Source: Psammoneis japonica
Lineage: Eukaryota
Assembly: GCA_008632985.1 (NCBI GenBank)
Contig: QPGO01000039.1
Span: 248,001 to 312,000 of the forward strand
Direction: 5' to 3'
Length of the DNA: 64,000 bases
Positions within the stretch are counted from its first letter, which is position 1, and each line of letters opens with the position of its first letter. The notes beneath the pieces are model-generated. The model saw nothing but the letters and a program-made list of their open reading frames with translations, searched no databases and was not told where the DNA came from. The position numbers were made by a program, and so were the translations under genes. Below, piece after piece: positions 1-64,000 of the stretch.

Positions 1-34
1 TCACCCCTATACCTTCAAGAGCGACACGTTGCAT

Positions 35-490
35 CTACACCGAGTCTATGGTGGCAATACAGGCCAAGAATTTGCGCAATTCTTCAAGCTTGGGATTGGT
101 GCCTTTGCGGATTTTCCCGACCACGCGGTGTTTGCAAGGGAGCTGTACAATCGTTTGCAGATTCGAGGAGATGGTTTTTTGTTGTTTTCCGACGTGAAGG
201 GACAGTTTTAGTTCATCATCAGGAGCATTCGGCAGTAGCGGGCTAGAGATTGACAGCATGGCGCCGGATGCACCCCCAAAACGATAAGGCCACTTTGTCG
301 ATGGATTCAAAGAAATCATTAGTACTTGTAGCTCTACGGAAGCACGAAGAAGTTCAGGGGATTTAACGAGCACTTCGATACCCAAGCAAACCAGGGACGA
401 ATTTTTTGCGGCCTTTTCTTTTTTGACACAAGCGGCGAACTTGTCAAAGCAAAGTACTTGCGCTATAATATTGTAGAAGTTTGGTTACCC
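35..490 (-). CDS. Fragment of an uncharacterised gene, unmutated paralog of the decayed copy at ~2770-4870; structure uncertain
   Basis: Open frame NFYNIIAQVLCFDKFAAC...LRKFLACIATIDSV. Nucleotides 42-489 align by eye with 4416-4867. No clear start codon. Confidence 0.35.
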
Positions 491-1004
491 TCGTTTCAAA
501 TTGCATATCGAGGATGCTTGCACTTGTTAGTTACTACCTGGTATAGCTAGCTGACGCCTTGTAAAGGAGTCCGATTTTATTCAATCAGAACGATAGGGAC
601 GTGGCAGAGAGAAAGGAGGGATTGAAGCGCGCGACTTCAATGCCGATAGAGGGCTCTGGGCTATTGTTGCGACGCTCTCTAAGCTAGAAAGATGGAATAG
701 TTGACGATTCACATCTCTTCAAGGCAGGTTCTGTCTTCTATCCCGTTTTTCTGGGGCATTGAATACATAACTAGTGCCCTATTGATTTTCTAAACGAATC
801 TATACATTATCAATCTTCTTAGTGAATGTGTGTACAGTACTATCAATCTTCTAAAACAATGGAGATGTGCACTATCAATCCTCTAAAATGGATGGACCCA
901 AATTCCCTATTGGTTCGATGAAGATGGAACATTCCGGCATCTACGTCCAGGGGAAATTGTGCGTCCTCGGTGGGCCCATCATTGATGCCATTCAATGCTT
1001 ACGT

Positions 1005-2101
1005 TTAGTCACAGACCCACGCCGGTGCAAAGCAATAACTCCGAGTGGGAGTATCGTACGGTGGGTCGCAGCCTTTTTCGAACAGGATGTACTCGTCATC
1101 ATCAAGCTTGAGGCACCTAAGCCGCCTGGCACTACTTCTGGAGAGAACACAGTAATTGCATCCTGCGCTACCTCCACTGGTGCATTCATCCCAAGGGTCG
1201 CAAGTAGAGTCAGCAGAGATAGAAATATGGTAGTCGCCGCCAAGATCAGCTCCTGTGCTTTTGACATCAACAATGTAATCCGTAAAAGAGGCATGGTACT
1301 CCCCCAAAACAAGAAAGTAAGTGCCACCCAAATTGTCGACATCACCGTTCTTTTCGCCTGCGCCAAACGACAGCATGCTCTTTGTACCTTCGCCGCCATC
1401 ATCGTCCATCGCAATCAACTCGCCGAAAGGATTATACAAAGCAATCATAGTGTCGTCGATCTCAGACCAATAGGTGTCGATTTCGAGAAAGGTTTCAAAG
1501 GATGTCAAATAAATCGTGAAGAAAAGGACCTCATTAGGATCCAAATATCCTGAGTAATCCGATCCAATGCTGTTCACTCTGCCGAAATCATGCTCAATCG
1601 GCGGCAGCAGATTAGTGTCGGTATAGACCATAATGTGGTAGGTGCCGCCACTACCGGCTCCTTCGACTTCAAAGTTGTATTCATAAAAGGTGGTTCCATA
1701 CTCTCCCACCGCAAGGTAGTAAGCGCCAGCCGGAGGGACCGGTCCGTCGGAACCCGCGTAGGACTCCGGTCCATAAATGCCTTCACCGGAGCCAACGCCA
1801 AACGACAGTGTGCTCATCAAACCGCCTCCACATCGTCGTCCTCCGCAAGCAAATAACCATCTGAATCATACAGAGCAAGAAAAGTGTCGAAATCATGGTC
1901 AGCCTCGGTTGTAATGTCAAGATACGTTTCCTCGCCTGTCAAATATAACCCATACCAATGCACCTCGTTTGGCCTTAGAGAATCCTCATAGCTAAACCCG
2001 TATCCGATGTTAATAAAGGTATCTTCGACCTTCGGCTGTGCCTGAACTGCTGCCATTCCTGCAATGGAAGCGAGGAAAGCAAGAGATGTGCCAAGCTTCA
2101 T
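1005..2101 (-). CDS. Secreted protein with two PPC/DVUA0089-like beta domains and a Cys-rich tail; one frameshift at ~1830
   Basis: Signal peptide MKLGTSLAFLASIAGMAAVQA. Repeated motif D-T-x-[LI]-A-L-Y-x4-5-[LI]-A-x-D-D-D-G-G. Adding one G at ~1830 joins ORFs 1817-2122 and 1005-1820 as DDDGGGGLMSTLSFG, matching repeat 2 (DDDGGEGTKSMLSFG). Confidence 0.7.
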
Positions 2102-2771
2102 GGTGCTTGTCCTGCGTTGCAAAAAGGCAAATCGATATAGTTTTTAGTCAATGATCTCGTTGGTCCATTGCACAGTCTTGAACACACGTCGGAGAAATCC
2201 TGGCAGTACAGAGCCATAAGTACTTTCAAATAGTACAAGATGAAGCAAAAGGATAGGTCTTTCAATCGCAGATGAGGTCTTGGACTGCCGCTCTCAAGAC
2301 GATAGCGAAGTCCTGATGGTGCACAGAGTGTGTCACGGAACAATGCATACTTAATTTATAAGGAGAGTGTGGGGGGGAGGGGTTTCCCAGGTAACAGGGC
2401 ATTGTGGATAGATGCTCCAAATGATGGTCAACTCGAAGTGTGTTGGAGAGAGAGGAGTGGAAAGAAGAAAGAAGACAATGAAGCTCCACGTTACCAGCAA
2501 CACACCTCTACTGTATGTATCCAATACATAGAGTGGCCATATGAAACGAGTTTGCGCTCACCTTTATCGGAATTGTTGCTGTTGTCGTTGTTGTTGCAAT
2601 TACAGTGTTGTTGCTCAAGTAGTGTTTTGTGTTTTATGATCACGTGTTTTTTCTTTGCCGTCCAAACTCCAAACTCATACAAACTGGAGTGGTCTTGCTT
2701 TTGAACATTTGAAATAATCTCGACACGAGAATCTCTGTATTAAAAAACGCGAAAGCGTGTCAACTTGGGTG

Positions 2772-4870
2772 TCAACCCGACCCGAACCCCGAACGCATCC
2801 ATCGTGTCAACACCTCCTCATGGTGCTTGTTGTTGTTGTTGTGCTTTCTCTTCCTCTTCTTCCCGTACCAATTACAGACCTCCCAAGCCGGGAGTGGTTG
2901 TTGTGATAAGTGAGCGCCGTTCACTTCACCATCAGAAATTTCCGGGTTACTATACGTAGGTTCTACCTCACTTTTTGTACAGGCCCAACAGAATCTCTCG
3001 GAGACGCTTTGTCCGTCACCGCCGGAACCCGAAAGAAGGCGTAAGGAGAGAGGAGCCGCCTCGCTCTCTTCTTTTCCAGCAGTGCACTGTTGCACATCTT
3101 TGGCGCATTGCAAAAGCAGAGTGTGCAGCTGGCTGATCAAGCTGCTTTGCAGCCTTTTTCTCCTTTGTCAACTGGCAAAATGTCAAAAACTTTTTTGTCA
3201 TTGGCAGCATGGGTTTGCCCCCCAGGTGAGAAATTTTCAAACAACTCGTGAGATTTTCTGCGCGTGTCTGAGCACATGACCAGCACCAAATCTGTGCAAG
3301 AAAATTTGAGCTCCAAAACAAGGATTGTTTTCATGTGTTGCATCACAAAGCAGTGTGCTTGCCAAAAATGGCACTGTGCTGTGGCTCTCACCCATTGTCT
3401 GACAAGCTGTCGTCGTGACCAAGAGAAAAGGTGAGAGCATGCCAAGGCGGGTGAACGAGACTTGCTCTGCATGACAACTTTGTCAAAATTTTGAGCTTTG
3501 CTGTTGGTTGTGTCTTGTGCAGAGGTTTTTCACTTGTGGCATTTTTGACATCTCTTTGTCTGGTGGGGCTTTCTGCAAAATTTGTTGGCTTGGTTTTGAC
3601 TTGGTGCTGGTGTCTGCAACAAGAGCAGCGCAAGTTTTCTCGTGATGTCTCAGCACGGCTCTCATGTTGCATTGTTGGCACTTTGCACATCATTGTGGGC
3701 AACACTTTTGCCTTCACAGAGAGTCACTCAAACATGTCAAAATTTTTGGCGCCAGCAAAAGAGTGATTTTTTTTGCTCAGTTTTGAGGGCACAAGGCAAC
3801 CAAGAAGCTGCCAGACAGCTGCAACAGGTGTGACATTGCAAAGCACAACAATGAGATCAGCAACATGAAACATGGGTGCACAAGCAAAATTGGAGTTGAC
3901 CATTTCATCTTTGATGGGCATCCAGCTCCACTTAGAAGCCCCGCTTGCAAGTCTTGCAAGGGGTCCAAAACATCTGAGTGGTGTGACCATGTGTGTCAGA
4001 AACAGCTGGGGTCATTTTTGCAAATGAGCACAGCTCTTTTTTGTTCTTTGGCTTGGCAATCTGATCAACTTTTGTCTCAGCCTTACATCCAAAAGGCAAA
4101 ATGTGAACTTGTTTGGCACTTGCTTTGAGTCTCCCCGCCACATCTCAGATCTCATCTTGAGAATTTCATCAGCCAGTTTCTCAAAATGTTGTTTGAATGA
4201 CCTCTTTGTGATTGTTGGTGGGTTGTCTGTGTGCACGCACACAAAAGCCAAATCTTGGAACAGGTGTGTCTCATGCTTTCCCTGCAGAAAGTTTGAAGTG
4301 CACAGCCCAGCTCCCAGGATGACGTGTTGAGCCTCACATGTGGCAGCAACCCATGTTTGGTGTTTGGATCAAGCAAGGTTGCCCACTGAAGACCAGCACA
4401 TCCTGAGTCCTTGCAGAGTCTGTGGCAGCAATGCAGGAAAAAAGTTTGTGCAACTCTTCAAGCTTGGGACTGATGACACCTTTGCAGATGTTTTTGACCA
4501 CCAGTGTTTGCGTGAGAGCTGCACAATTGATCCTTTTTGCAGATTCAATGAGATGTCATTTGTTGTTTTCTGATGTGAAGGGACAATTTTAGCTCATCAG
4601 AACCACTCGACAGCACCGGGCTCAAGCTTGACAACATTCCGCTGCATGAACCCACAAAACGATGATGCCAATTTCTCGATTCAAAGAAAGCATTGCTTGC
4701 AGCTCAGCCGAAGCATGGACAAGTTTATGGGAGTTCATGAGCACTCACACAAGTGGCAAAAAAAAAAGAAAACAGTGAAAGTTTGTGCGGCCTGTCATTT
4801 TCTGACACAAGCGGCGACCTCATCAAGGCAAACTGCTTTTGCTGTAATTTTGTAGAAGTTTGTTACCTTG
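2772..4870 (-). pseudogene. Hypermutated, fragmented paralog of the gene at window start (block A)
   Basis: 4416-4867 is homologous to 42-489. Frames are broken and TA/CG are depleted from ~3080. Confidence 0.6.
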
Positions 4871-5049
4871 TACTTTCCCCTTCTCCCAGCGACTTGCGAC
4901 AATTGCATCCGTCGCGGGAGCTACTCAGATGCCAATAATCAGACACGAGAGACTATTCTCAGAGAATGACAACGCCACCAGAACATAAGAGACGCACATC
5001 GGAGCTAGCAAAATGAGAAGATTCTAAAACATTAATTTTTATGAATGAA

Positions 5050-8046
5050 CTACACAGCTGTTGCCGCTCTAGGTGCTGTACCTTTTGCTTGTTGCGTCGA
5101 ATCTCTGCAAAAATCGCCTCCAAATCGAATCGTTCGATCTTCGTTGCCAATAGAGTTACATTTTTCCTTGCCTGCCTCCACGTTGGATGTTACGTCCTCT
5201 TCCACGACAGTATCCACAATAGTCAAGCTGAACGAGGAACGCAGACGGCTTTGTGCAGAATCAGTGTCGGTGGAACCTACGGTAAAACCAGCACTTTTGA
5301 TCTCGGCTGACTTTCGAGTAGCCGACCCTACACTGTTCGTACTAGGACCAGCCACGGAACTTTCGGAAGGGGCTTTCATATAGCTACCTGGGAGGTTTGT
5401 CAGATCTGGAGCCGAGCTATTTCTGCTTGAGCTCGTCAGCGGTTTGCTATCTGTCTCTGTCTCAATAGGAATGCCCATCGAGAGAGCGAGTTCTCGAAGC
5501 TCCGTCAAGACAGGCTCGTGTATCTCGTAGGCAATCGGTAGTATGACGTTGCCGTTCCTGTCTTTCATTTTCTTGTCCGCCTTTACAGCCAAGCGATACC
5601 CGTTGGTGACAATTCGTCGACAGTCATCCTCACTTCCGCGCAACTCGCATAACCTAGATGCGACGCGCAGACAAAGTTCCGCTACCATTCCATACGGAGA
5701 CCAGCAGAGCTTGGTGTACACGGAATCCAAAAAGTCTGGTAAAGTGCATTTCTCTTCATCCACGAGCCACTCTACAGCGTCCTCAAAGTCCGCGAATCCT
5801 TCTACATCATGGCAAATGTCCAGCAACATTGTAAGCGGTCGAAAGACTGGTAAGCAAGGGGTCACCCCGTCCTTTCCAAAGTGCTTTTCAAAATTTTGGA
5901 CCACGTGTTCTACAAAAAGCTTTTTCATTTCCAAAGCTTTTCCTCGAGGCTTTTGAATCCTAATCACTGGCAGAAGTAACTCGCACATGTTGAGAATATT
6001 CTTTGGATCCATAAGGGGAAGAAGGTAACGAATGACGTCGTCGCAAGCTTCCAGTGCCTCGTCCATGCGTCCCAGCTGCATGTACCACAGCGCCAACTGC
6101 GAAAAGGCTTGAGCCGAGCGATCCGTCCCGTACTGTTCTGCAATTTCTTTGGAATGCTCCAATGGATCGTAGATTGATTTGAGTAATTCAAACGATTCCA
6201 GTGCACCTTGGTAATTTCCCAAGCGAGCCTTGACTTCGCACTATTTGAAATGGACACGAGTGTTAGCAGATTGATGCAAACGAGACTTGACCTCCTTGTA
6301 GTCACTAAAACATTACTGACGTACCTGCATGGCCAATGCTCGAGTGTAGTGCACAGGATCTCCATGCAGTTTTGTCTCCCGCACAAATTTCTTGACCAAA
6401 TTTTGTTCAAAGTTGCACTCCTTGTCTTGCTGAATTTTTCCGCCCTTGAGAAAGACGAACAGTCCCGAAAATATAGGAAATATAATGGATCGGTCAGGCA
6501 TATCAATCGATGCCGGGCATTGCTCGTAAATCTCCAAGGCATCCAACCACGCCTGAGCGGCACTCTTTTGTCCCGACGCGACTGCCGAGTGAAAGGTCCC
6601 CTCCACGCGTCCCTTGGCAATGAGTAGCTGCATAATGTACTCCAAGTCTTGCGGCGAAAAGGTCGATATTTCATCCATGGTAAAGCCGCCGATCTTTTGC
6701 TTGTTGGCTCTTGCCGGATCCACCTGCCACACGGCCAAGGCGTCGTCAAAGAGCGTGATGCTTTTTTGAACGAGACCCATGTCTTCGTACATTTTACCAA
6801 TCATCAAGGCGAGTTTGGCGGTCTTTTCGTGTTGTTCTTGCTTGGAACGTTCTGTTTGCAGCAACGATGGCTGCCGCGATATTTGCAAGAGCTGACCAAT
6901 CTTGACTTTTGCACCAGAATCCTTTAGCGCAACAAAGAGCTTTGGGTACACCAAACACCACACGGGAGCCATGGCGAAGGAACAAAATATGCATATAGAC
7001 AGGTAAGAGCGGGCATTGACGGATTCCACCATAAACAAGGCAGGACACGCAACAGCAGCCACGATTGTGACTGCCTTGATGCTTGACCAGACCGCGTTGG
7101 CTTCGTCAAACACTTTGGGCAAGTCGTTGCGACTCGTTACCGACAAGTAGGCCGTCAAACAATACGGCACAACCATGAAAATGCCCGAAACCCATGTTGT
7201 CCAATGTCCATGTCCCGTCTGACACTCGTATCGACCATTCCGGACCGACAAGCTTCCACGAAGTTGCGGTACAACTAAATGACAGATTTGAAACAAGAGC
7301 TGCGGTAGAGACAAGAGTGTTACGAGCAACAAGAGGCGAAGAATTGTGACTTTGCGGCGCAACGTGGTGCGATTCAAACTCGATGGCTGCTGCGTCACGC
7401 CTCCTGCTCCGCTACTGCCGCACATGATTGCTCTGCAACAATACTTTGGTTCAAAATCGGCAATCCTAGACAGGCACCCCAACAATTGTTGCTTGACAAA
7501 CGAATTTGCCGTCCCCTGACGCTGCTGTTCCAGGACGGGTGACATGAGAAGAATAATTCTCCATATTCGCGCAAGAAGGATATTCCCCGAAACGGTGAGC
7601 GGACCAAAGATAAAGGGATCCCGAAGCAAACAGTGCGTATCGTTGAGAGGCAAAATCAAGTAGCAACTACCAATCGCAAAGGACCCCACCAGCATGAGAA
7701 TGGCCAACACGGGCGATTGTGCCAGCTGGAGGGCGGCCTGCTTGCGGAACCGAATCAAAACTCCAACGCCTCCCAACCGAAACGCGACAATCAAGGACAA
7801 AATGACAGCCACAGAAATACGAAACGGTTCCGTTATTCCCTCAATTGTTTTTTCATGTTTGTCATCACTGGCTGCTGCTGCTGCTGCAGCTACTGGCAAG
7901 CAATATACCAGAGTGGATGCGAGTCTTTGGAGGTTATAGCGGCATGAAGCAAAAGAGGCAGACCCACGAGTGGCGGTCGTAGGCCTTCTTCTTTTCCTCC
8001 CAGCAGTACATCTACTCTCCTCTTGATCAACCATTTTCTCATACAT
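5050..8046 (-). CDS. Class C (GABA-B-like, 7tm_3) GPCR-type 7TM domain fused to a TPR-like helical region; 2 exons (intron 6241-6324)
   Basis: 7tm_3-like motifs RFRKQAALQLAQSP, C..R......LLARIWRI, TSRNDLPKVFDEA. A GT-AG intron joins RALAMQ to CEVKARLGNY in frame. The C-terminal region YDPLEHS...YGTDRSAQ resembles the tail of diatom soluble-adenylate-cyclase-like proteins. Start codon uncertain. Confidence 0.75.
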
Positions 8047-10439
8047 TTATATACAACAGAACTTCTTTCGCAGCAGAGCAGGAAAAGCGAGACGTAAGCA
8101 AGGGAAGGGTGAAGGAGCAACAACAAGAAGTAGTTCAACCGACAAAGCGCCACGTCTCTTGTGACGGAAAAACTGAAGGGGTCTTGCGAACTTCTTTCGA
8201 ATTTAGTAGAAATGACTCCTTTCTAAGTACGATAAACAGGTCATTTATTGGATTCTTGAATGTAACAAAAGACATACTGTATGTACAGTAGTCTAAAAAG
8301 TACAGTATGAATGAAAATGACCCTCCACGTCAGCTTCTTTTACTTATGCTCTACTACGTCATAAACTGTTTGTGATGCTCACCCTGCGGCGGTGCTAGAG
8401 AGCTATCGCGCAAAAGGGACACGTGTGACGTCCAGCCCCGCCCTGCCGTGTCTCGCGTGCATCATGATGTGCCCATGTGGTTGTCAGAAAGGAGAGAAGT
8501 GAACAAACATGTTGCACCTGGCATAGTTCGCCTTCTCCAAGTGTTCTTTGTACACAAAGACTTGAGACTTGCTCTCATTTGGGGACCAGCCAGCAACAAC
8601 CTGCTCACAGCACAAAAACCCCCAATCTTCTTTGCTCTCCCTGCCGGCTCTTCCCACTCTTGCTCACTCAGCCAGCTTTTTCGTGGCTTGTTTTGTTGGG
8701 GCAACAATGCTGGCAAAAAGTCATCCAATGCCCCACTCTTTCTCACAAAAACAGTTTGAGGCCATTGGCCTCATGACTGTGCCTCTTGAAGCCAACAACC
8801 CCATGTGGAAAGCTGCAAAGCAAAGAACAAGAACGAGGAGGGCACATTGCCAGCACAAAAAGGCTGTGTGCACCAAGGCTGCGCTTCTTGTCTTCATGGC
8901 TTTGTTTTGCAAAATTTACAAAGATCAATGACCACAGACACAAGACACAAGAGAGCTCATTTTGTGATGCTAGCTTGCATCAGAAACAAGCACCACAAAA
9001 GCTGTCTGGTGTGTGCACTGGCCTTTCTTTGAGGAGCAAATGGGGCAAAAGCAAAAAAAAAAAAGAAAGCCACATGGGGGAGCAGAAGACAAAGCTGCAG
9101 AAAGCTGCAGAAAGCTGCACTCAAGATCATTTGGGGCAAACAATGTGCAACAAACACAGTCAACTCCTTGCCTTTGCTGTTCTCAGCACGCGCTGCACGG
9201 GGGCCAGCATCCAGAAGAGGCTGGCAGGGGGAAGTGCCTGGGGAGAGCTTGGGGCCAACACAAGCAACAGACAACAGCTGAGACTCTTGGTTTGGGAGTG
9301 GAGTTTGGCAGTGCAGATGGTTTGAAGAGGCAAGCTGTTTGCTCCTCTTGAGGTGCCCCCCTTCTTCTTGGCATTGGGGCGCACTTAAATCTGGCTGCAT
9401 TTCAGGTGGTTCTTCCCCACCAAATCATGGCCCTGAAGTTTCCAATGCAAAACACTGGCAAGAAAGAGAAAGTCAACAGGAATGAGGCAAAAGACAAAAC
9501 AGCATGAGTTGCAAAGAAACTGTGTGGGTGACAAATTTGCAAGCAGAGGCCTGCCGCCATGGCATGGAAAAGGAAGAAGGAAAAGCTGATGAAAGCAATT
9601 GAAATCTGCTGGTGATGGGGTCACCATTTGCACTTTAAGAAAATTTCAAGCTGTGCTGAGTGCAGAGTCTTTTGGCTGCAGCCCTGTGATGGAGAATTTC
9701 AAGAGCTGTGGCTGTGCACCAAGCACTGTGTCACAAGGGTGATTTGCTGATGTTGCTCTGCACTCCAGTGGGGCCTTGTCACACTGCATCTTCCACAACA
9801 TGGGAAGAACAGAAAGCTTGTTGACAACTGGGGCAAGAAAGACAAATGTGGGTCAAGATGCAGCAGAGCAGTTGACACTGTGCACACAGCAATCCACTGC
9901 ACCCCACTCCCAACTGGAAGGTCTGTCAGTTGTTTGGAAAGAGGAGAAGAGAACAAGCCACCCTGTGCCCACCCTGCTCCCAACTGGGAGGTCTGTTGGT
10001 TGCATGGAAAGAGAAAGAGAAGCCTGGGCCCATCAGATCACAGAGAGCCACTTGCCTGAGGCACAAGCCATTGCAGCTGCAATGGGCTCAGAGCATCCTG
10101 TGCTGGTCGTTGTGGCACGTTGTTGCCTTTGACCTTGTGAACAGCTGATCCCCACAATTTCTTGTGCAAAACAAGCCTTTTTGAAAATGATGCACTGTGG
10201 CGGCAATCTTTTTGTCAAGCTGTGCACTGATGAAAAAGCAGTGCGTCATGGCATGGCTGTGCTCTTGAGAGTCTCATTGCCCACACAACACCATCATCAT
10301 GCAAAGTCATTTCTAGAATTTGGACGCCAACAATGGACGAGTCATCCCAGGAATTTTGGTCTTGTGTGCTGTGTGGCATCACTTCATGGTTTGAAGCTGT
10401 TTCTAGAATGCAATCAAAATGCAGACATGATTGGGAAGA

Positions 10440-12950
10440 GGTCAAAAGGAAGTTGTCTCATGGTGTGCAGCTGTTGGGTGCATTGAGGAACGGCTCATGA
10501 TGCTTGTCAAAAATCATTGCTTCAATTGTTGCAACATCCGTGGTGCCCCAGCAGTTTTCCCTTGCATCCATTGCCGCACCATTGCAACCCGATGGAAGCA
10601 TGACCGCAAGTTTTCCCGTGTTGAGAAAGGAATTTCCCAAACAACAGTCGTGGCACCACCTGGAGTGCTCCAATTTGTCACCCACATGTCTTTGTGTTCA
10701 GGCAAGCTCAAGCCTCACGAGCGACTCTTGAGTCGATTCCATCAAATGCACACATCTGCATCTGCATGGCCAACCAAAAAGCCAGCTGCAGCCATTGGCA
10801 AAGATGTTGTGCTCAATGCAAACATCCCATTTGGAGCACCAGATGCAAGAGCATTCAGAGAGATTGGACAACACTGAGTTGCAAAACAAAAAGCAGGCAG
10901 GTCCTGAATTGCCAGCAGCCGGCCAGAAGGCTCATCCATTGGTGATTGCACAGAGCTGCAAATCAACAAAGGTGGTGGAAGGAGCACTGGCTGACAAGAA
11001 AAAGGAAGAATGTCCTTGACCGTCAAAGGTGATTGGCTGGGTGTCCGTTCTGTGTGCCTTGACTGTGCCATGCACCAGAAACATCTCATCCCACTCGTCC
11101 ATGCCCGCGCCAAATGCTTGTGCTCCAGGCTTGATCGTCAGTGTCACTCCTTGCAGGATCTGCACTTTTTGTGTCAAATGATGTGGACTTTTGCTCAAAG
11201 GCCAGACTGTGTCAGAGGAGAGAATGTCGCCCACAACCAGTGCAGGAGTCATTGGCCGCATCGTCGGACCAGACGTCATGCCATCCATCAACAACCCAGG
11301 AACCTTTCTGTCTGGCTGCACCAGGAAAGGCTCAAACAGGACGCAGCCAGCTGTGTGGCTGTGTCATCATTTTTGTCCCAAATCTTGGAGTGAACAGTTG
11401 ATGCATTCATGGTGCCCCAGCAGTTTTGCCGTGCATCCACTGCCACCCCTTCACAACCCAATGGAAGTGCAACAGCAAGTTTTCCCATGTCAAGAAAGGA
11501 ATTTCCCAAAACAACAGTCGCGGCACCATCCGGAGCATTCCAATTCATTGTGCACATGTCTTTGTGTTCAGCCAAGCCTCAAGAGCAACTCTTGAATCGA
11601 CTCCATTGAATGTGTGTGCCTGCATCTGCATGGCCAACCAACAAACCAGCTGCGTTGGCAAAGATGTTGCATGCACTCAATGTCAATGTCCCATTTGGGA
11701 TGCCAGATGTGAGAGCATTTGGAGAGATTGGACAATGCTGAGTTGCAAAGAAAAAAGCAGCCAGAAGGCTCGTCCGTTGGTGATTGCACAGTGCTGCAGG
11801 TCAACAAAGGTGGTGGAAGGAGCACTGGCTGATGAGAAAAAGGATGAAAGCCCTTGGCCATCAAAGGTGATTGGCCAGGCTTCCGTTCTGTGTGCCTTGA
11901 CTGTGCCATGCACCAAAAACAACTCACCATGGTTGTCCAGCTTGGTGCCAAGTGCTTGCACTCCAGGCTTGATTGTCAGTGTCACTCCTTGTGGGATCTG
12001 AGCTTTCTGCAACAGACAACATAGACTTTTGCTCACAGCCCACATTGTGTCTGACAAAATCACACCACCTGCTGTTGTTCCTTGTTGAGGTGGTGCAGGC
12101 TCTGGTGCAGGATGCACCAATGAAGGTCCGGGTGCAGCCTTTGTTGGTTGAGGAGTCGGCGGCATTGTTGTTGGAGAAGGAGTCAGTTCAGGAGTTGGAG
12201 GCATTGTTGTCAGAGAAGGAGTTGCTTGTGGAGTTGGTTGCACTGTTGTTGGAGAAGGAGTCGGTTCAGGCATTGGCGGCATTGTCATCAGAGAAGGAGT
12301 TGCTTCTGGGCTTGGCTGCGTTGTTGTCAGAGAAGGAGTTGCTTCTGGAGTTGGCTCAAGAGTCATCTTGCCAACAGAAGACAGAACTGTTGGCTGCATT
12401 GTTGCCAAAACAGGAGTCGCTTCTGGTGTTGGGGGCAGAGATGTTTGTCCTGTGGAGAGCAGTTTGGTTTGTCGGTTTGTCTGTTGTTGCAGCTGGGACA
12501 GAAGTGCTCAGGGCAAGATTTGGCTCATCTGTTGGCGCATTTGAGGTGCCAGGACAGTCAGAGATGAGGTGCCAGGCTCCTCTGTTGCACCTTCAAATCA
12601 ACCGGATCAATTGGGGGAGAAGTTGACCCAGAGCTGTTGGCAGGTGCCAGACAAAAACTCTCCATTGCCACTTTGGAAGAGCAGAGCACCAATGACAGTG
12701 CCCAAAAGCAGGAAAGTTCCAGTGCCAGTGGCAAAGGCAATCCACTTCCATTTCCCACATTTGCGTTGTTCCAGAGATTTGTCTTCCCCAGGTGGTGTCA
12801 TCTCAACTGCCTCAGCTTCTTGCACCAATTGGGCAGTGACTTGAATGTCTGTGCTTTCTTGAATTGGAGCATTGTCTGGTCATTGTTGGGTTGTGAACAC
12901 TGTAAAATCCCCTTTGCCGTCAAGTCCACCATCCCAACAAGCACCAGGGC
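10440..12950 (-). pseudogene. Decayed membrane-anchored surface protein: TM segment, Pro/Thr repeats, two tandem beta-helix-associated domains
   Basis: TM WIAFATGTGTFLLLGTVIGALLF and a PTPSPT repeat tract. Two copies of ILSDTxW..SKS....QK.QI.QGVTLTIKPG...FLVHGTVKAH.T...PITFDG. Many frameshifts and stops. Confidence 0.65.
12161..12360. repeat. 39-bp (13-codon) tandem repeat encoding Pro/Thr-rich linker, ~5 units
   Basis: Units such as ggcattgttgttggagaaggagtcagttcaggagttgga and ggcattgttgtcagagaaggagttgcttgtggagttggt. Confidence 0.8.
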
Positions 12951-14711
12951 ACTGCTCTTTCTCCTCCATTGCACTCAGAGACACAGGTTGATGAGTTGGT
13001 CATGGGTTCTCAATGCTGCAGTTTGTGTGGCTTGCTTCTTGGTGGCAAGAAGTCCATTTCTTCTTGTGTTTTGCAACCTTTTCCTTTTCAAGAGAGCTGC
13101 TGGCATTTGCTTCCAAATCGGGAAACACAGATGCAAAATCGCCGTGATCAGGGTCACTTGGGCAAAATGTGTCACGATCAAACTTTTCATGGCTCCGTTT
13201 CATGTGGCTGCGTGAAGATCGGTGCACTTCCTTCTTGTGGTGATGATGGTCATGTCTCTCCTCTTTCTTCACAGATGGCAACCTTGATTGTGGAACAGGC
13301 TGAAATTGCTGCCAATGACACTGGACTTGGCGCTAAGACACGTGCAAATGATGGATCGTTCATGTGGGCACCGGGTGCACAGGGCACTTGCAGTTCAGAC
13401 GATCCTGGCCAAAGCAAGCAGTGCACAGGCGGTCTCCACACTGCACTGCACAGCATGAGCAGCCACCTGGTGTTTGGTCCTTCTTCACAGAGACAAGATT
13501 TGAAGATGAAGATGAAAGGGAGGAGAGAGCCTCTCTTGCACCTGGCAAAAAAAGTGTCTCTTTCAACTGCTCTTTGCACAGTCTTGTTTGGCACATGTGC
13601 CACACCAGCTTGCAAAAAAAAAAAGTGTGCAGAGGCCAGCAAAGAGCAGCTCCTTGTGTGCAGAATTCCACAGGCCCATGCCATGCATGACCCAACCTGG
13701 GACTGGAGTGTGTCTGTTTCCCCCCAAAGCCCTTCACTTTTTTGAGATGGCTTTGTCGTGGCGCAACGTGCTTGATTGAGCACATCAAGCTTGTTTCTTT
13801 CTGGCAAAAAGACATTGTGAGGCTGGTGGTGGCCTCAGAGGTGCCTTCATCTCCAGGTTAGTCCTCATGCCCCATGCTGCATTGTGAGACATCAGAGCTT
13901 TTTTTGTCATGGTGTGCCACATGATTTGCTCTGACATTTCTGTGTGCTCTCTTCTGCAGTTTTTCACCATCTTCCTTGTTTTCTTGCATTGGGGCAAAGG
14001 CTTTTGGTGCCTCAAACCTGCCAGAGAACAAAAGCACCCAGGCAAACTGGAAATGATGTGCTTTGGGTGAGGAGGAGACATCTGCACATTTGAAAAATCA
14101 TCTCTTTTTTTCTGCTGGTGATCGGTGATCACCCACGCCAGCATGGCTGTCTCAAGGAGCAGCTTTGCTGCAGAGCCTGTGTGCAGCAGAGTTCTGTGTC
14201 ACTGATGCCACATGCAGTGCAGGGCTGGTGCATCCTCTGTGCAGCAGCAGTGTGCACCCACACCAGTGGCCAGTGGCTGGCAGCTCACAGAGTCAGTCAG
14301 TCCAAGAGCACACAACAAGAGTGTGCAGCATTCGTGCCAAGGCTGTGCTGCTCATGGCTTTTCTCTTGCCAAATTGCTGCCTTGATTCTTTCATGCTGGC
14401 TGGCAGCAGGGGGGCAAGGAAGAAGGTTGTGTGTTCATTTTGGGAGCATCAGCACATGAGAGTTCCAGATGGCACAAGATGAAGCTGCCTCTCTGGGGGG
14501 GCTCCTGCTGGCACTGGGCTCAAGGCCACAAAACAACCATGGTTGTCACTTTCTCACTTTTCCAGCATTGTTGGAACAGGAACATTGATCACTGTGACTA
14601 GATCACACTCCAAGACTCCTGTGCATTCTGACACCAAGTCACGTTTTTGTGGTTGGTCACACGGAAAAATTCAAGTCAGAAGCACAAAAAACATGCCAGA
14701 GCCTGTGCCAC

Positions 14712-14872
14712 CAGTGGCGTAGAATGGTTCAGGGTGTGCACAAATTTTGCACCACAGTGGCGCATGTGATTTTTATGCAAGTTTCCACATGCGCCCAGTG
14801 GCGTAGACCCAGTGCAAAAGCAACAAATTTTTGAAGTTTTGTGGCGTACAAAGTCAGTGTGTTGTGGCGTAG
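14712..14872 (+). repeat. Array of five (CA)GTGGCGTA motifs, probable transposon subterminal repeats
   Basis: GTGGCG starts at 14714, 14757, 14798, 14841 and 14864. Confidence 0.55.
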
Positions 14873-16291
14873 ATTCGACATCAACAAGGCTTTGCGCAAC
14901 ACTCGCAACAACCAAGACACGCTCGCAAAATCTCGCTCCCACTTTTTCACACGTTGCAGCTGATGTGGTGTTGTTCATTCGTCTCACTCGTTTTCTCATC
15001 GTGGAACCTCCTGATGACACAGGGTGTCTTTCAGGCATGTGCATCGGTCTGATTGCCCCCCCTCTTTGGGCAAGAATGGGGTGTGTGGTTTGCTTCTTGA
15101 AGACACCAGACCAGCCACAAGGAGCTTGCAGTGGAGAGCTGGCAAGCAAAGCACTGGGCTGCGCCACAAGGCACTGGCTGATGGGACAGCATTGGGCAAG
15201 CACAACCACAAGCATTTTCCTGAGGGCACTTTGCACCACATGTGACAAAGCCAGAAACACGGACTGAAAAACACAGACAGAGCCAGGTTTTGCTCAACTG
15301 GCCACCCAGAATTCAAGCAGGGAGGGTGCAGCCGGAATGAAGAAGGCTGCAGGTCAATTTGAGGTCCCAGTGGGAACTTGCTTTGCATGTTTGTTGACAG
15401 CCTGCTGCAGAAGCCATGGCTGCACTGGAAATCCACAAAGGTGGCAGTGCGTGATGGGGTGGATCTCGCAAATTCTCTCAAGATTTTGTGATGCATGAGG
15501 CCAAAATTTGGGCGCAGCATCCACAGATGCTTTGGGAGAGATGCTGTGAATTTGTCAAGGCAGGCACTTCTGAAAGCATGGGTGGGGAAGGCCAGTGCTT
15601 GCTGCCAGGGATCTTTGTGAAAATCTTTTGAAGAGGATGACACTGCGTCTTCTTGATTGGAAACTTCAGAGAATTGTTTGAACACAGTGGGGCCAAACCC
15701 GCCAAAGTGTGCATTGAATTTTGGAGAACAAAGAAGACACAGATCCGCAGCAGTGGTGGCCACAAAGCTGGCAGGGCAAGGCTTGGAAAACAGGCTGCCC
15801 AAAAAGCCATGATGGGCTGGCAGCAAAACACTCCTCACAAAAGGTGCCACACAACTCCACAGTTCTCCAGCGTGCTGTGGGAGCTTTGCTGTCAAGCATG
15901 TAAAACCACAGCACCTCAAGTCACAGACAAGCTGCTTTGCAGGCAGAAGCCCAGCCAAGGGCCGCAAGTTGACAGCCCTGCAACATCTTCCCTTTTTCTC
16001 CTTTTTCCTTCTTTTCCTCTCTCTCTTCTCCTTTTTCTCCTTTTCAGTTTATTCTTCTGGGCCGCCTCCGGCGGCCACCTCTTTCATTCTTCCCACATGC
16101 CGAAATCTCGTCACAGGTGGGATCCCAGGACGCCAAGCAAATCGGACGGCGGCACTTGTTGGAACGCACATTCGATCCGCGCGATTGGCCCCTGCGCGGC
16201 GGCTTGCATGAAGAATCGATCATCAGCGGTCCCAGATTTTTCGACACACGATGGGGTGGATACCTAGTAGAAAGGGACTCTAAGAAGAAAA

Positions 16292-17908
16292 ATGGAGACG
16301 GGGGAATCTCTTCAACCTGGTGAAGTTAATGTTTCCGATTTTTCTTTGTACAAAGATTTGAGACTTCTTCTTGGAGGTGCGAGTTGGTGAAAAAATCATA
16401 AGCAAATTCCCTTTAGGTTTGCACCGCCTCATTCATTCATTCATTCATTCATTCGGTGCTTCTGTCAATTTTTAGGTTCAATCTTGATTTATGGTATTGC
16501 GGACCTCAGGGAGTTGGCACGAAAAGGCGATGTTTTTGAAGAGTCAACTGCAAACGAAATCCTCACCATTGGCAGTGAAAGCAAGCACGATCAGTTCTAC
16601 TTTGATGTGTTTGAGCAGCACAAAGACAAGGTTTTGAAACACATTGGTTCAAGAGGAACGGAATTGTACTTGGGGTCCATTGATGATGTACGCGAAGAAG
16701 CCGAAGCCGCAAGAGCTGCAGCTGCTACCCTTGAAGTGTTCGAGGACGAAAATAACACAAGTGAATGCGTGTATGCAATCGTAATGGATCGGTGAGTTGT
16801 ATGATTGTTTGCTTTACCTCCATGTTTGTGCTATCTACTTGTATGTCTCTCAATGTGTCGATGATTGATTCGCCACGGTAATTACAAGCTTTTCCAAGCG
16901 GATCGTCGTGTATTTTCGTGGATCAGGTGAGTTCCACAATGTCTACAACTAAGGATAATGTTATGACGGACGCCCTATGCTTCGACAGTCCACCACACTA
17001 ATTCTTTGTGATATGCCGCTCGTAGCAACACCACACGATTGGATGATTGACGCAACAATGACACTTAAGACTATCCCAAACCCTGTACCATCGATAGAGA
17101 AGGAGAATTGAAGATACATGGAGGTTTCCATCAATACCTTTACGGTACAACGTCAGACAGAAAGATGAGTAAATTCGACAAAATCATGGGCGAGGTTGTT
17201 GAGCTGCTACAGGAAAACCCTGGTTATCGCCTCGTTTCCGCAGGCCACAGCCTTGGTGGAGCCTTGAGTATTCTCTTTGCCTTTTCCGCAGCCGCGTCGT
17301 CGAACCCCCTCATTCCGAGCCGGTTTTGTCTGTTAGCTTTGGATCTCCTCGCGTCGGCAATGATAAATTCCGTGATGCTGTGGAGGTAAGTGTTATAACA
17401 TGGAGTCCAACCATGCGCTATGAAAGAGGTTATGTTTTTTACGAATGCATTCTAATCCTGTGATTGTTAAACCTACAAGGTGCTGGAGAAGCAACACAAA
17501 TTAGTCGTCCTCCGAGTGGCAAATCAAGGCGATCCGATCACCAATATGCCCAACGCGACAACTTTAATGTTCGGTTATCGAGTGATTCCATCTCTAAACT
17601 TTCGTCACGTGGGTCTAGAGCTCAAGCTCCGAAAAGGCAGCCCACCCTCCTTTATTCATTCTACATCGGCAGGCTCCTCGGGGATGAAGCGGACCATGAA
17701 AGACATGTACCATGATTTTCGTGATACCATTCGTTTCTTCATTTGTCCTTGTTGTGGTCGAGGATCTCCAACCTGTCATCTCTGCGGTGAATACGTCAAG
17801 CGCTTGAACGGCGAGGCCAAGAAGGATTTGAAAACCATGAGTCTGAATACTCTCAGGAGCAAAATACTCAAGAAAGAAATAGACTACAGGGAATCGATTT
17901 GTAGATAA
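16292..17908 (+). CDS. Class 3 (fungal-type) lipase, 5 exons, two apparent 1-bp frameshifts
   Basis: Motifs VYFRGS, IHGGF, GHSLGGA, FGSPRVGN (shifted frame), RVANQGDPI, FRHVG. GT-AG introns at 16377-16475, ~16792-16888, ~16927-17025, 17386-17479. Confidence 0.8.
16430..16454. repeat. (CATT)n microsatellite in lipase intron 1
   Basis: cattcattcattcattcattcattc. Confidence 0.9.
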
Positions 17909-18121
17909 AATTGAAAGAGGATGCGGATTGCGATTACGCTGTTCGAGGCAACGAAGGAGCCATAGAAGCTTCCAGTTGATCCTGGCGAGGTGGTTACACA
18001 GCGCAAGAAACCTGTCTACGGTATCCTGACGAAGCATATTAGAGATGCTTCGAGACGTTTTGGTCATTTTTAGGCGATGGGAGTGTTTGATACCTGTCTG
18101 AGGGACTGTTACTTTTTTGAG

Positions 18122-18916
18122 TTAAGTATTCTTGGTCACATCCCACGGGTCACCCGCGGCATAGGCACCGCTGACATTGAATGCCAGCGAAACCCGAGGT
18201 ACGTGTCGTCCGTTTGAGATGTGGAAGTGTCTGGAACCCCGTGCACGAGCCACGGTGGGAATATAACGACCTGGCCTTCTTTTGGCTCAATTATTACATC
18301 GTCATCGTGTTTACAAGAGCACTCTTCTGGTTTTCTCAGCACCAGAGGCGCACAACCGTCCGGAATTCTTGAGTAGTACACACCAGAAACTAGAACTCCT
18401 TCATGTACATGATCTTTATGATATGCACCGGCGCCTCTTTGAACGGCTGCCCACATGTCTATTGCAAGCGTACCTGCATCAAATCCTGCTGCAAGAGAAG
18501 GTCTGCTAATTTCTCGCAAATACCTTGCCACTGCATCAGGCAGCAGCTCGTCTTGGAGACGAACCGCTTCGGGGCAAGAAGCAATGGTCGACAAGCGGTA
18601 TCCTCGTAGGCGTTGGTGCTCAAAGAAATAATCATTGCTTGTCAATCCATCCTTCAAATGCTATTGGCATTGGTGATGAGGAGTCGTCTGGTGCTCGAGA
18701 CAAAGTTCTTCGTCTTCTCCTGTTGCCGGCTGTAGGACTGCCTGTTGCGTTGTACTGGGAAAGACTTGATTTGTGTGTGGAAAGATATTCGTCAAAGGCT
18801 TTCACGGCTGCTCGAGCAAGATTGTTGTTATATTGTGCATCCACCACGCCAGCATCTAAAAGATTCAAAGTAGCGACCGGGACGACACCCCACAACCGCT
18901 TCATAACCAACGCCAT
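18122..18916 (-). CDS. 2OG-Fe(II) oxygenase-like protein, with frame breaks at ~18660 and ~18200
   Basis: WAAV...YHKDHVHEG..VSGVYY...VIFPPWLVHGV, with the terminal RVSLAFN motif in a shifted frame. Confidence 0.75.
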
Positions 18917-19039
18917 AGCGTCGCATGTTGATGTCGGTGTCCGACCGACGAAACGCGTGTGCGATCGGAGGTGCGTATCACCCCTGCGACCCGGGGCAAA
19001 ATTGAAAATGTGAGCAGGCAATGAAGTGGTGTGGACTTC

Positions 19040-20000
19040 TCCCATTCACTTCCAACTGCGACGATGTCCAAGAATTGTAAATGCCCAACTGCATGGACAA
19101 GCTCTTGAGGGTTGAATTCATCCAATGTCGGCATTGAAGCATTGTTGCACAATGCCATCCAGAAAAGGTGGTGCTGAGTGTCCACCAGCAAGCAGCAGCC
19201 AACAACAAGTGTTCGGTCGGAGGTTTTGGCTCGCCAATTTCTGTGCTGGTTTGTCAGTGGCAGAGTCAAAAACCAAGGGCTTGAGGACCAAGCTCATCCA
19301 ATTTTTGAGCTGTGTGCAGCATGAAGAAGGGTGCTTGAGAGTGCTGCAATGGCAAGGGCTTGGAGGGTCAAACCCACCCAAGGCCCCAGTTGATGATCTC
19401 TGGCCATGGCATCAAAAAGAAACTGGAAGATGTCATTTGAACCCATCCATTTTTTGTTGGCTGATGTCAAAAAGCAGTTGGTGCAGCACCCAACAGCAGG
19501 AAGCACCTGTGCTGCACCTGTGGGTGCAAGGTGTTGGGGGCGGAACTTGCCCCATTTTGTTGAAGCCACATCGTCAAAAAGAGACAGCAATGGATGGCGT
19601 CCTGTTTTTGCAAACAACTGCAGGTCACTCAAAACAACAGAAAGACAAATGTCCAGCAGTGGCAAGAAAGACCCAAACAACATTGGCAGTTTTTGGGCAC
19701 ACCAAGTGACCCATTGTTGGAGCCAGTGTGCCACAGATCAGCACACCAAAAACTCTTTAAGTGTGCACCTCAGCTTTGCAAAAGCCTGCACAGTCTCTTT
19801 GGTGCATTTGCCAGAGCAGCAAGGAGACATTGCACTTTGCTCTGATGATGATCCACTGAGCTCCTCCACACTGTCCCAAACATCTGGTCCAAAATCCATC
19901 CTTCCAACATTTGTCAACCTTGCAAAGCTGTTTGCAACTGAGCCTGGCTGCTGTGGTGGAAAAATGCCTGCAACTTGTGCAGGATGTTGCAGCAATTTTG
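19040..20000 (-). pseudogene. Decayed helical-repeat (RAP-domain/OPR-like) protein gene in hypermutated block C
   Basis: Recurrent F-x-P-Q-x-L motifs across broken frames: KFRPQHLA, LDEFGPQAL, LDEFNPQEL; LFD..A motifs precede some of them. Confidence 0.45.
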
Positions 20001-20389
20001 TTGCGCCATTGTTGCTTTTTTGCTGCTTGGTGAGTTCACATTGCAGTGATCTGATGTGCCCAACAAAGCATGGTGTGTCCTTTGGGCTCATTTTGTTGCC
20101 ACAGCTGTCACACATGGCAAACACTTCATTTGCTCTGTCGGCAGTGCAAAAATTGGTTGGCCTCCAGCAGTGGGGTTGTTGTTGGTGTGATGTCATGTGT
20201 TGGCAAGCTCCTGTCTCATGGACCAGAGGATTGCTTTTAATGATGAGCATTTGGCTGCGAATGATCCATCTGCGTTTGATGCAAACCTGACAATCATGGT
20301 GTGTGCTAACACAAAAGACTGCAGAGCCTTCATCCTGCAGTTTGCACATGCTCTGCATGCCCTTCTTCATGAAGAAGAGACATTCAATG

Positions 20390-20735
20390 CATGTGCATGG
20401 CCCAAAGGTGTTGCAAAAGCTTGAGGGTCCTTCATGGTGAAGGTCAGGTCATCCACATGTGCTGCCATGCATTCACTGTGGTCACCGTTCTGTTGCAACC
20501 AGATTTCGGGTTCGGCGCCCACGGCAAGGGAAGAAACCTTCGGCACGCAAACAATTGGCAAAGCATTCATGCCACCTGAGGCTGGAGCTGCAGAGTCTGT
20601 GTGGGGCCTTGTGGATGACAAGGATGTGTCCTTCCAGCTCACCAAATTTGGGGCCTGCTGCAATGTACAGTTTCTCCTTGGTTGTAGATTCGCATTGGGC
20701 ATTGCCAATGTCGGTTGCCCACAGTCCCAGCTTCC
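20390..20735 (-). mobile_element. Ty1/Copia (CoDi-like) reverse transcriptase fragment, decayed
   Basis: LWATDIGNA..ESTTKEKLYIAAGPKFGELEGHILVIHKA and AEPEIWL..NGDH.EC...HVDDL (YVDD changed to HVDD). Confidence 0.85.
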
Positions 20736-21131
20736 AAGCCTGCAGACTGCTGGTTCCTTCTCAAGAGAGAATTTTTTGGCAGCTTGAGGCAGACCACGCA
20801 ACAGTGGGGTAACGGCACCACGAGTAGATGAGCTGCAAAAACCAGAATCTGTAGAGGGGATTGAGATGCGGCATTTTAAACTGAGAATTACAAAACCTCG
20901 ACTGTAACCTATTTAGATATAACGCGTAGTAGCCCGGCCGGTCAAGTCGACAAACGGCCCAACATGCGCAAATGCAATGATCTTCTTATCGGCGATGCGC
21001 GAGGCAGCTTTTGGTTGTCCCACTGCTTTTTAAAATACAACAGGCAAACAAAAAAAATGGCCTCGTGTAGATTGCCACATTCTTTTCAAAATTACAGGCA
21101 AAAACAAATGCAAGTCCATCAAGCACCACCT

Positions 21132-22247
21132 TCATTTGCACAATGAATCGTATGCGGCTGAAGTGGGTGGTTCCAAGTATCCGGCAAACATCGAATTGCC
21201 TTGACTCATGAGGTCGTCTAGTTCCGCCACGTATTCGTCGTAGCCCTCGTCTCCCGGTACCGGTTCAGGATCCATCCAGTGAATGTCACAATTTCCTCCC
21301 AACAAATTTGTCCAACGCCAACCCCAACGTGTTCCGACATGCAGGCCCACTAGATGAAACGGTGGATCGAGTTCACTGGAATACAAGCGTTGTTGAACCC
21401 GACCATAGTAAAAATCCGATGAGTCCTTTGACAAGTAGAGCAAGAATGGGTATATGGGACATTCCCTGTTGGACTGTTTGCATAATTGATACCGGGCTCT
21501 CATCACCTCGTGTGCGTCTGCTATACTGCGAAGCTCGTTTGCACCGTAGATTTGTTTGTCAAGGCCAATTATTTCTAGGGACGGAAAGTGCCCCGGGCGA
21601 ATGTGTCGTAAGTCTCCTGTTACCAAGGTTCGATCCAATCCCAATTCTTTTAAATGAGGGAAAGTTGCCATATCCATGAGATTTCCAGATATACGTTCAC
21701 ATCCCGAAAGTTCGACCGTCACCAGCGTTCTTGATAGCACCGCCAAATCGCGTAACTTCCCCGTGACTTTGCGATTGTTGATTGCCCGCAGTCGTCTCAA
21801 TCGCGACAGCGAAACAAGGTCCGACAAACTCCATACCAAGGCTTCAGCCCCTCGAATATCCAGTGTCTCCAAGTGTTGAAACGTTAGTATTTGAGGAAAC
21901 GAATTCTCTAAACGGCTTTGTGAACACGACAAGTGCTTGAGGTGAACAAAGTTTGCCGCTCTCGACAAGACTTGATCGTTCAAACTAAATTCTGCACTTT
22001 GCACAAATTTCAGAGACTCCACATTTACTAGGCACTGTGATATTTGCTCCAACCCTTCTGCTACGGAGTGTGACTGTACCGAAAGCTCGGAGATGTGCGC
22101 CTTTAAGGCTGCTTGCTTCCAGCATGATGAAACGCACCGCAAGCGCAACACCTCGGTCCAAGGCAAGCAACTCAGAACTTTACTCAAAATATCCCCATGT
22201 AGGGGATGATCCTCTTCGTGTTGAATGGTGTCAGCAGGCTGTTGCAT
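21132..22247 (-). CDS. F-box/leucine-rich-repeat protein
   Basis: N-terminal LHGDILSKVLSCLPWTEVLRLRCVSSCWKQA (F-box), then LxxLxL repeats. Single exon. Confidence 0.8.
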   Translation of the reverse strand: MQQPADTIQHEEDHPLHGDILSKVLSCLPWTEVLRLRCVSSCWKQAALKAHISELSVQSHSVAEGLEQISQCLVNVESLKFVQSAEFSLNDQVLSRAANFVHLKHLSCSQSRLENSFPQILTFQHLETLDIRGAEALVWSLSDLVSLSRLRRLRAINNRKVTGKLRDLAVLSRTLVTVELSGCERISGNLMDMATFPHLKELGLDRTLVTGDLRHIRPGHFPSLEIIGLDKQIYGANELRSIADAHEVMRARYQLCKQSNRECPIYPFLLYLSKDSSDFYYGRVQQRLYSSELDPPFHLVGLHVGTRWGWRWTNLLGGNCDIHWMDPEPVPGDEGYDEYVAELDDLMSQGNSMFAGYLEPPTSAAYDSLCK

Positions 22248-22713
22248 GTTCAATGTTGCTGGTTGTACCGATCGCTGTCACTTCTGATCGACCCGAAAGC
22301 TGATCAGCGATGGTATGACCAAACGCTTTATTGACGGTATATATTTCGTGTACTTTTCTACGCAAGACAGTATTTACACGTCAGCAAACTCGTTTTTTGG
22401 CGGGAAAATTATGAGCGCCGCTTGGGGGAGACGAGCTAGAGAGTAGATGAGCGGAACGATATCCGAGTCGGTGGTGGGTGTGTTAAAGATGACTGAACAC
22501 ATTTCCAGCCTTGTGGATCATGAAGAGAGTGTAAACAGCTTTTTCTGTGGTTCCTAACGGCACAAGATGCCACGAACCTTACTTTATCATCGTATTAGTA
22601 GTTATGATAGCTTTTAAAATTTCGAAGATACGGGCCTCATTTCGTAGATTTTGCTTTGTACAGATGCTGAAACAAGGCAAACACGCATTAGCTCTCACCG
22701 CATCGCATTCTTC

Positions 22714-24121
22714 TCATGAATTTTGTCCTTCATTTGCAGCAAGTACGGGTTTCGGCGCTTCCGCCGTGGCTGCCAACACCAAGGCTCCCAGAAATGCTCC
22801 TCCTCCCGCAAATCCACTCAGCCCCATGCTTTCTCCAATAAAGACATAATTCAAGATAGATGCCCATAATGGCTGCGACGCAAAGATTGTTTGCGCTCTC
22901 GTCGGACCTACTGCCTGCATACCGCCCACTTGCAAAAATGTCGCCAAGGCATTGACAATCAAACCACTCCAAAGTGCCGTTGGAATAAAGACGCTCCAGT
23001 TTGGCTCCGCAGACAAGTAATCCATTACATCACCACGAGCAAAGACGGCACACAAGACACAGGACAATATGGCTTGGAAACCAATCTTGATGGTGACGAG
23101 TTCGGTACGCGGTACTTCGCGACCCCAATAAAAGGTTTGAATATCATACCAGGAATAGAACAAGGCGGCTCCTACACAAAGGGCGTCACCCATTTGTACT
23201 TGTGACGCTGCCACGTCGCCAGTTCCGACGCTGTCTTGTGTAAAGGCATAGATACCGGCTAAAGCGAGTGCTACGGCCAATTGAATCTGCCTGGGAATGC
23301 GCTCTCCTCGCAAACCCTGAATGACCGGAACAATGAGCGTTGTCAATTGAAGAAAGAATGCTCCGTGATTGGCGGTTGTCAGGGAGAGACCAAAAATGTG
23401 ACATGTAGTGCCTGTCAAGGAGAAATTCAATATACAATGTTAGCAAACACATGTACCATCTCACTGCAGCTAAACTAAACACTTTTGAAACACAGCACGC
23501 ACCCAATCCCTTCCAAAAGCCAAGTTCAATACCTCCACGGAAACTCTTGGCGCTCCACTTTTCCTCATTCGTATCTGCCAGCGCCGACATGCTGTCAACA
23601 CTCTTATCCAAAAAGGGGCCACCGGCCAGCAAACCCACCAAAGCCACAACACTGACAACGGCATTCAAAAATAACGGAGGAGGTCCACTGTTTCCTTCAA
23701 ATACCACGTGCCAAACGGGTGCTAACGAAGCATTAAGCAAGGTAATAAAACCAATAATTGCAAAACCCTTTTGAAATTCGGCAGTGATTTCGTCGTCATT
23801 ATCGTCGGCAATATCATTGACGAGATTCGGCATTCCAGGTACAGTATCTGACGTGATCATTTGAGAAGAAGATTCAAGAGTTTGTTTTGGTTCAATGGTT
23901 TTTTCGACTAATGATGTAGCCGTCTCCACCCATTCTGCAGCTAAAGATTTGGTGGATTGAAACGATTTCGTACTAGACGGCGGCGTTTCATCTTTTTTCA
24001 TCAACGACATGACAGTGTGAACGCCGCCATGACCATGACGTCGGCTTGTCGGTGCAAAGGCATGACCTCCGGCGAGCATCAACGCCAGGAGGATAGCGGT
24101 TTGTGTAGTGGCACACTTCAT
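22714..24121 (-). CDS. EamA/DMT-family transporter with signal peptide plus AFAP plastid-type presequence; intron 23412-23502
   Basis: GGIELGFWKGLG|TTCHIFGLSLTTANHGAFFLQLTTLIVP, VGPTRAQTIFASQPLWA, multiple TMs. Confidence 0.85.
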
Positions 24122-24593
24122 CGTAAAAATCAGGAAAAAGACGAGTTTGAAGAGTGGTCAAGATTTATGATTGCTCTTTGAAGCGAAATGTTGATTTCTT
24201 CTACAAAAAGCCGACTGAAAGCGCCACGGATTCTTTTTGCGTTTGAGAATTTTGTGAGCAGAATTCTCATCCGTGTGAACACGTGTTTCGAACATTAAAT
24301 TGTACTTGTTGCTGAATATCGAAAATACCCCCCATCCGCCACCACGTCACTCACGCCTTCTGTCCTTCTGTCACCGCGGGCGGGGCATTCCGGAATACCG
24401 CGGTAGCTCTATTCTATCTAGGCCATAGTCTAGACTCTAGTGGCTAGAGTAGAGTAGAGCGCTACAGTGGGCACTCATCATATGCTTTTCTTTTTAAGGA
24501 GCTTGCTGCAAATTAGATACCAGGTATGGAGTTTAGGGGAGCTTTTGTGTAGTCAATGATTCAATCATCCCGTGAGAGCACATTTCTTGTTCG

Positions 24594-25820
24594 TCATCTT
24601 TTGTCGTCTTGGAGCATTTTCTCTGCCCATATCGGTACGGGCAAGTTTAATGCAACATAATCTAAAGAAACATATTCCAGGACACGCCTTACAGTTTCAG
24701 CTGTGTAATATTCTTGCACCCTTGTCGCGGCTCTCGTCTCTACCCCAACATTGTTTCCTAATGCCACTTTACCAAGGTTTCCATTCAAATCAAAAACCTC
24801 GGATACTTGTGGCAATATGTTATAGCGCATTCCCACGGCTTGGACTTGTTGATAGAAATCGGCTCCCATGAATCCTACAAAGTCGTACATTGCCGAATCA
24901 TGGATATCGCGGTACAGCCCGTTGCAAAACAAACCCATGGGAATGAAATGCATATTCCATCGCAGAGGCATGGTGTCTACATAGGCTTGAAAGAAGCGTT
25001 TCGGATCTCTTGTAATGTCTCTTGAGTTTTGTTGGTTTTGAAATACAAAACTTGGCTCGCAGTGACGTTCGGAATGAAATTTTTCACCAACACACTTGTC
25101 CAAAAATGCCGAAAGAAACCGTTCCAATGGGTCTCGGACAAAGACAAACCGACGTGGCTTGGCGAGTGTTGTGTCGTTCACAACTCGTTGCTCTCCTTGC
25201 ATTGCTTTCTTTGATTCTTTACGACATCCAGTGACGGTTGGATTGGAATTTGGATCTAATCGACAAAAGAGTTTGCGCCATTGGGTTGTCGCGACCTTGC
25301 CCATGGTGCAAAGTTCCAATTGCTGATGCGACGAATGCAAAACATGCCAAGGAGCAAAGACACCATTCCTCACATCCAACGAATCCCTCAACAATGTATG
25401 GAACCACCAAGGATAGTCATAATTGTCGGTATTGTTGTACAAATCTTGGAGACACTTGCGCAACGGAGTGTGGCGCGGACAATCAGTTTGCAGTTTGCCG
25501 TAAGTCCTTTCAAACGATCGATACACAATTTCTTGCGCCCGAGTGATGTTCGCTTCTTTTCGATACTCACTTCGATCTATTATAGCATCGCTCATTGTCC
25601 TTTCTTTCAACGATTCTTCTTGTCGCGAGTTGTCGTCACACTGACAGGTCGACAACCAAGAGATGGACGTGCGTATCTGTACCAGCAAGACCAGAAAACA
25701 ACACCCAAAGCCAAAAATAAGAATGAAAAATCGCATTGACTTTGTCTTTTGTTTCCAGAGACGGCTTTGCACCGGCGTCACCATATTAGAACGCATAAAG
25801 AGACCAGCAGTGTGGTTCAT
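24594..25820 (-). CDS. Carbohydrate sulfotransferase (Sulfotransfer_2 family), type II membrane protein
   Basis: PAPS-binding motifs CTMGKVATTQW and FVFVRDPLERFLSAFLDKC, plus an N-terminal TM. Confidence 0.85.
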   Translation of the reverse strand: MNHTAGLFMRSNMVTPVQSRLWKQKTKSMRFFILIFGFGCCFLVLLVQIRTSISWLSTCQCDDNSRQEESLKERTMSDAIIDRSEYRKEANITRAQEIVYRSFERTYGKLQTDCPRHTPLRKCLQDLYNNTDNYDYPWWFHTLLRDSLDVRNGVFAPWHVLHSSHQQLELCTMGKVATTQWRKLFCRLDPNSNPTVTGCRKESKKAMQGEQRVVNDTTLAKPRRFVFVRDPLERFLSAFLDKCVGEKFHSERHCEPSFVFQNQQNSRDITRDPKRFFQAYVDTMPLRWNMHFIPMGLFCNGLYRDIHDSAMYDFVGFMGADFYQQVQAVGMRYNILPQVSEVFDLNGNLGKVALGNNVGVETRAATRVQEYYTAETVRRVLEYVSLDYVALNLPVPIWAEKMLQDDKR

Positions 25821-26114
25821 CGTTCATCCGCGAGTTTCGTTGGCGTGAGTTTTGTGAGACTGGATTTCAGCGAAGGAATTGTTACCTAAATGTCTGAATA
25901 CGTTCATACCAATAGTACCTTCATGGTTATGGGTTATTGATTTTATTTAATAGTCCCGCCACTTTTTCACTCTCAGCGAGAGCTCGTAGCCCTACAGAGG
26001 TAAGAGGACCACTTTCTTGCAATGGCGTGGATACTGACACCATCATCGCATCACAACGGGCGTCCACAGTTTAGTTCTTACCATCTCTCTTCCTGTCCAT
26101 CGTTTCCTGACAAA

Positions 26115-27179
26115 ATGGTTGTTGAACGTGGGGATCTCACAAGAGCAGTCGAGGATGCCAATGTCGAACTGGTGAAGGAGCTCCTCCAGTCTTGCAACAG
26201 TCAGAAGGCCGTCGACGACACTGACAGCAAGAAAAACCGTACACGTACAGCCTTTATGGCAGCTGCCAGAGGCAATGGGTACGGGGGCCCCGATTTTGGC
26301 AAGATTCTACGTCTCATATGGTCGAGATACAAAGAACTTCGTTGTAACCTCAACCATATTCTCACTCAAGAAGGTGGTCAAAGATACCGGAGTTGGACTG
26401 TTTTGATGCATTCTGCTAGATGTGGCGATGCTGACAACCTCGGGATTGTTCTCGGCTTCTACGAGGAGGTCTTTGGTTTGAATCTCGCCGCAACTCCGGT
26501 GAAGGACATGGTCGACCTTGTTGATGTGGACAGCAAGGTGAAGGCGATCGTCACAGATAGATTTTTTCCGGGTCTTGAAGTAATTTCGAATTATGAAGGA
26601 AGGTCACGGCGCACGACATCACGCCGCCTAGCTACTGCTTCTTCAGTTTCTCTTGTGACACCAAGCAGGAAAAGAGAAAAGAGGGACGGCTCACCGTCTC
26701 GTCCTGCTGCATCTCGTCCCAACAAAACCCGATCCAGGGTTGTGCAGACGTCTCCCCTTCCGACACGTGCTTCCAGGGAGGGTGCTTCGCTAGCAACATC
26801 AATTGAGGACCATGCAACCTCGAGAGCAAAAGAGAATGTAAGAAAAGCAGCCCCCGCCCAGATGGAGGACGAAAGAAAACCTGCTGCTCGGGTTGCCGTC
26901 AAGTCGGAAGAAACATCGGAAGAAACATCTCATCCTGCTGGCTCATTTGATGGTGATGGAGCATCAGCAGAGCAAGTAACTTCTGCTCCAGCAGTGGCCG
27001 CTGGTGCTCCAGGAACCGTGTTGACATTGCTTGGAGAACTCGAACAGATAGTTGGAGGCGATGGAGGCGGCGTTACCATCCTGGATAGGCTGAATCGCCT
27101 GGATGTCTTATTCTTCAGTTCACCACAAGCAGGTTCGATTCCAGAGAGAATCCAGCGATTGAAGAGGCTGATAGGTTAG
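26115..27179 (+). CDS. Hypothetical protein with ankyrin-like N-terminus and low-complexity middle region
   Basis: LTRAVEDANVELVKELL, TAFMAAARG, TVLMHSARCG. Intact 355-aa frame from ATG 26115 (upstream ATG at 26022 also possible). Confidence 0.65.
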   Translation: MVVERGDLTRAVEDANVELVKELLQSCNSQKAVDDTDSKKNRTRTAFMAAARGNGYGGPDFGKILRLIWSRYKELRCNLNHILTQEGGQRYRSWTVLMHSARCGDADNLGIVLGFYEEVFGLNLAATPVKDMVDLVDVDSKVKAIVTDRFFPGLEVISNYEGRSRRTTSRRLATASSVSLVTPSRKREKRDGSPSRPAASRPNKTRSRVVQTSPLPTRASREGASLATSIEDHATSRAKENVRKAAPAQMEDERKPAARVAVKSEETSEETSHPAGSFDGDGASAEQVTSAPAVAAGAPGTVLTLLGELEQIVGGDGGGVTILDRLNRLDVLFFSSPQAGSIPERIQRLKRLIG

Positions 27180-27633
27180 GAATGTAAGAATGAGTACCAA
27201 GACGCTTGAATCTTACAATGATTGTTCAAGCCCTCGATGCATGCTCGTGTGTTATTCTATTTTCAGAGGAGATAGACGTACGGAGACCTAGCAAAGCTTG
27301 TCTTATCTTTTGTGTTCTCAAAGGGATACAGTAACAGATCAAACTATTCTTCCTTGGATAGCCGTATAGTTGTTCCGGCGTCGGTCCAATATGAGTGCTA
27401 TAAGAAAAAGCTGCCGCAAGCATATTGCTGTCATGATTTCACCACGCGAAGGCTCTGATTACGGTAGCACAAAGAAAAGGCACCCCTTTTCAAATCGCAT
27501 GATATGAATAATATTTACGTACAGTATATTAGACTGAGACCTTCTTTTGACAACCAAGAGCAAGGTTTTACTACAAATACGCCACAGACGTAGAAGGCAA
27601 AACCTTCAATTATTTAGCTCCTTTTCTTCATTA

Positions 27634-28194
27634 TCACTCGGGTTTGAATGTATTAAGATCACCCAAGTCAATTGTTTTCATGGCTGACGGTCCAGCTGGT
27701 GTAGCGGAATAGCGTGAAAGATCATCTTGTCCCACGGGTATCTGTGAGAAAAACACGACAAACACCAACAGGGCGACTCCTCCAAGAATGGTGACAATTA
27801 GATTTCCTCCTTCTTCCGAGTCGTCCGTCATCACTAAATCTTCCTTTTGCAGTTCCATCTCGGATAAAATCATGTCTTTGCCCTTGACATCGGCCAGCTG
27901 TGACGTGTCTACTACAACAGACGACGACAGCTTGTCCGACTCTTCTTCTTCTTCTTGCGGGGATTCTTCCTTGAGCTGTCGAAGTTTTTCTTCCAACTCG
28001 GCAATTTCTTCTTCGCGACTGGTGCTAAAGAGACTTGACGCCATGTTTCGTTCATGACTACCCACTATAGAAACTCCGCGACGAGCAGGAACAACCAACC
28101 CAGAAACACAAACGGTGCACAACGACAACGACAAGAGCGTCAACAACAACACCGTTCTTGTGCTTTTTCTCATTCTATAATCCCTTTTACTCAT
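27634..28194 (-). CDS. Hypothetical protein with signal/transit peptide, coiled coil and C-terminal TM
   Basis: Intact 186-aa ORF, hydrophobic N-terminus, EEEIAELEEKLRQLKE, TM LIVTILGGVALLVFVVFF. Confidence 0.7.
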   Translation of the reverse strand: MSKRDYRMRKSTRTVLLLTLLSLSLCTVCVSGLVVPARRGVSIVGSHERNMASSLFSTSREEEIAELEEKLRQLKEESPQEEEEESDKLSSSVVVDTSQLADVKGKDMILSEMELQKEDLVMTDDSEEGGNLIVTILGGVALLVFVVFFSQIPVGQDDLSRYSATPAGPSAMKTIDLGDLNTFKPE

Positions 28195-28634
28195 TTCTCA
28201 ATACGGATTCTATGTATAATAGGAGCCCTCGATGAACTCTATTGCAATTGTCAATGTTTCGAACAACAACACAGAAAGCACCAACTGACATCATCGGCAG
28301 AGTGAACATGCCGAGCGATGCGTGAGCTCGCGCGGATGGCTCCGGGAGTGCAAGCATTATAACACAGACATGCAAGTCGGAGTAGAGACGGATGCGACAC
28401 ACTCTTGTTCAGGAAAACAAAACACTACTTTTGCCGCGTTGGTGTTGGCCCAAGACCGGAGGACGGATGTGAAGCTTGCAAAGAAGAGCTTACTCAAGCT
28501 CTAGCTAGGAGATCGACTTGTTAATCTACTATTATTTTTTGAACATACTGGACGATTAATGCTCGCAAGCAAAAAAATGAATACTTTACTCTCTTTCCCT
28601 ATAGAGTAGCATGAAACACTACACATAATATAAA

Positions 28635-30692
28635 CTACTTCTCCGTGTATACTTCTTCCACATCGGAATCATCCTCATCGTCACTGTCAGCTGCCGCACG
28701 TGCCTTTCGCAACGCTTCCTTTTTCTTTTCCGCTTCCGACAACTCCTTGATAGGTGCATCATCATCCTCATCGTCACTATCCTCCTCGTCGGAATCATCC
28801 TCCTCGTCCGAATCGGAATCTTGTTCAATATTAGCATTGAGCATTTCTTCAAACAAGGTCGGTTCATCATCGAGTTCGGCATCATCGGGATGGACCTTGT
28901 ACTCGGGTAGGGTGGAAGAATCCAACGTGGTCAATTCGACCTTTTGTTGTTGATCCAAATCCAAATAGGCATTGGACTTGACGTACAAGTCAAAGCTGTA
29001 CTCTCCGACACGGGGAGCCAAAAACTTAATCTTGTGTTGAACGACACGGCTGGGATCCACCACTTTGTCAATGGAAATAATCTTACCCTCCTTGGTACCC
29101 AACGCGACCCACCACGCTTCTTGTTTGGGAAAGGGAAAGTGTGGCGCATGCACCAAACCCGCCTTGCCGTCTTCTGGTAGGTTTTCTCGTACAATGGTGA
29201 CTTGGACGGTACACAAATCCCCCTCGTACACCTTATCGTCTTCATCGTCATCGACAAACACCTTGGTTGTGACGGTAATGTTGGGAATGATGGTATTGAG
29301 ACAATACAAGACATCGTGTTTTTGATCGTCGGTAAAGTTGGCCATGCCCTTTTTATCGGCATCCGGTACTTGACGATAGGCCGAAAGCGACGATGCCTTG
29401 TTTTTGCCCTTGATGCAGTGCTTGACTTCTTCACTTGTAAAGTAGGGCAATTGCAAGAGCGAACTGTCCTTGGTCCAACACGCTTGTGTAATGTACTGTC
29501 CAAATTCGATACAATTCAAGGCCGTTTGGAGTGAATCTTGATGTTGACACACCGAAATCATGGCATCCACCAGGCTGCCTGACAATTGCAACATGCGTTT
29601 CAAATCCTCCTTGCTCTCGTCACTGAGCAATTCGTCCGCCTTGCGAATCAAATGAGCATGCATCAAGACATTGCCCTTGACACAGACGGGATGGTTGTAT
29701 TTGGGTTTTTGCATGTGCGATCGGACCTTGGCCATGACAGAGGCGATTTCTTCCTTTTCGGCATTGGTTTTGGGCAAATTGACTTGACGAAATTCCGCCG
29801 CACCCGCGAGAATTTCCGGCATGCTCTTGACCGTTGTGTGTTCATTGAGGGTGTAATGATACCAACTGTACGTGTCGTACATGACATCCTTTTCACCAAA
29901 TTTGGATGAATCCGAATAATATCGCCACACACAAAAGGGAATGACACCCACCATGACGATAAGATACGTCATGAGGACCAAATTACGATTGGCCGTATCG
30001 AGCAAAAACGACGGCAGCCCAATGCTCACTTCCAAGCTCTGCTTTCCATCGGGATTGCCGTACTTTTCGTAATTTTCCTTGGCCGCCTCATCCGTCAATG
30101 CCTCGTATGCCTTGGCGACCATCATGAATTTCGCTTCCGCCGCGGGATTGTTGGGATTCTTGTCGGGATGGTACTTGAGACTCAAATTGCGATACGCGCG
30201 TTTGATCGCACGATTGTCCGCACCGCTGTCGATTTCGAGAATGGAAAAGGGATCAAACGAATTCACTTGACCATCCGTGCTGACGGAGAAACTTAGATAC
30301 ACAAACACGGCCGTAAAGAGGACCGTCAAGGCGACATTCCATAAAAAGCCACGGCGGAGCAACACGTGTACGCCCTTGGAGGTGCGCTTGAGATCGTCCG
30401 CCTTCTTTTGTTCGGCGGCCGTACGAGAGACGGCACCAATGTCCTTGTCCTGGAGTCCAAAAAAGGCCTTATGGACCGTAGAGAGAATCGAGTACCATGC
30501 TGAGAAAATGGAAAATGAAAAATAGAGAGGTTAGTCACACAAAAAAGGCACTCGAGAAAGCGTTTTGATCACAGAACCCGGAAACACATCATCATCCCCA
30601 TCGTCATGATCATCTCACTTACACGGCACGAGATAAAAGCTGATGGTACTCAGCGCAAAGAAATAAAACGCCGAGTTGTCGTATTGCAACAT
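28635..30692 (-). CDS. SEC63: ER translocon J-domain protein Sec63; intron 30500-30622
   Basis: MLQYDNSAFYFF start, TMs, J-domain FDPFSILEI...YHPDKN...YGNPDG, Sec63/Brl domain (HAPHFPFPKQEAWW), acidic tail. Confidence 0.95.
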
Positions 30693-32080
30693 GTTGGAGT
30701 TATAATCACGAGAGAGAAACTCTCAGAATAATAGAACAACGACCACAATGACTTCCAACAACGATCGATCGAAACGTGTGTTGTGGTCGGTGGTGGTTGA
30801 GTTTTATTTGCTTCCACGCGTCGTGACATACGTACAGATTAAAGTGCGTGAATGCGCATGTAGATTTCTACGACGAATGGATACGAAACGTTTGTCTGTT
30901 TATCTGTTCAACGGCTTGATTTCGCACGCGTCGTCTCCACTGTCTGCGCACCACTGATTGTCTCCTCTGAGCACACCAACCACCACCACCAACAGAATCT
31001 CTTGTTTTTTTTTTGCAGAAAACAGAGAAGCAAAAAACACAATTCGATTGGTGTGTGTTTTTATGGAATTGGAACAAAAGGACATGATTCTGAATGGCAC
31101 AAAAGGGTTGTCATGGGGGTGTCATGTGTGTGTGTGTCAAGAACAACCTCTTTTGGGGGGGGGGGGAGCTCAGAGCATTTTGCACTGGGCACGCACTCCT
31201 CTCACAGTAAACGCAAGCATTGTTTTTGCTGTTTTTGCGCACTTTTGATTTTTCAATGATGGGGGAGTTTTGCTGCTGGTGCATTTCTTTCCTGCACATG
31301 CCTGTTTCTTCTTCTGTGTGTGTGCAGTGCTTTGTGCCAGCTTGTGCGCGCCACTCTTTTCCATTTTTTTCTTGCCACGTGGTGCTGTCTTGCACACACG
31401 TGCATGCACAGTCTTTTCTTTTTCTTCTTTTGGTCAGAGCACTAAAAAACCATCAAATTGCTTGAGAAAATGGCCTTGGCAGTCTTTTGATTTGGCTTTT
31501 TTTGGGGGGGGAGCTTCCTGCCCGCCAAGCAGTGCACTCTTTTTTGTGCCGGGTCCCGACACTCCACATGCCACAAAACAGTTCTGTGGAAAGAAAACAG
31601 CTGTGCAGCCACCCAGCTCCCAAAAGTCAGGAGGCACAGGCAAGAAACACCGACTTTGACCAGGTGCTCTCAACGCATGCATGTGCTGATGTCATTGCAC
31701 CAAGGGTCATGCAACAACACATGCATGGTGCTGCGCCTTCTTGCAAAATTGCCACAGGCAACAGCAGACAGCAACATGCAGCGCCGCTGTCTGTGTTGTG
31801 GACATTGCATTTGCTCATCATCTCGCTTTCATCGATTGTCTCGAGTCTCTCTGGAGTGTCCCAACATCTCACACAATGAGCTCTCTGCATCTTGCTGTGA
31901 AACAAATCTTGGAGGAACAGGTGGAACAGCCATTGTCTCCTCTGAACATGAAACAGAAAGCTGCAACAAAGGCACTGGGGAAGAGTCGTTGTCCGCAGAA
32001 TAAAGCCAAGAGTTCTGCCTCATGCAGCAAGGAAGACCCCACGCCACCACCAGCAGCACCACCTAAGCAGAAACATGTGA

Positions 32081-34560
32081 TTGGCACCAAGATCTCAAAA
32101 TGGTTCATGTCTTTTCATTGCATCAGACTGGGAGAGAGCAAAAGCCGCAATGAAAAAGCAGATTGACAAGTTGACAACTGGTCATGCATCTTGTGATGGA
32201 TGGAGAGAAGTCATTGAAGGTGGGGACCCGGATGATCTTTGCATGCAGAATGACGTGCACTTGATGCGACTGCGATGCCAGCATCTTGCTGTTGCTCTGG
32301 ACTGCGCATTGAAGAGGCTGCCAGAAGGAAAGACTGCCTGCTGGCCACAGTGTTGCCAGCTGGCCATGGATGATCTTAGCGGTGCAGGTGTTGACTTTGT
32401 AAAAAGTTGCCGAACTGCAGCTGCATGGCATGAGATCTTTGGGCACCTGAATTCATTTCCACACCCACGGCCAAAAGGAAAGGGAGATCCACCGGCATTT
32501 CAAGCGCATCCAAAGATGAAGCAGAAATTCATTGAGTTCATGTCATCCAATCTATCTTGACTTTCTGCTGAGGTGGCCACAGACCACTTCCACGAAACAC
32601 TCGCACAGGAATTCTTAAAGAGAGAGAATGAAGGCCACAGCAAGAACGGGGAAGAAATTCTTCAATCGGAGCGGGAGTTTCTGAATCAGCGCGGATTGCT
32701 TGCCGGGGAAAACCAAAAAATCATCTCCTCCAACACTGTTTCTAATTGGGTGGACCAGTTTGGTTTCAAACATGGACCAAACAAAAAGATGCACCATGTT
32801 GACAATCATGAACGACCGGACAATGTGAGGCGCAGGAATGCAACGATGGTCCGCAGATGCCTCATGAAGGAACAACGTGCCTTGCGCTGGATGCAGCTGC
32901 CAAAAGCCATCGCAACGGACCTCATCGCAGCTGAAGCACTCTAAGCCAAAGTGGGACATGAATGCCAAGTTGATGGGGACAATTTTGTGGAACACCACAT
33001 CAACACAGTCATGGACCCCACCCGTCCAATCCTCACCGAGAAGCTGTCTGTGAAATTTGGGGGGAGCAAAAGCGTGCGCAAGGACCCAAATGAAAAGCCA
33101 GTTATGATCTTTGGACAAGATGAAGCAATTTTCAAGCAGTGCTTGCTCAGCACAAAATCTTGGTCAGGTCCTGATGGTGAAAGACCTCTGCTGCCAAAAG
33201 ATGATGGTGAAGGCGCAATGGAGTCCTTGTTCCAGTGCCACGAGGTTGGCCTCACAAGCGAAGCCAACATGTCACAACAGAAGCTTGCAGAGATAAATGC
33301 AACTCATGCAGGCAAGTGCTGCGCTGATGAAGAAGCCGCCAAAGTGGTGTTTGGCAAAAAGCAACACAAGCCGGAACTGACTGAGAGCCCATTTCTTTGG
33401 GAGTTTGAACATGGTGCCAACAATGAAGGCCACTGGAGCTGCAATCACATGTTGGTCCAGCTGGAGGATTGTGTCAACTGTTTGAAGGTGATGCATCCAC
33501 AGCTTGATTGTCCATTCCTCTTTGACCATTCTTGTGGGCATGACAAGCAGAGAGCCGATGGATTGATTTGCAACAAATGCACGATGAATGCAGGCATTTG
33601 CAACAAATGCACGATGAATGCAGGCACCGGCAGCAGCCAGAGCAAAATGCTCCCCACTGTGATTCTGCAGGCAGAGGGCTTTCGGGGCCCACATGCTGAG
33701 GCAACTGGAGTGCCATCTGCAGGATCAATGCAGACAATGGTTTTTGGTGAGAATGACAAGGGACCACATTGGATGACACTGGAGCAACGACAAGCCGGGA
33801 AGTGTGTTGCACCTGTTGAAGGAGAAACTGAAGCTCAGAAGTTTTTGCACCCTGAACTCCATGACAAACTCCTGCAAAAGAATGTCAAGAACATCAGGGG
33901 CAAGAAGAAGGATGAGTTGATTGACACAGCCAAGATTGACAATGCACCTGTGGAAGAAACAGTTCAAAAAGTGAAGTGTGGATGGCGCAACAAAGCAAAA
34001 GGCTTGAAGCAAATCTTGCGCGAGCATGGATTCATTGATCTGAACAACCCCAGCATGTGCACAATGGATGGCACGAAGGGTGCAGACGGTGAGACTGACA
34101 AGTCCATGTCTCTGCTGCGCTTGATGTCTGCTTGCAATGATTTTGTCAATGAGGAGATGTTGTTGCAAACGATGGGTCAAAAAATGGGTGCAACAATCGA
34201 TCGAACGCCCAAGTGTCATCCAGAAATGGCTGGGGAAGGCACAGAATGTTCCTGGGGATTGGCAAAGCAACACTGTCATCTGCAACCTTTGTCAAGGAAA
34301 AGGGGAAAGAAGGGCTTTAGAGCACTGGTGTGAGAATCATTGTCGGCCGATGCACTCACCACACCAAGAGAATCCACAAGTTTTCTCGATGCATTTGACG
34401 ATGCATTTGTGCGGTTCTTTCACAGCCTGACATCTCTCAAGAGATCAAGCAGGATGCCATGTCTCTGGAGGCAATTGAAAAACTTGTCAAGGAGTTCAAA
34501 GAGCACTGCAGTGTGGTTGACTTTGACAAGGGTTTCATTGTGGGGTCGCTCGTCAGGACG
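32081..34560 (+). mobile_element. Decayed DDE transposase of the IS630-Tc1-mariner superfamily
   Basis: IFGQDEAIFKQ (D1), FLFDHSCGH (D2), TPKCHPEMAGEGTECSWGLAK (E region), GWRNKAKGLKQILREHG. In-frame stops at ~32560 and ~32944. Confidence 0.75.
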
Positions 34561-34599
34561 GAGGAGTCATCACAACAGATGTCAATCTTGAACATCAAT

Positions 34600-36900
34600 T
34601 GTTTGACATGTCTTGTTGCTGACGTGTTTGGGTCTTTTGCTTCAGACCATTGCATGGCAAATGAATTTTCCCACCAGTTGCACAGGATCAATGCAACATC
34701 CAGGTTGGCTGCATGACAAGCTGCACCCAAACATCATGCCCCACCGACACGAAACATGAAAACAACCAAGGCTTCTGCTTGTCATCTGCAGGGAGCTTTG
34801 CCGCAGCCTGCTGGTTGAAATTCACATTGCAGTGCAGGTCTTGATTGAGACAGTTGTTGAGTGGCATTGCCAATGGGGTGTCACCAATTGGATGATGGCC
34901 GCACATTTGTCTCGTGCTTGGACAGTCATGACACAGATGAAGTTCAGGCAAGATCCAGTGCTTGTGAATGCCTTCTTTCTTCATCCACTCAATTGTGTCC
35001 TTTGCTGTCATCAATGACAGAGCGTCATGCCAAAAATGCCAGTTGTCCTTGTGCACCATCCTTTTGAACGCCTCCTTGCTTGCTTCATGTGTGGTGACAG
35101 GTTCCAGCTGTTTGCAAAAGTTGAGTTGGAGCAAGCTTTGTCTTGTCCCAATGTTCTGGGATGCAAACAGCAGTGTTGCCAGTGACGGGATCCTTTGCTT
35201 CTTTCTGCTGCAAATCCAGAAGTCCAAGGCACATCAGATGTTGAGTCAAGAAGTGTCCCATTGGAGTTTTCATTGCAATTTTCTTGACTTGTGGTTTTCA
35301 CTTTGACAATTTTGGATTTCATTTGCTTGACAAGGGAATGGACAGCTGAGCAGAGCAGAGTGCAATTTAAGGCCCTGCGCGAATTAAGGCCCTTGTGCTG
35401 TCAGGCTCAAATGATGGATTCGAGGTGCGAGCTCCACAAAAACAGCGCGGGAACAGCGCGCAACAAATGGTCAATGGCTGTTTCCACCTGCAGCAAAGCT
35501 GCAAAAAAAAGACTGTGCCACCACAAATGGAGGTCTGAATGAACAACACTGTGCCAATCCTCATCATGTTGATGCATGAATGGATCCTGAGCAGCTTCAT
35601 CACTGCAGTCCATGGATCCATTGACTTGCTCCTCATGGCTCTCCTCTGTTTCTCCAGTGCCTCTCATTGAACTCTTCTGGCTTTTGAAAATTTCAACTGG
35701 TTTCTCCTTGTTGCACTGACCTTCACGAATGATGAAGATGACACAGTCAACAAACATGATGGAGCACATTCTTCCATCTTCAGAGGCTTCTTCGGCGGTG
35801 CCATGACACATCTTTTATGTCGTGTTGATGCAATGTGGGGATCCTGTGCAGGACACAGCACTGATTCCATGCATGTGATGTGGAAGGCCTTAAATCACAA
35901 CCATGTTGTCATTCTCACTCATCGGACATTTTGGTTCACACGCCAAAACTCATCAACCACGCAGATTTGAAAAAGCGGAGCAGCAACTTTTTTCTGACAA
36001 GTTCAGCGAGATCTTTCATGTGAATGCACAAAAGTGCAAAATTCATGCGTGGCCGCATTGTGTTGTCTTCACAGATGCAGCTCTTAGCTGGGCCTCAAAT
36101 TGCGCTCCGCTCCATGTCACACCATCCTTGCCCGATTCTTTGCGATGATGGTTGACAGCGTGCCAAGCTTGAAGGGTGCTGAACCCATCTTTTTGTGCGT
36201 CTGCAGCAATCTGACCCTCTGTGCTCATTGGCTGAAGCACAGGAGGCTTGCCGTGTGAGTTGCCACCCTTGACAATCCTCTGCTCTCCATCATGCTGCAC
36301 GCCATTTTGTTGGCACTCCAAATGAGCGTGAAAGATGGGAGTGATGTCTGTGCCCTTTGGAAGATTGAGCAAGTTTTTGATTGCAGAAATTGTCCTGTTG
36401 CAACCTTTCCATGAGTCTTCATCATCGAGGTGCACCAAGAACTTTGAAGCAGCATGCAACGGCAATTTTCCGGCACCCAAACAACAAAACTGGCTCTGGC
36501 AATTCATCTCTGTCTTTTCCAACACTGAGTCCAAAGCAACGTCAACCTCTTCAATCTCGCGCGAATCTTCTTCTTGGTCATCATCATCATCGTCGTTGAA
36601 TGTCCGCGTTGGTGTGGGCGTCGGCATCACTTGTGGCGGTGGTGGCTGGGGAGGGTCATGTGATGCAGCAGTTTCCTTGCTTCTTTCCCTCTTGAGCTTG
36701 CAACCGGCCTGTTCCAGCTCCAGGTGATCTGCTTTTCATCGTGCGAAAGGCCGATTTTCTGTGCAGTTTGGCGCAATTGACTCCTTCAAATTTGATCGTT
36801 TCAAAAATCGAAAGAAAGGTCAATTGCGCTGAATGCACAAATTTCCAAATGGTGGGAATCGAGCCCACGCGGAGCACCTGGAGCTGGAACAGGCCAACCA
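34600..36900 (-). mobile_element. Second decayed Tc1/mariner-like transposase, convergent with the first, interrupted by a MITE
   Basis: WHFWHDALSLMTAKDTIEWM...WILPE...PIGDTPLAMPLNNCLNQDLH (SPDLNPLD-like region). N-terminal part IAADAQKDGFS...VNHHRKESG. Confidence 0.6.
35353..36112. mobile_element. 760-bp MITE-like element with 23-bp TIRs and 2-bp target duplication (now CA)
   Basis: Left gagcagagtgcaatttaaggccc; reverse complement of right end gagcggagcgcaatttgaggccc (20/23). Removal restores the frame KDGVT-C-SAVHSLVKQMKSK. Confidence 0.8.
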
Positions 36901-37648
36901 ACACCACCCCTTTTGCCACCTTTGCCTCTGCCTTGTTTGCCTTTCACCATTGCAGTGGCATTGGTTTGTCCAACACTTAAAAGAAAGAACCGCACAGGTC
37001 GATGCAGCAGTGCTTCACTTTTTTAGAAAATGTGGCGCTCAAATGAAGCCAACATGTTGTTCACACAAACACACTGACACACACAATTTTTCCCGCCAAA
37101 ATTTTTTATCATGAAACGAACATCATGTGATCACTGTCAAATTTGCGCACCTCATTTCTTTGATCGGTGAGGAACCGAAATGGTGGAACACTTTTGAGGT
37201 GCTGAACACGATTTGATTTGAATGCATTCTACAGACATGTCGGCGTGCATTGGGGGGGTCATCCCCGCGTTTGTCCTAAAATTGCCGTTGCATTTGAACA
37301 AGGTTTTTTGCAGTGCTTGTTTTTGAATGCAAGAATCATTCATGGTCACACCCGATCGTGCACGAAAACGAGAACCATCAGCACCGCGATCGAAGCACGA
37401 CGATGATGACAATCATCGACATTTCTCAAAAACGCAGTTTGCCGTCTACCAACTTTTCATGCACGCACAATCTTTGACACACAACAAACATAAAACAAAT
37501 GAGAGTTGGCAGACGGACCACCTCCGTCACAGACTTATGGCTTGTTGTTTTCACCACGGTGAAGCACGGTGAAATTCAGGAAAAATCATGCAAAACACGA
37601 GCTGTTCGGCCGAATTCGAGCTAAAAAAAGCAGCAACCGACCACCCTC

Positions 37649-38257
37649 AAGGATGGATCATCTAGATGAGGTATTTTTTTAATTAGCTCGTGATTTTGCA
37701 ATTTCCCCGTGCTTCGCCCGTGTCATTTTGCGATGCCTCTGAGCACCCCCAAACACTTGTGACTGTGTCCAGCCCCCATCAGGGCTGTTAGATCCACATG
37801 TGGGCTACACACCTCAACCTTCAAATGCCAATTGTCGGATTCGGTGCAGTTGTCACATGCGACAAACCGCTGTTTTTCGCCAAAATCGCACTGTTTGTGG
37901 GAGACAAGCCACAACTTTCCAGGAAAAGCCGACAATTGGCGTTTGACTGGCCACTGACATATCTACAGTCGTCAAGCTAAAGATCGCGCATGGTCACAAC
38001 CATGGCCAACACATTCTATGATGTCTTTCGAAGGGACAAAGTTCGACCTATCGCTGAAAATATTTTGTTGGCGAGCGCGCGCATCCAGTACGAAAAATCC
38101 GGGTTTTTTCCAAAAAAATACGAGCTCGCGCGTAAACAGACCTCATCTCGACGATCCATCCTTAAAACAGGTCCGGGGGTCAAAAACTCCGATGTGCGCG
38201 ACCCTCAAGTGTTCCAGTTTCAAAGTCATCGAAAATATCCAAAAACACGGTACTGTA
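37649..38257. repeat. Nested inverted repeats, probable transposon terminus or MITE
   Basis: 37649-37672 vs 38140-38163 (22/24 inverted match). 37822-37841 vs 37926-37945 (18/20). Confidence 0.55.
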
Positions 38258-38652
38258 TAACGGCTACGGTTGTATGTCTGCCATTATTTACGATTGGAAA
38301 TGTCTTTTGTACGTACATACGTACTGTAATTTTGTTTCTTACGGTCTGGTGGTGCATGCGCGCGCAAGCGCGCCTAGGACTTCCCCGACGCTCGCTTCAC
38401 TACAGTAGCACACAACATTCCGATTCTCGCTCTTGATACCGGCATGTTTTAATGTTTTCACGTTGAAGTTGCGTATTCTGCGTTCGAAGACAAGTGAAGA
38501 TCCATTTTTCTCTGCAGCAAGCAACAACAATAACAACAACAACAAGAGACCAGTACATCGTCGTAACCTTCTCCACCGTACATTATCATAGCCGACGTTC
38601 ACTTATACCACAACATCTTCTTCTTTCTGGCGAGAACAAGAACACGTCCACG

Positions 38653-40432
38653 ATGAGAGCGCACGTCACACTGAACCTGTTCCTCTCGTCATCAATGGCT
38701 TTGTTCTCTGTTGTGGCCGCCACAACAGCGCATAAGCAGACTGGTGCTAACAACATGTGCGACGACAGCAAGTGTCGCAGCCCCGGCTTTTCGTCTGGAA
38801 CCGACTGCTGGGCTTCAATCGAGGGAGCCGTAATATGGAAACTGCCCTCATGTATAGACGACTATGAAGTGAAAGACCTTTCAAGCCTGGCCTCCTTCTA
38901 CGATGCCCCGTCAAACATCACGTACGGATGGTATACGTGTTGTCCTCCAGAACACAGTGAACCTCTTCCTCAGAAAGAGTGTACCGATCAAGTATGTACG
39001 AGTCCCAATGGCCGAGGGGGGACGGATTGCTGGGCAGATGCCCCCCATGAACCCATGACGTGTGGAGGTGGCGAGTACCGCTTTCCCAGACACACCACCG
39101 CTATGTCCCGACACTACTCTCGTCGGTATTATAATTATGTGTGCTGCAAGACAGACAATGGAACTCCGCCACTCCGGAGGCAGCTTTACACAGGAGAGGC
39201 AATGAGGGTGTTTCTCGGATGCCTGGCCTTATGTTTCACTCTTGTTCTCATCTTTGCTATCCTATGCTCTCGCAAAGCGCGAAGAAACCCGTTCAATCTC
39301 TACCTTGTTGCCTTAACAATTCCAGATGCCAGTCACTCTGCCTTAGCCATTGTATTAGGATCAGGGGCCATCAGCGGAAACCTAGTATCATCCAACGCTA
39401 TGATATTCATAACCTACTTCTACAATGCAGCAAACATTTGGTTAAACTCGGTGGTGGCATTTCAATTGTACCGGATTCTCCGCGAGACAAAATTTGCAAG
39501 ACGAGTTGCCCCACCCTCCATCATGCGTGTGTGGACGGAAACAGCAATTGTCTATTCCTTTGCGATCGCTGTAGGGGTTGGCTCTGTTTTCATCTTTGAA
39601 CGTCTGCAGTTTCGCGAAGACTTTCAGAAGATCCTCGGGGTTCTGTGGGTTGTTATTGCTCTTGTCCCCTTTCTATACGTTGGGTACATCTGTGTCCGTA
39701 TTTGGATGGGCAATTTGCTCTCAATTTCTCGACGGACAAGAGTATTGGCACTCTACTTTTTGAGAATCATCCTTGTATATTATCTTTTCTTTCTTCCCTG
39801 CGCCATTTTGCAGGTTGTCGAAGCAGGAAATGTTGATTGGGACGGGCTACCTTTGACTTACTTCCATTGGTACGTTGTTTGTAAATGGCGGAACTGCTGC
39901 AATCTCAGTTTCACAGATTTCATCCATCGTTTCATGTCACGTGTTCTTCAGGTACATATCTTGTTTGCAGTCAGTTGCGTCAGTGTCAATGGCTCTAACG
40001 AAACCTGAAGTGCTCGCTGCGACGAAGAAGTTGCTATTCTGCCGCTTTGCGGGCGACAAAAGCAATGATGCGAATGGAGATACTCCGAGCTATGCTATGG
40101 ATTGTTTTTCTCGATCCGACTCTTTAGAGCGGATGACAGTCGTGAGTAGACTTTCCAGTATTCTTGTTGTCGGGGCGATATATCGAAAGAACTCCTCCCT
40201 GAGTGATGTAGAACAAGGCATTTATGATCAGAAGGCCGTAGACAAAAATGACACATCTGCTGGTGGTGGCCAGAAAGAAGAAGAAGAGGAAGAAGCGCCA
40301 TGTTGTGAACTTGCTTCCGAAGAGTCGCTTCAGGAGAACGAACTGGATAAAGGCAATCACGCAATTTCTGAAGGTAGCAGGCACGGAAAGCAAGTGGCCC
40401 CTCTCCACTTACATCAACAACCACCGCAATAA
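38653..40432 (+). CDS. 7TM GPCR-like receptor with signal peptide and duplicated Cys-rich ectodomain; intron 39870-39951
   Basis: RKARRNPFNLYLVALTIPD, ANIWLNSVVA, RVLALYFLRII, ALTKPEV; seven hydrophobic segments. Confidence 0.8.
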
Positions 40433-40739
40433 GAACATGATTGTTCTGTTGCCACATCTACTTCATCCAGCACAGATCGTTCACTCAAATGACAGAAAAA
40501 TTGAGAAACCTCCTTCATGTACATGCTCACGAGGAGAAAGTGCGGGGTCGAATTTTTGATGAAATGGTCGGATGACTGTTCTCTCGGGGATGACAAGGTG
40601 GATTGCGAAAGGATTTGATCACGAATATTCAGAGCCTCATAATATTTGCTGAGGGATTGAGCCCGACATCGACATTTAACTTGCTGTAATGTTAAACTTT
40701 TAAGCTTGTTCGTACACTCAGCAACATTAAAATTTTCCG

Positions 40740-43500
40740 CCCTCTTTGGGGTATGGACAACAGCCTTACCACAGGCTATTTGAGCAACTTGGCAATCAAT
40801 TCATTGGCTAGAGAAACCACCCTTTCCGAGTGCTTGTCCCACACGTGGCTTTTTGGTCTCCGGATCTTCAATTTTCAATTGGTCCTTGGACCACGGGTTG
40901 CCATCGGCATGAAGAGGCAGGCTCCTTGCAACGCAGCTTCTGCATTGAAATCGGGATCCAAGGAAGCCCGCAATGCAGCCAGAGCCCCCTGACTGGGAGA
41001 AAACTGAAAGATGCAGAAGCCACATCAGCAAATCATTCCCATCATGCCCAAAGATGCGCCAAAATCACTGGCAATGCTTCCTGGTTGTTGTGAGGTAAAG
41101 TTGATGAATGGCTCCTTTCTGGCCAAATGATGCACAGCCACCACATCACCAAGCTTGGCCCATCCACAATTGAGGACCAAGTCCAGAGGGTGCCACTGGC
41201 ACAGCTGCCGTTGTCACATCAAATTTAAGGGCCCCTTTGGATGCACCTCCTTTGGTGGGCTTGTTGAGTGGTTGCTGGGGGTCAAAGTCCAAGAACAAAC
41301 AGTGTCCAAAAGAAGCCACAAAGATGCAGAGGGGCTTGCATGTGGAGGTTGCAGCAGCCTTCAAAGGAGCCAAAAAGTTTTGCCCAACACTTGCCTCTGC
41401 ACCTTGTTTGGTGACCCAACAGTCAGGAACACTGGCCCCAGCATTGTTGGCTTCAGCTTGCATGGCAACCAACACTGCAGATGTCAAGTCGTCAAGATTG
41501 CACTTTGCATGACAGAGCTTGGGTTTGGGCAGACCACGTTTTGTGGCTTCAGCTCAAGCAGATTCTTTGGCCTTTCCAAGCTTTGCGGTGTTCTTGAAAA
41601 CAAGGTCTCACAGCATGTCTTGGCGTTTGGTGCCTTTCTGGCACTTTGTAGCCAAAAGCAGAGCTGTGTGCTGTGCAAAAAGGCATGGTTTTTGTCTTTG
41701 TGGCGTGGCTTCATCAAGGGGCACGTCATGGTTTCCAGCAAATCATGCTGGTGTCCACAAGTGAGAAAGAGCAATGCAAGTAAGAAAAAGCAATCAACAG
41801 CAAGCAACAGCGCCCTCACGACTAAAACACAAACAACTTTTATGAATGAATGTTCTGTTGGCAAAATGTTCTTCGCCAAACAAGACTGGGTGCAATGGAT
41901 GACCGTTAAGACGACAATGCCAATGACTTGAATTTCCTTTAAATTTGTGTGAATGCACATGTCCTGGAGAGACGGACGCACGTGACCGTTGGTTGGTGGA
42001 AAAAGCCAAGTCATGGAGACCTCGGTTGTCCAGGGACTTGCCAAGATCGCAATTCATCACCCTCAGACTGCCTGCGCTGGTCTGCAGAAGTCCCCACAAC
42101 ACCAGTGGCAGCATGTCCAATGTGCAGCAAAGGACTGCAATGAATTGTTTGCGGACACAGAACGCACGACACAGCGCAATTTTCTGCCGGCACTGACAGG
42201 CAAGACCTTGGCCGACGACGACCCGAGACCAGCCCCATCTGCCCTCCCAATCATGTTTTTGGGACTGTCCATCCCTCGTCCAACTGAGTCCACAGCTCAC
42301 AACTGTGAAGGAAGTGCTCTCGCGTGCTCCCACGTGATCGACTCACTCCATGGCCGCTCCCAGTTCTCTCCTCCGCAGTCCACAAGGACACCACGCGAAA
42401 AGTGAAACAGGAAGCACCTGACAGAAAAGTCAAAGCACATGGGGAGACCCTCAAAACAGTCCTCAGGACCCTGCCTGACCTTCAGGCCAGAGCTGTCAAG
42501 CGCAGCACCAAGACTGGAGCGTGGCTGTCAGTGTGCCCTTTGTCGCTGAACAGCGTAGAACTCTCATGCCAAGAGCTCTGAGGCGCACTCTGTCTGTGGT
42601 GTGGTGGTGCTCCACCCAACGTCCCGGAGTGCTGTGATGGATGTGGATGCAAATTCTTCATGAGTTGCGCCCTTCAGTGCAAGAAGGGCAGCCCAGTCAT
42701 CTCACGACATGACGAAGCACCTGACAACCCAGAGGTGGCCCAATGGGCAAGGCTTGCAAACCTTCCTGCGTGTGCGATGAACCCCTGATCAACCCCACTG
42801 GTTGCAGCACAGGAAGCTCAAGCACCCCAACAGTTCCCCAGGAAACACCACCTCCAACAAGCCCAAGGATGGCGATCGTGGAGACCTTCTTGGCATGAGA
42901 TTTTGGGACAGAAGGACAGACATGGTGACAGATGTTCGCATCCCCAACACGGACGTGTGAAGTCACACCTGTCTAAAACACCAGAAGAAGTCCTGGCAAG
43001 CCACAAATGTGAAAAAAGTGCAAGCACCTTCAACCAGGTCTTGGAACAATGCCGCCACTTCGCACCATTCGTTGCATCATGCGATGGACTTTTTGGCAAA
43101 GAAGCCAAGGCGATGCTCCGCAAGACAGCATCGAAACTTTTCGACAAGTGGCAAAAGCCATGTTCCGAAGCATGCAGCTACATCAATGCAAGGATGAGCA
43201 TCACCACAGTCAGGGCAACCCACCGTTGCCTCAGGGGGTCCCGCATTCCCGCCTCTCAGATCAGCTCTCCAGGCGACCTCAGTGGGAAGATGGCGCAGGT
43301 CTGTCCCTTTGCAGACACTGAACGACCCTGATGCAATCAAACCCCACCTGTCCAGACCATTTGCCTGCCGACAGTCCACAGAGATCACTGACACCATGCC
43401 CAGAAGACAACAAAAACCCATCATCATGCTGAACACGGCGCCAGATTCAGCTCAAAATTCATGCGCACTGCCTGCGAAATTGCACGCGTCAACCACCCCT
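40740..43500. other. Hypermutated block E
   Basis: TA strongly depleted. Left half is an unidentified decayed sequence; right half is a non-LTR relic. Confidence 0.85.
41930..43330 (+). mobile_element. 5'-truncated CRE-like non-LTR retrotransposon (thumb, zinc knuckle, restriction-like endonuclease), decayed
   Basis: GLQKSPQHQWQHVQ, FLPAL, GLSIPRPT, GAWLSV.P, CDGCG..F...ALQCKKG..VISRHDE, RGDLL...FW......DVRI, FAPFVASCDGLFGKEA, ARMSI..VRATHRCLRGSR. Confidence 0.85.
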
Positions 43501-43911
43501 CACTCGTACGGACTGCATTGACCATCACATGACATCCATTTGTTCTCTTCGAGGACGGTGCTTGTAGGAATTTGCACTGAAACCAGCATGTCAATCAGTG
43601 CGATTGGGGCATTCGGAATCGGAAGAATTATGAGAACGCTGGACAGACGCTACGTCTTTTTCATCCGTACGGTACGGCCGTTGATTTGAAATTGTACTGA
43701 CAAACACCGTACAGTACCGGCACCCCAAACGCACAGACTGACAGAATTTATTCGAACAGCGCTGTACTTGCTGTACGGTACAGTATGTTGTGCTGTCCTG
43801 ACACGTCGCTCCCCCGCCGTCCCCCAAACATGCGCAACCTTGCTTGCAACGCCGCCGGTGAATAGGCAGGATCTTATTTTGTTGCCTTCGCACTGTCTGA
43901 GCTTCAGCAGC

Positions 43912-44314
43912 ATGTCTACCACTGACGACACCACCACCACCAACAACAACACTCCATCTGTGGAAACAACAACGACGACAGAAAAACCAGTGTCAACATG
44001 GAAATTGCCCGATGGAATTGAAGATCATATTGAAGCTGGTCTGTTTCTTATTTGCGGCTGAGAAAGATTTTCCTAGTAAAATCTTTTGTGTGGATGAAAT
44101 AAAATCTCACTTATGTTTTGCTCTCTATTTTGTCTTTTGTTCAGGACTCATCAAATCGGCTGCGGGTATTGTGGTGGGTGGTTTGGTTGGAACACTCTTT
44201 TTCAAATCCGGCAAGGGATGGAGAGCTGCTGGTGCCGCCACGGGATTGGGTGTCGCTCTTGGATCCACCTTGGAACGAGCGCTAGTTGCGGATAATGAAA
44301 AGCAACAGAAATAA
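43912..44314 (+). CDS. MIC10: MICOS complex subunit Mic10; intron 44039-44144
   Basis: Small two-TM protein with Gly motifs GIVVGGLVGTLFFKSGKGWRAAGAATGLGVALG. Confidence 0.75.
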
Positions 44315-44907
44315 ATAGAGAGAGTCATGTTTTGGCAAAACAAAATATGATTTCCTTGCGAGAAGAGTGAAGATTATATCTTGGGCGTTTTTGCTGCGAA
44401 ACTTGACTTTTGCTTCGTCCAGAGATTGGGTTTATCGTCAAAACACTAGCAACTGGCTGCCTCGTGCTCTAGAGTACTATTGTTTTTATTCCTATTGTGT
44501 ATTCCTACTTTGTTGTGCGACACTGTACTGCATCCCCGCAGCGGGCCGGAGCAACAGACTCTTGGCCTCTCCAGAAGTGTCCCCGTCTTGTGGCACTATT
44601 TCGATACCTCAGCTACACAATAGTCCGCCCATGCCCCTATAGCTGTCCAAAATGGATTTCGCACTCATGTCCTACTGCCTTTCTAGTGTCATGTGTCATA
44701 TTGCAAGAAAGAAAAAGGAAGAGTGCGTTTGTTTTAGCTGAAAACACACACACAATTGTCAATGAATCTACTTGTTAAACCTTACTTGCTCAGTTTGTCA
44801 ACCAGCAGCTGCAAAATCATTGGTAATGTTTGCCTACTTAACTGGTTTCACTACTGCTATGGTGAGGGAGAGTTACAATTGAACCAACCATAAAATAAAA
44901 GATTTCT

Positions 44908-47718
44908 CTAAGAACGATTCCTCAGATGCGGAGGAATGTATTTTTTGGGCGCCGATGTCGGAGTAGTAGTCGAGGTTTCACTCTGGAGAGACTGGCGCAT
45001 TGGTTCCGTGTCGAATGTGTTGGCCGACGCCGTCTTGACGGGAGACTTACTACTGCTGCTAGCCGTAGTACTAGTACCGCCCTTGCTCGTTCCCCCTCCT
45101 GATGTGCTACTACTCTCCTTGGAGCTCTTACTTGTCTTGACAGCAACCGCCACACTGGCATCACCGCGCAGTAGTTGACTCTTGCATTCGCCTTGAATGC
45201 CCATTTGTCGACGCATGTCCATCTTGAAATTTTGAATGTCACCCTTGTAGGGAGCCACCTCCTTGTGATCGCAAATCCAAATCTCCTTGGCAACTTGAGA
45301 AATGAGACGCATGTCGTGCGATACCAACACGAGGCCACCTTTGAATTCATTCACAGCCTTGGCCAAGGCGTCAATGGATTCCATATCCAAGTGATTGGCT
45401 AAAACAAGAGAAAGAAAGAATGAGTCGGGTGAAACCCACAAACAAGAAACGTCCTCGCAAAAAACGTGCATTTTTACTTACTCGGTTCGTCAAGCAGGAG
45501 CTGTTTAGTCGGGAGAAATGCCGGAAACAAAAAGTAGGTTAGAGCGTCATCAAAACATCTCCCAATACATCCACTATATATTCAAAAACAGTTACACAAC
45601 TCACAATATGAGGCACGTCCCGTCCGAGCTTGGCAAAGACGACTCGACTCTTTTGTCCGTCACTGAGTTCCTCCATTTTTTGCACTTGCATCTTGCCCGA
45701 CACACCAAATCGGCCCAAGTACTTGCGTTGCTCTTCGCGCGGGTCGTTGGGGTACATTTTTTCGAAAAACTCCAGAGGCGTCAAGTCCAGGTCCAAGACA
45801 TCGACAAAGTGCTGCGTAAAGCGTCCCAGTTTCAAATGTCCGTGGGGACGAATGTCGCCAAGCGTTGGTTGGAGTTCGCCGCTCATGAGTTTCACCAAGG
45901 TCGTCTTGCCTGCACCATTGGGTCCGACGAGCGCCACGCGACTGTCCAAGTCGACTCCGAAATTGAGATTGGAATAGAGCGGTTCACAGTTGGGGTATGC
46001 AAACTTGACGTCGTGAAACGCAAGGACCGGTGGAGGCAAGTGACCGGGATCGGGAAACATGAAATTCATGAGCTTTTCTTCGACGGGTTTCTCCGTCAAA
46101 CCAGCACGAACCATTTTGGCCAAGACCTTCTCCTTGGACTGAGCCTGCTTGGCATTCTTGGACGTGCCGTGGCCGAAACGTGCAATGTACTCCTTCATGG
46201 ACTTGATTTGGTCCTGTTCCCACTTGTATTGCTTCCACTGGTTCTCTTCCTTTTCTCGTTTGGTTTTGATGAATTGATCGTAGTTTCCGTCATAGTATAC
46301 AAGCTTCTTCTTGCTGGTAAAGTGAATCATGTGCGTGCAGACATTGTTCAGAAAGTCTTGCGAATGAGAAACCAACAAGAGAATCTTATCCCAATTACTC
46401 AGATAGTCTTCCAGCCAAATGACACTGCGTGGCGGCGTGCAAACAAGAACGAGTTCAATAATGAACTTAGTGCATATCTGAAACGTAAAATGCAATGACT
46501 ACAGCAAACTACTTACGCTTCCATATCCAAGTGGTTGGCTTAAGAACGAGGATAAGAAGAATAAATAGATCGTAAGCCAGCTGCAAACAAAACCATTCTT
46601 ATTAGAACGAGATCCATACTTACTCGGTTCATCCAACAACAAACACACGGGTTGAATAAAGAGCGCCCTTGCCAAGCTCACTCGCATACGCCAACCACCG
46701 GAGAAATCCTTTGTTTTCTTGGACTGCATCTCGTGCGTAAACCCTAAACCCTTGAGAATCGATCGCGCCCGCACCTCGGCGGTATCGGCATCCAGAGCAT
46801 CCAATCGTTCATAGACCGCGTTCAAGGCATCCATGATTTCTTCCGTAATTTCTTCCGCCGTTTTTTCTTCTTCCTCATCGTCGTCTTGGTTTTCTGGCAC
46901 TCCATTATCCGTCACGGCAGACAAGGCATTGTTCAAATCTTCCACCTGCTTTTCGAGTCGCGTCCGTTCCTCGTCCACACTCATGACGGCTTCCAATGCC
47001 GAAAGAGTATCGGATGCTTCGACTTCCTCCTTGAGGTGAAAGATATCAATGCCTGATGGAATTGGAACTGCCCGGGCACCGAGTGCCTTCATAAAGGTAC
47101 TTTTGCCTGTGGTGAAAAATCAACAACAACGTCGGATAAGATAATGACGTGTTTCCCTCGTGTAGGACGATCACTTGTAAATTCAGTAACTGCTCAACTC
47201 TACTTACCGCAACCGTTCCTCCCGATCAATCCATAACGATTTCCATGGTTCAGAATAATCTCCGTTTCATCCAGCATTACACCACCCATATGCTGAAGCG
47301 TAAAGTGTTTAACATTGATATCACGAGATCTCGAGTCCACACCCTTTCTCGACGTTGCAAAGGTACAGATTGTCCCTTGCGCTGCCAAGAGATCCGCAGC
47401 AGTCTCTTCGTTTCCATCCGTACCGTTACTCGTTGCCTTGGACAAGAGCTCCGCGGCGCTCTCCGTCGCTGCTGCGGCTTCGTTGTCGTTGTTCTTTTTG
47501 CCCTTTTTTGCTTTCTTCTTGGCTTCACGAGCCGCCTTGGCTCGGGCTTTCTTTTCTTCCTTGGTGAGTTTCTTTTCAAAAATTTGATCCTCACCACCTC
47601 CCATGGCAGCGTCAGATGTTTGATCCTTGACAAAAGTCTCATCCGGAATGGCAGCCTCCTCGCGTGCCAATTGTTCCAATCGCTGCTTTTCTTTCTTTTG
47701 ATGCCATTTCGATGTCAT
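44908..47718 (-). CDS. ABCF2: ABC-F family ATPase (ABCF2/Arb1-like), 6 exons; introns 47107-47207, 46539-46623, 46425-46516, 45501-45604, 45399-45481
   Basis: Two NBDs without TMs: [61 protein letters not shown]. All junctions GT-AG and in frame. Confidence 0.92.
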
Positions 47719-48165
47719 GATGATGAATGCTTTTCAAGTACTCTATCGATACCTCCTTTTAGAAACTAGGCTAACAAAGAACGAGGAGATAACGGTAGTG
47801 TTGATCAATTGACCGCCTGTTAGCACCCACCGGTCAATAGAAACTATGAATTGATTACACTCGCTGTGCTGCAGCAACAAAGTTGCGGTTGCTGGCGTTT
47901 TCCTTTGCCTCGCGTCCTTCCATGGATTTCCCGCAAAAATTTTGTACTGGATTCGTACGTTGAATTCTACACAGCGCGAGCAAGCACCAAATTTTCAAAC
48001 GTGCGTAGGCTTTCGTAGGTTTTGTACCAGCAAAGATACTTCCGCCTGCCAACAAGCTGAATCATCTCTCGCTATCGGCAAAACAACCGCAAGGACTCCA
48101 TCGTTCTGCTATGAGATGTTCCGGTTCCGGATCGGTGTTAAAAGCTCCAAAAGAGAAAAGAAAAC

Positions 48166-49854
48166 ATGCAAGTGTCGGCTTTATCGAAGCTTATAAGTAT
48201 AATGGTTTTTCTGTTTCTGATCCGAGTGTTCCAAGCACAACACGCCTCAACCACCAACCGCCGAAAGAGCATCAGCAGTTCGAAGATCGAGGACAATGTG
48301 TCTCTCGGAGAAGGCGAATGGCTTCTCGCTTCGCATGGCGAGCATCACCCGTCTTTGTCGTGTCGTACGCGGGACAAGAAAAACGACAATAAAGAGCAGT
48401 CGCCTTCTGAAAGCAGCATTTTCCTCGAGTGTCATGCGACAAGCCCAAAAAAGTTAAACCGACTCTTGCTAGACAGTCAGAACATGACTCGAATGTTTGT
48501 GATTGTCAACGTCACCGGAGCCGTTGTGTGCATTGTCTTTGTGGCGTTGATTGCCAGCATGCTCTTGGGCTTTTTGACCTTGGAACCACTCGATTTGCGA
48601 GTCAAAATTCGTGCCTCGGTCAATCCTGACGAACGAGAACATGCCCGCCGTCTCTTGCCGATTGTCCAACAACATCACCGATTGCTCGTCACATTACTCT
48701 TGATGAATGCGATTTTCTACGAAACATTGCCCCTATTTCTGGACAATATTTTGCCATCATGGGTGGCGATTCTGCTCAGTGTCACCATTTTGTTGGTGTT
48801 TGGAGAGATTCTGCCCAGTGCAATCATTACCGGGCCGAATCAACTCAAGTTAGCCAGTCAGTTGACTCCGCTATTGCAATGCTTCATGTGGAGTCTGTAT
48901 CCTCTGGTACTGCCCTTGACCATGCTGTTGGACTGCTTGGTACCAAATGGCAAGCACGAAGGTGTCGATGGAGCAGCACCGGCTGAAGAAGCTTACCACC
49001 GGGGCGAACTCAGTGCCTTGGTTCGGATCCAATATGAAGATCGCCAACAAAGGTTGCAGTCTACAATGTCACCTCATCATTTGACAACGGCGGCGGATCT
49101 TGAACGGAACGAAAAAGAGACAAGACACTCTTTGTTGACCGACCAGGAAGGCCATGCGGATGTTCCATCTCACCCCCCTCCTCTTCAGCATTCGGAAGTC
49201 AAGCTAGTCGAGGGAGCCTTGACGATGACCACCAAGGTTGCTCTGGACATATACACGCCACAACGAATGCTTTTCATGGTGCATGAGAACTTGGAACTCA
49301 ATCAGGCCGAAATTGCCAAGATTTACGGCGAAGGATATTCTCGCGTTCCCGTGTGTCGAACCAATAATGACAACAACAACGACGACCGCACGGTTATAGT
49401 CGGTATCTTGATGACCCGGCAACTTATACTGACCGACTGGGATGATCGACGTCCCGTCAGCTCTTTACCATTGTATCCGGCTCCTTGTGTGAGCCCTCGC
49501 ACCAATCTCGCTGATCTTCTCAAGATCCTACAGCAAGGTGGTAGTCACATGGCACTGCTGTGTACTAACCCGAATGCAGTGCCTGACGACGATGAGGTTC
49601 CTTCTTTGGACAAGCCCCTGCCCAAGGAGGCGGGCTTTATTGGTATTGTCACGCTCGAAGACGTCATGGAGGCCATTTTGCAAGACTCTATATACGACGA
49701 AGAAGATGTAGCGGACCGTGGATTAGCCAGTGCTCGGTTGACTCAGTGGTGGCAGCGGCGGAAACGAAACAAGGCGAAAGGAAACCAATCCCACACGGAT
49801 GACCAGCAGGTCAGAGGTAGCTCCGATTCAAGTGAAACAACTCCTTTGGTGTGA
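48166..49854 (+). CDS. CNNM/DUF21 + CBS metal (Mg2+) transporter
   Basis: LLGFLTLEPLDL, HRLLVTLLLMNA, VFGEILPSA, GYSRVPV, SHMA, GIVTLEDVMEAILQ. Confidence 0.9.
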   Translation: MQVSALSKLISIMVFLFLIRVFQAQHASTTNRRKSISSSKIEDNVSLGEGEWLLASHGEHHPSLSCRTRDKKNDNKEQSPSESSIFLECHATSPKKLNRLLLDSQNMTRMFVIVNVTGAVVCIVFVALIASMLLGFLTLEPLDLRVKIRASVNPDEREHARRLLPIVQQHHRLLVTLLLMNAIFYETLPLFLDNILPSWVAILLSVTILLVFGEILPSAIITGPNQLKLASQLTPLLQCFMWSLYPLVLPLTMLLDCLVPNGKHEGVDGAAPAEEAYHRGELSALVRIQYEDRQQRLQSTMSPHHLTTAADLERNEKETRHSLLTDQEGHADVPSHPPPLQHSEVKLVEGALTMTTKVALDIYTPQRMLFMVHENLELNQAEIAKIYGEGYSRVPVCRTNNDNNNDDRTVIVGILMTRQLILTDWDDRRPVSSLPLYPAPCVSPRTNLADLLKILQQGGSHMALLCTNPNAVPDDDEVPSLDKPLPKEAGFIGIVTLEDVMEAILQDSIYDEEDVADRGLASARLTQWWQRRKRNKAKGNQSHTDDQQVRGSSDSSETTPLV

Positions 49855-49978
49855 CTCACTGATCATGCACAGAGCCGCGAATCGCACAGTCATTGAAACG
49901 ACTGATTCGGAAGAGAGGATGAAGAGGTAAGTTGCTAGAGAGACTGTTAGGGATTATAAGATTAGCAAATGTTCACTA

Positions 49979-52900
49979 CTAGCATGGCCAGCAATGCCAC
50001 GGCTCTCGCACGAGCGGCATTGCCAGTTCTTTAGGCTGCGCGAGAGTCAGTCACGCATTTGTCTTCTTTTCTTGTTTGAGCCAAGCACCAGCTCTCCAGC
50101 TGCATGGTGGCAGTTCTTGTAACTAGATCTATCCCGTTCTGAAACAGATTCATCATCAAGTGGCATGCATGCCCTTCACAGGAAGATAAAAAAGCTGTGT
50201 TTCTGTTCATGGGAAGAGTGTGTGAATCTAAGAAAACAGCACCATGTCGTTTCTTGGCAGAAAAAGAAACTTCTGCGTCGCTCCATTCACGAGTCAAGTC
50301 ACGAAGGCTTGAACTGAAAATGGCAGCACTCCACTTCATTTGCTGTCAAATGACATCCATGGTGCAAGTTTGTCATTGGAAACCCCCAAATCTTTTTAAA
50401 ATCAAGAGTCAGATCATGATCAGTGGAACGAGTGGGAATTTGATTTCCATTCTCATCCAAAACTTGTTGCAGAAGATGTGCGTTGGGTGCCCCAATTGTG
50501 TCCGCAGCCAAGGTGTGGCTGGGGAGATGGGTAATTTGCCCTGGCTGCACCTGTTGGAGGCTTCCCCACTGGTGGCACAGGGCAGTTGTGGATGCATGCG
50601 GCAGTGCACAACTCCCAAATGACCGTGCTTGTGCAAAGGACACCTGGTTTCTGAGTGAAGTGGCTCCACATTGCCACAACAAAGCAGTGGCAACAAGGGG
50701 TCATTTCACCCCACCCAGAGCAGGATGGCCAGACCTCTTGAAAACCTTGATCCAAGAATGCAGCCAGCATCTGGCTGTGGTGCACATTCATCAAGTTGTG
50801 GCACAAGTTCCTTGGGTCCTCGGTTTTCACACATTTCCAGCTCTGCAATGAAGCTTGTTTGCAGTTGCTTGGGTCTTGTCTCTTGTGCTGGATGCATTTG
50901 CCAAAAGTGCATCTGGTGCAACAAGTGTTGGGGGATGAGTCTGGACAGCTGCCATTCGAACAACAGTGCACAATGCATGGGATTTGCACTGGAACAGTCT
51001 GTCAATCAGTGCAGTTGGGGCATTTGGACAAATCATGCGATGTTGGACAGACTCTGCCTCTTTTCCATCCATTGAAATTGCACTGTCAAATGCCCCAAAT
51101 GCACAGATGAACAGAATTTGTTCAAATGCAACAGCTGTCCAGGCACGTCCCCCAGTGTGCTGGGCAGAAGAGCTTTTTTGCCCATGTCATCAGCATCCCA
51201 ACTGGATGGTTGACGTCCCTGAGCCCCGTGCTGCGCTCCAAAATTCCCCATGCAATGCAACAGCCAATCAAGGGCAGCACATCCATGGGAAACTTTGTCA
51301 GATGCATGCTTGACAATCAGCAAATTGTTCATTTTTGTCATGGCGTGCCACAGCTTTGGCGCTTTTCTGCTCTGCTGCAATTGGGGTGAAGCAAGCACAC
51401 AATTGCGAGAGAGCACATTCTTGCAATTCCTCAAAATGAGAACAAATGGAAAAGCATTGTCATCATTGCCATCATCATGACAACGCTTGACAAATTCTTC
51501 TGCCGCCTTGCAGAGTTGATGTTGGCTCTCATCGTTCCAGGCTGGCAGGCATTTTGTGCTGCACCTGGCGTCATGCTTTGGGCACCATGGCACTCTAATT
51601 CTGCTTTCAAGGCAGCTTCTCAAAAGCAAAATGACACCTTGGATGGTGATTCTTCCACACAGCTTTTGCTCCCTTTTGGCGTCATCTGGGTGCAATGGCG
51701 CTGCTTGTCCTCCGTGGACCATCGCGCAATCATGGCACCACCCCCAGTTTCAGTCCTTTGTGTCCTCTGCCGCTTGGAGGGTGCAACCTCAGATGAATCC
51801 ACCGATGAGAGAGAAGACAGACATTGAAAAAAAGCACATGCCAGGGAATGATGAATGAATGAATGCAATCGACTGCCGCTTCTGGATGTGGATGAGAGAC
51901 AATGCACTGTGGTTGTTGTGCATGGGTTGCTGATGTCATTGATGCCTGGCTGGCTAGAGAGAGAGAGAGAGCAGCTGCTGCAGAGCTCCAGAGCTGCAAC
52001 AGCTCCACCTCTGTGGCAGGCGAGAATGTGGTGATGTCCTGGAGCAACCCTTTGTTTCCACATGCTCGAGTCACAGACCACCAGGTGACTTCCATTCGTG
52101 CTCAAGCAAAGAGCATTGACGCGGGATTTGTTGCGTTTCTTGTTTCAAGATCCTGCCATTGGAATTTCATCATTTTCTGGCACCACTCAGTTCAACACAG
52201 CTGCTGGGAGATGCTGCATGCACTGCAAAAGGCAGAGTCCTTGTCCTCAGCAGAAGCAGACACCTGAAGGTCCAGAGAAGACTGCGTCAAAGCCTCGCCA
52301 GGTGGGAGCAAGCATTTTCGAAGCATTTTTAGAATGTCCAGGATGGACAGTTGTCTGAATTCTTGTTCTGTCAACCCCTGAACACAGTTGTCTGTTTCAT
52401 CATTGTTCACTCTGCCAATGTGAGAAATGAGAAGTGGATCCTGCCTTGCTGCAGCTTTCAATGTCACGACAGGCGAGTGCATGTGTCTTTCCATTTCCCA
52501 TCTGGGTGCCTCCTCTCCAAATGAGTTCCATTCAATGGAACGTTTCCCTGCAACTGGTTGAGAGACAACAACCAGTCAGAGCATGTTCTTTGTTGGGAGC
52601 AAGGGCGGTGGCGAAGACACACTGGTGTTTTGCAAATGTGACTTGAGGGTTGTTGTGAAAGCTTCATCCATTTCATCTCCGGTTCTGCCCACATGTTCAT
52701 CAAGGATCAAGAATGTTTTTTGTCTGCTGGGGCTGGACAATGCCTCAATGAGACATGTCAACCAACCATTTGGAGGATTTGTGGCATCCACACCCAGCAG
52801 CTGGTGCAGCATCGACATGACATGAGGCGCCCCTTTCCCCGTGCGACAAATTGCGATCCCTCGAACTTGCTCTTTGTTCTCATGCAAGAAGAATTTCGCT

Positions 52901-53871
52901 GCTGTCATCTTTCCCATTGAGGCTGGCACCATTGCCACTGACACAGCCCCAGCGTCATCACAATTTTCCAATGATTTTGTTGTTGGAGTGAGGGCGCATT
53001 TCGCGCGCTGAAGAGACGGAGTAAATCCCAAAACTGTGTTGCTGTCAATCATTTGCTTGAAGGCTTGTGCTTGCAGGAATCTTGGCTTGAGAGAGCTCCA
53101 CTCGCTTGTGGATTCCAGCACCATTTTGCAAGCAGAAAGCATTGCGATGGCAGCCACAAGCTCTTGATCCACCATGGTGAACAGCAGGCTGCACAATTTT
53201 TTTCGCAAAAAGGCGGTTTGATTTCATCGCTAAAACTAAAACAAATGCAAAGAAGTGGTGGCATCACAAGAATTCCAGATTCCTTCTTCGAAATTTTTTT
53301 GGCGGGGTGGAACAAGTTTGACGTCAAGAAGCTCGGTCTCAGCTGGAAGCTCATCAAGCACAGGAAGAGACACCTTGATGGATTCCGTACTGATGAGATG
53401 TGCAGATTCCTCATCAAGCTAAATTTCTCACATCAAGGAGCTGAAGCATTGCAAGCAACCAGGGGTTGCAGCCACCCAACTTTTTGAGCTCACATTCACG
53501 GATGAGCCCCACATTCACAACACACACATGTCAGATCATTCACATGTGAAGGACAGAAAGCATCTTATCATCCTGCATGCAATCACCTGCAAACAAAGAC
53601 AAAGGCACCAATGCCCAGACACAAACTCTTGTGCTTGTGTAAAATGCCTCGGAATGTGGTGCTTGCCATCTCGGTCGAAACTTCATAAGTTCACGGCACA
53701 TGTCAAAGAGAGAGGTCGCATTGCCAAGCCGAATCGCTTGAGCAGCGTTTTGGTGTAGTTTGGCGAAAGGTAAAAAGGCTTGCCATGGTGACGCGGTGGT
53801 GAAAAACTCTCGAACCTGGTCTCTTGCTAGCACCCATTCGGTTTACAAGGGGCTGCTGTTGTAGGATTAGA
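49979..53871 (-). mobile_element. Hypermutated block F; candidate non-autonomous Helitron-like element carrying gene fragments
   Basis: On the minus strand: hairpin (49991-50023), 8 nt, then CTAG|T at the block edge. Candidate 5' end A|TCTAATCC at 53871. The hypermutated state is secure; the Helitron call is tentative. Confidence 0.45.
52400..53210 (-). pseudogene. Decayed P-loop NTPase-like gene
   Basis: Degenerate Walker A (VPASMGKMTA) and Walker B (FLILDE). No Tyr in 210 aa. Confidence 0.5.
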
Positions 53872-54076
53872 TGGCATCTCGTCCTCTCCGTGTTCGATCA
53901 AAGTCCGCACAGAACAGCAAGAGGTGGTGAATCCATTGAGAAAGGTACGGGCGGCAGCAACAATGGAACTAGAGGGAAACAAAGTGAATTATTGATGTTG
54001 CGTGTATTTTTAACGTGCGGTCGTATTGCCAAGCAGGTTGAACAACTCCAGCTATCATGAACATGCACACTTTCTC

Positions 54077-55397
54077 TCAAATCAGCACATACTTTGCAAG
54101 CTTGAGATCTACCGGCCATTTCATTGCTTCAAACACTTTGGTACACGCATAGCCCGAAACAATAGGAACCACAAAATTATCATCAACATGAAAGGGTGGC
54201 ACAGGTACTCCACACAAGCGTTTGGGCATTGTGAGAGCCGGAGTTGGTACAGCCAAATCGGCAAAAGCTCCCGCAAAGCCCAGGGCTAATGACGCCAACG
54301 CCAGAGATTGCGTGCCACCTGGAATACCACCTGGACCGAACTGTGCAACAGACAGTACCCGGTAGTTAAACGGAAAACAAAAGAGCGCACCACCCAGAAA
54401 ACCCAAGACTCCCTTGTTTCTACCAAAGCCGCCCAATCCACTAAAAGAGAATAAATCGGCAGAACCACGACAATATATATAAGAAAAACAATTCAGCAAA
54501 AACATCTGCCCCATTGTCCTTCTTTTTGCGCCTTACCCTTCAATTCTGGACCAATACACATGTCGCGTTTGTCTTCCAAAGTAGCTTGCACTCGGATCTG
54601 CCAATGCCAGTTGACAAATGCCCATGGTGGCACAGCTCTTGGGGTACAGCGCCGCCGTCACGGTAACACCCAAGAAAAAGTAAAACGATCCGGTAAATTT
54701 GCCTTCCATTTCGTGTTTGCGCAAGGAACTGCCCAAGACAAAATGCAAGGCATCATTCATCCAACCAAAGTGTTTTTTGTATCGTAACAGTTCCATAAGC
54801 AATGTCGCACTGGTCAGTACTGTCATGCCCGGCACAAAGCGATTGCGAGGAATGAAATGATTGAGACCGGCAAAAAAGAGGCCGAAATTAATGTGCATGA
54901 TCTTGCGACGAATGTTCAAGGTGTTTCGGTTCTGACAAGAATGATAGCAGTAAAAATGTTGGTTTTAGCAAAGGGATAGAAAATGAACACCTTGTATGGG
55001 TATGCCACATCCGTTCGGTGCTATTTCCTACCTTTAGCTTTTTTGCATACTTAGCGGCATTTGAGTCGAGTTTCTTTTTCTTTCTGCGTTCTCGTCTCCT
55101 CTGTAACCTTGTCATTTTATGGGGTTCTTCTTCTTCTGTCTTTGGTGGAGTATCGTCGTCTTGTGGAATAGAGTCATCATTACTTTGTTCGTCAAATCGA
55201 CCTCCTCCGCTTATAACTCGTGATGTAATGGATGAAGAAGGAGCTAAATTGGAAATGGACCTTGGAGAAATAATGGGATCCTTAGCAAGTACAGGATAGG
55301 AGCGCCATGAATAAGGTGAACGCCATGACTTGCTTCCGTCCACACTAGCAACAACAGCAAGCGCCAAAGCTATAACAAGGCAGCCGCTCATTATCAT
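54077..55397 (-). CDS. CTP-dependent diacylglycerol/phytol kinase-like (cytidylyltransferase family); introns 54932-55031, 54441-54536
   Basis: RRKIMH, LRKHE..KFTGSFYFFLG, ADPSASYFGR, NKGVLGFLG, VDDNFVVP. Confidence 0.85.
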
Positions 55398-56046
55398 CGC
55401 CGCATTCTCTTTCTGATGAAGATCGTGTCACCAAAGACGAAAACTGTTTCCTGTAGATCCTACTACGCTACAGTAGATAGTCGGTTTCTACGGCGGGCTA
55501 CGTACGTGAGAACGGAATTCTTCGAACGGGATCTTTTCATGGAAGCAGAGCAACATCATGGAGAATTAGAGAAATCTATGGCGCAAAGATTCCTCAACAA
55601 ATGTGCGATCCTTCCACCAAAAAACTTGAGCCTAAAATACCGGTATGTACGCCTCCACCATGATGACACGGGGAAGTTTTAGGTTTACATGAGTGCAAAC
55701 GGGCAAGCGCAAAACCCGATGCGTGGGAAGAAGCCACAACTAAAGTGGAGATGCTTGAGTTCAGCCACAACTGAATTGGAGATGTTTTGGTTCAAACATG
55801 GTGATCATGACGACCAAAATCAAAAGGATTAAAAACTATAAATTCGACCAACCGCAGTGGGCCACAAGAGTGCAGTACGAGAGCAGGAGGAAACCACTAT
55901 TAAAATCATTTCACTTCTGCAAGTGAATATGGGGAGCCTTTGACAGCCATGGTCAAGGATATGAGAAGTGTGGCATCGCCCAGGTGTCTTGCGTTTCGGG
56001 CACAAGCCCGCAGAGAAAAAAAAAACTGGAAAACCCGAGAGACGTT

Positions 56047-59000
56047 TTATGGCACCAGTGGAACGGTAAAAGACACCGATCCAAAAAACTTGAATCCCTG
56101 GCCTTCTACCCGAACAAGCACTTGTTGGGAAGCCACCAGCAAAATCTGAAAATAACCGCCGCCAAGCAAGCCGTCACCGACTGAGTCCAATACAGTTGCA
56201 TGGCAAAGATAGCCGGCCTTGACAGCAAAGGTTTCCTGAATGAGCTCGTTTGCCTTGTTGAAGCTACCCACGGGCACATCCTTCAATTCCGTGTTTTCAC
56301 ACACGAGTCGCCAGCCAGTGTCTGATGGGTACCTATCCAGCTGGAGCATGACTTCAATTAGAACGTCCCCTTCAGATGTTGGAGCCGGTGAAACAGATGG
56401 AGTTACAGTGGGGCGCGGCGTCGACGTAGGCTTCAAAGTCACATATGTCGGACGTGGTGTTATCGGGTTTTCCGAGGGTGAGACTTTGAATGGAACAATC
56501 TGGAGAAAGTCAAACTTCCTGCCAGCCAAGATGAGCATGTCGTTGTCCGTTGTATCCTCACCATAGTAAATACTGAAGGAAACACTTGAGAATTCTGAAA
56601 AAAAGCCTTTTACAGCCGAAATAATGAACCTGCAGAAGGCATTATCTTCGACCATGAGGACTTCTGTGACGACACTGTCGGGAACAGTGTAGAAACCAAC
56701 GGGCGCTTGGGCGACGTTTTGACGATCACATTGTAGCCTCCATCCAACTTCTTCCGGTTTATTTTTCGCAAGATCGATGATGACAGTTATGGGAACTAGT
56801 GACATTGGTGACACCGTCGGAACAAGTGTCGTGGTTGGATTCACCGTCAATGGAGATTGTGTTGGAAGAGGTCTTGGAGGATCTGTTGGAGGCGCTGGAC
56901 TCGAAGGATTTGAAGTGACAAGGGCCTGCCCGGTAGACGCTACAAAAGAAGCAACATCAGAGTTGCCAAACTCACCATTACCAAAGACAAGCAGGTTTGC
57001 TTCGTTGTCCACGTTATCGCCAAAGTATATCTCATAGAAACCCTGACCGGCTTCGCCACAACACAACCCATCACCAAAAGAATCGACTATTTCAAATTCA
57101 CAGACAGCACCTTCCCTAATGCCATTCACTGTCGTATTGACGTATCCATTCACTTTTCCGGCCGTCCCGGGGAGAGAGCGCATGTAAAGTACGTCATTGC
57201 ACCACAAACTGAATCCAGTCTCATGCGGATAGTTGTCCAGCTGCACTGCCAGAGATACAGAGACTACCTTTTCCGTAACAACAAAGGCAACATCAGGTTG
57301 TGACAAGTAGAAAAAAGCACCCCGAATGAGAAGATGGTCTTCGTTGCTCGGGTCCTCTCCGTAGAACACCTTATACTCAGCATTAGCCTCCTCGCCGAAG
57401 CTCAACAGGCACGCCGCCTCAGGTGCAACCAGGTAGGTATCGACTAGAGAAGTCTCATTCTCAGATTTTTCTGAAGCAGAGGCTAAGACAATGTTGCCGC
57501 ATTCCAATGAGTATTCAACGTCTCTTTCGAATAGAAGAACAACAGTAATGGGGACAGCCTGTCCACCAGTCGGTTCCGGTTGTACGGTAGGTGATAAGGT
57601 TGGCTGGGGGAAACCTGTTCCTGTTCTTCTCTGCACATCAAACACTCTGACCTGCCCTTGGTCTCCCCCGAAACCGTTATGCAAGGGAGATCCGATAGCA
57701 AGCCGTGAGCCGTCAAACGACAACGCAAAGGACCTTCCTGAGCTATCAAAGTCGTCCGATCCTTCGATCGGATCTCCGATAGTGGTCCACACTTCGCCTC
57801 GAAGTTCGTAAAGGCGCACAACGCCACGGCCCATGAGTCTGCCATCCAGTGATTCAGCGATGGCACACACGGCAAAACGCTTTCCATCTCCTGAGAGCCG
57901 TGTCACGATGGGAAATTTCTCCATTTGCAACCCACTTTCCATTTGTACTAATGAAAAATCGCTTTTATCGAATGTAAGGCCGAACTGAAATACATTGACA
58001 ATGTTGCCTTGTTGGATCCATTCGTCTCGTGACGCTGCGTAGGAGAGAACTCTCACGTGTCCGTCATTTTCACCAAGCACCCAAATATCTTCACTCTCTG
58101 CTGCAAGATTGGCTCCGATGGCTATTGTAGATCCGTCCGCTGATATGGAGACTGTAGAGCCCTCTTGAAGTCCGTGTAGAAACTCGCCTCTGGAACCCTT
58201 CAGATCCTGACCGACCTTCTTCCATGAATCTTCGGTTTCACTGTAGTCAAATACTCGGACCAGACCATTGTAGACGTGGAAATTTGGGTGAGCATTCCCA
58301 AGGTTATCTGGTGAGCCTACAATGATTCTTGTTCCGTCTGCTGTCAAATCTACAGAGTTACCAAAATCATCTGCAGCATCCTCTCCCAACAGAAAGGCAT
58401 CTTTTCCAAGCGTTTTCCAAAGCGCTGTGTCTTCGTCGTACCGCAGTACCCGCACATAATTACCACGCGGAGAACCCAAAGCCAGCGTTCGGCCGTTCTG
58501 AGATAATGAGAGGGTCCTACTATCATAGCTCTGTGTCGTCAAAACAGGATCATCATATTCACTTCTTTTCCACTTATCCGCGAATCCACCAAGATGATCT
58601 GTCGATGACTGCCCATACAACGGTTGTCCTAGTCTCTGCCATGATCCCGGAACGGTCTCTTCAAACACTTGGACGACGCCTCCCATTTGATCCACATTGT
58701 CATCTCCGCCTGGTATACCAATAACAATCACGCTGCCATCACCAGACAACGCAAAGTGATCCAAAATACCGGGTCCACCAGACACTGTCCCCGTTTGAAT
58801 CCAGGTGGAGTCGTCGACGTCAAGGTCGTAAATGTAAACGCAAGGACAGTAAGGAAGACTAACGGCAAGGCGATTACCGTCCATTGACAAGTCAACCGTC
58901 CAACCAAAATTTCTTTGCCCCCGTGGGCCCGTCCTTGTGCCACTGTTCTCTGGGAACAACTCCTGCCCATGCTGCTCCAAAAAGAGGCTTGTAGCGGGGC

Positions 59001-59745
59001 TACTGCCAGCTGGAGCACCGGTAGGTGCTCCCGGAGCAGGCGTCTCGTGTGGAGGAGAACTGGGTTCCGTATCATTGCTCTTAGAGGAAACGACGGCATA
59101 CACAACTCCTGCGATTGTACCGCACAAGATAAGAATTACAAGCAGGAAGCAGATACGGATCTTGTTGCTCTTCAGATCAATGCATGTTGTAAACTTTGTA
59201 GCAACTGCAATTGGACTACCACTGACTTGATTCGTTGGTTCTTCGCGATGATTCTCTTGCCCCTGGACAGGCATGGCGTGTGGTAAATTCTCAATCTCGT
59301 CGTTTTCACTGGGAGGAGTTGTCACAGTAGGAGGTTCGTGATTGCGGTCAGGGGTCGTCTCTGGATATGGAGCGTTAGGCGTGTCAATGTCCGTGCCGTA
59401 GTACCCGGCTGAAGGATCGTTATCGTCTTGTCTATTCTTCTGCACCTCGACATTTTCTTTCCATCGCTGACGAGATGCCCGCATCTGCTCGTCAGCGTTT
59501 CCAAGACGAGTTGATCCTGCAGAAGCCGTTACGGCTGTTTGTAGCCCATGAACCTTCTCATCCTTTGTCCTCCTTGAAATTCTTGGTACAGATTGTTCGT
59601 GTTTGTCATGGACGGGTTCGGGTGGTGGGAGGTCTCCTGCGTCCTCCAGAATTCTGCGTGTTGTTCGCCGGGGAGGATGTTGATAATAGTGAGCGAAGCG
59701 GCTCCTGTTACTATCTTCCTTTTCTTTACCAGTAGTCGTATTCAT
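56047..59745 (-). CDS. Large type II membrane protein: FG-GAP-like beta-propeller plus four C-terminal repeat domains with Pro/Thr linkers
   Basis: Single TM ICFLLVILILCGTIAGVVYAVV, repeats FG.SV.LS.DG.R.A.G.P, four V.I.V...D.YP.E.G..L.C modules. Confidence 0.8.
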   Translation of the reverse strand: MNTTTGKEKEDSNRSRFAHYYQHPPRRTTRRILEDAGDLPPPEPVHDKHEQSVPRISRRTKDEKVHGLQTAVTASAGSTRLGNADEQMRASRQRWKENVEVQKNRQDDNDPSAGYYGTDIDTPNAPYPETTPDRNHEPPTVTTPPSENDEIENLPHAMPVQGQENHREEPTNQVSGSPIAVATKFTTCIDLKSNKIRICFLLVILILCGTIAGVVYAVVSSKSNDTEPSSPPHETPAPGAPTGAPAGSSPATSLFLEQHGQELFPENSGTRTGPRGQRNFGWTVDLSMDGNRLAVSLPYCPCVYIYDLDVDDSTWIQTGTVSGGPGILDHFALSGDGSVIVIGIPGGDDNVDQMGGVVQVFEETVPGSWQRLGQPLYGQSSTDHLGGFADKWKRSEYDDPVLTTQSYDSRTLSLSQNGRTLALGSPRGNYVRVLRYDEDTALWKTLGKDAFLLGEDAADDFGNSVDLTADGTRIIVGSPDNLGNAHPNFHVYNGLVRVFDYSETEDSWKKVGQDLKGSRGEFLHGLQEGSTVSISADGSTIAIGANLAAESEDIWVLGENDGHVRVLSYAASRDEWIQQGNIVNVFQFGLTFDKSDFSLVQMESGLQMEKFPIVTRLSGDGKRFAVCAIAESLDGRLMGRGVVRLYELRGEVWTTIGDPIEGSDDFDSSGRSFALSFDGSRLAIGSPLHNGFGGDQGQVRVFDVQRRTGTGFPQPTLSPTVQPEPTGGQAVPITVVLLFERDVEYSLECGNIVLASASEKSENETSLVDTYLVAPEAACLLSFGEEANAEYKVFYGEDPSNEDHLLIRGAFFYLSQPDVAFVVTEKVVSVSLAVQLDNYPHETGFSLWCNDVLYMRSLPGTAGKVNGYVNTTVNGIREGAVCEFEIVDSFGDGLCCGEAGQGFYEIYFGDNVDNEANLLVFGNGEFGNSDVASFVASTGQALVTSNPSSPAPPTDPPRPLPTQSPLTVNPTTTLVPTVSPMSLVPITVIIDLAKNKPEEVGWRLQCDRQNVAQAPVGFYTVPDSVVTEVLMVEDNAFCRFIISAVKGFFSEFSSVSFSIYYGEDTTDNDMLILAGRKFDFLQIVPFKVSPSENPITPRPTYVTLKPTSTPRPTVTPSVSPAPTSEGDVLIEVMLQLDRYPSDTGWRLVCENTELKDVPVGSFNKANELIQETFAVKAGYLCHATVLDSVGDGLLGGGYFQILLVASQQVLVRVEGQGFKFFGSVSFTVPLVP

Positions 59746-60308
59746 GTCGTTAGCGACTGGATGTAAAATACAAACGACGCACTCGTCGTTGTTAGGCGCT
59801 AGCAGTCGTACACAGGCGGCCAATCAATATATAGAATCGGCATTCACAGATCCACTGAACAGCTGAACACACCAATAGAACAAACTCCGCTTTCTCGCCG
59901 AATTCTTCACCCCTCATCAGGACGGCCGTCTTGTCTCTCCCTCGGCTTCGCCCGGAGCTCCTCTTGGCACTCACCTGTGGAAATGACGTTGCTTGTCGCA
60001 GTGAAGAATTGTTCGTCCTCCCGTTGAAGGACTCCCTTGTTGGCCGACTAACGTTTGTTCTTCTGGATCCACTGATGGAATGTCGTAAGTATCCATAGAT
60101 CTGATCTGTCCAAAGCGTCGCGGATCGGGACGCGCGACGAGGCGGCATGCTCCAAATTTTCGAAAACATGTAGAACGCGTAGAATTCGTACCACAACCAA
60201 CTCATGTCTGACGTTCGGGGGCAAAATCAAAATGCCGACTTCATCGTGCTGTTCACCTTACGGCCGCGGATGAACCATATGCATTCCCTGCTTTCCAACA
60301 TCATCACC

Positions 60309-61553
60309 ATGGGAATCTCTTCTTCTAAACCTCCAACACCGGAGGAAGAGAGAAAACGAAAACTCGCTCAAAGCGGAGTGCTAGTTCCTCCCTCTTTTGG
60401 TGTTAGTAGTTCCACGCTGGAAAACCAACACTATTCCAATTTACTGTGTTTTGATGCTGTATCCAAGCAACTGCCTTGCAATAGACTTTTGCAGGATTTC
60501 TTGGTACAACCGGGGCTATGGATATCCGCGTCTACAAATTCAGGTGGGTCCGTCTTGGCATCATATAAACAAAATGACACGGACGCCACCCTCGTTGCGT
60601 CTCAGCAAGTCAATACAAACGGACCAGTCGTACAAGTACGAGCCGATAGCGTGTCGGGAGCCACTCCGCATTTAGCAGTGTATCATAGCTTTACAAATAG
60701 CGTTCAGGTGCACGGGACTATTCACTCGTCAGGAAACAGACGGGTTGGTTGTCAAATTACGGATGTATTGCGACTCTTGCCAAGACAACACACAACGACA
60801 TCAACAACAGAGTATTATCGCAATAATCCATTTGATGAAACTAGTAGCCAGCAAGACAAAGAAAAATCGGAAATGATACCGCAAGTTCAGTTAGGAACGT
60901 GGGCCGATTTTTCTGCCAGCAAGGAGAAACCTGTCAACAGCTTGACTGGATTTGGATGCATCAAGTCTCATGACTATATAGCCGCGGTGGAAGGTGCGGT
61001 TCCACTGAAACAAGATGGTAGCAATGAAGTGAAACTCTCCTATCTGGCTTCGGTTGATTTGAATTCCGACGGACCATCACCCCTGTCTGTTACACTGACG
61101 AAAACACCCTCTCAATCAAAAATGGCGCTCAGTCAACTGATATCCTTTGATCGAGTCGTCACGAATATCTTGGAAGAACGTTGCCCGAAGATTCGCAATA
61201 CCGTTGGATGGAGTGTCCAAATGGCGTCCAAGAATAATGCGTCAGAGGTCAGTGACAACAACAATGATGTATCGGCAGCATGTGCATGGCAAATCAATCG
61301 GGGCTTGGCTTTCAAAGTTTTGGCATCACCGACCAGCGGCATTACTGCTGGGATTCTGCTCAAACGATGGAAGGAGCCACGTGTTACGTGCTGTTTGATG
61401 TTGGGTCAACAAACTAGAGGTATTCACATTGAAATCGAAACTGGACCACCGTTTTGGCAATCCAAGGACTTGTATGCAAACGCTGCTAGTAATGAGGAAG
61501 CGCCCGTCACAAGGACGAGTCTGGCGACCGATGACAATGATAGTTTTTCATGA
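60309..61553 (+). CDS. Hypothetical protein, possible N-myristoylation, beta-strand-rich
   Basis: Intact ORF, MGISSSK start, normal composition. Confidence 0.65.
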   Translation: MGISSSKPPTPEEERKRKLAQSGVLVPPSFGVSSSTLENQHYSNLLCFDAVSKQLPCNRLLQDFLVQPGLWISASTNSGGSVLASYKQNDTDATLVASQQVNTNGPVVQVRADSVSGATPHLAVYHSFTNSVQVHGTIHSSGNRRVGCQITDVLRLLPRQHTTTSTTEYYRNNPFDETSSQQDKEKSEMIPQVQLGTWADFSASKEKPVNSLTGFGCIKSHDYIAAVEGAVPLKQDGSNEVKLSYLASVDLNSDGPSPLSVTLTKTPSQSKMALSQLISFDRVVTNILEERCPKIRNTVGWSVQMASKNNASEVSDNNNDVSAACAWQINRGLAFKVLASPTSGITAGILLKRWKEPRVTCCLMLGQQTRGIHIEIETGPPFWQSKDLYANAASNEEAPVTRTSLATDDNDSFS

Positions 61554-61589
61554 TAGCAAGATTTATGATGAAACTATCGTAGCATACTT

Positions 61590-62777
61590 TTACATATCGA
61601 TCCAATCGATTGGTTCCTTTAGAACCTCCATTAATTCTTCTTCGGGGCTGCCTTTTTCGACAACATGGTTGTATTCCCACGCAATCAGCGGCGGAGCTGA
61701 TACCATTACTCCCTCTACGCGTGGATTTGCATGAGCTAGCCCAAATTTTACGCCGCGATCATAAAGCAAATTGAATTCCAAATACCGCCCTCTCCTCAGC
61801 AGTTGCCAATGTCGTTGCTGGTCTGTGTATTTTTCGTTGCGTCGTTTCTCTACAATGGGCAGCCACGAGGGCAGCCATGCGTCACTGACACCCTTGACAA
61901 AGTCCATGGAGCTCGGGGTTGCCATGACATCATCGAAAAAGATACCACCCGTACCACGATGCTCTTGTCGGGCTGTGAGATAAAAGTAATCATCACACGC
62001 CTTCTTCAATTCCTCGTAGGCAAAGGTTTCGTCATTGGTTTCCTCCACAGCGTCATCACACAATTTCTTGTAAATCAAATGAAAATCTCGAATATCATCG
62101 TTATGCAAATAATACGGTGTCAGGTCGGCACCACCCCCAAACCATGCCATGCTGCACGTCGACGATGATTGGACGAGAAATATGCGTACATCGGAACGAA
62201 ACGTGGGCACCATTGGACTACGGGAATGCAAAACGATACTGAGTGCTGCGGCCGAATAGGTATCGCCCGCTTGAACATCTTGTTCATCATCCGAATCTTG
62301 CTGATTTTGTTGTCTCGCTCGAATGGCTCCAGCCCGTTCCTTGGACAAGACACCCTGTTGAATCATGGTGAAGCTACATGCACCCTTTTCAATCACGTCA
62401 CCACCTTGAATGACTCGTGTGATACCGCCGCTCCTCCCTCCCTCCTCCTTGTCAGCAAACACTCCCCACGTATCATTGGTGAAGGCAGCACCGGATCCGT
62501 CCATTTCTTCCAAGGCGTTAACAATCTCTAATTGTTTTGTCTGCAAAAAGTCGCTAAACTCGTGAAACAATACAGTTGAACTCTTCTCTTGAGTCTTCGT
62601 ATCGGAATCGGTATCGGCATCCTCCTCCTCCACAAGAGACATTCTAAATCCATTATTGGCCGCATCCGTAGCAAGCGATGGCCGGCGGTTTGCAATGGAT
62701 TTGGGTGCAAAGATTAACGCTGCTGCTTGACGAGGAAGCGCGTTCAGCAAAACGACGCTCGTGCTAAACGCCTTCAT
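61590..62777 (-). CDS. hemF: Oxygen-dependent coproporphyrinogen III oxidase with N-terminal targeting peptide
   Basis: WFGGGADLTPYY, RGTGGIFFDD, RRGRYLEFNLLYDRGVKFGL. Confidence 0.95.
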   Translation of the reverse strand: MKAFSTSVVLLNALPRQAAALIFAPKSIANRRPSLATDAANNGFRMSLVEEEDADTDSDTKTQEKSSTVLFHEFSDFLQTKQLEIVNALEEMDGSGAAFTNDTWGVFADKEEGGRSGGITRVIQGGDVIEKGACSFTMIQQGVLSKERAGAIRARQQNQQDSDDEQDVQAGDTYSAAALSIVLHSRSPMVPTFRSDVRIFLVQSSSTCSMAWFGGGADLTPYYLHNDDIRDFHLIYKKLCDDAVEETNDETFAYEELKKACDDYFYLTARQEHRGTGGIFFDDVMATPSSMDFVKGVSDAWLPSWLPIVEKRRNEKYTDQQRHWQLLRRGRYLEFNLLYDRGVKFGLAHANPRVEGVMVSAPPLIAWEYNHVVEKGSPEEELMEVLKEPIDWIDM

Positions 62778-63366
62778 GGTGACTATGAAATCCAAAGCCG
62801 CAATCTCTTTTGATGCAAAACAGAGACAGCCGGCAGCGTTGATGTCAGGTCCTTGTGCTCGCGACACAAGCGTTGCCTCCCCTCTTTGCTTTATTTCACT
62901 CGGGCGGGCGGCAAGGGTGCGGTGACGTTTTGCCGTCAGCAGTCATCGCGCAGAGGCAAGTGGCATTTTTTGAAATTTTCGTTTCTGCCGGCGCGTTTTG
63001 TATCGAAGCATGTGTCACTATATTATATTAAAATGCATAATATATGAATATATGACCTTTTCCATACAAAAATCTACAAATAACAATGATTAAATTATTC
63101 AAAATTATAAAGAACATTAATCCTATCAGAGAAAGATCTTTCCGAATGTATTCAACGTTGAAAGAGCTCAAGAAAGGTACTATCAAGACTATAAGAAAAA
63201 GAGAAGTATCTCTTTTTCTCACAAAGGTAGAAAGCTACAGGACCAACAAGCTCCAGTAGGGCCCTACCGCCGGCCATCATCTGCTGAATTTTCTCCATAC
63301 ACATCATGATACAGACTAAGCTTGGGTACTTGCTACGGTACAGTAGAGTAGAGGCTCTCTCTACTC

Positions 63367-63368
<2 letters not shown>

Positions 63369-63417
<49 letters not shown>
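63369..63417. repeat. (GA)n microsatellite
   Basis: About 24 perfect GA units. Confidence 0.95.
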
Positions 63418-63420
<3 letters not shown>

Positions 63421-63626
63421 TACAGCACCAGAGAGGGACTACTGCGACTATGAGAAAAAGAGAACGACATTGTTGATTGAAAAGGAAAGCCCGGCCAAGT
63501 CATTATTGTGAGAACCCGAACTCCTCGACGTCGATCGTGGGTGTCAAGTCGATAGGTTTCTTGTTTGCCTCAACCTGCTTTCAAAACATACCAGGTAAAG
63601 AACAACGAACATTGAGAACAAGTGTT

Positions 63627-64000
63627 ATGAGAGAACGAAGAAGACACAGTCGCCCCACAACGGAGGGACGCGGAATAAACGGTCAAGGAGGGAGGCAGGG
63701 TCAAAATGCTGACACCAAGAGGCTTCTCCCCGACAGTCGCGAAGAAAAGATGCGTCGACGTGAGGAGCATAAGAAGCTTCTTCTTCTCCCAAAGGACACC
63801 TTCAGTTTCTTCGCTTATGTTGAGTTCGGAAGCAAATCATTTGTACTGGCGTTCCTAGTGCTTTTGGTCCAAGTGCTGACCCTATCCTTCTTAATGGCAG
63901 ATGGAATAGACCTCGAAGATGACAAGAATCCCCTCAACATCCCCGCATCAGTTACTGGGGAAGTGCTAGCATGCCAGTTTCTAGCCTTGCTCATTGCAGT
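63627..64000 (+). CDS. 5' part of a membrane protein running off the window end
   Basis: Open frame ...LPKDTFSFFAY...FVLAFLVLLVQVLTLSFLM...NPLNIPASV...CQFLALLIAV. Start uncertain. Confidence 0.6.
   Translation, partial: MRERRRHSRPTTEGRGINGQGGRQGQNADTKRLLPDSREEKMRRREEHKKLLLLPKDTFSFFAYVEFGSKSFVLAFLVLLVQVLTLSFLMADGIDLEDDKNPLNIPASVTGEVLACQFLALLIA

Follow-up and report, generated by a model that had tools for sequence, protein, structure and literature searches.

Two diverged copies of a repeat lie 4.4 kb apart on one contig of the diatom Psammoneis japonica, and one of them, copy 2, reads TG or CA at many of the sites where the other, copy 1, reads TA or CG. Copy 2 stands at the end of one of six blocks, within the 64,000-nt window that we analysed (GCA_008632985.1, QPGO01000039.1:248001-312000; the window is this whole stretch, and all positions are counted within it), in which TA is nearly absent. 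With a little better than even confidence, we favour the explanation that copy 2 lies in a sharply bounded domain in which a TpA mutator and CpG decay have both gone near to completion, that copy 1 lies outside it, and that the domain itself triggers the change.

A repeat pair with one-sided change at TA and CG

An earlier note on this DNA had aligned positions 42-489 with 4416-4867, and the alignment is real: 342 of 467 columns are identical (blastn E 9.25e-71), with 91 substitutions and with 34 gap columns that make up 10 indels. With a single symbol standing for every pyrimidine-purine step, the alignment widens to 18-494/4390-4871 (77.6% of 499), indicating that the homology of copy 1 runs toward the left edge of the window, beyond which it probably extends. 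The features of this pair, and of a second pair of the same kind, are as follows.

18-494 (core 42-489), plus strand: copy 1 of the repeat, of normal composition, with 19 TA and 24 CG in its 448-bp core.
4390-4871 (core 4416-4867), plus strand: copy 2 of the repeat, which closes block A on the right; it has 5 TA and 10 CG and differs from copy 1 by the 10 indels.
4589-4592: TTAG kept in copy 2 (partner 208-211 in copy 1), of the resistant YTAR class.
43548-43793, plus strand: normal partner of the second pair, with 13 TA and 18 CG versus 0 TA and 3 CG in the copy in block F.

Forward changes, in which copy 1 has TA or CG and copy 2 has TG or CA, number 22 (TA>TG 6, TA>CA 3, CG>TG 9, CG>CA 4), versus two in the reverse direction (CA>TA 1, CA>CG 1; binomial p 3.6e-5), and the balance of TA and CG gains and losses between the copies is therefore clearly asymmetric. 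All ten changes that the earlier note had listed are present in the alignment, those from TA at copy-1 positions 47, 58, 146, 329 and 464 and those from CG at 75, 108, 152, 190, 193 and 345, as is the TTAG that it had found in both copies (209 in copy 1, 4590 in copy 2). Copy 2 has lost 14 TAs, nine of them by a clean change to TG or CA and five by different changes or gaps, and 13 of the 21 aligned CGs of copy 1 read TG or CA in copy 2. Conversion is uneven along the copy: between 4416 and 4590 all three TAs and all eight aligned CGs are converted, four TAs and seven CGs are kept between 4590 and 4867, and across 4600-4845 conversion fades gradually through a half-converted state. In a control comparison of two paralogs of normal composition (1177-1538 versus 1579-1972) the changes are symmetric, 6 versus 10, and the second pair of a normal and a block copy (43548-43793/50955-51165) has 12 forward changes and no reverse ones.

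The outcomes at the nine converted TAs follow one another along copy 2 as TG, TG, CA, CA, TG, TG, CA, TG, TG. This intermixing of TG and CA indicates that both strands were hit and speaks against an origin in one edited strand of RNA. A search of copy 2 for strand-coordinated clusters gave no sign of any (5 runs among the 9 sites, about the chance number).

The pair had been described as a before/after pair of which only one copy is hit. The asymmetry that this implies is present, but the pair is old and noisy rather than clean: only 25 of the 91 substitutions are exchanges between TA or CG and TG or CA (23 forward, 2 reverse), the others being 42 transversions and 24 other transitions, and to these the indels must be added. 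Copy 2 is best explained as an old, dead, pseudogene-like duplicate. Inside the window copy 1 is indeed normal in TA and CG; that it escaped altogether is not established, since its homology leaves the window on the left, where the copy 1 element may itself be mutated.

Six depleted blocks and the flanks of surviving TAs

Block A is one of six blocks in the window, with normal genes between them.

About 2979-4844: TA-depleted zone of block A, 1.9 kb, with 5 TA versus 73 expected (Poisson P 2e-25) if, as our expected counts assume, the blocks formerly had the composition of the remaining window.
About 3105-4600: CG-depleted zone of block A, with 16 CG versus 81 expected, nested within the TA-depleted zone.
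8551-16050: block B, TA 2.4/kb and CG 14/kb, containing a tandem pair (10468-11216/11348-12054).
19078-20666: block C, TA 2.5/kb and CG 11/kb.
31062-37277: block D, TA 3.7/kb and CG 26/kb.
40809-43507: block E, TA 4.4/kb and CG 32/kb.
50229-53388: block F, TA 2.8/kb and CG 22/kb, containing 50955-51165, the mutated partner of 43548-43793.

TA density in blocks B to F is thus 2.4-4.4/kb versus 39.3/kb outside (block TA is about 7% of the outside density), and block CG is 11-32/kb versus 54/kb outside. The deficit is made good by the products of transition: the blocks lose about 72 TA plus CG per kb and gain about 68 TG plus CA per kb, block A having 109 TG and 106 CA per kb versus 70 and 77 outside. 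G+C is unchanged, at 0.45-0.53 within and outside the blocks, and five of the six have TG and CA at nearly the same density. Most of the blocks' TA edges are sharp, the transition taking about 100 bp or less, and at most edges the CG-depleted zone is nested in the TA-depleted zone, a difference in footprint that points to two processes.

The evidence on the direction of change comes from the window itself, with no outgroup entering into it, and the earlier note's reading of it, that copy 2 would be the copy that lost TA and CG, is well supported. Beside the shortage of TA throughout block A and the 12:0 count in the second pair, the tandem copies within block B show 24 sites at which one has TG and the other CA, versus 113 concordant TG or CA sites; such double mismatches need an ancestor with TA or CG that each copy resolved independently. 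A precedent for loss in this direction exists in Bigelowiella natans (see below).

Surviving TAs in the blocks number 69, of which 2 are RTAY, 28 mixed and 39 YTAR sites. Relative to the outside density, survival is 0.7% for RTAY, 5.9% for mixed and 29% for YTAR sites (chi-square 88.8, p 5e-20), and a per-strand model fits the mixed class (0.084 x 0.54 = 0.046, versus 0.059 observed). The same preference appears between copies 1 and 2, where TG or CA replaced none of four YTAR, four of six RTAY and five of nine mixed sites, four of the five converted mixed sites having changed in the predicted direction. That survivors are mainly YTAR fits a target of the form T-A-pyrimidine.

In the mechanism that we favour, a TpA-specific A:T>G:C mutator would turn TA into TG or CA according to which strand's A is struck, preferring an A that has a pyrimidine on its 3' side (T-A-Y), and ordinary CpG decay, of somewhat narrower footprint, would turn CG into TG or CA. 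Copy 1 would lie in no such domain, as far as the window extends, and would have kept its TA and CG. Location in a silenced domain, and not the presence of a homologous partner, would be the trigger; that copy 1 is unconverted within the window, 4.4 kb from the converted copy 2, argues for location and against homology in this role. What is observed is the asymmetry between copies, the arrangement in blocks, the balance of losses and gains and the preference for certain flanks; the polarity, an action at the level of DNA and the role of the domain as its trigger are what we infer. Diatom transposons carry CpG methylation, and the CG half of the pattern resembles decay of methylated CpG in that CG has become TG or CA in silent blocks (13 of 21 sites in the pair, and the low CG density of all the blocks, in DNA that is putatively silenced). 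Such decay would explain the CG half only; the TA half is more complete, reaches further and needs another process.

The duplicate and the rival explanations

Copy 1 is spanned by a single frame.

35-484, minus strand: open frame of 149 codons from stop to stop across copy 1, with its first Met at codon 56, ending in TAG.

A frame of this length arose in 2 of 2000 shuffles, and copy 2 is interrupted in each of its three minus-strand frames. The proposal that a local gene duplicate, and not an obvious transposable element (TE), was the target is plausible in that the frame is open in copy 1 and broken in copy 2 and that a TE domain was not found, but no family match bears it out: Pfam gave nothing for the copy-1 frame even at E<=10. 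Nor did any of 89 block frames of at least 110 aa match Pfam at E<=1e-3, and no viral or TE domain was recognisable among them. The further suggestion that selection preserved one copy finds no support, the 68 differences outside the hypermutation classes falling on codon positions 1, 2 and 3 as 25, 20 and 23.

Searches for homologous proteins with the copy-1 frame, at near and longer lengths, found no outgroup. Among metagenome contigs, 163 stretches match a peptide pattern, none of them a relative by tblastn, and a DNA pattern of two conserved motifs had 0 matches. A phmmer search of 1.84 billion representatives returned a single match, a 2880-aa bacterial protein of repeats of about 42 aa (E 3.9e-10 summed over 8 stretches, only 1e-4 per stretch by BLASTP), which we rejected as an assignment; it offers a weak hint that the frame may encode one helical repeat unit. 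An Argonaute N/L1/PAZ assignment from the top clusters of the ESM Atlas (0.86) was likewise rejected, being below the 0.9 line, with low recognition and without confirmation from Pfam. The AlphaFold2 model of the frame from a single sequence (pLDDT 40.6) was too poor for a fold search.

TA depletion in block A stops on the right at about 4845, 22 bp short of where the homology ends (4867). This near coincidence would also fit a process whose limits are those of the repeat or element itself, or the arrival of a copy already mutated. The first of these would resemble RIP, a fungal, premeiotic process of C:G to T:A change, chiefly at CpA, that creates TpA, lowers G+C and mutates both copies of a duplicate. 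As in Neurospora and other ascomycetes, dense transitions with a dinucleotide preference would here have killed duplicated or foreign DNA within sharp limits. In contrast to RIP, TpA is destroyed, G+C does not fall, and one partner is untouched within the window in both pairs, copy 1 running off its edge. The earlier note was right to call the case unlike RIP, the polarity being opposite and an unmutated copy lying so near the mutated one. A RIP-like trigger could nevertheless have exposed both copies if copy 1 is clean because it is an unmutated tail, or because selection purged its mutated alleles, and the homology that reaches the left edge of the window and the open frame that copy 1 retains are in keeping with this, as is the position of the TA edge. 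However, copy 1 is normal in the window despite having at least 450 bp in common with copy 2, the second pair too has an untouched partner, and the codon positions carry no signal of selection. Moreover, depth in run X1 gives no sign of high copy number in block A, with bins of 67-88 over 3336-4669 versus about 30 per single-haplotype contig. We consider a trigger of this kind unlikely. In the same run, part of block B is high-copy (depth up to 1261).

Alternatively, copy 2 might have arrived already mutated, alone or with the rest of block A, for example as the reverse transcript of an RNA that an ADAR-like enzyme had edited, or as an element mutated at a former locus. ADAR edits RNA, and a genomic footprint of it needs reverse transcription and marks one strand only; ADARs are known as metazoan proteins. 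Hyperediting by ADAR shares with the changes seen here A>G at sites with a 5' T or U neighbour, and the near coincidence of block edge and homology end, together with a 5' T preference that equals the 5' U preference named for ADAR in the available text of a recent preprint (10.64898/2026.01.13.699255), would fit such an origin. Arguing against it, the six TG and three CA outcomes in copy 2 are intermixed, and TG and CA are close to equal over the blocks, so that both strands are changed where one edited RNA strand would give one outcome; the CG-depleted zone is narrower and occupies the middle of the block, as decay in situ would leave it; and the gradual fading over 4600-4845 leaves no abrupt insertion joint. 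An arrival in mutated form appears quite improbable.

The reverse polarity, in which an ancestor poor in TA and CG gave rise to a copy 1 that gained them from TG and CA, can draw on the fact that a 22:2 asymmetry gives by itself no direction without an outgroup. It would require a process that makes both CpG and TpA, contrary to the usual mutation biases, and it is at odds with the composition of copy 1, which is that of the remaining window, with a TA-free state that reaches 1.4 kb past the pair, with the 24 double mismatches in block B, which require a TA or CG ancestor, and with the presence of the open frame in the TA-bearing copy. We regard it as very improbable.

An artefact of sequencing or assembly, such as systematic miscalling of modified bases in silent chromatin, is scarcely credible given that 42 transversions and 10 indels separate the copies, neither of which TA miscalling makes, and that k-mer contigs of run X1 (depth about 30 per haplotype) agree with the assembly, with no other letter, over 4041-5021, 9113-10992, 11886-14597 and 19152-19940 (blocks A, B and C), although X1 may be the sample behind the assembly of the window, in which case the match is not independent support. 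One of these contigs (record 3, 4041-5021) reproduces copy 2 with 0 other letters and 1 gap and another (record 1, 200-1761) reproduces copy 1 from 200 with 0 other letters, which excludes a slip of assembly or polishing. A further X1 contig joins 4866 to 559, and a contig of another run, X2, follows copy 1 as far as 404 and then continues. We note that the contigs of X2, which behave like spliced RNA, leave most of blocks A, B and C without cover, an absence that proves nothing.

Relation to Bigelowiella natans and implications

That genomes can be defended by targeted hypermutation is textbook knowledge for fungi (RIP) and for the APOBEC enzymes of animals. For a TpA-specific A:T>G:C form, the sole description to date is a 2026 preprint on a chlorarachniophyte, and a literature search for TpA loss in diatom DNA, with most subscription journals outside its coverage, found no report. 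In mutation-accumulation lines of that species, B. natans, 231 of 302 new mutations fell in two integrated viral regions, and those in viral regions were nearly all A>G or T>C, all of these on TpA (10.64898/2026.01.13.699255). The targets are integrated giant-virus and virophage DNA, and the preprint proposes an adenine deaminase, ADAT/TadA-like, acting on DNA (Mettrop et al., bioRxiv 10.64898/2026.01.13.699255).

On the available text of the preprint, the two cases agree in the change of TpA to TpG or CpA on both strands, in its restriction to discrete regions, and in the long-term depletion of TpA and enrichment of CpA and TpG there, the clusters containing few annotated genes. The window supplies the corresponding evidence in the 9 of 14 lost TAs and the matching gain of TG and CA in the blocks, and in six blocks set beside normal DNA. 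They differ in the host, a chlorarachniophyte there and a diatom, a stramenopile, here; in degree, with a Rho of 0.45 reported for the viral region versus near-complete erasure here; and in the targets, which there are viral, whereas here no viral or TE domain was recognised and a gene-like duplicate is among them. CpG loss of narrower footprint accompanies the change here, whereas the main text of the preprint, in its available part, contains no mention of CpG; the 3' pyrimidine preference seen here has no counterpart in the discussion there, within the same limits; and de novo events were observed in B. natans, whereas the evidence here is a genomic footprint.

By analogy with B. natans, we conjecture that the enzyme would be an ADAT/TadA-like adenine deaminase acting on DNA. 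Whether diatoms have a DNA mutator directed by chromatin domains, one that is probably an adenine deaminase aimed at T-A-pyrimidine, converts almost all TpAs in a silenced domain to TpG or CpA, runs beside CpG decay but reaches further, and needs no homology, is in our view an evenly balanced question. If they do, the same kind of defence would occur in two distant supergroups, Rhizaria and stramenopiles, and a near-saturated footprint in a diatom would point to a system that is widespread, or has evolved repeatedly, in ecologically dominant algae. Half-converted edges such as 4600-4845 and 37000-37500 would then be places to catch the mutator in action, and the resistant sites, TTAG included, which obey the flank rule, could be used as a fingerprint of the enzyme. 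The composition of the blocks also matters for genome annotation: without TAA and TAG stops and Tyr codons, they are stretches in which gene finders will call long false frames.

Six TA-poor blocks in diatom nuclear DNA

The window is nuclear diatom DNA. The named best matches of a coproporphyrinogen oxidase frame (61590–62942, minus strand) are diatom proteins only (64–70% identity), and ordinary eukaryotic genes, including Sec63/DnaJ, CNNM and sulfotransferase, lie between six blocks that we defined by a 500-bp dinucleotide scan together with a list of long TA-free gaps.

Block A, about 2979–4844, TA-poor block
Block B, 8551–16050, TA-poor block
Block C, 19078–20666, TA-poor block
Block D, 31062–37277, TA-poor block
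Block E, 40809–43507, TA-poor block
Block F, 50229–53388, TA-poor block

Within the blocks TA is nearly gone, CG is lowered and TG and CA are raised, with G+C the same as outside. TA density is 2.4–4.4 per kb compared with 39.3 outside, CG density is 11–32 per kb compared with 54 outside, and the loss of TA plus CG (~72 per kb) is offset by a gain of TG plus CA of ~68 per kb. Block A (1.9 kb) contains 5 TA where 73 are expected (Poisson P = 2e-25). We note intermediate TA depletion (observed/expected 0.15–0.34) outside the blocks at 25001–25500, 26501–27000, 29501–30000 and 37000–37500; these stretches may have been converted in part, or may reflect normal coding bias.

Contigs from sequencing run X1 (k-mer depth ~30 per haplotype) show no other letter and one gap relative to the assembly over 4041–5021, and also agree with it over 200–1761 and across extended parts of blocks B and C. 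An error in assembly or polishing is thereby ruled out, but X1 may come from the assembly's source sample, so the agreement is not independent confirmation.

Direction of change between paired copies

Copy 1 (42–489, normal composition) and copy 2 (4416–4867, right end of block A) align with 342 of 467 columns identical, 91 substitutions and 10 indels (blastn E = 9e-71). When pyrimidine-purine steps are collapsed to one symbol the alignment grows to 18–494 against 4390–4871, so that homology reaches the window's left edge, past which it probably continues. All of the TA and CG changes listed in the earlier note are found in the alignment, as is the TTAG it described as common to both copies (209 and 4590). 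Copy 1 has 19 TA and 24 CG, copy 2 has 5 and 10; the forward change, or signature (TA or CG in copy 1, TG or CA in copy 2), occurs at 22 aligned pyrimidine-purine steps and the reverse at 2 (binomial p = 3.6e-5), whereas control paralogs of normal composition (1177–1538 and 1579–1972) are symmetric (6 versus 10). The proposal that these copies form a before/after pair thus stands as regards directional asymmetry, but the pair is of only moderate quality, with 25 of 91 substitutions of this kind in either direction (23 forward, 2 reverse). The remaining substitutions are 42 transversions and 24 other transitions, so the duplication is old (~15% background divergence, plus indels); miscalling of TA cannot produce 42 transversions and 10 indels.

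Conversion is uneven along copy 2. From 4416 to 4590, 3/3 TA and 8/8 aligned CG are converted, and from 4590 to 4867 six TA are converted, four kept and five otherwise changed, with five CG converted and seven kept; the three TAs closest to the right end of the repeat in copy 2 (4845, 4853 and 4864) are intact. Copy 2 therefore spans the right edge of block A, where conversion fades out.

Four observations agree in suggesting that change in copy 2 ran from TA or CG to TG or CA. The TA-free state covers the entire 1.9-kb block A, so that TA loss is a property of the block and not of the repeat alone. A second pair, normal 43548–43793 and 50955–51165 in block F (158/256 identical), shows 12 forward and 0 reverse changes, with 13 versus 0 TA and 18 versus 3 CG. 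Tandem copies within block B (10468–11216 and 11348–12054) have 24 TG/CA double mismatches versus 113 concordant sites; these TG-versus-CA differences are what would arise if each copy had resolved an ancestral TA or CG on its own, and are not expected of ordinary divergence. In mutation-accumulation lines of Bigelowiella natans, as described in the main text of a preprint, TpA>TpG/CpA has been seen arising (10.64898/2026.01.13.699255). TA-bearing copy 1 has an open 149-codon frame, a length reached in 2 of 2000 shuffles, and every frame of copy 2 is interrupted. The stretch 43548–43793 starts ~40 bp to the right of block E and contains many GTAC palindromes.

The copy 1 frame, which may belong to a gene or to a transposon, gave no family in a Pfam search, no relatives in word-indexed protein searches, one weak match, at the level of a repeat unit, to a repeat protein from bacteria and an unusable predicted structure; an Argonaute-N/PAZ lead (Atlas) was unconfirmed. 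The earlier suggestion that selection preserved one copy finds no support, as the 68 non-signature differences are spread evenly over codon positions (25/20/23) and give no sign that copy 1 has been under selection since the two copies separated.

One X1 contig, whose depth of 28 corresponds to about one haplotype, runs from the end of copy 2 (4866) into 559 with four letters in between. It represents either a third copy that neighbours a paralog of the sequence right of copy 1, or 559–4866 duplicated in tandem on the other haplotype. Over 668–4002 the depth of X1 is 88–125, with 274 at 2669–3335, exceeding the diploid level of ~55. A contig from a second run, X2, follows copy 1 over 1–404 and then continues for 65 letters that by eye resemble a diverged 405–436; it is probably a third paralog, which would serve as an outgroup. 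The minus-strand gene at 855–2143 encodes an internally duplicated protein (1177–1538 and 1579–1972) with a signal peptide and only a weak hint of a PPC domain (Pfam), and higher-depth contigs of diverged paralogs map to it in X1 as well as in X2.

Strands, flanking bases and the CG footprint

TA>TG and TA>CA are one change, A:T>G:C, viewed from opposite strands. In copy 2 the outcomes (TG 6, CA 3) are intermixed and across the blocks TG is about equal to CA, so the mutations struck both DNA strands, which argues against a single edited RNA strand copied back to DNA. The 69 surviving block TAs are nonrandom by flanking purine (R) or pyrimidine (Y) (chi-square 88.8, p = 5e-20).

Surviving TA sites in the blocks, with survival as a share of the density outside them
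RTAY, 2 survivors, 0.7%
Mixed, 28 survivors, 5.9%
YTAR, 39 survivors, 29%

A simple per-strand model fits, with survival of 0.084 for A before a pyrimidine and 0.54 for A before a purine, and predicts 0.046 for the mixed class versus 0.059 observed. Copy 1 sites turned to TG or CA in copy 2 are 0/4 YTAR, 4/6 RTAY and 5/9 mixed, with 4/5 converted mixed sites in the direction that the flank rule predicts, so the pair follows the rule as well; the TTAG retained in copies 1 and 2 is of the resistant YTAR type.

On the right side of block A, depletion of CG ends near 4600 and that of TA near 4845, and at most edges of the blocks CG loss has the narrower footprint, nested within that of TA. Either TA erasure extends further than CG loss or it saturates earlier. 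CG recovers 100–800 bp before TA at edges such as 2979–3105, 4600–4845, 16050–16250, 36477–37277 and 42707–43507. On the simplest reading, CG loss would be ordinary decay of putatively methylated CpG. As a conjecture, the candidate enzyme for TA would be an adenine deaminase of the ADAT/TadA-like type with activity on DNA, which would fit the T-A context; the preprint's main text proposes such an enzyme for B. natans (10.64898/2026.01.13.699255).

Trigger, closest parallel and targets

Within the window, copy 1 and 43548–43793 are untouched though each has a converted partner, so homology alone does not seem, from these sequences, to be a sufficient trigger. In RIP, as generally known, homology as such suffices, and the earlier note's contrast with RIP holds for these partners. 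We lean towards a domain-based trigger. Two observations leave room for its rivals, in that the homology extends only 22 bp past block A's TA edge and copy 1 runs off the window's left edge; if the body of copy 1 were converted, the claim that only one copy was hit would fall, leaving two copies with edges at different offsets.

As far as the preprint's main text describes it, the closest known case is TpA hypermutation in B. natans (10.64898/2026.01.13.699255), which shares the dinucleotide, the direction and the regional confinement. In the present window the host is a diatom, nearly all TA has been erased from the blocks, no target is recognisably viral, TA loss is accompanied by loss of CpG and a 3′-pyrimidine preference is visible. 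The main text mentions neither diatoms nor CpG and leaves the 3′ neighbour undiscussed; the supplementary mutation table may bear on the latter. A literature search for a report of the phenomenon in diatoms found none.

Among 89 block frames of the window, none has a TE or viral domain. Block B contains seven tandem copies of a 39-bp unit (12104–12432). Over its right end (14008–16675) summed X1 contig depth is 417–1261 versus ~55 for diploid single-copy DNA, with many indel variants and several loose contig ends near 16109; this end looks like a dispersed repeat family. To the right of block B, at 16790–17478, X2 (labelled 'DNA?') skips three stretches of 94–99 nt with GT..AG ends, and so behaves like spliced RNA, the skipped stretches marking three short introns of a gene there.

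Follow-up and report, generated by a model that had tools for sequence, protein, structure and literature searches.

The window analysed here is a single 64-kb stretch of the genome of the diatom Psammoneis japonica, and the blocks described below were all studied within it. Six discrete blocks that have lost almost all of their TpA dinucleotides lie among genes that have been spared (Table 1). The flanking genes are of diatom type; Sec63 homologs are 63-73% identical, and all but one of the Sec63 matches whose listed name shows the organism are from diatoms.

Table 1. Blocks and features of the 64-kb window (o/e, observed/expected)
Feature	Position	Strand	Remarks
Block 1, TpA-erased and CpG-poor	3043..4590		2 TA, 19 CG, 183 TG, 162 CA in 1548 bp
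Block 2, largest TpA-erased block	8552..16050		17 TA in 7499 bp; tandem copies and decayed surface-protein-type gene relic
Tandem pair in block 2	10495-11216 / 11364-12054		552/686 aligned bases identical
274-aa Tyr-free ORF, block 2	11683..12507	-	C-terminal ~110 aa match extracellular-protein domain
Block 3, TpA-erased	19079..20666		3 TA in 1588 bp
Block 4, TpA-erased, with transposase relic	31209..36978		17 TA in 5770 bp
DDE-fold transposase relic, 462-aa open frame, in block 4	32945..34333	+	0 Tyr
Transition zone	36400..37900		TpA low, CpG normal; TA in other genomic copies
Block 5, TpA-erased	40810..43507		11 TA in 2698 bp; TG 239 vs CA 306
Block 6, TpA-erased	50150..53231		8 TA in 3082 bp
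Copy at block 1 edge	4416..4867		73% identical to sister copy 42-489 in normal DNA
Unmutated sister copy	42..489		TpA o/e 0.62, CpG o/e 1.04 in its 500-bp window

The transposase relic in block 4 is the only mobile-element gene to have been identified, and its family is common in diatoms. No Pfam family was found for the open frame, a profile of the transposase family gave no matches to PDB sequences at E<=1, and Foldseek returned none from the PDB at E<=0.001. In VIA-align the top matches were DDE transposase or integrase cores, namely SIV integrase (Z 9.9), Metnase (9.3), Mos1 (8.7) and Sleeping Beauty (7.8), scores to be read against a background for this tool whose best Z is 7-8. Terminal repeats were sought at the ends of the block 4 element and none was convincing.

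The second recognisable relic lies in block 2, where the C-terminal portion of the 274-aa open frame has 363 homologs and corresponds to a domain present in extracellular proteins of large size. The sole conserved tyrosine column of this domain is occupied here by cysteine (TGT). A mobile origin is seen, then, for one relic; the other is of non-transposon type and derives from a surface-protein-type gene.

Elsewhere in the blocks little can be recognised. A six-frame read-through of all six gave a single chance match to Pfam at E<=0.01 (HTTM, 0.0069), the 150 longest of the 177 block ORFs of at least 75 aa gave sub-threshold noise at E<=0.1, the ORF at 14996-16048 on the minus strand had no homolog at E<=0.001, and no viral genes were found in the blocks. 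A preliminary description of this DNA had listed Copia, CRE-like and two Tc1/mariner-like relics. The first two labels are without support, no such Pfam family appearing in the six-frame blocks or the 150 longest ORFs, and the Tc1/mariner-like label was not confirmed by the same searches, which gave no family. Long false open reading frames occur in the blocks because only TGA stops remain, and for annotation purposes the blocks conceal transposons from domain searches.

Composition of the TpA-poor blocks

Using our own block boundaries, 58 TpA were counted in a total of 22,185 bp, where ~859 would be expected at the frequency found outside (38.7 per 1000); the six discrete blocks first noticed by eye are thus real. 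In 500-bp windows they extend over ~3.0-4.5, 8.5-16.0, 19.0-20.5, 31.0-37.5, 41.0-43.5 and 50.0-53.5 kb, with a TpA observed/expected ratio (o/e) of 0.00-0.19 throughout, apart from four windows at the edges (0.27 at 4501, 0.51 at 20501, 0.34 at 37501 and 0.36 at 53501). Beyond the blocks the ratio is mostly 0.4-0.85, and the pooled value of 0.56 reflects the slight shortage of TpA that is general in this genome. Block edges are sharp at 200-bp resolution. Three runs previously given as free of TA (10406-12021, 12024-12902 and 33296-34317) proved exact, with TA at 10404, 12022, 12903, 33294 and 34318 and none in between.

TpA, at a frequency of 0.0026, is the most depleted dinucleotide in the blocks (o/e 0.04), followed by CpG (0.33). 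The loss of CpG, which had been understated, is from 53.8 per 1000 outside to 20.0 within, while TpG and CpA together rise from 147.8 to 216.0. If the blocks are presumed to have started with the composition of their flanks, the combined loss of TA (36.1 per 1000) and CG (33.8), 69.9 in all, is balanced by a gain of 68.2 in TG and CA. The total of pyrimidine-purine steps is the same inside and out (238.6 vs 240.4 per 1000), and G+C differs little (0.495 vs 0.474). In five of the six blocks TG and CA are about equal, as for products arising on either strand; the changes have affected both strands.

Direction and context of the changes

The direction of change can be read from a repeat with one copy in normal DNA and the other at the edge of block 1, taking the former (42-489) as ancestral-like. 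Where the normal copy has TA, the block copy has TG (6 cases), CA (4) or TA (4); the reverse, TA in the block copy only, is seen once. A:T>G:C changes struck 11 of 36 TpA targets as against 17 of 195 other NpA (Fisher p=0.001), and C>T changes 13 of 45 CpG sites as against 17 of 151 elsewhere. Other genomic copies likewise carry TA where this locus has TG or CA; this holds for 10 of the 12 differences listed for 37284-37757 and position 40832 together.

Within block 2, 25 of the 35 adjacent double transitions between the tandem copies are exchanges of CA and TG (binomial p=1e-8), 14 in one direction and 11 in the other. Such double differences may originate in an ancestral CpG as well as a TpA. 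They show a process at work after duplication, in which TA (or CG) appears to have been settled separately in each copy.

The transposase relic provides a third line of evidence. It has no tyrosine among its 462 residues, and all seven conserved tyrosines, conserved catalytic-core positions among them, have been changed, five to Cys (TGY) and two to His (CAY). By contrast, just one A>G change is found among 51 conserved K/E/D/Q/H/N residues (p=3e-8). The earlier claim that conserved tyrosines had become cysteine or histidine in the relics is hence borne out for this one. Its relatives are neither TA-free nor Tyr-free, a check that the preliminary description had proposed along with a comparison of A>G rates at TpA and other NA contexts: the median tyrosine content of 120 family homologs is 3.8%, and all of the best 80 metagenome loci have a TpA o/e of 0.40-0.84. 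The lack of a TA-free copy among these 80 implies either that the signature is rare or that choosing best matches favours intact copies. In both the polarised pair and the relic the A>G rate is higher at TpA. These results support a context-specific A:T>G:C process that has operated in place on discrete blocks and spared the adjoining genes.

It had also been suggested that the process is targeted to repeats. This is not supported: the sister copy at 42-489 has escaped mutation, the TAs of a MITE-like element (37649-38163) are retained, and the relic in block 2 is of a non-transposon gene. The first two observations bear on a RIP-like duplication trigger as well, which is no more than a possibility.

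The blocks bear the features of CpG>TpG/CpA decay as well. Deamination of 5-methylcytosine gives the same products in the same blocks, and in the transposase relic four of seven conserved Arg codons (CGY) now encode His (CAY). In diatoms, transposons are methylated through DNMT5a, according to PMC9998398. CpG decay is what cytosine methylation of silenced transposons would lead one to expect, and in the blocks it runs more slowly than the loss of TpA. Such decay is unable to remove TpA, however, and the two processes are separable. The region at ~36.4-37.6 kb is TpA-poor with normal CpG; four environmental homologs of the transposase, from other JGI and ENA assemblies, show Tyr>Cys/His changes with the conserved Arg retained; and, conversely, five metagenome loci of diatom type with a CpG o/e of 0.02-0.15 hold a TpA o/e of 0.45-0.52. 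Inside the blocks, local retention of TpA and of CpG is uncorrelated (rho 0.05, 104 windows), so that a shared fine-scale target is not supported. CpG decay is a parallel process and does not account for the loss of TpA.

Possible agents of TpA loss

The blocks are probably the work of a TpA-specific, DNA-level mutator that acted in place and close to saturation on dead mobile and pseudogene DNA of the diatom nucleus, a process of the same kind as that reported in Bigelowiella natans (see below). The T:A pair of a 5'-TpA-3' step would be converted to C:G on either strand, giving TpG or CpA. A single change would end the site's TpA status, making the process self-stopping there. Such a mutator would never yield CpG, would preserve the pattern of purines and pyrimidines and would leave G+C roughly constant. 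Tyrosine codons would be lost to Cys or His, as would TAA and TAG stops, and a like loss of ATA and TTA codons and TATA-like signals is predicted.

We infer that the process is, or was, enzyme-driven, aimed at silenced chromatin and in the service of genome defence; it may be extinct. The enzyme that we prefer, at about even odds, is a TadA/ADAT2-type polynucleotide adenine deaminase, converting A to hypoxanthine that is read as G. On tRNA, their natural substrate, such enzymes act at A34, which follows U33, and this preference matches the 5'-T rule. Candidates include stramenopile-only deaminase-SAM-Tudor proteins and ADAT2 paralogs. A literature search on DNA adenine deamination and genome defence returned nothing usable.

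As TpA is self-complementary, the sequence is silent on whether A or T is attacked. The same in-place hypermutation might be directed at thymine, with a TET/JBP-type oxidase forming 5-hydroxymethyl- or 5-formyl-uracil at TpA. Mispairing of the modified base with G would give T>C, and T>C with a 3' A fits every result equally well. In dinoflagellates 5-hydroxymethyluracil does prefer TpA, and a literature search on this base at TpA gave nothing usable. We regard thymine attack as unlikely. A 5'-U rule is already present in tRNA and RNA adenosine deaminases, and no sign of thymine modification in diatoms was seen here. Moreover, in the accessible text of their preprint the authors of the B. natans study propose adenine deamination only (bioRxiv 10.64898/2026.01.13.699255).

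In heterochromatin, a bias of mismatch repair or of gene conversion might slowly convert TpA by always restoring T:G mismatches to C:G; this is distinctly less probable again. The blocks are CpG-decayed, and the handling of T:G mismatches should be busy there; bacterial very-short-patch (VSP) repair, thought to deplete CTAG, offers an analogy. The known T:G glycosylases, however, act in a TpG/CpG context and not at TpA, and TpA has been lost where CpG is intact, both in the transition zone and in the four homologs. A rate ~1000-fold over background, switched on in some lines only, as given for B. natans in the available preprint text, is better suited to enzyme attack (bioRxiv 10.64898/2026.01.13.699255).

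In methylated regions a modified base, or an error of base-calling or polishing, might make TA appear as TG or CA, and from their CpG decay the blocks look methylated. Contigs built from the k-mers of raw reads nevertheless reproduce the block sequence, as the preliminary description had asked to be checked. At single-copy depth (~60), those of run X1 show no differences over 30541-32223 and 34521-35007 and two each over 36059-36546 and 40851-42108; runs X1 and X2 may themselves be the source of the assembly, making this a test of the assembler and not of the sequencing chemistry. A half-modified site should produce mixed reads, yet one tandem copy has a clean TG where its partner has CA, and the Tyr>Cys/His changes recur in the four proteins from other assemblies. 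For B. natans, Illumina sequencing of mutation-accumulation lines was the basis of the mutation calls (bioRxiv 10.64898/2026.01.13.699255). An artefact is therefore very improbable.

Two side observations concern the read-derived contigs. Those of X2 omit two intron-like stretches and are thus RNA-derived in appearance; they give no cover over 31204-37077 and 40816-44000, a gap from which silence does not follow. Parts of blocks 4 and 5 show an elevated summed depth of contigs, which is not a measure of copy number.

Hardly credible is an ADAR-like route, in which transcripts of the elements would undergo A-to-I editing and then be reverse-transcribed and reintegrated. ADARs favour a 5' U and hyper-edit double-stranded RNA derived from repeats, as cited in the accessible preprint text (bioRxiv 10.64898/2026.01.13.699255), but the sole element identified is a DDE-fold DNA transposase relic, TG and CA are about equal per strand in five of six blocks, tandem copies in place differ both ways, a non-transposon gene relic is altered too, and ADAR is described as confined to animals in the available part of PMC3239186. 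No better placed is the notion that the elements arrived free of TA, or that TA was selected against: in its favour is only the genome's mild TpA deficit, and against it are relatives normal in TA and tyrosine, the replacement of conserved catalytic-core tyrosines and the differences between sister copies.

Comparison with known systems

In-place mutation of TpA at the DNA level, the reading preferred here, resembles fungal RIP in that regional, saturating transitions permanently inactivate mobile DNA while neighbouring genes are spared. In Neurospora RIP converts CpA to TpA, creating TpA and stop codons and leaving AT-rich DNA. In the diatom blocks the change runs the other way, G+C is maintained, TAA and TAG are destroyed and a frame of 462 codons stands open. 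RIP is a C:G>T:A process (in part from PMC9998398), and its signature is not that of the blocks: TpA is destroyed, not made, and G+C is not lowered (0.495 vs 0.474). ADAR hyper-editing, like the adenine base editors built in the laboratory from evolved TadA, has in common with the deaminase proposed here the conversion of A to I read as G and the 5'-U/T preference; these systems are RNA-acting or engineered, whereas the changes described here are in genomic DNA, on both strands and regionally targeted.

To our knowledge, a cellular process that clears TpA out of selected parts of a genome was first described in 2026. The preliminary description knew of no account of such a process, but exactly this TpA>TpG/CpA hypermutation has now been reported in integrated NCLDV and virophage DNA of Bigelowiella natans (Mettrop et al., bioRxiv 10.64898/2026.01.13.699255). 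According to the preprint text available, 230 of 231 mutations in the hypermutable regions were A>G or T>C, every one of these GC-biased changes falling on TpA; the genome holds 124 clusters that are TpA-poor and rich in CpA and TpG; RT and DDE domains are over-represented among its coding sequences of low TpA, whose mean TpA frequency is 0.0018; and the process was measured de novo, with no enzyme named (bioRxiv 10.64898/2026.01.13.699255). This preprint was all that emerged from literature searches on loss or hypermutation of TpA in diatoms.

The two systems are alike in the exclusive A:T>G:C change at TpA, in having both TpG and CpA as products, in the confinement to discrete regions with neighbours spared, and in a long-term footprint poor in TpA and rich in CpA and TpG. 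They differ in host, a chlorarachniophyte (rhizarian) in one case and a diatom (stramenopile) in the other. The targets in B. natans, as far as the available text describes them, are integrated viruses, whereas here they include a DDE transposase relic and a surface-protein gene relic; saturation extends here over 22 kb of a 64-kb window, while a de novo rate has been measured in B. natans alone. CpG decay coincides with TpA loss in the diatom, and the term CpG has no occurrence in the preprint (bioRxiv 10.64898/2026.01.13.699255).

The footprint in this diatom adds a second major lineage for a B. natans-type process, extends its reach from integrated viruses to transposon and pseudogene relics, and sets it apart from CpG decay. 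The search for the enzyme becomes tractable as well, through the genes that are common to genomes with the footprint and missing from others. If the enzyme is a natural adenine deaminase of DNA that follows a simple 5'-T rule, it would be of interest to the fields of genome defence and base editing. A broader proposal is that diatoms and chlorarachniophytes share an enzyme-driven, chromatin-aimed editing of TpA, by a DNA adenine deaminase or a thymine-modifying enzyme, as a defence that mirrors RIP and is possibly old in SAR; this is tentative and, in our estimate, falls somewhat short of an even chance. For now, the blocks of Psammoneis japonica are best filed as a process of the B. natans type, at saturation and beside CpG decay.

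TpA-erased blocks and the DNA between them

The window has a G+C content of 48% and a TpA observed/expected (o/e) ratio of 0.39. The shortfall lies largely in six blocks, where 500-bp windows have a TpA o/e of 0.00-0.19, except for four at block edges (0.27-0.51); elsewhere the values are mostly 0.4-0.85. At 200-bp resolution the block borders are sharp. The six TpA-poor blocks reported in a preliminary description of this DNA are confirmed. Together they cover 22,185 bp and contain 58 TA, where ~859 would be expected from the TA frequency in the remaining 41,815 bp, and the TA-free runs named in that description fall among the longest mapped here.

Coordinates of the blocks (boundaries set in this analysis) and of other features in the window
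Feature	Position	Remark
Block 1	3043-4590	
Block 2	8552-16050	
Block 3	19079-20666	
Block 4	31209-36978	
Block 5	40810-43507	
Block 6	50150-53231	
Longest TA-free run	10404-12022	1618 bp
Other long TA-free runs	50532-51596; 34318-35368; 14870-15901; 33294-34318	
Putative transposase relic	32945-34333 (+)	block 4
Surface-protein-type relic	11683-12507 (-)	block 2
Dispersed repeat pair	42-489; 4416-4867	ordinary DNA; edge of block 1
Tandem repeat pair	10495-11216; 11364-12054	both TA-free
Tandem duplication	33566-33625	within transposase relic
MITE-like unit	37649-38163	
Stretches skipped by X2 contigs	30500-30622; 39869-39950	123 and 82 nt
AT-rich 500-bp window	63001-63500	

CpG occurs at 20.0 per 1000 dinucleotides in the blocks versus 53.8 outside, and TpG+CpA at 216.0 versus 147.8. 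The losses of TA (36.1) and CG (33.8) add up to 69.9 per 1000, close to the TpG+CpA gain of 68.2, while the total of pyrimidine-purine steps is constant (238.6 in blocks, 240.4 outside). Transitions, which keep the purine/pyrimidine pattern, thus account for the difference between the blocks and ordinary DNA. Their G+C is 0.495, as against 0.474 outside, and TG and CA are about equally frequent on the forward strand in all but block 5 (239 versus 306).

The only stop codon left in any of the six blocks is TGA, and 177 frames of at least 75 codons are open, one of which runs to 350 codons and has no homolog. Such frames would mislead gene callers. A lone AT-rich window (G+C 0.39, TpA o/e 0.98, CpG o/e 0.49), opposite in composition to the blocks, adjoins the coproporphyrinogen oxidase gene.

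K-mer contigs of sequencing run X1, at a depth of ~60, match 30541-32223 and 34521-35007 with no differences, and 36059-36546 and 40851-42108 with two each. This agreement checks the assembly and not the sequencing chemistry, since the assembly may itself derive from X1 and a second matching run, X2; a sequencing or assembly artefact is disfavoured. Set against 2050 X1 contigs with a likeness of 90% or more, the stretch 28-44 kb shows 221 transitions and 41 transversions. Among the 40 differences listed out of 274, 12 lie in 37284-37757 plus position 40832, and ten of these 12 are TG or CA in the window and TA in other copies. At 37604, A makes up 5176 of 7395 in summed depth, and at 33192-33193 the TG of the window is CA in another copy. 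The zone of highest summed contig depth contains a MITE-like unit whose inverted ends, each 30 nt long and 87% complementary, are separated by 455 nt.

The genes between the blocks are long and have few introns. They encode a TPR protein, a family-C GPCR, a 2OG-Fe(II) oxygenase, an LRR protein, an EamA transporter, a sulfotransferase, Sec63/DnaJ, an ABC-F protein, a CNNM/CBS protein and coproporphyrinogen oxidase. Among the matches listed, the Sec63 frame is 63-73% identical to its relatives, and all but one of those with an organism in the name are diatoms (Attheya, Nitzschia, a Bacillariaceae MAG, Thalassiosira and Cyclotella); this is therefore DNA of a diatom, and not of Bigelowiella, for which the protein collection contains no very close relative of the diatom. 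Two stretches skipped by X2 contigs, bounded by GT..AG on the gene strand (CT..AC on the forward strand in the case of Sec63, a minus-strand gene), resemble short introns, and X2, though recorded as 'DNA?', looks RNA-derived.

Relics, repeats and the direction of change

An open frame of 462 codons in block 4 has 170 homologs at E<=0.001 (best E=1.4e-99, 42% identity), none with a Pfam domain; the named ones belong to Fragilaria crotonensis, Thalassiosira sp. and Nitzschia inconspicua, all diatoms. A structure model built with 39 homologs (pLDDT 79) best matches DDE transposase and integrase cores, namely SIV integrase (Z 9.9), Metnase (9.3), Mos1 (8.7) and Sleeping Beauty (7.8), the tool background for best matches being Z 7-8. 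Neither Foldseek nor a sequence profile of the family gave a significant match in the PDB. On the basis of the model, we call this frame a putative DDE-fold transposase relic and assign it to no superfamily. Its family, scanned for with the motifs FLFDHS[CSQ]GH and H[CAP]ExAGEG[IV]E, has 448 confirmed metagenome stretches besides the 170 proteins, lacks a Pfam model and is multi-copy in F. crotonensis.

It had been claimed that conserved Tyr codons in the blocks are now Cys or His. All seven columns with Tyr in at least 70% of homologs bear this out in the transposase relic, five being Cys (TGY) and two His (CAY), and its Tyr content is 0 versus 3.86% in homologs. These columns are thus changed in 7/7 cases, versus A>G at the second codon position in 1/51 conserved K/E/D/Q/H/N columns (p=3e-8). 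Four of seven conserved Arg are now His (CAY), which is CpG decay. A perfect 30-bp tandem duplication within the relic either arose after the hypermutation or escaped it, since it has no TA to lose.

The minus-strand frame in block 2 carries a ~110-residue domain with 363 homologs and no Pfam model; at the sole column where Tyr is conserved, it has Cys. PKD, beta-helix, Calx-beta or NosD domains, which are typical of large extracellular proteins, occur in four of the eight top homologs scanned. This surface-protein-type relic means that block content is not all transposon-type. The domain is tandemly repeated at 10495-12054, behind a Pro/Thr-rich linker, as a dead copy.

Self-comparison of the window finds few internal repeats, and two of the six pairs are informative. 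The copies of the dispersed pair are 73% identical. Opposite a TA of the ordinary copy, the block copy has TG six times, CA four times, TA four times and other dinucleotides four times, the reverse case occurring once; opposite CG it has TG (nine), CA (three) or CG (seven), again with one reversal. Counted per target base, A:T>G:C affects 11/36 TpA targets versus 17/195 other NpA (Fisher p=0.001), and C:G>T:A 13/45 CpG targets versus 17/151 others (p=0.008).

The tandem pair is identical at 552 of 686 aligned bases, and differs by 38 transversions and 96 transitions, 50 of which form 25 CA<->TG double differences, 14 one way and 11 the other. Pyrimidine-purine steps, a quarter of the opportunities, hold 25 of the 35 adjacent double transitions (binomial p=1e-8). 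One copy has therefore turned an ancestral TA (or CG) into TG and the other, independently, into CA; the change post-dates the duplication and took place in the present genome, on either strand. The blocks have undergone a TpA-specific A:T>G:C conversion that acts on either strand and in place, after duplication or insertion, is confined to them and spares the neighbouring genes.

TpA loss and CpG decay in relatives

Among the best 80 of the 448 metagenome stretches, TpA o/e is 0.40-0.84 and no copy is TA-free; the family is thus not TpA-poor everywhere, and intrinsic composition is disfavoured as an explanation of the blocks. In five of the 80 (L080, L054, L077, L046 and L043), CpG o/e is 0.02-0.15 and TpA o/e 0.45-0.52. 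CpG decay by itself thus leaves TpA in place; the hosts of these loci methylate the element, and lack the TpA process or have not applied it.

Four of 120 protein homologs listed (P0116, P0110, P0087 and P0120), from JGI or ENA assemblies and 38-45% identical to the relic, contain 0-1.4% Tyr. Their conserved Tyr columns read HHHC, CCHCCH, CCCYHCRC and YCCHHH, respectively, and nearly all conserved Arg are kept, the exceptions being four in P0116 and P0087 together. The same signature is thus present in other assemblies, there with little or no CpG decay. The stretch at 36.4-37.6 kb of the window has normal CpG but is poor in TpA. Together with the four homologs, this makes the two processes separable, with that at TpA apparently the faster.

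Candidate mechanism and comparison with Bigelowiella natans

The conversion is inferred to be driven by an enzyme aimed at silenced chromatin. Deamination of adenine is the favoured attack, given the 5' U that tRNA A34 deaminases and ADARs require or prefer. A thymine-directed modification at TpA would fit the sequence data equally well, since TpA is its own complement. Repair bias is disfavoured, as is editing of RNA followed by retro-copying.

Diatom transposon methylation is described as DNMT5a-dependent, and RID-like DNMT4 genes of unknown function as present in 31/60 diatoms (PMC9998398). Among described deaminases are a stramenopile-only type with fused SAM and 1-22 Tudor domains, and an LmjF36.5940-like type that may mutate DNA (PMC3239186). 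DNMT4, the deaminase-SAM-Tudor proteins and the LmjF36.5940-like proteins are leads only.

Full-text searches returned no report of TpA hypermutation in diatoms and a sole relevant paper, on B. natans (bioRxiv 10.64898/2026.01.13.699255). According to its text, which does not mention CpG, 231/302 nuclear mutations in mutation-accumulation lines fell in integrated giant-virus and virophage regions; 230 of the 231 were A>G or T>C, and all these GC-biased changes were on TpA, at ~1000x the background rate and in some lines only. The genome has 124 TpA-poor, CpA+TpG-rich clusters; reverse-transcriptase and DDE domains are over-represented among its low-TpA coding sequences, and the paper proposes an ADAT2 homolog as a candidate enzyme.

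That the process is repeat-induced ('repeat-targeted' in the preliminary description) is not established: the ordinary sister copy of the dispersed pair is untouched, the MITE-like element keeps its TAs although it adjoins a TpA-erased block, and the B. natans virus region is described as single-copy (bioRxiv 10.64898/2026.01.13.699255). The mutator hypothesis itself was right in substance and mistaken as to novelty, the phenomenon having been described before in B. natans; the window provides the first diatom case, which has reached saturation and is separable from CpG decay.

Follow-up and report, generated by a model that had tools for sequence, protein, structure and literature searches.

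Flank-graded erasure of TpA steps in transposon-derived blocks of a diatom genome

TA-erased blocks and their contents

The window, i.e., the whole stretch analysed here, comprises 64,000 nucleotides of the diatom Psammoneis japonica (contig QPGO01000039.1, positions 248,001 to 312,000). An HMM run on TA occurrence only, and blind to flanks, called six TA-erased blocks totaling 24.1 kb, in which 76 TA remain; their TA density is 3.2 per kb, as against 40.4 per kb outside, and TpA O/E in erased DNA is ~0.03. The block at 8406..16258 (20 TA in 7853 bp) holds a duplication with ~860-bp spacing (10495–11216 and 11364–12054), a 39-bp tandem array (12104–12432), and a cluster of CGTAG/CGTAC survivors (14720–14870). 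Alignment of the duplicates inside the block revealed switches between TG and CA, without giving their direction. Further blocks lie at 18978..20806 (6 TA in 1829 bp), 30903..37446 (24 TA in 6544 bp, its contig depth marking it as multi-copy), 40811..43564 (12 TA), and 50231..53566 (10 TA), the last with a segment (50979–51070) similar to unerased 43567–43666. The block at 3044..4844 is beyond the range of the original prediction, which had presented 8900–37300 as one domain. That description did not hold, as only 15,586 of the 28,401 bp fall in blocks and 578 TA are present, including 56 GTAC and 39 ATAT.

An erased copy at 4416–4867 has a TA-retaining paralogue at 42..489 (+ strand), which serves as the "before" state. 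The element at 36672..38672, which spans a block edge, is present in high copy, its summed contig depth reaching ~10,700 vs ~60 in unique DNA. Its copies vary at TA/TG/CA positions, and TA is found in other copies at places where the window has TG or CA. Separately, among the best-supported 40 of ~2000 variant places in the contig comparison, 20 are TA-restoring. Six successive outcomes at 37462–37510 are CA. Run X2 contained intron-like joints and left 31336–36671 uncovered; it is not counted as expression evidence.

Protein relics were identified at three places. A dead transposase-like ORF (32081..34560, + strand) is DDE_3-like by an Atlas lead only; it had no Pfam match, and no family reached the cut-off when 19 in-block ORFs were searched with Pfam. 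The second relic (34691..35233, – strand) has two homologues and has lost both shared Tyr, and the third (42789–43328, in block 40811..43564) has lost three of four Tyr. Erasure is confined to foreign or mobile DNA and spares genes, as judged from these three places. Tyr erasure was also found in 8 of 269 related transposase proteins (those with at least three Tyr columns), and in other metagenome records too.

Direction of the change and the influence of flanking bases

Between the erased copy and its unerased paralogue, TA becomes TG or CA. The change is directional, from A:T to G:C, and limited to TpA. A simulation in which only TA and CG mutate matched the block densities of TA, CG, TG/CA, and AA/TT. 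In the blocks, neither AA+TT (163.7 vs 162.5 per kb) nor A/T runs (5.1 vs 3.7 per kb) are reduced; the abundance claimed for poly-A and ApT is borne out for the former, but ApT is slightly lower (53 vs 64 per kb, the simulation giving 60). GA+TC stands at 122 vs 138 per kb. Transitions are ~5-fold above each transversion class, and neither transversions nor indels are in evident excess.

Codon-level evidence is likewise selective. In the 32081..34560 ORF none of 13 conserved Tyr is kept (7 are now Cys, 5 His, and 1 Arg), vs 30 of 37 Lys/Asn/Phe (p = 2e-7) and 13 of 13 Gln/His (Gln 8/8, His 5/5; p = 2e-7). Glu is kept in 17 of 19 columns and Asp in 11 of 16, while 16 Lys columns contain no change to Arg. 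Two Phe→Leu changes (TTC→CTC) could be AA→AG events, which would mean a low AA rate. The contrast between Tyr and Lys/Asn/Phe refutes general WA mutation by pol eta; according to the text available (PMC8749460), that process resembles the present one in its A→G changes at TA, which a 3′ T makes more frequent, but it also strikes AA, which is untouched in the blocks. With AA+TT density unchanged and Lys→Arg absent, AA→AG does not rise beside TA→TG.

Loss of CpG accompanies that of TpA in the blocks, and would be a separate, slower methylation decay. In part this can be seen directly: at another locus, L071, TA has been erased from tracts whose CpG O/E is 0.64–0.82, so that erasure is independent of CpG. 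Within blocks, TCG depletion is no stronger than that of ACG or CCG (0.34 vs 0.36). UV photoproducts at TpA were set aside since erased domains are sharply bounded, and ApT-6mA since ApT is largely retained. Fungal repeat-induced point mutation (RIP) produces C→T transitions at repeats, creating TpA. The blocks share with it repeat-directed, dinucleotide-specific transitions on both strands, but the polarity is opposite: TpA is erased rather than gained.

The surviving TA are strongly skewed with respect to their neighbors. YTAR, mixed, and RTAY sites number 39, 32, and 5 of 76 in the blocks, vs 242, 860, and 510 of 1612 outside and 2465, 6727, and 4070 of 13262 (19/51/31%) at 79 unmutated transposase loci (YTAR vs RTAY, blocks vs these loci, Fisher p = 4e-12); the skew also holds when composition within the blocks is taken as reference (p = 9e-4). 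Distortion of the baseline by stop codons was rejected, because non-coding DNA and transposon loci agree. ATAT, ATAC, and GTAT survivors are absent, and all five RTAY are GTAC, one of which is left after 200-bp trimming at block edges. The predicted near-disappearance of RTAY is therefore confirmed within blocks; likewise, the eight CTAG/TTAA coordinates first listed are all exact, and 8 of 11 TA in 8900–14600 are YTAR and none RTAY. Survival of YTAR had to be qualified: it is not spared as a class (78–85% lost), but YYTARR largely is, with 20 seen vs 31 expected.

Survival rises steadily with the number of flanking purines, from 0/85 with none through 2/295, 20/354, and 34/203 to 20/31 with four (~0, 0.7, 6, 17, and 64%). 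The survivor odds ratio per purine is 3.1–4.3 at +1 and 3.3–3.4 at +2 (p ~1e-10 or lower), with no purine effect at +3. Two purines 3′ of A protect TA. From the 5′-TAY-3′ target originally put forward, the 3′-pyrimidine preference is retained, but the motif is graded and +2 counts as much as +1. Cumulative hits per A, fitted on proxy baselines rather than true ancestors, are 0.4–0.9 for TAA, 0.8–1.1 for TAG, 1.6–1.8 for TAC (2.0 edge-trimmed), and 2.6–2.8 for TAT. Consistently, surviving half-sites comprise 13 TAT vs 29 TAC (p = 0.04 against one baseline and 0.003 against another). Together with the sparing of AA, the NTAN bias supports a sequence-specific process that changes A:T to G:C at TpA and prefers a 3′ pyrimidine, as predicted.

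It is very improbable that the skew arose without targeting, through even removal of TA, the survivors being new TA formed beside A/T tracts or a reflection of baseline composition. Some survivors may be newly arisen, TTTA or TAAA makes up about half of them, and the fit of a gain–loss equilibrium is only slightly inferior to that of pure decay (log-likelihood difference 2.2). However, the equilibrium fit still requires TAC to be 5-fold and TAT 11-fold faster than TAA. Moreover, TTAG at 4590 occurs in the unerased paralogue and is hence a true survivor, three baselines concur, and the asymmetry of the products does not depend on survivors.

That asymmetry bears on orientation. Because simulations under TAY, RTA, and symmetric models gave near-identical survivor classes, the survivors by themselves were not accepted as proof of orientation. 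The YTGY/YCAY ratio in blocks is 1.48, vs simulated values of 1.32 (TAY), 1.05–1.13 (symmetric), and 0.88–1.01 (RTA), and 17 of 25 direct sites favor TAY (p = 0.054 against an even 0.5 and 6e-5 against the RTA model). The first claim, that YTAY Tyr sites mostly turn into YTGY, was not confirmed, as the six conserved-Tyr sites of this kind gave three Cys and three His; before/after sites compared at DNA level do lean towards YTGY (14 of 19). Such Tyr-site outcomes are small, underpowered counts, whether in the window (3:3), at L071 (1:2), or in other Tyr-erased proteins (7:3 overall, 3:2 when each group is counted once). A 3′ rather than 5′ orientation of the flank effect is moderately supported.

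Candidate chemistries

A Y-family polymerase (iota- or eta-like), working in repair patches of methylated repeats and placing G across from a template T where the primer ends in a T:A pair, seems an improbable source of these changes. Opposite T, pol iota does insert G in preference to A, by the portion available of PMC3031609, and the eta hotspots TA > AA, raised by a 3′ T (PMC8749460, likewise in part), match TAT as the fastest context; the preference of eta for TAT in somatic hypermutation makes a 3′ pyrimidine non-diagnostic. The six CA at 37462–37510 also fit one-strand patches. But AA, CA, and GA are essentially intact while TA is saturated (see the Lys, Gln, and His columns above), slow TAG opposes a slippage route, and the predominance of transitions with no evident indel excess argues against a polymerase, as does erasure where CpG is intact (L071).

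TA-Y-Y is R-R-TA on the opposite strand, so a T-side lesion would leave the same footprint; the sequence would fit a lesion on A or on its paired T. That the target is a palindromic dinucleotide, struck on either strand, suits a double-strand enzyme modifying T as well. Such an enzyme might be a TET/JBP-type dioxygenase marking T of (RR)TA in silent repeats, with 5hmU oxidized to 5-formyl-U, which mispairs with G, giving T→C. We consider this unlikely. It would account for both the domain targeting and the double-strand dinucleotide target. In dinoflagellates (also SAR), TET/JBP-made 5hmU lies on transposons and DNA-virus elements, and earlier work cited in the same paper found T replaced preferentially in TA and TC (PMC11572971, text available in part). 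However, TC is not erased in the blocks, as the GA+TC density and the retained Glu and Asp attest, and PMC11572971, in its available part, reports silencing rather than mutation and lacks the word "diatom".

We tentatively favor, at a little below even confidence, a DNA adenine deaminase behind the flank-graded TpA erasure in silent transposon-derived domains. As read from the blocks, a host process in these domains turns A:T into G:C on either strand, at TpA steps exclusively, and continues until ~92% of TA steps are lost. As read from the survivors, its rate is set by the next two bases on the 3′ side of the A that mutates: it is faster with pyrimidines at +1/+2 and slower with purines, such that TA-Y-Y is lost first and YY-TA-RR mostly left. 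The A would be deaminated to inosine and then replicated as G, probably by a zinc deaminase-fold enzyme brought to heterochromatin, and 3′ purines would stack on A and impede base flipping. A natural ADAT2 able to deaminate A in DNA is described in the accessible part of PMC10354150.

A sub-case, in which a host ADAT2/3 or a TadA paralogue moonlights on DNA, appears doubtful. The strict TpA does agree with the T/U that precedes the edited A in TadA (UACG) and in evolved TadA editors, which share the A→I/G change; the B. natans authors (see below) propose an ADAT2 homologue, and amphioxus BjADAT2 deaminates DNA adenine (PMC10354150, as above). But the flank rule, which had been taken as reminiscent of TadA, does not tie the candidate to TadA/ADAT2 specifically: TAT is lost faster than TAC, G at +2 protects, and TACG, the analogue of the UACG in the tRNA loop, is not favored. 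Among TAC half-sites, no special loss of TACG was found (8/29 in blocks vs 203/990 outside, p = 0.35; 4/24 without the 14.7-kb cluster). In tRNA, U33 precedes A34. Of the eight ADAT2/3 tRNA substrates listed in PMC11802342, seven have a purine after A34 (anticodons worked out from the genetic code), a slow context here. TadA8.20 on an RNA reporter, in the data available (PMC12265680), shows little flank effect and edits CA/GA/AA at 23–35% vs TA at 60–69%, i.e., non-TA editing at ~40% of the TA level, whereas the diatom blocks are strict for TpA, with TAT/TAYY leading. BjADAT2 prefers GAA, TCG, and hairpin loops rather than TA and also deaminates C (PMC10354150), while TCG is not extra-depleted here. 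An ADAR-type 5′-UAG preference (PMC10661471, available in part) is not seen either, TAG being a slow context. Finally, Tyr erasure is seen in only 8 of those 269 transposase proteins, despite the presence of ADAT2, to our knowledge, in all eukaryotes.

A rhizarian precedent and the meaning of the footprint

TpA hypermutation, together with the ADAT2 hypothesis, is already in print for the rhizarian Bigelowiella natans. According to the available text of the preprint (Mettrop et al., 2026, bioRxiv 10.64898/2026.01.13.699255), integrated viral DNA is hypermutated at TpA: of 231 new mutations in hypermutable regions, 230 are AT→GC changes, every one of these at TpA, and the process is ongoing in mutation-accumulation lines at a ~1000-fold raised rate. 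The diatom blocks are alike in showing TpA→TpG/CpA only, regionally, in silent foreign DNA, and in B. natans, too, DDE and RT coding sequences are TpA-depleted and an ADAT2 A-deaminase is hypothesized. They differ in their near-complete erasure and CpG loss. The main text, as available, establishes no enzyme and contains no flank analysis (the words "trinucleotide", "context", and "diatom" are absent). A literature search, most subscription journals being outside its coverage, found no published diatom case or flank rule.

DNA adenine editors came from laboratory evolution, and we know of no established natural enzyme that mutates genomic A to G as a defence. It is possible, though less so than a deaminase as such, that diatoms and other SAR protists have a hitherto undescribed DNA adenine deaminase for genome defence, which would recognize T-A-Y-Y, possibly in double-stranded DNA, and be directed to silent transposon domains, destroying them by A→G hypermutation; if true, this would be a natural adenine base editor and the mirror image of RIP. 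The six-base footprint (strict TA, pyrimidines favored at +1/+2) can accept or reject candidate enzymes through a mutation-spectrum assay, and offers a way to check whether one process operates in both the diatom and the rhizarian; its flank rule argues against presuming TadA/ADAT2. Since relics with Tyr→Cys/His changes keep long open frames, transposon dating and annotation are affected in these genomes.

TA-erased blocks in the window

In the gene-rich DNA of the window, TA occurs at an observed/expected ratio (O/E) of 0.4–0.76, but it falls to about 0.03 in six blocks with sharp boundaries, delimited by an HMM on TA occurrence (3044..4844, 8406..16258, 18978..20806, 30903..37446, 40811..43564 and 50231..53566). 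Together these blocks hold 76 TA in 24,117 bp, with a TG/CA O/E of about 1.7 and a CG O/E of about 0.1–0.6. The erasure is real, even if the range first proposed for it, 8900–37300, contains just three blocks, covering 15,586 of its 28,401 bp. The window is eukaryotic nuclear DNA, probably from a diatom; where relatives of its transposase carry a name, they belong to Fragilaria, Nitzschia and Thalassiosira, Bacillariophyta is the commonest assignment among the three members with a record in the nearest Atlas cluster, and GT..AG joints were seen in one run over the window.

The direction of the loss was directly visible as TA→TG/CA in a paralogue pair, 42–489 (unerased) and 4416–4867 (erased). 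A dead transposase-like element (32081..34560, +), whose ORF at 32945–34330 has 170 homologues, kept none of 13 conserved Tyr (7 became Cys, 5 His, 1 Arg), whereas Lys (14/16), Asn (4/5), Phe (12/16), Gln (8/8), His (5/5) and Glu (17/19) were largely retained (p = 2e-7). Arg→His and Asp→Asn changes in the same element fit CpG decay.

Some local features deserve mention. Block 8406..16258 has a quarter of its remaining TAs, five out of 20, at 14700–14875, as CGTAG/CGTAC in repeated GTGGCGTAGA-like motifs that retain CpG; this patch is perhaps younger or protected, possibly an element end. The same block encloses a former host-like gene (11683–12507, –, and 10495–12054), with a 39-bp Pro/Thr repeat and a duplicated domain in a style like 1005–1865; this gene has also lost its TAs, and non-transposon DNA may thus be part of the domain. 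Just beyond an HMM block edge, nested inverted repeats in a very high-copy element (37558–38163) are partly TA-depleted. A 2OG-Fe(II) oxygenase gene (PF13759; 18136–18660, –) lies between two blocks and gave no sign of a relation to TA erasure.

Flank preference and its orientation

Surviving TAs were strongly biased in context, as originally observed. By flank class (YTAR/mixed/RTAY) they numbered 39/32/5 in the blocks, versus 140/426/221 in non-coding DNA outside. Metagenome loci of this transposase family gave 2465/6727/4070 (79 of the 80 loci, L071 being excluded as itself TA-erased). Even so, 78–85% of YTAR sites were lost. A per-adenine decay fit ranked TAT (2.6–2.8) above TAC (1.6–2.0), TAG (0.8–1.1) and TAA (0.4–0.9), with a TAY/TAR ratio of 2.3–3.1 that varied with the baseline.

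The proposed 5'-TAY-3' motif captures the favoured pyrimidine at +1 but is too narrow, as +2 counts too: of the 152 half-sites that survived, 114 have a purine there, where block dinucleotides conditioned on +1 would predict 79.5. In a logistic fit, the odds ratio for survival per purine was 3.1–4.3 at +1 and 3.3–3.4 at +2, but close to 1 for +3 and 0.7 for +4, and survivors over expected, for zero to four purines in the four flank positions, were 0/85, 2/295, 20/354, 34/203 and 20/31. The footprint is therefore fast at TA-Y-Y and slow at TA-R-R; a better statement of the motif is strict TpA with a graded preference for pyrimidines at +1 and +2.

Survivors had been taken to fix the orientation as well. 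In simulations, however, TAY and RTA preferences left nearly identical survivors and differed in products alone, so that a separate product test is required. The YTGY/YCAY ratio was 1.48 in blocks, versus 1.25 outside and 1.10 in relatives (p = 0.008 and 1e-6, 1.5-kb chunks); simulation gave 1.32 for TAY, 1.05–1.13 for a symmetric process and 0.88–1.01 for RTA. The control ratio YTCY/YGAY was raised in blocks as well. Direct before/after sites of the mixed class split 9:3 from other copies (best 40 of ~2000 variant places), while two window pairs gave 4:1 and 1:1 and the Tyr codons 3:3; pooled, 17/25 were TAY-like (p = 0.054 versus even, 6e-5 versus RTA), in a tally that left out sites with other outcomes or badly matched flanks. 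Ratio and direct sites thus favour TAY over RTA, and moderately over an absence of asymmetry. At 37462–37510, six successive TA-restoring variants all have CA in the window, possibly a one-strand mutation run; neighbouring 37284–37344 is mixed.

Candidate mutators

When TA and CG transitions alone were applied in simulation to DNA outside the blocks, the outcome per kb (TA 2.7, CG 17.5, TG/CA 220, AA/TT 168) resembled the actual blocks (3.2, 22.1, 214 and 164), with GC steps in excess in the latter (77 vs 62). AA is not co-mutated with TA, and the pol eta-type WA pattern therefore fails, as had been argued from the sequence; pol eta does prefer TAT (PMC8749460), and we consider a polymerase an improbable cause.

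The parallel drawn with TadA finds no support in the details. The E. coli enzyme acts on UACG and variants evolved from it favour TA, while TadA8.20 shows minimal flank effect, with GA/AA/CA edited at 23–35% versus 60–69% for TA (PMC12265680). Among surviving TAC contexts we found no special loss of TACG; TAT is lost faster than TAC, and G at +2 protects. By the genetic code, seven of eight ADAT2/3 tRNAs have a purine after A34. Eukaryotic ADAT2/3 is reported to edit eight tRNAs (PMC11802342), amphioxus ADAT2 prefers GAA on DNA (PMC10354150), and the UAG favoured by ADAR (PMC10661471) is a slow context in the blocks. With these mismatches, and TAT shared by pol eta, the 3' rule describes the mutator and names none.

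A lesion on the T is just as compatible, since TA-Y-Y reads R-R-TA on the opposite strand. In dinoflagellates, TET/JBP marks transposons with 5hmU, reportedly with a bias to TA/TC (PMC11572971). The blocks, however, show no erasure of TC, and we regard T modification as unlikely. To adenine deamination we give somewhat less than an even chance, about a third of it for an ADAT2/TadA-type enzyme; other causes take the remainder. The natural DNA A-to-I activity originally suggested is plausible but unproven.

TA erasure beyond this genome

A preprint on Bigelowiella natans (Mettrop et al., bioRxiv 10.64898/2026.01.13.699255) describes integrated viral DNA hypermutated at TpA (to TpG/CpA), together with TpA-depleted DDE and RT genes, and proposes an ADAT2 candidate; phenomenon and deaminase idea are thus already in print for another SAR lineage. 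Its main text contains neither flank analysis nor diatoms, though its supplements may bear on the flank claim. Our literature searches found no diatom report of TpA hypermutation.

The metagenome contig L071 (1–1501), whose protein is 47% identical to the window element, likely represents a second lineage with TA erasure. Tracts 363–905 and 946–1501 each retain a single TA, show Tyr→Cys/His changes, have a CpG O/E of 0.64–0.82, and adjoin abrupt unerased patches (1–362 and 906–945). Judging from these CpG values, CpG loss is separable from TA loss; in the blocks it fits the DNMT5 methylation reported for diatom transposons (PMC9998398). Three related transposon loci (L021, L024, L034) have a CpG O/E of 0.04–0.10 with TA just mildly low, i.e., CpG erasure without TA erasure. 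Across all six blocks, how well CpG survives varies with its neighbours, GCGC being kept (in/out ratio 1.1) and other NCGN standing at 0.3–0.5; GpC steps also lie above the TA+CG prediction.

Wholesale Tyr→Cys/His replacement was found in 8 of 269 homologous proteins with at least three Tyr columns, in four groups. These transposase proteins from public metagenomes (P0087, P0110, P0116, P0120, P0127, P0129, P0225 and P0229), with nearly all conserved Tyr changed, may belong to other species, and Tyr loss could act as a protein-level screen for TpA erasure across taxa.

Follow-up and report, generated by a model that had tools for sequence, protein, structure and literature searches.

The tyrosine-free reading frame analyzed here is likely the remnant of a dead DDE transposase of the Tc1/mariner fold, which resides in a diatom nuclear genome and was erased by a TpA-directed transition process acting on both strands within silent, mostly repeated blocks, in addition to a separable CpG decay. 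Six TA-erased islands make up 23,778 of the 64,000 nt of the window, i.e. the whole stretch of DNA that was analyzed, so that 37% of it is affected. Among the flanking genes, Sec63 shares 67–74% identity with proteins named from Attheya, Nitzschia, Pseudo-nitzschia, Thalassiosira, Cyclotella and a Bacillariaceae MAG, and the host genes point to a diatom.

Tyrosine loss in a transposase pseudogene

The flagged open reading frame belongs to a full-length transposase pseudogene, of which it forms the largest open piece; the pseudogene shares its island with a gene fragment on the opposite strand. The relevant features are as follows:

32951..34333, plus strand: flagged open reading frame, 460 codons and a TGA stop, with 0 Tyr, 3 TA and 27 CG; central open segment of the transposase pseudogene
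32387..34563, plus strand: full-length transposase pseudogene, matching residues 2–688 of relatives of ~700 aa
32558..32560, plus strand: in-frame TGA stop in the main frame of the pseudogene
32942..32944, plus strand: in-frame TAA stop, among the few TA steps remaining in the island
33566..33625, plus strand: exact tandem duplication of 30 bp (2 copies, 100% identical), in frame, adding 10 residues absent from all aligned relatives
34331..34333, plus strand: in-frame TGA stop, at a column with Arg in 14 of 19 relatives and consistent with a CGA to TGA change
34691..35233, minus strand: gene fragment from another diatom-type protein family, unrelated to the transposase, 181 codons with 0 Tyr, 0 TA and 8 CG, in the island of the flagged frame

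The initial annotation had described a 460-codon frame devoid of tyrosine, and recounting 32951–34333 gave the same result (0 of 460 codons, compared to 2.6–6.7% Tyr across 20 relatives); at an expected content of ~4%, the chance of zero Tyr is roughly 1e-8 by simple arithmetic. The residual TA steps of the frame are located at 33103, 33294 and 34318. For the 1022 nt at 33296–34317, where no TA and about 19 CG had been counted, we obtained 0 TA, 20 CG, 119 TG and 107 CA, and a TA-free run of this length has a chance of ~1e-18 (simple arithmetic) at the background density of the window (1612 TA in 40,222 nt). Compared to the matched coding regions of 33 relatives, the TA density of the frame amounts to 2.2/kb (median of the relatives 38.5, range 19.1–61.7), its CG density to 19.5/kb (median 33.0, range 8.4–48.5) and its TG+CA density to 217.6/kb (median 147, maximum 182). 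On the basis of these densities, the TA loss of ~94% clearly exceeds the CG loss of ~41%.

Alignment to intact relatives bore out all four tyrosine motifs named in the initial annotation: where the relatives read IFKQY, FEYGxNxEGYWxYxHM, L-YP and GEGIEYxWG, the window reads, in this order, FKQC, FEHGANNEGHWSCNHM, VMHP and GTECSWG. The possibility that intact homologues themselves carry Cys or His at these columns did not materialize, as the relatives conserve Tyr there. Tabulation of the residues found at conserved Tyr and Arg columns, the check proposed in the initial annotation, revealed that none of the 16 conserved Tyr is kept in the pseudogene (8 TGY, Cys; 6 CAY, His; one CGC and one GTT), 14 of these columns thus reading TGY or CAY, each of which differs from TAY by a single transition, whereas 162 of the 211 other conserved columns are retained (Fisher p=4.7e-10). 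Arg is kept at 7 of 19 columns (p=1e-4), and 9 of the 12 changes are those from CGN (5 CAY, 2 TGC and 2 TGA). Within the flagged frame alone, 0 of 7 Tyr columns are kept, compared to 135 of 170 for all other conserved columns, and further changes at TA-containing codons are encountered as L255P (CCA), V89A and V414A (both GCA) and I431T (ACA).

The pseudogene follows a single frame until about 34366 and is then shifted by one frame; its read-through comprises 726 codons, again with 0 Tyr. In addition to this frameshift, its lesions consist of three main-frame stops (TGA, TAA and TGA) and a fourth TGA past the shift, and two of the TGA stops are placed at Arg columns. Residues of the catalytic motifs are still legible in the flagged frame (FGQDE, LFDHSCGH and AGEG-E).

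Intact relatives of the pseudogene have a predicted mariner-type RNase H-like DDE/D catalytic fold. In the structure model of one of them (P0011; pLDDT 81.2, pTM 0.72), the predicted catalytic domain aligned in VIA-align with SETMAR at Z 13.8 (rmsd 3.3, 192 of 197 residues), and the model scored Z 13.3–13.5 against Mos1 and Z 12.9 against Sleeping Beauty, compared to 5.0 for the next unrelated family. A Foldseek search of the same model against the PDB gave no match at E ≤0.001, the best being Mos1 at E 0.12. A lead from the ESM Atlas pointed to DDE_3 (score 0.92; DDE_3 on 43% of the cluster); none of 24 intact members matched Pfam DDE models at E ≤0.1, Pfam returned nothing relevant for the window frame and its upstream pieces, and among PDB sequences the family profile had no relevant match. 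The family resembles Tc1/mariner elements (ITm; SETMAR, Mos1, Sleeping Beauty) in its predicted catalytic fold and in the conserved acidic motifs FGQDE, FDHSxGH and AGEGIE, but differs from them in its length of ~700 aa, in long insertions between the catalytic residues and in lacking a Pfam DDE or PDB sequence match. One insertion carries a SAP domain match in 2 of 24 members. Around the pseudogene, no convincing pair of terminal inverted repeats was found, nor was a TA target duplication established; a candidate 20-nt inverted pair, 3.7 kb apart, was present in a single relative (L023). The initial annotation also held that TA erasure removes the target sites of Tc1/mariner elements; such an effect would be of some interest in view of the mariner-like catalytic fold predicted for this family itself.

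The second, minus-strand family shares the pattern of the transposase pseudogene. None of its 7 Tyr-majority columns is kept, 4 of them reading CAT, CAC, TGT or TGC, and likewise none of its 6 Arg-majority columns, of which 3 read CAY and 1 CAG.

TA-erased islands and their background

The flagged frame lies in the fourth of six islands, listed below without strand assignment and with observed/expected (o/e) dinucleotide ratios:

3043..4844: island 1; TA o/e 0.03, CG 0.29
8552..16260: island 2; TA o/e 0.04, CG 0.26; contains the paralogue pair 10495–11216 / 11364–12054
18977..20665: island 3; TA o/e 0.04, CG 0.21
30902..37446: island 4, containing the flagged frame; TA o/e 0.05, CG 0.47, TG 1.67, CA 1.70
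40810..43506: island 5; TA o/e 0.07, CG 0.46; partly multicopy by contig depth
50230..53565: island 6; TA o/e 0.05, CG 0.36

Pooled, the islands display o/e ratios of 0.05 for TA, 0.36 for CG, 1.68 for TG and 1.75 for CA, compared to 0.58 for TA and 0.97 for CG in the gene-bearing background. The two compartments do not overlap (islands TA 0.03–0.07, CG 0.21–0.47, TG/CA 1.5–1.9; seven background segments TA 0.52–0.69, CG 0.92–1.02), TpA is ~12-fold depleted within the islands, and the erasure is confined to them: at the sharp edges of island 4, TA spacing changes from ~20 bp to >150 bp in one step. TG and CA counts agree within 7% in five of the six islands, the exception being island 5 (239 vs 306).

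The erasure also depends on the flanking bases. RTAY is the most and TTAA the least erased context, as indicated by island vs background counts of 0 vs 117 for ATAT, 0 vs 233 for ATAC/GTAT and 13 vs 53 for TTAA. The corresponding tetranucleotide gains of TG/CA broadly match the losses, with nothing decisive among them. GCGC is without depletion in the islands (ratio 1.12), which simple CpG decay does not predict.

Stop triplets are less frequent in the islands (49 vs 69.5 per kb in the background), and open stretches of at least 100 aa are more frequent (42.9 vs 26.6 per 10 kb). The earlier proposal that the proteins are killed by missense while long frames are left open therefore largely holds, with the qualification that stops and a frameshift are also present in the pseudogene.

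Outside the two families of island 4, none of 71 island ORFs of at least 120 aa and none of 125 ORFs of 70–119 aa matched Pfam. Island 4 shows a mobile origin, and contig depth suggests the same for island 5; beyond island 4, a transposon nature is suggested by this contig depth and by composition only. Repeats within the 64-kb window are limited to 5 distinct pairs. Contigs of run X2, spliced at GT..AG, extend over the flanking genes; X2 is without a contig at 31005–37014 and 41222–43625, which says nothing about expression. Three ORFs of considerable length in the islands (350, 297 and 279 aa) were set aside, since they resemble frames that stay open by chance in TG/CA-rich DNA.

According to the initial annotation, TA erasure is faster or more complete than CpG decay and does not arise as a by-product of 5mC deamination. 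Of the two alternatives, it is 'more complete' that the data bear out, as TA loss goes further than CG loss in all six islands. The independence from 5mC deamination is further supported by relatives from elsewhere. An environmental relative on a metagenome contig of 1.5 kb (L071), the only one of 80 environmental relatives with the TA-erasure signature, combines a TA o/e of 0.18 with a CG o/e of 0.74, and several others show CG o/e of 0.03–0.15 yet TA o/e of 0.45–0.56. Over nt 362–1122, where L071 is compared with a 74%-identical relative (L011), 14 of the 24 TA of L011 read TG or CA in L071 and 0 are kept, and the same stretch holds 29 CG (22 in L011). Overall, 79 of the 80 relatives from other hosts retain a TA o/e of at least 0.44, even under extreme CpG decay. 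The TA and CG processes are thus separable, because relatives show either loss without the other.

Comparison of copies within the genome shows the direction of the change. In the island 2 paralogue pair (686 aligned nt, 80.5% identity), TG stands opposite CA in 25 of 52 adjacent double differences, the next class numbering 3; such a pairing implies that a single TA or CG was present in the ancestor and changed separately in the two copies. Another pair has one copy within an island and the other across its edge, in the background. Of the 19 TA in the background copy, 10 are replaced by TG or CA and 3 persist in the island counterpart; of the 26 CG in the background copy, 12 are replaced by TG or CA and 7 persist. 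The copy outside the island is not erased. Contigs of run X1 at single-copy depth (~60) reproduce the island sequence at 30541–32223 and 34521–35007 with 0 other letters; this support is not independent, because X1 is probably the sample behind the window assembly. By contig depth, islands 4 and 5 are in part multicopy, yet the erased 30541–32223 is at single-copy depth. Differences among related X1 contigs comprise 249 transitions and 46 transversions; among the 40 of 304 rows listed, 10 of 13 at 37284–37855 are TG or CA in the window where other copies read TA, and one contig reads CA at 33192/33193 where the window has TG. Judged from the sequence comparisons, the data show that the erasure is specific to TA and that the changes arose in place, after duplication and on both strands. 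At the Tyr columns, strand symmetry is seen as 8 TGY vs 6 CAY; as TA is palindromic, A to G on one strand is indistinguishable from T to C on the other.

Relation to known hypermutation systems

RIP and APOBEC are established examples of cytosine-targeted DNA hypermutation as genome defence. Similar to ascomycete RIP, the islands are sharp-edged aberrant blocks with heritable, DNA-level transition hypermutation of repeated or mobile DNA. The direction, however, is opposite: RIP makes TpA from CpA together with stops, whereas here TpA is destroyed and TAA/TAG are lost, and the RIP hallmark (C to T at CpA, TpA enrichment, new stops) is not found in the islands. The footprint of CpG decay of methylated transposons, in contrast, is present, with CG to TG/CA changes only in the islands and Arg CGN codons changed to CAY, TGC or TGA. 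As 5mC deamination cannot yield TA loss, it explains the CG part only. In diatoms, transposon CpG methylation depends on DNMT5a, as described in Phaeodactylum (PMC9998398), and by analogy the CpG loss observed here would represent 5mC deamination on methylated transposons.

The closest precedent stems from mutation-accumulation lines of Bigelowiella natans, in which 230 of 231 de novo TpA to TpG/CpA mutations fell in two integrated viral regions and for which the preprint describes an episodic process, ~1000-fold over background, and proposes adenine deamination, itself unproven (Mettrop et al., bioRxiv 10.64898/2026.01.13.699255). In the literature outside subscription journals, this preprint was the sole report of TpA to TpG/CpA hypermutation, and none was found for diatoms; a TpA-directed counterpart to the cytosine-targeted systems has, within this literature, so far been shown experimentally in one unrelated alga only. 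The islands share with the integrated NCLDV and virophage DNA of B. natans the TpA to TpG/CpA transitions on both strands and their restriction to separate stretches of foreign or mobile DNA within an otherwise normal genome. Further features given for B. natans are clustered 1-kb windows that are TpA-poor and TpG/CpA-rich, and an enrichment of DDE endonuclease and reverse-transcriptase domains in TpA-depleted CDS. The two cases differ in their hosts, a diatom (stramenopile) here and a chlorarachniophyte (rhizarian) there, and in that the process is known here from its footprint alone, whereas de novo mutation was observed in B. natans. Moreover, the erasure is far more complete here (o/e 0.03–0.07, compared to a Rho of 0.45 for the B. 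natans NCLDV region) and is accompanied by island-specific CpG loss and a visible flank preference; the terms 'CpG', 'diatom', 'flanking' and 'trinucleotide' do not occur in the main text of the preprint.

Proposed process and its alternatives

In the model that we propose, a DNA-level, TpA-directed process would leave hardly any TA in sharply bounded blocks, turning it into TG or CA on both strands. As every Tyr codon (TAY) contains TA, Tyr would become Cys (TGY) or His (CAY); ATA, GTA and CTA would turn into ACA, GCA and CCA, and open frames would lengthen in all six phases because TAA and TAG stops vanish. A second, separable process, CpG decay, would turn about half to three quarters of CG into TG/CA, and thereby CGN Arg codons into His, Cys or TGA. 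With regard to the chemistry, we favour the route proposed for B. natans, in which the adenine 3' of T would be deaminated to inosine and then read as G, and with regard to targeting, a marking of mobile DNA by silent chromatin or small RNAs. The TpA process may serve in genome defence. More tentatively, diatoms and chlorarachniophytes might even have in common a dedicated defence by DNA adenine deamination, guided by chromatin or RNA ('reverse RIP') and older than the stramenopile–rhizarian split. It would recognise mobile DNA, rewrite every accessible RTAY/TA step to TG/CA and inactivate proteins by altering Tyr, Ile, Leu and Val codons while creating no stops, independently of cytosine methylation; we regard this extension as possible, if rather doubtful.

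An alternative target would be the thymine of TpA, with TET/JBP-type oxidation to 5-hydroxymethyl- or 5-formyl-uracil and mispairing with G or mis-repair leading to T to C changes. In dinoflagellate DNA, 5hmU occurs preferentially at TpA, and 5-formyluracil gives T to C changes, both of which count in its favour, and TGY and CAY in a ratio of 8:6 fit either base because TA is palindromic. Nothing in the present data favours a modified thymine, however, and the sole experimental precedent, in the preprint's own account, proposes the adenine route, so that we consider this chemistry improbable. Still less probable is a passive explanation without a dedicated system, in which silent chromatin that replicates late or is poorly repaired would slowly lose TA through a context-dependent mutation bias, with CpG decay in parallel. 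The islands do look silent, spliced X2 contigs cover the flanking genes, and TA is already under-represented in the background (o/e 0.58); such a bias is, however, difficult to reconcile with near-total erasure (o/e 0.03–0.07) and step-like edges, with the strong flank preference (ATAT and ATAC/GTAT absent from the islands, TTAA partly spared), with the TA retained by 79 of 80 relatives in other hosts (o/e at least 0.44) despite extreme CpG decay, or with the episodic, ~1000-fold elevated process described in the B. natans preprint.

It is very improbable that the TA-poor blocks always had their present composition, as foreign or family-specific DNA with codon or word avoidance. Viral contigs offered no relative of the transposase family for comparison (0 confirmed among 64 pattern matches); yet conserved Tyr of the catalytic region is replaced (0 of 16 kept) alongside stops and a frameshift, the pattern recurs in two families that are unrelated and lie on opposite strands, and the TG-vs-CA discordance of paralogues together with TA-bearing copies in the same genome speaks for change after duplication. 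We give hardly any credence to a sequencing or assembly artefact in which modified bases of silent DNA are read wrongly, A being called G at TA and C being called T at CG. X1 may represent the same data as the window, but k-mer contigs at a depth of ~60 match the island sequence exactly, the supposed errors accompany frameshifts, a clean 30-bp duplication and paralogue-specific TG/CA choices, and the unrelated metagenome contig carries the same pattern. The same negligible weight is given to ADAR-like RNA hyper-editing of transposon transcripts (A to I after U), fixed via reverse-transcribed copies. ADARs prefer a 5' U, as stated in the preprint's Discussion (bioRxiv 10.64898/2026.01.13.699255), whereas the element has a predicted DNA-transposase fold, and non-coding island parts and the opposite-strand gene are equally affected. 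The ADAR-type footprint of sense-strand A to G changes only is contradicted by the strand symmetry, since 6 of the 14 Tyr changes (CAY) are sense T to C and about as common as the 8 TGY.

The TpA-directed process that we favour leaves a near-saturated footprint on transposons of a diatom, which suggests that it is widespread in the SAR supergroup, and with 37% of the window affected, TA erasure shapes a large share of this genome. Experimental handles are provided by the sharp island borders, the preference for RTAY over TTAA and the separability from CpG decay, as well as by repeat families with copies still differing as TA vs TG/CA, such as the high-copy repeat at ~36.4–38.2 kb, which could be traced in culture. 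For annotation, TA-erased DNA presents a hazard: spurious ORFs of considerable length arise in each of the six frames, and gene callers may take the resulting pseudo-proteins, devoid of Tyr and rich in Cys/His, for genes.

A tyrosine-free frame within a transposase pseudogene

As noticed in the initial annotation, the open reading frame at 32951–34333 on the forward strand encodes no tyrosine in its 460 codons, compared to a tyrosine share of 2.6–6.7% in 20 relatives. In 33296–34317 we counted 0 TA, 20 CG, 119 TG and 107 CA (3 TA and 27 CG in the entire frame), and a TA-free run of 1022 nt has a chance of ~1e-18 at the background TA density (1612 TA in 40,222 nt). Using tblastn with three full-length relatives, we determined that this frame forms the central part of a full-length pseudogene (32387–34563), which is read in a single frame up to ~34366 and then shifts by one frame, with one further TGA stop after the shift. 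Three in-frame stops were placed by tblastn with the full-length relatives and by alignment to relatives:

32558, forward strand: in-frame stop TGA
32942, forward strand: in-frame stop TAA
34331, forward strand: in-frame stop TGA

An exact 30-bp in-frame tandem duplication (33566–33625) adds 10 residues absent from all aligned relatives and, since its two copies are identical, is probably later than most of the erasure described below.

We next turned to conserved columns, translating across the stops of the pseudogene (written X), aligning it to 20 relatives and retaining columns in which at least 70% of these agree. None of the 16 tyrosine columns was kept: eight read cysteine (TGY) and six histidine (CAY), the products of TAY codons, and one each arginine (CGC) and valine, compared to 162 of 211 columns kept for all other residue classes (Fisher p=4.7e-10). 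Arginine was kept in 7 of 19 columns, the changes including five to histidine (CAY), two to cysteine (TGC) and two to TGA stops (p=1e-4). In the 460-codon frame alone, 0/7 tyrosine and 135/170 other columns were kept, and leucine was replaced by proline (CCA), valine twice by alanine (GCA) and isoleucine by threonine (ACA), these codons being the products expected from CTA, GTA and ATA. The relatives carry tyrosine where the pseudogene mostly reads cysteine or histidine, so that Cys/His is not the state of the intact homologues and tyrosine has been replaced here, as the initial annotation had proposed.

A second, unrelated protein family lies on the other strand within the same TA-erased island (island 4, below):

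34691–35233, reverse strand: frame with relatives at E 1e-27, one of them from the diatom Attheya

This frame likewise has 0 tyrosines and 0 TA over 181 codons. None of its seven tyrosine-majority columns was kept, four reading CAT, CAC, TGT or TGC, and none of its six arginine-majority columns, three reading CAY and one CAG.

A protein collection search returned 86 relatives of the first frame (best E 1e-99, identity 42–44%), three of them named from the diatom Fragilaria crotonensis. None of the 86 carries a Pfam domain, a Pfam transposase domain was found neither in the frame itself nor in 24 intact members, and the PDB sequences searched with the family profile yielded nothing relevant. 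The AlphaFold model of P0011, an intact relative (pLDDT 81.2, pTM 0.72), gave no significant Foldseek match (best Mos1, E 0.12). Upon re-alignment of the top Foldseek chains with VIA-align, it matched the SETMAR transposase domain (Z 13.8, rmsd 3.3, 192/197 residues), Mos1 (Z 13.3–13.5) and Sleeping Beauty (Z 12.9), the next unrelated entry being at Z 5.0. Together with an independent ESM Atlas pointer to DDE_3 clusters, these scores give the family a catalytic fold of the Tc1/mariner type that carries large insertions, and it is this modeled fold, not sequence-family membership, that justifies the name transposase. The Pfam SAP domain was matched in 2 of the 24 intact members (E 6.6e-5). In alignment A2 (P0010, P0011 and other relatives), the family has a SAP-like DNA-binding motif placed after the second and before the third catalytic acidic residue, and model residues 465–499 align with BiP-bound CDNF C-terminal domain chains. 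Neither terminal repeats nor a target duplication could be established.

TA-erased islands in a diatom background

Over the whole window, TA o/e is 0.39 and CA/TG o/e 1.37–1.38, both unevenly spread. Two-state segmentation on TA density defined six islands, which sum to 23,778 nt (37% of the window):

3043–4844: island
8552–16260: island 2
18977–20665: island
30902–37446: island 4, holding the transposase pseudogene
40810–43506: island 5
50230–53565: island

Island o/e values are 0.03–0.07 for TA, 0.21–0.47 for CG and 1.5–1.9 for TG/CA, compared to 0.52–0.69 for TA and 0.92–1.02 for CG in the seven background segments. Island edges are step-like, TA spacing passing from ~20 bp to >150 bp inside one interval, and GC content is nearly equal on both sides because TA loss raises it and CG loss lowers it. 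Since TAA and TAG are removed, open frames are inflated in islands, with 49 vs 69.5 stop triplets per kb and 42.9 vs 26.6 open stretches of at least 100 aa per 10 kb in the background. Pfam matched 0/71 and 0/125 ORFs of the other islands.

The contexts of the 71 TA retained in islands are not those of a random draw. Accordingly, the process seems to favour RTAY, sparing TA after T or before A, albeit on small numbers, and part of the residual TA may be new mutations.

TA contexts in islands and background (counts; per-bp ratio)
ATAT: islands 0, background 117, ratio 0
ATAC/GTAT: islands 0, background 233, ratio 0
ATAG/CTAT: islands 2, background 192, ratio 0.018
GTAC: islands 2, background 158, ratio 0.021
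CTAA/TTAG: islands 21, background 127, ratio 0.28
TTAA: islands 13, background 53, ratio 0.42

GCGC is undepleted in islands (65 vs 98 in the background, per-bp ratio 1.12), other CG contexts being at 0.28–0.52.

The background contains ordinary spliced genes, such as:

28635–30769, reverse strand: Sec63-like gene (DnaJ and Sec63 domains, from precomputed Pfam of relatives)

Contigs of sequencing run X2 show its intron spliced at 30500–30622. Its best named relatives (67–74% identity) come from Attheya, Nitzschia, Pseudo-nitzschia, Thalassiosira, Cyclotella and a Bacillariaceae MAG; the host is a diatom and not Bigelowiella. The 5′ end of this gene lies within ~130 bp of the island edge at 30902, its TA content nonetheless being normal. 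Also in the background, at 38830–39801, another contig close to single-copy depth departs from the window at many sites with a mixed spectrum, and may represent the alternative haplotype of a diploid.

Direction and timing of the changes and their relation to CpG decay

A paralogue pair spans one island edge (20–520 in the background, 4390–4890 in the island). At 10 of the 19 background-copy TA the island copy reads TG or CA, and at three it keeps TA; for 26 CG, these figures are 12 and seven. A second pair, within island 2 (686 aligned nt, 80.5% identity), shows 96 transitions vs 38 transversions, with TG opposite CA in 25/52 adjacent double differences (next class, n=3), as predicted if each copy independently resolved one ancestral TA or CG. 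The implied ancestral sites (~73 per kb) match the TA (38.5) plus CG (33.0) per kb of intact relatives, and, on this density match, most of the erasure came after duplication, in this genome.

The public run X1 contains 76% of sampled words from 30000–38500, and its contigs at single-copy depth (~60) reproduce island sequence 30541–32223 and 34521–35007 with 0 differences. As X1 probably derives from the same sample as the window, it places these letters in the reads but gives no independent replication. Between related X1 contigs and the window there are 249 transitions and 46 transversions. Among the 40 of 304 difference rows listed, 10 of 13 in the high-copy stretch 37284–37855 have TG or CA in the window and TA in other copies, and 33192/33193 reads TG in the window and CA in one X1 contig.

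The initial annotation had held that TA loss is not a side effect of 5mC deamination, and that it is faster or more complete than CpG decay. We compared 80 metagenome loci encoding transposase relatives, whose TA o/e spans 0.18–0.84 (median ~0.63), none near 0.05. Five of them (L068, L079, L067, L037 and L047) have CG o/e of 0.03–0.15 yet ordinary TA (0.45–0.56), and presumably are copies decaying by CpG methylation in hosts without the TA process. The opposite is found in a single locus of the 80, L071 (a 1501-nt metagenome contig; TA 0.18, CG 0.74). Its nt 362–1501 show partial TA erasure (6 TA) with no CpG loss, switching abruptly near nt 361, and its TA-free runs extend up to 486 nt vs a maximum of 204 among the other 79. 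L071 reads FEHGVNAEGCWTCDHM and HPECD. Where its relative L011 (74% identical) has 24 TA, L071 has TG or CA at 14 and TA at none, and CG in this stretch number 29 in L071 and 22 in L011. Because losers of CG only and a loser of TA only both occur, TA erasure and CpG decay are separate processes that occur together in the islands of this diatom, as had been claimed; of the two alternatives, faster or more complete, it is the greater completeness of TA loss that is borne out (~94% vs ~41%, measured against the relatives' medians).

Candidate mechanism and known systems

The lack of tyrosine in the frame follows directly from TpA erasure confined to islands, together with CpG decay, on a dead mariner-fold transposase, and the initial annotation was overall correct in finding and interpretation. 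The most likely mechanism is DNA adenine deamination, which would be targeted to silent mobile DNA and there erase TpA; thymine-directed chemistry at TpA and a passive chromatin bias remain its rivals. For diatoms, transposon CpG methylation by DNMT5a has been described, as has a DNMT4 with kinship to RID, the enzyme of RIP (PMC9998398); these would readily explain the CG loss but not the TA loss. Fungal RIP has a like outcome in the opposite direction, as it makes TpA. Strands are affected symmetrically (eight TGY vs six CAY in tyrosine columns; TG similar to CA in 5/6 islands). A fixed RNA-editing footprint is excluded, since both strands are hit and the fold is that of a DNA transposase.

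For TpA-to-TpG/CpA hypermutation, full-text literature searches yielded one work, by Mettrop et al. (bioRxiv 10.64898/2026.01.13.699255). In Bigelowiella natans mutation-accumulation lines, 230/231 mutations in two integrated viral regions are A-to-G or T-to-C changes, every one of them at TpA, at a rate ~1000-fold over background in some lines only; TpA-depleted CDS are enriched for DDE endonuclease and reverse-transcriptase domains, and an ADAT2-like deaminase is proposed, untested (10.64898/2026.01.13.699255). The window bears this signature too, in another supergroup lineage. Its erasure is far nearer saturation than that of B. natans, falls on transposons, and goes together with CpG loss specific to the islands and a flank preference that can be seen; CpG, diatoms and flanking bases receive no mention in the preprint's main text (10.64898/2026.01.13.699255). 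The present case joins a kind first described in 2026, and is of clear interest for genome defence, mutation spectra and diatom genomics.

A high-copy repeat (36414–38216; contig depth 3600–7500 vs ~60 for single-copy DNA), in which Tandem Repeats Finder detected no array, lies across the right-hand border of island 4. Its same-run copies differ as TA vs TG/CA at many sites, and it would lend itself well to following the process in culture.
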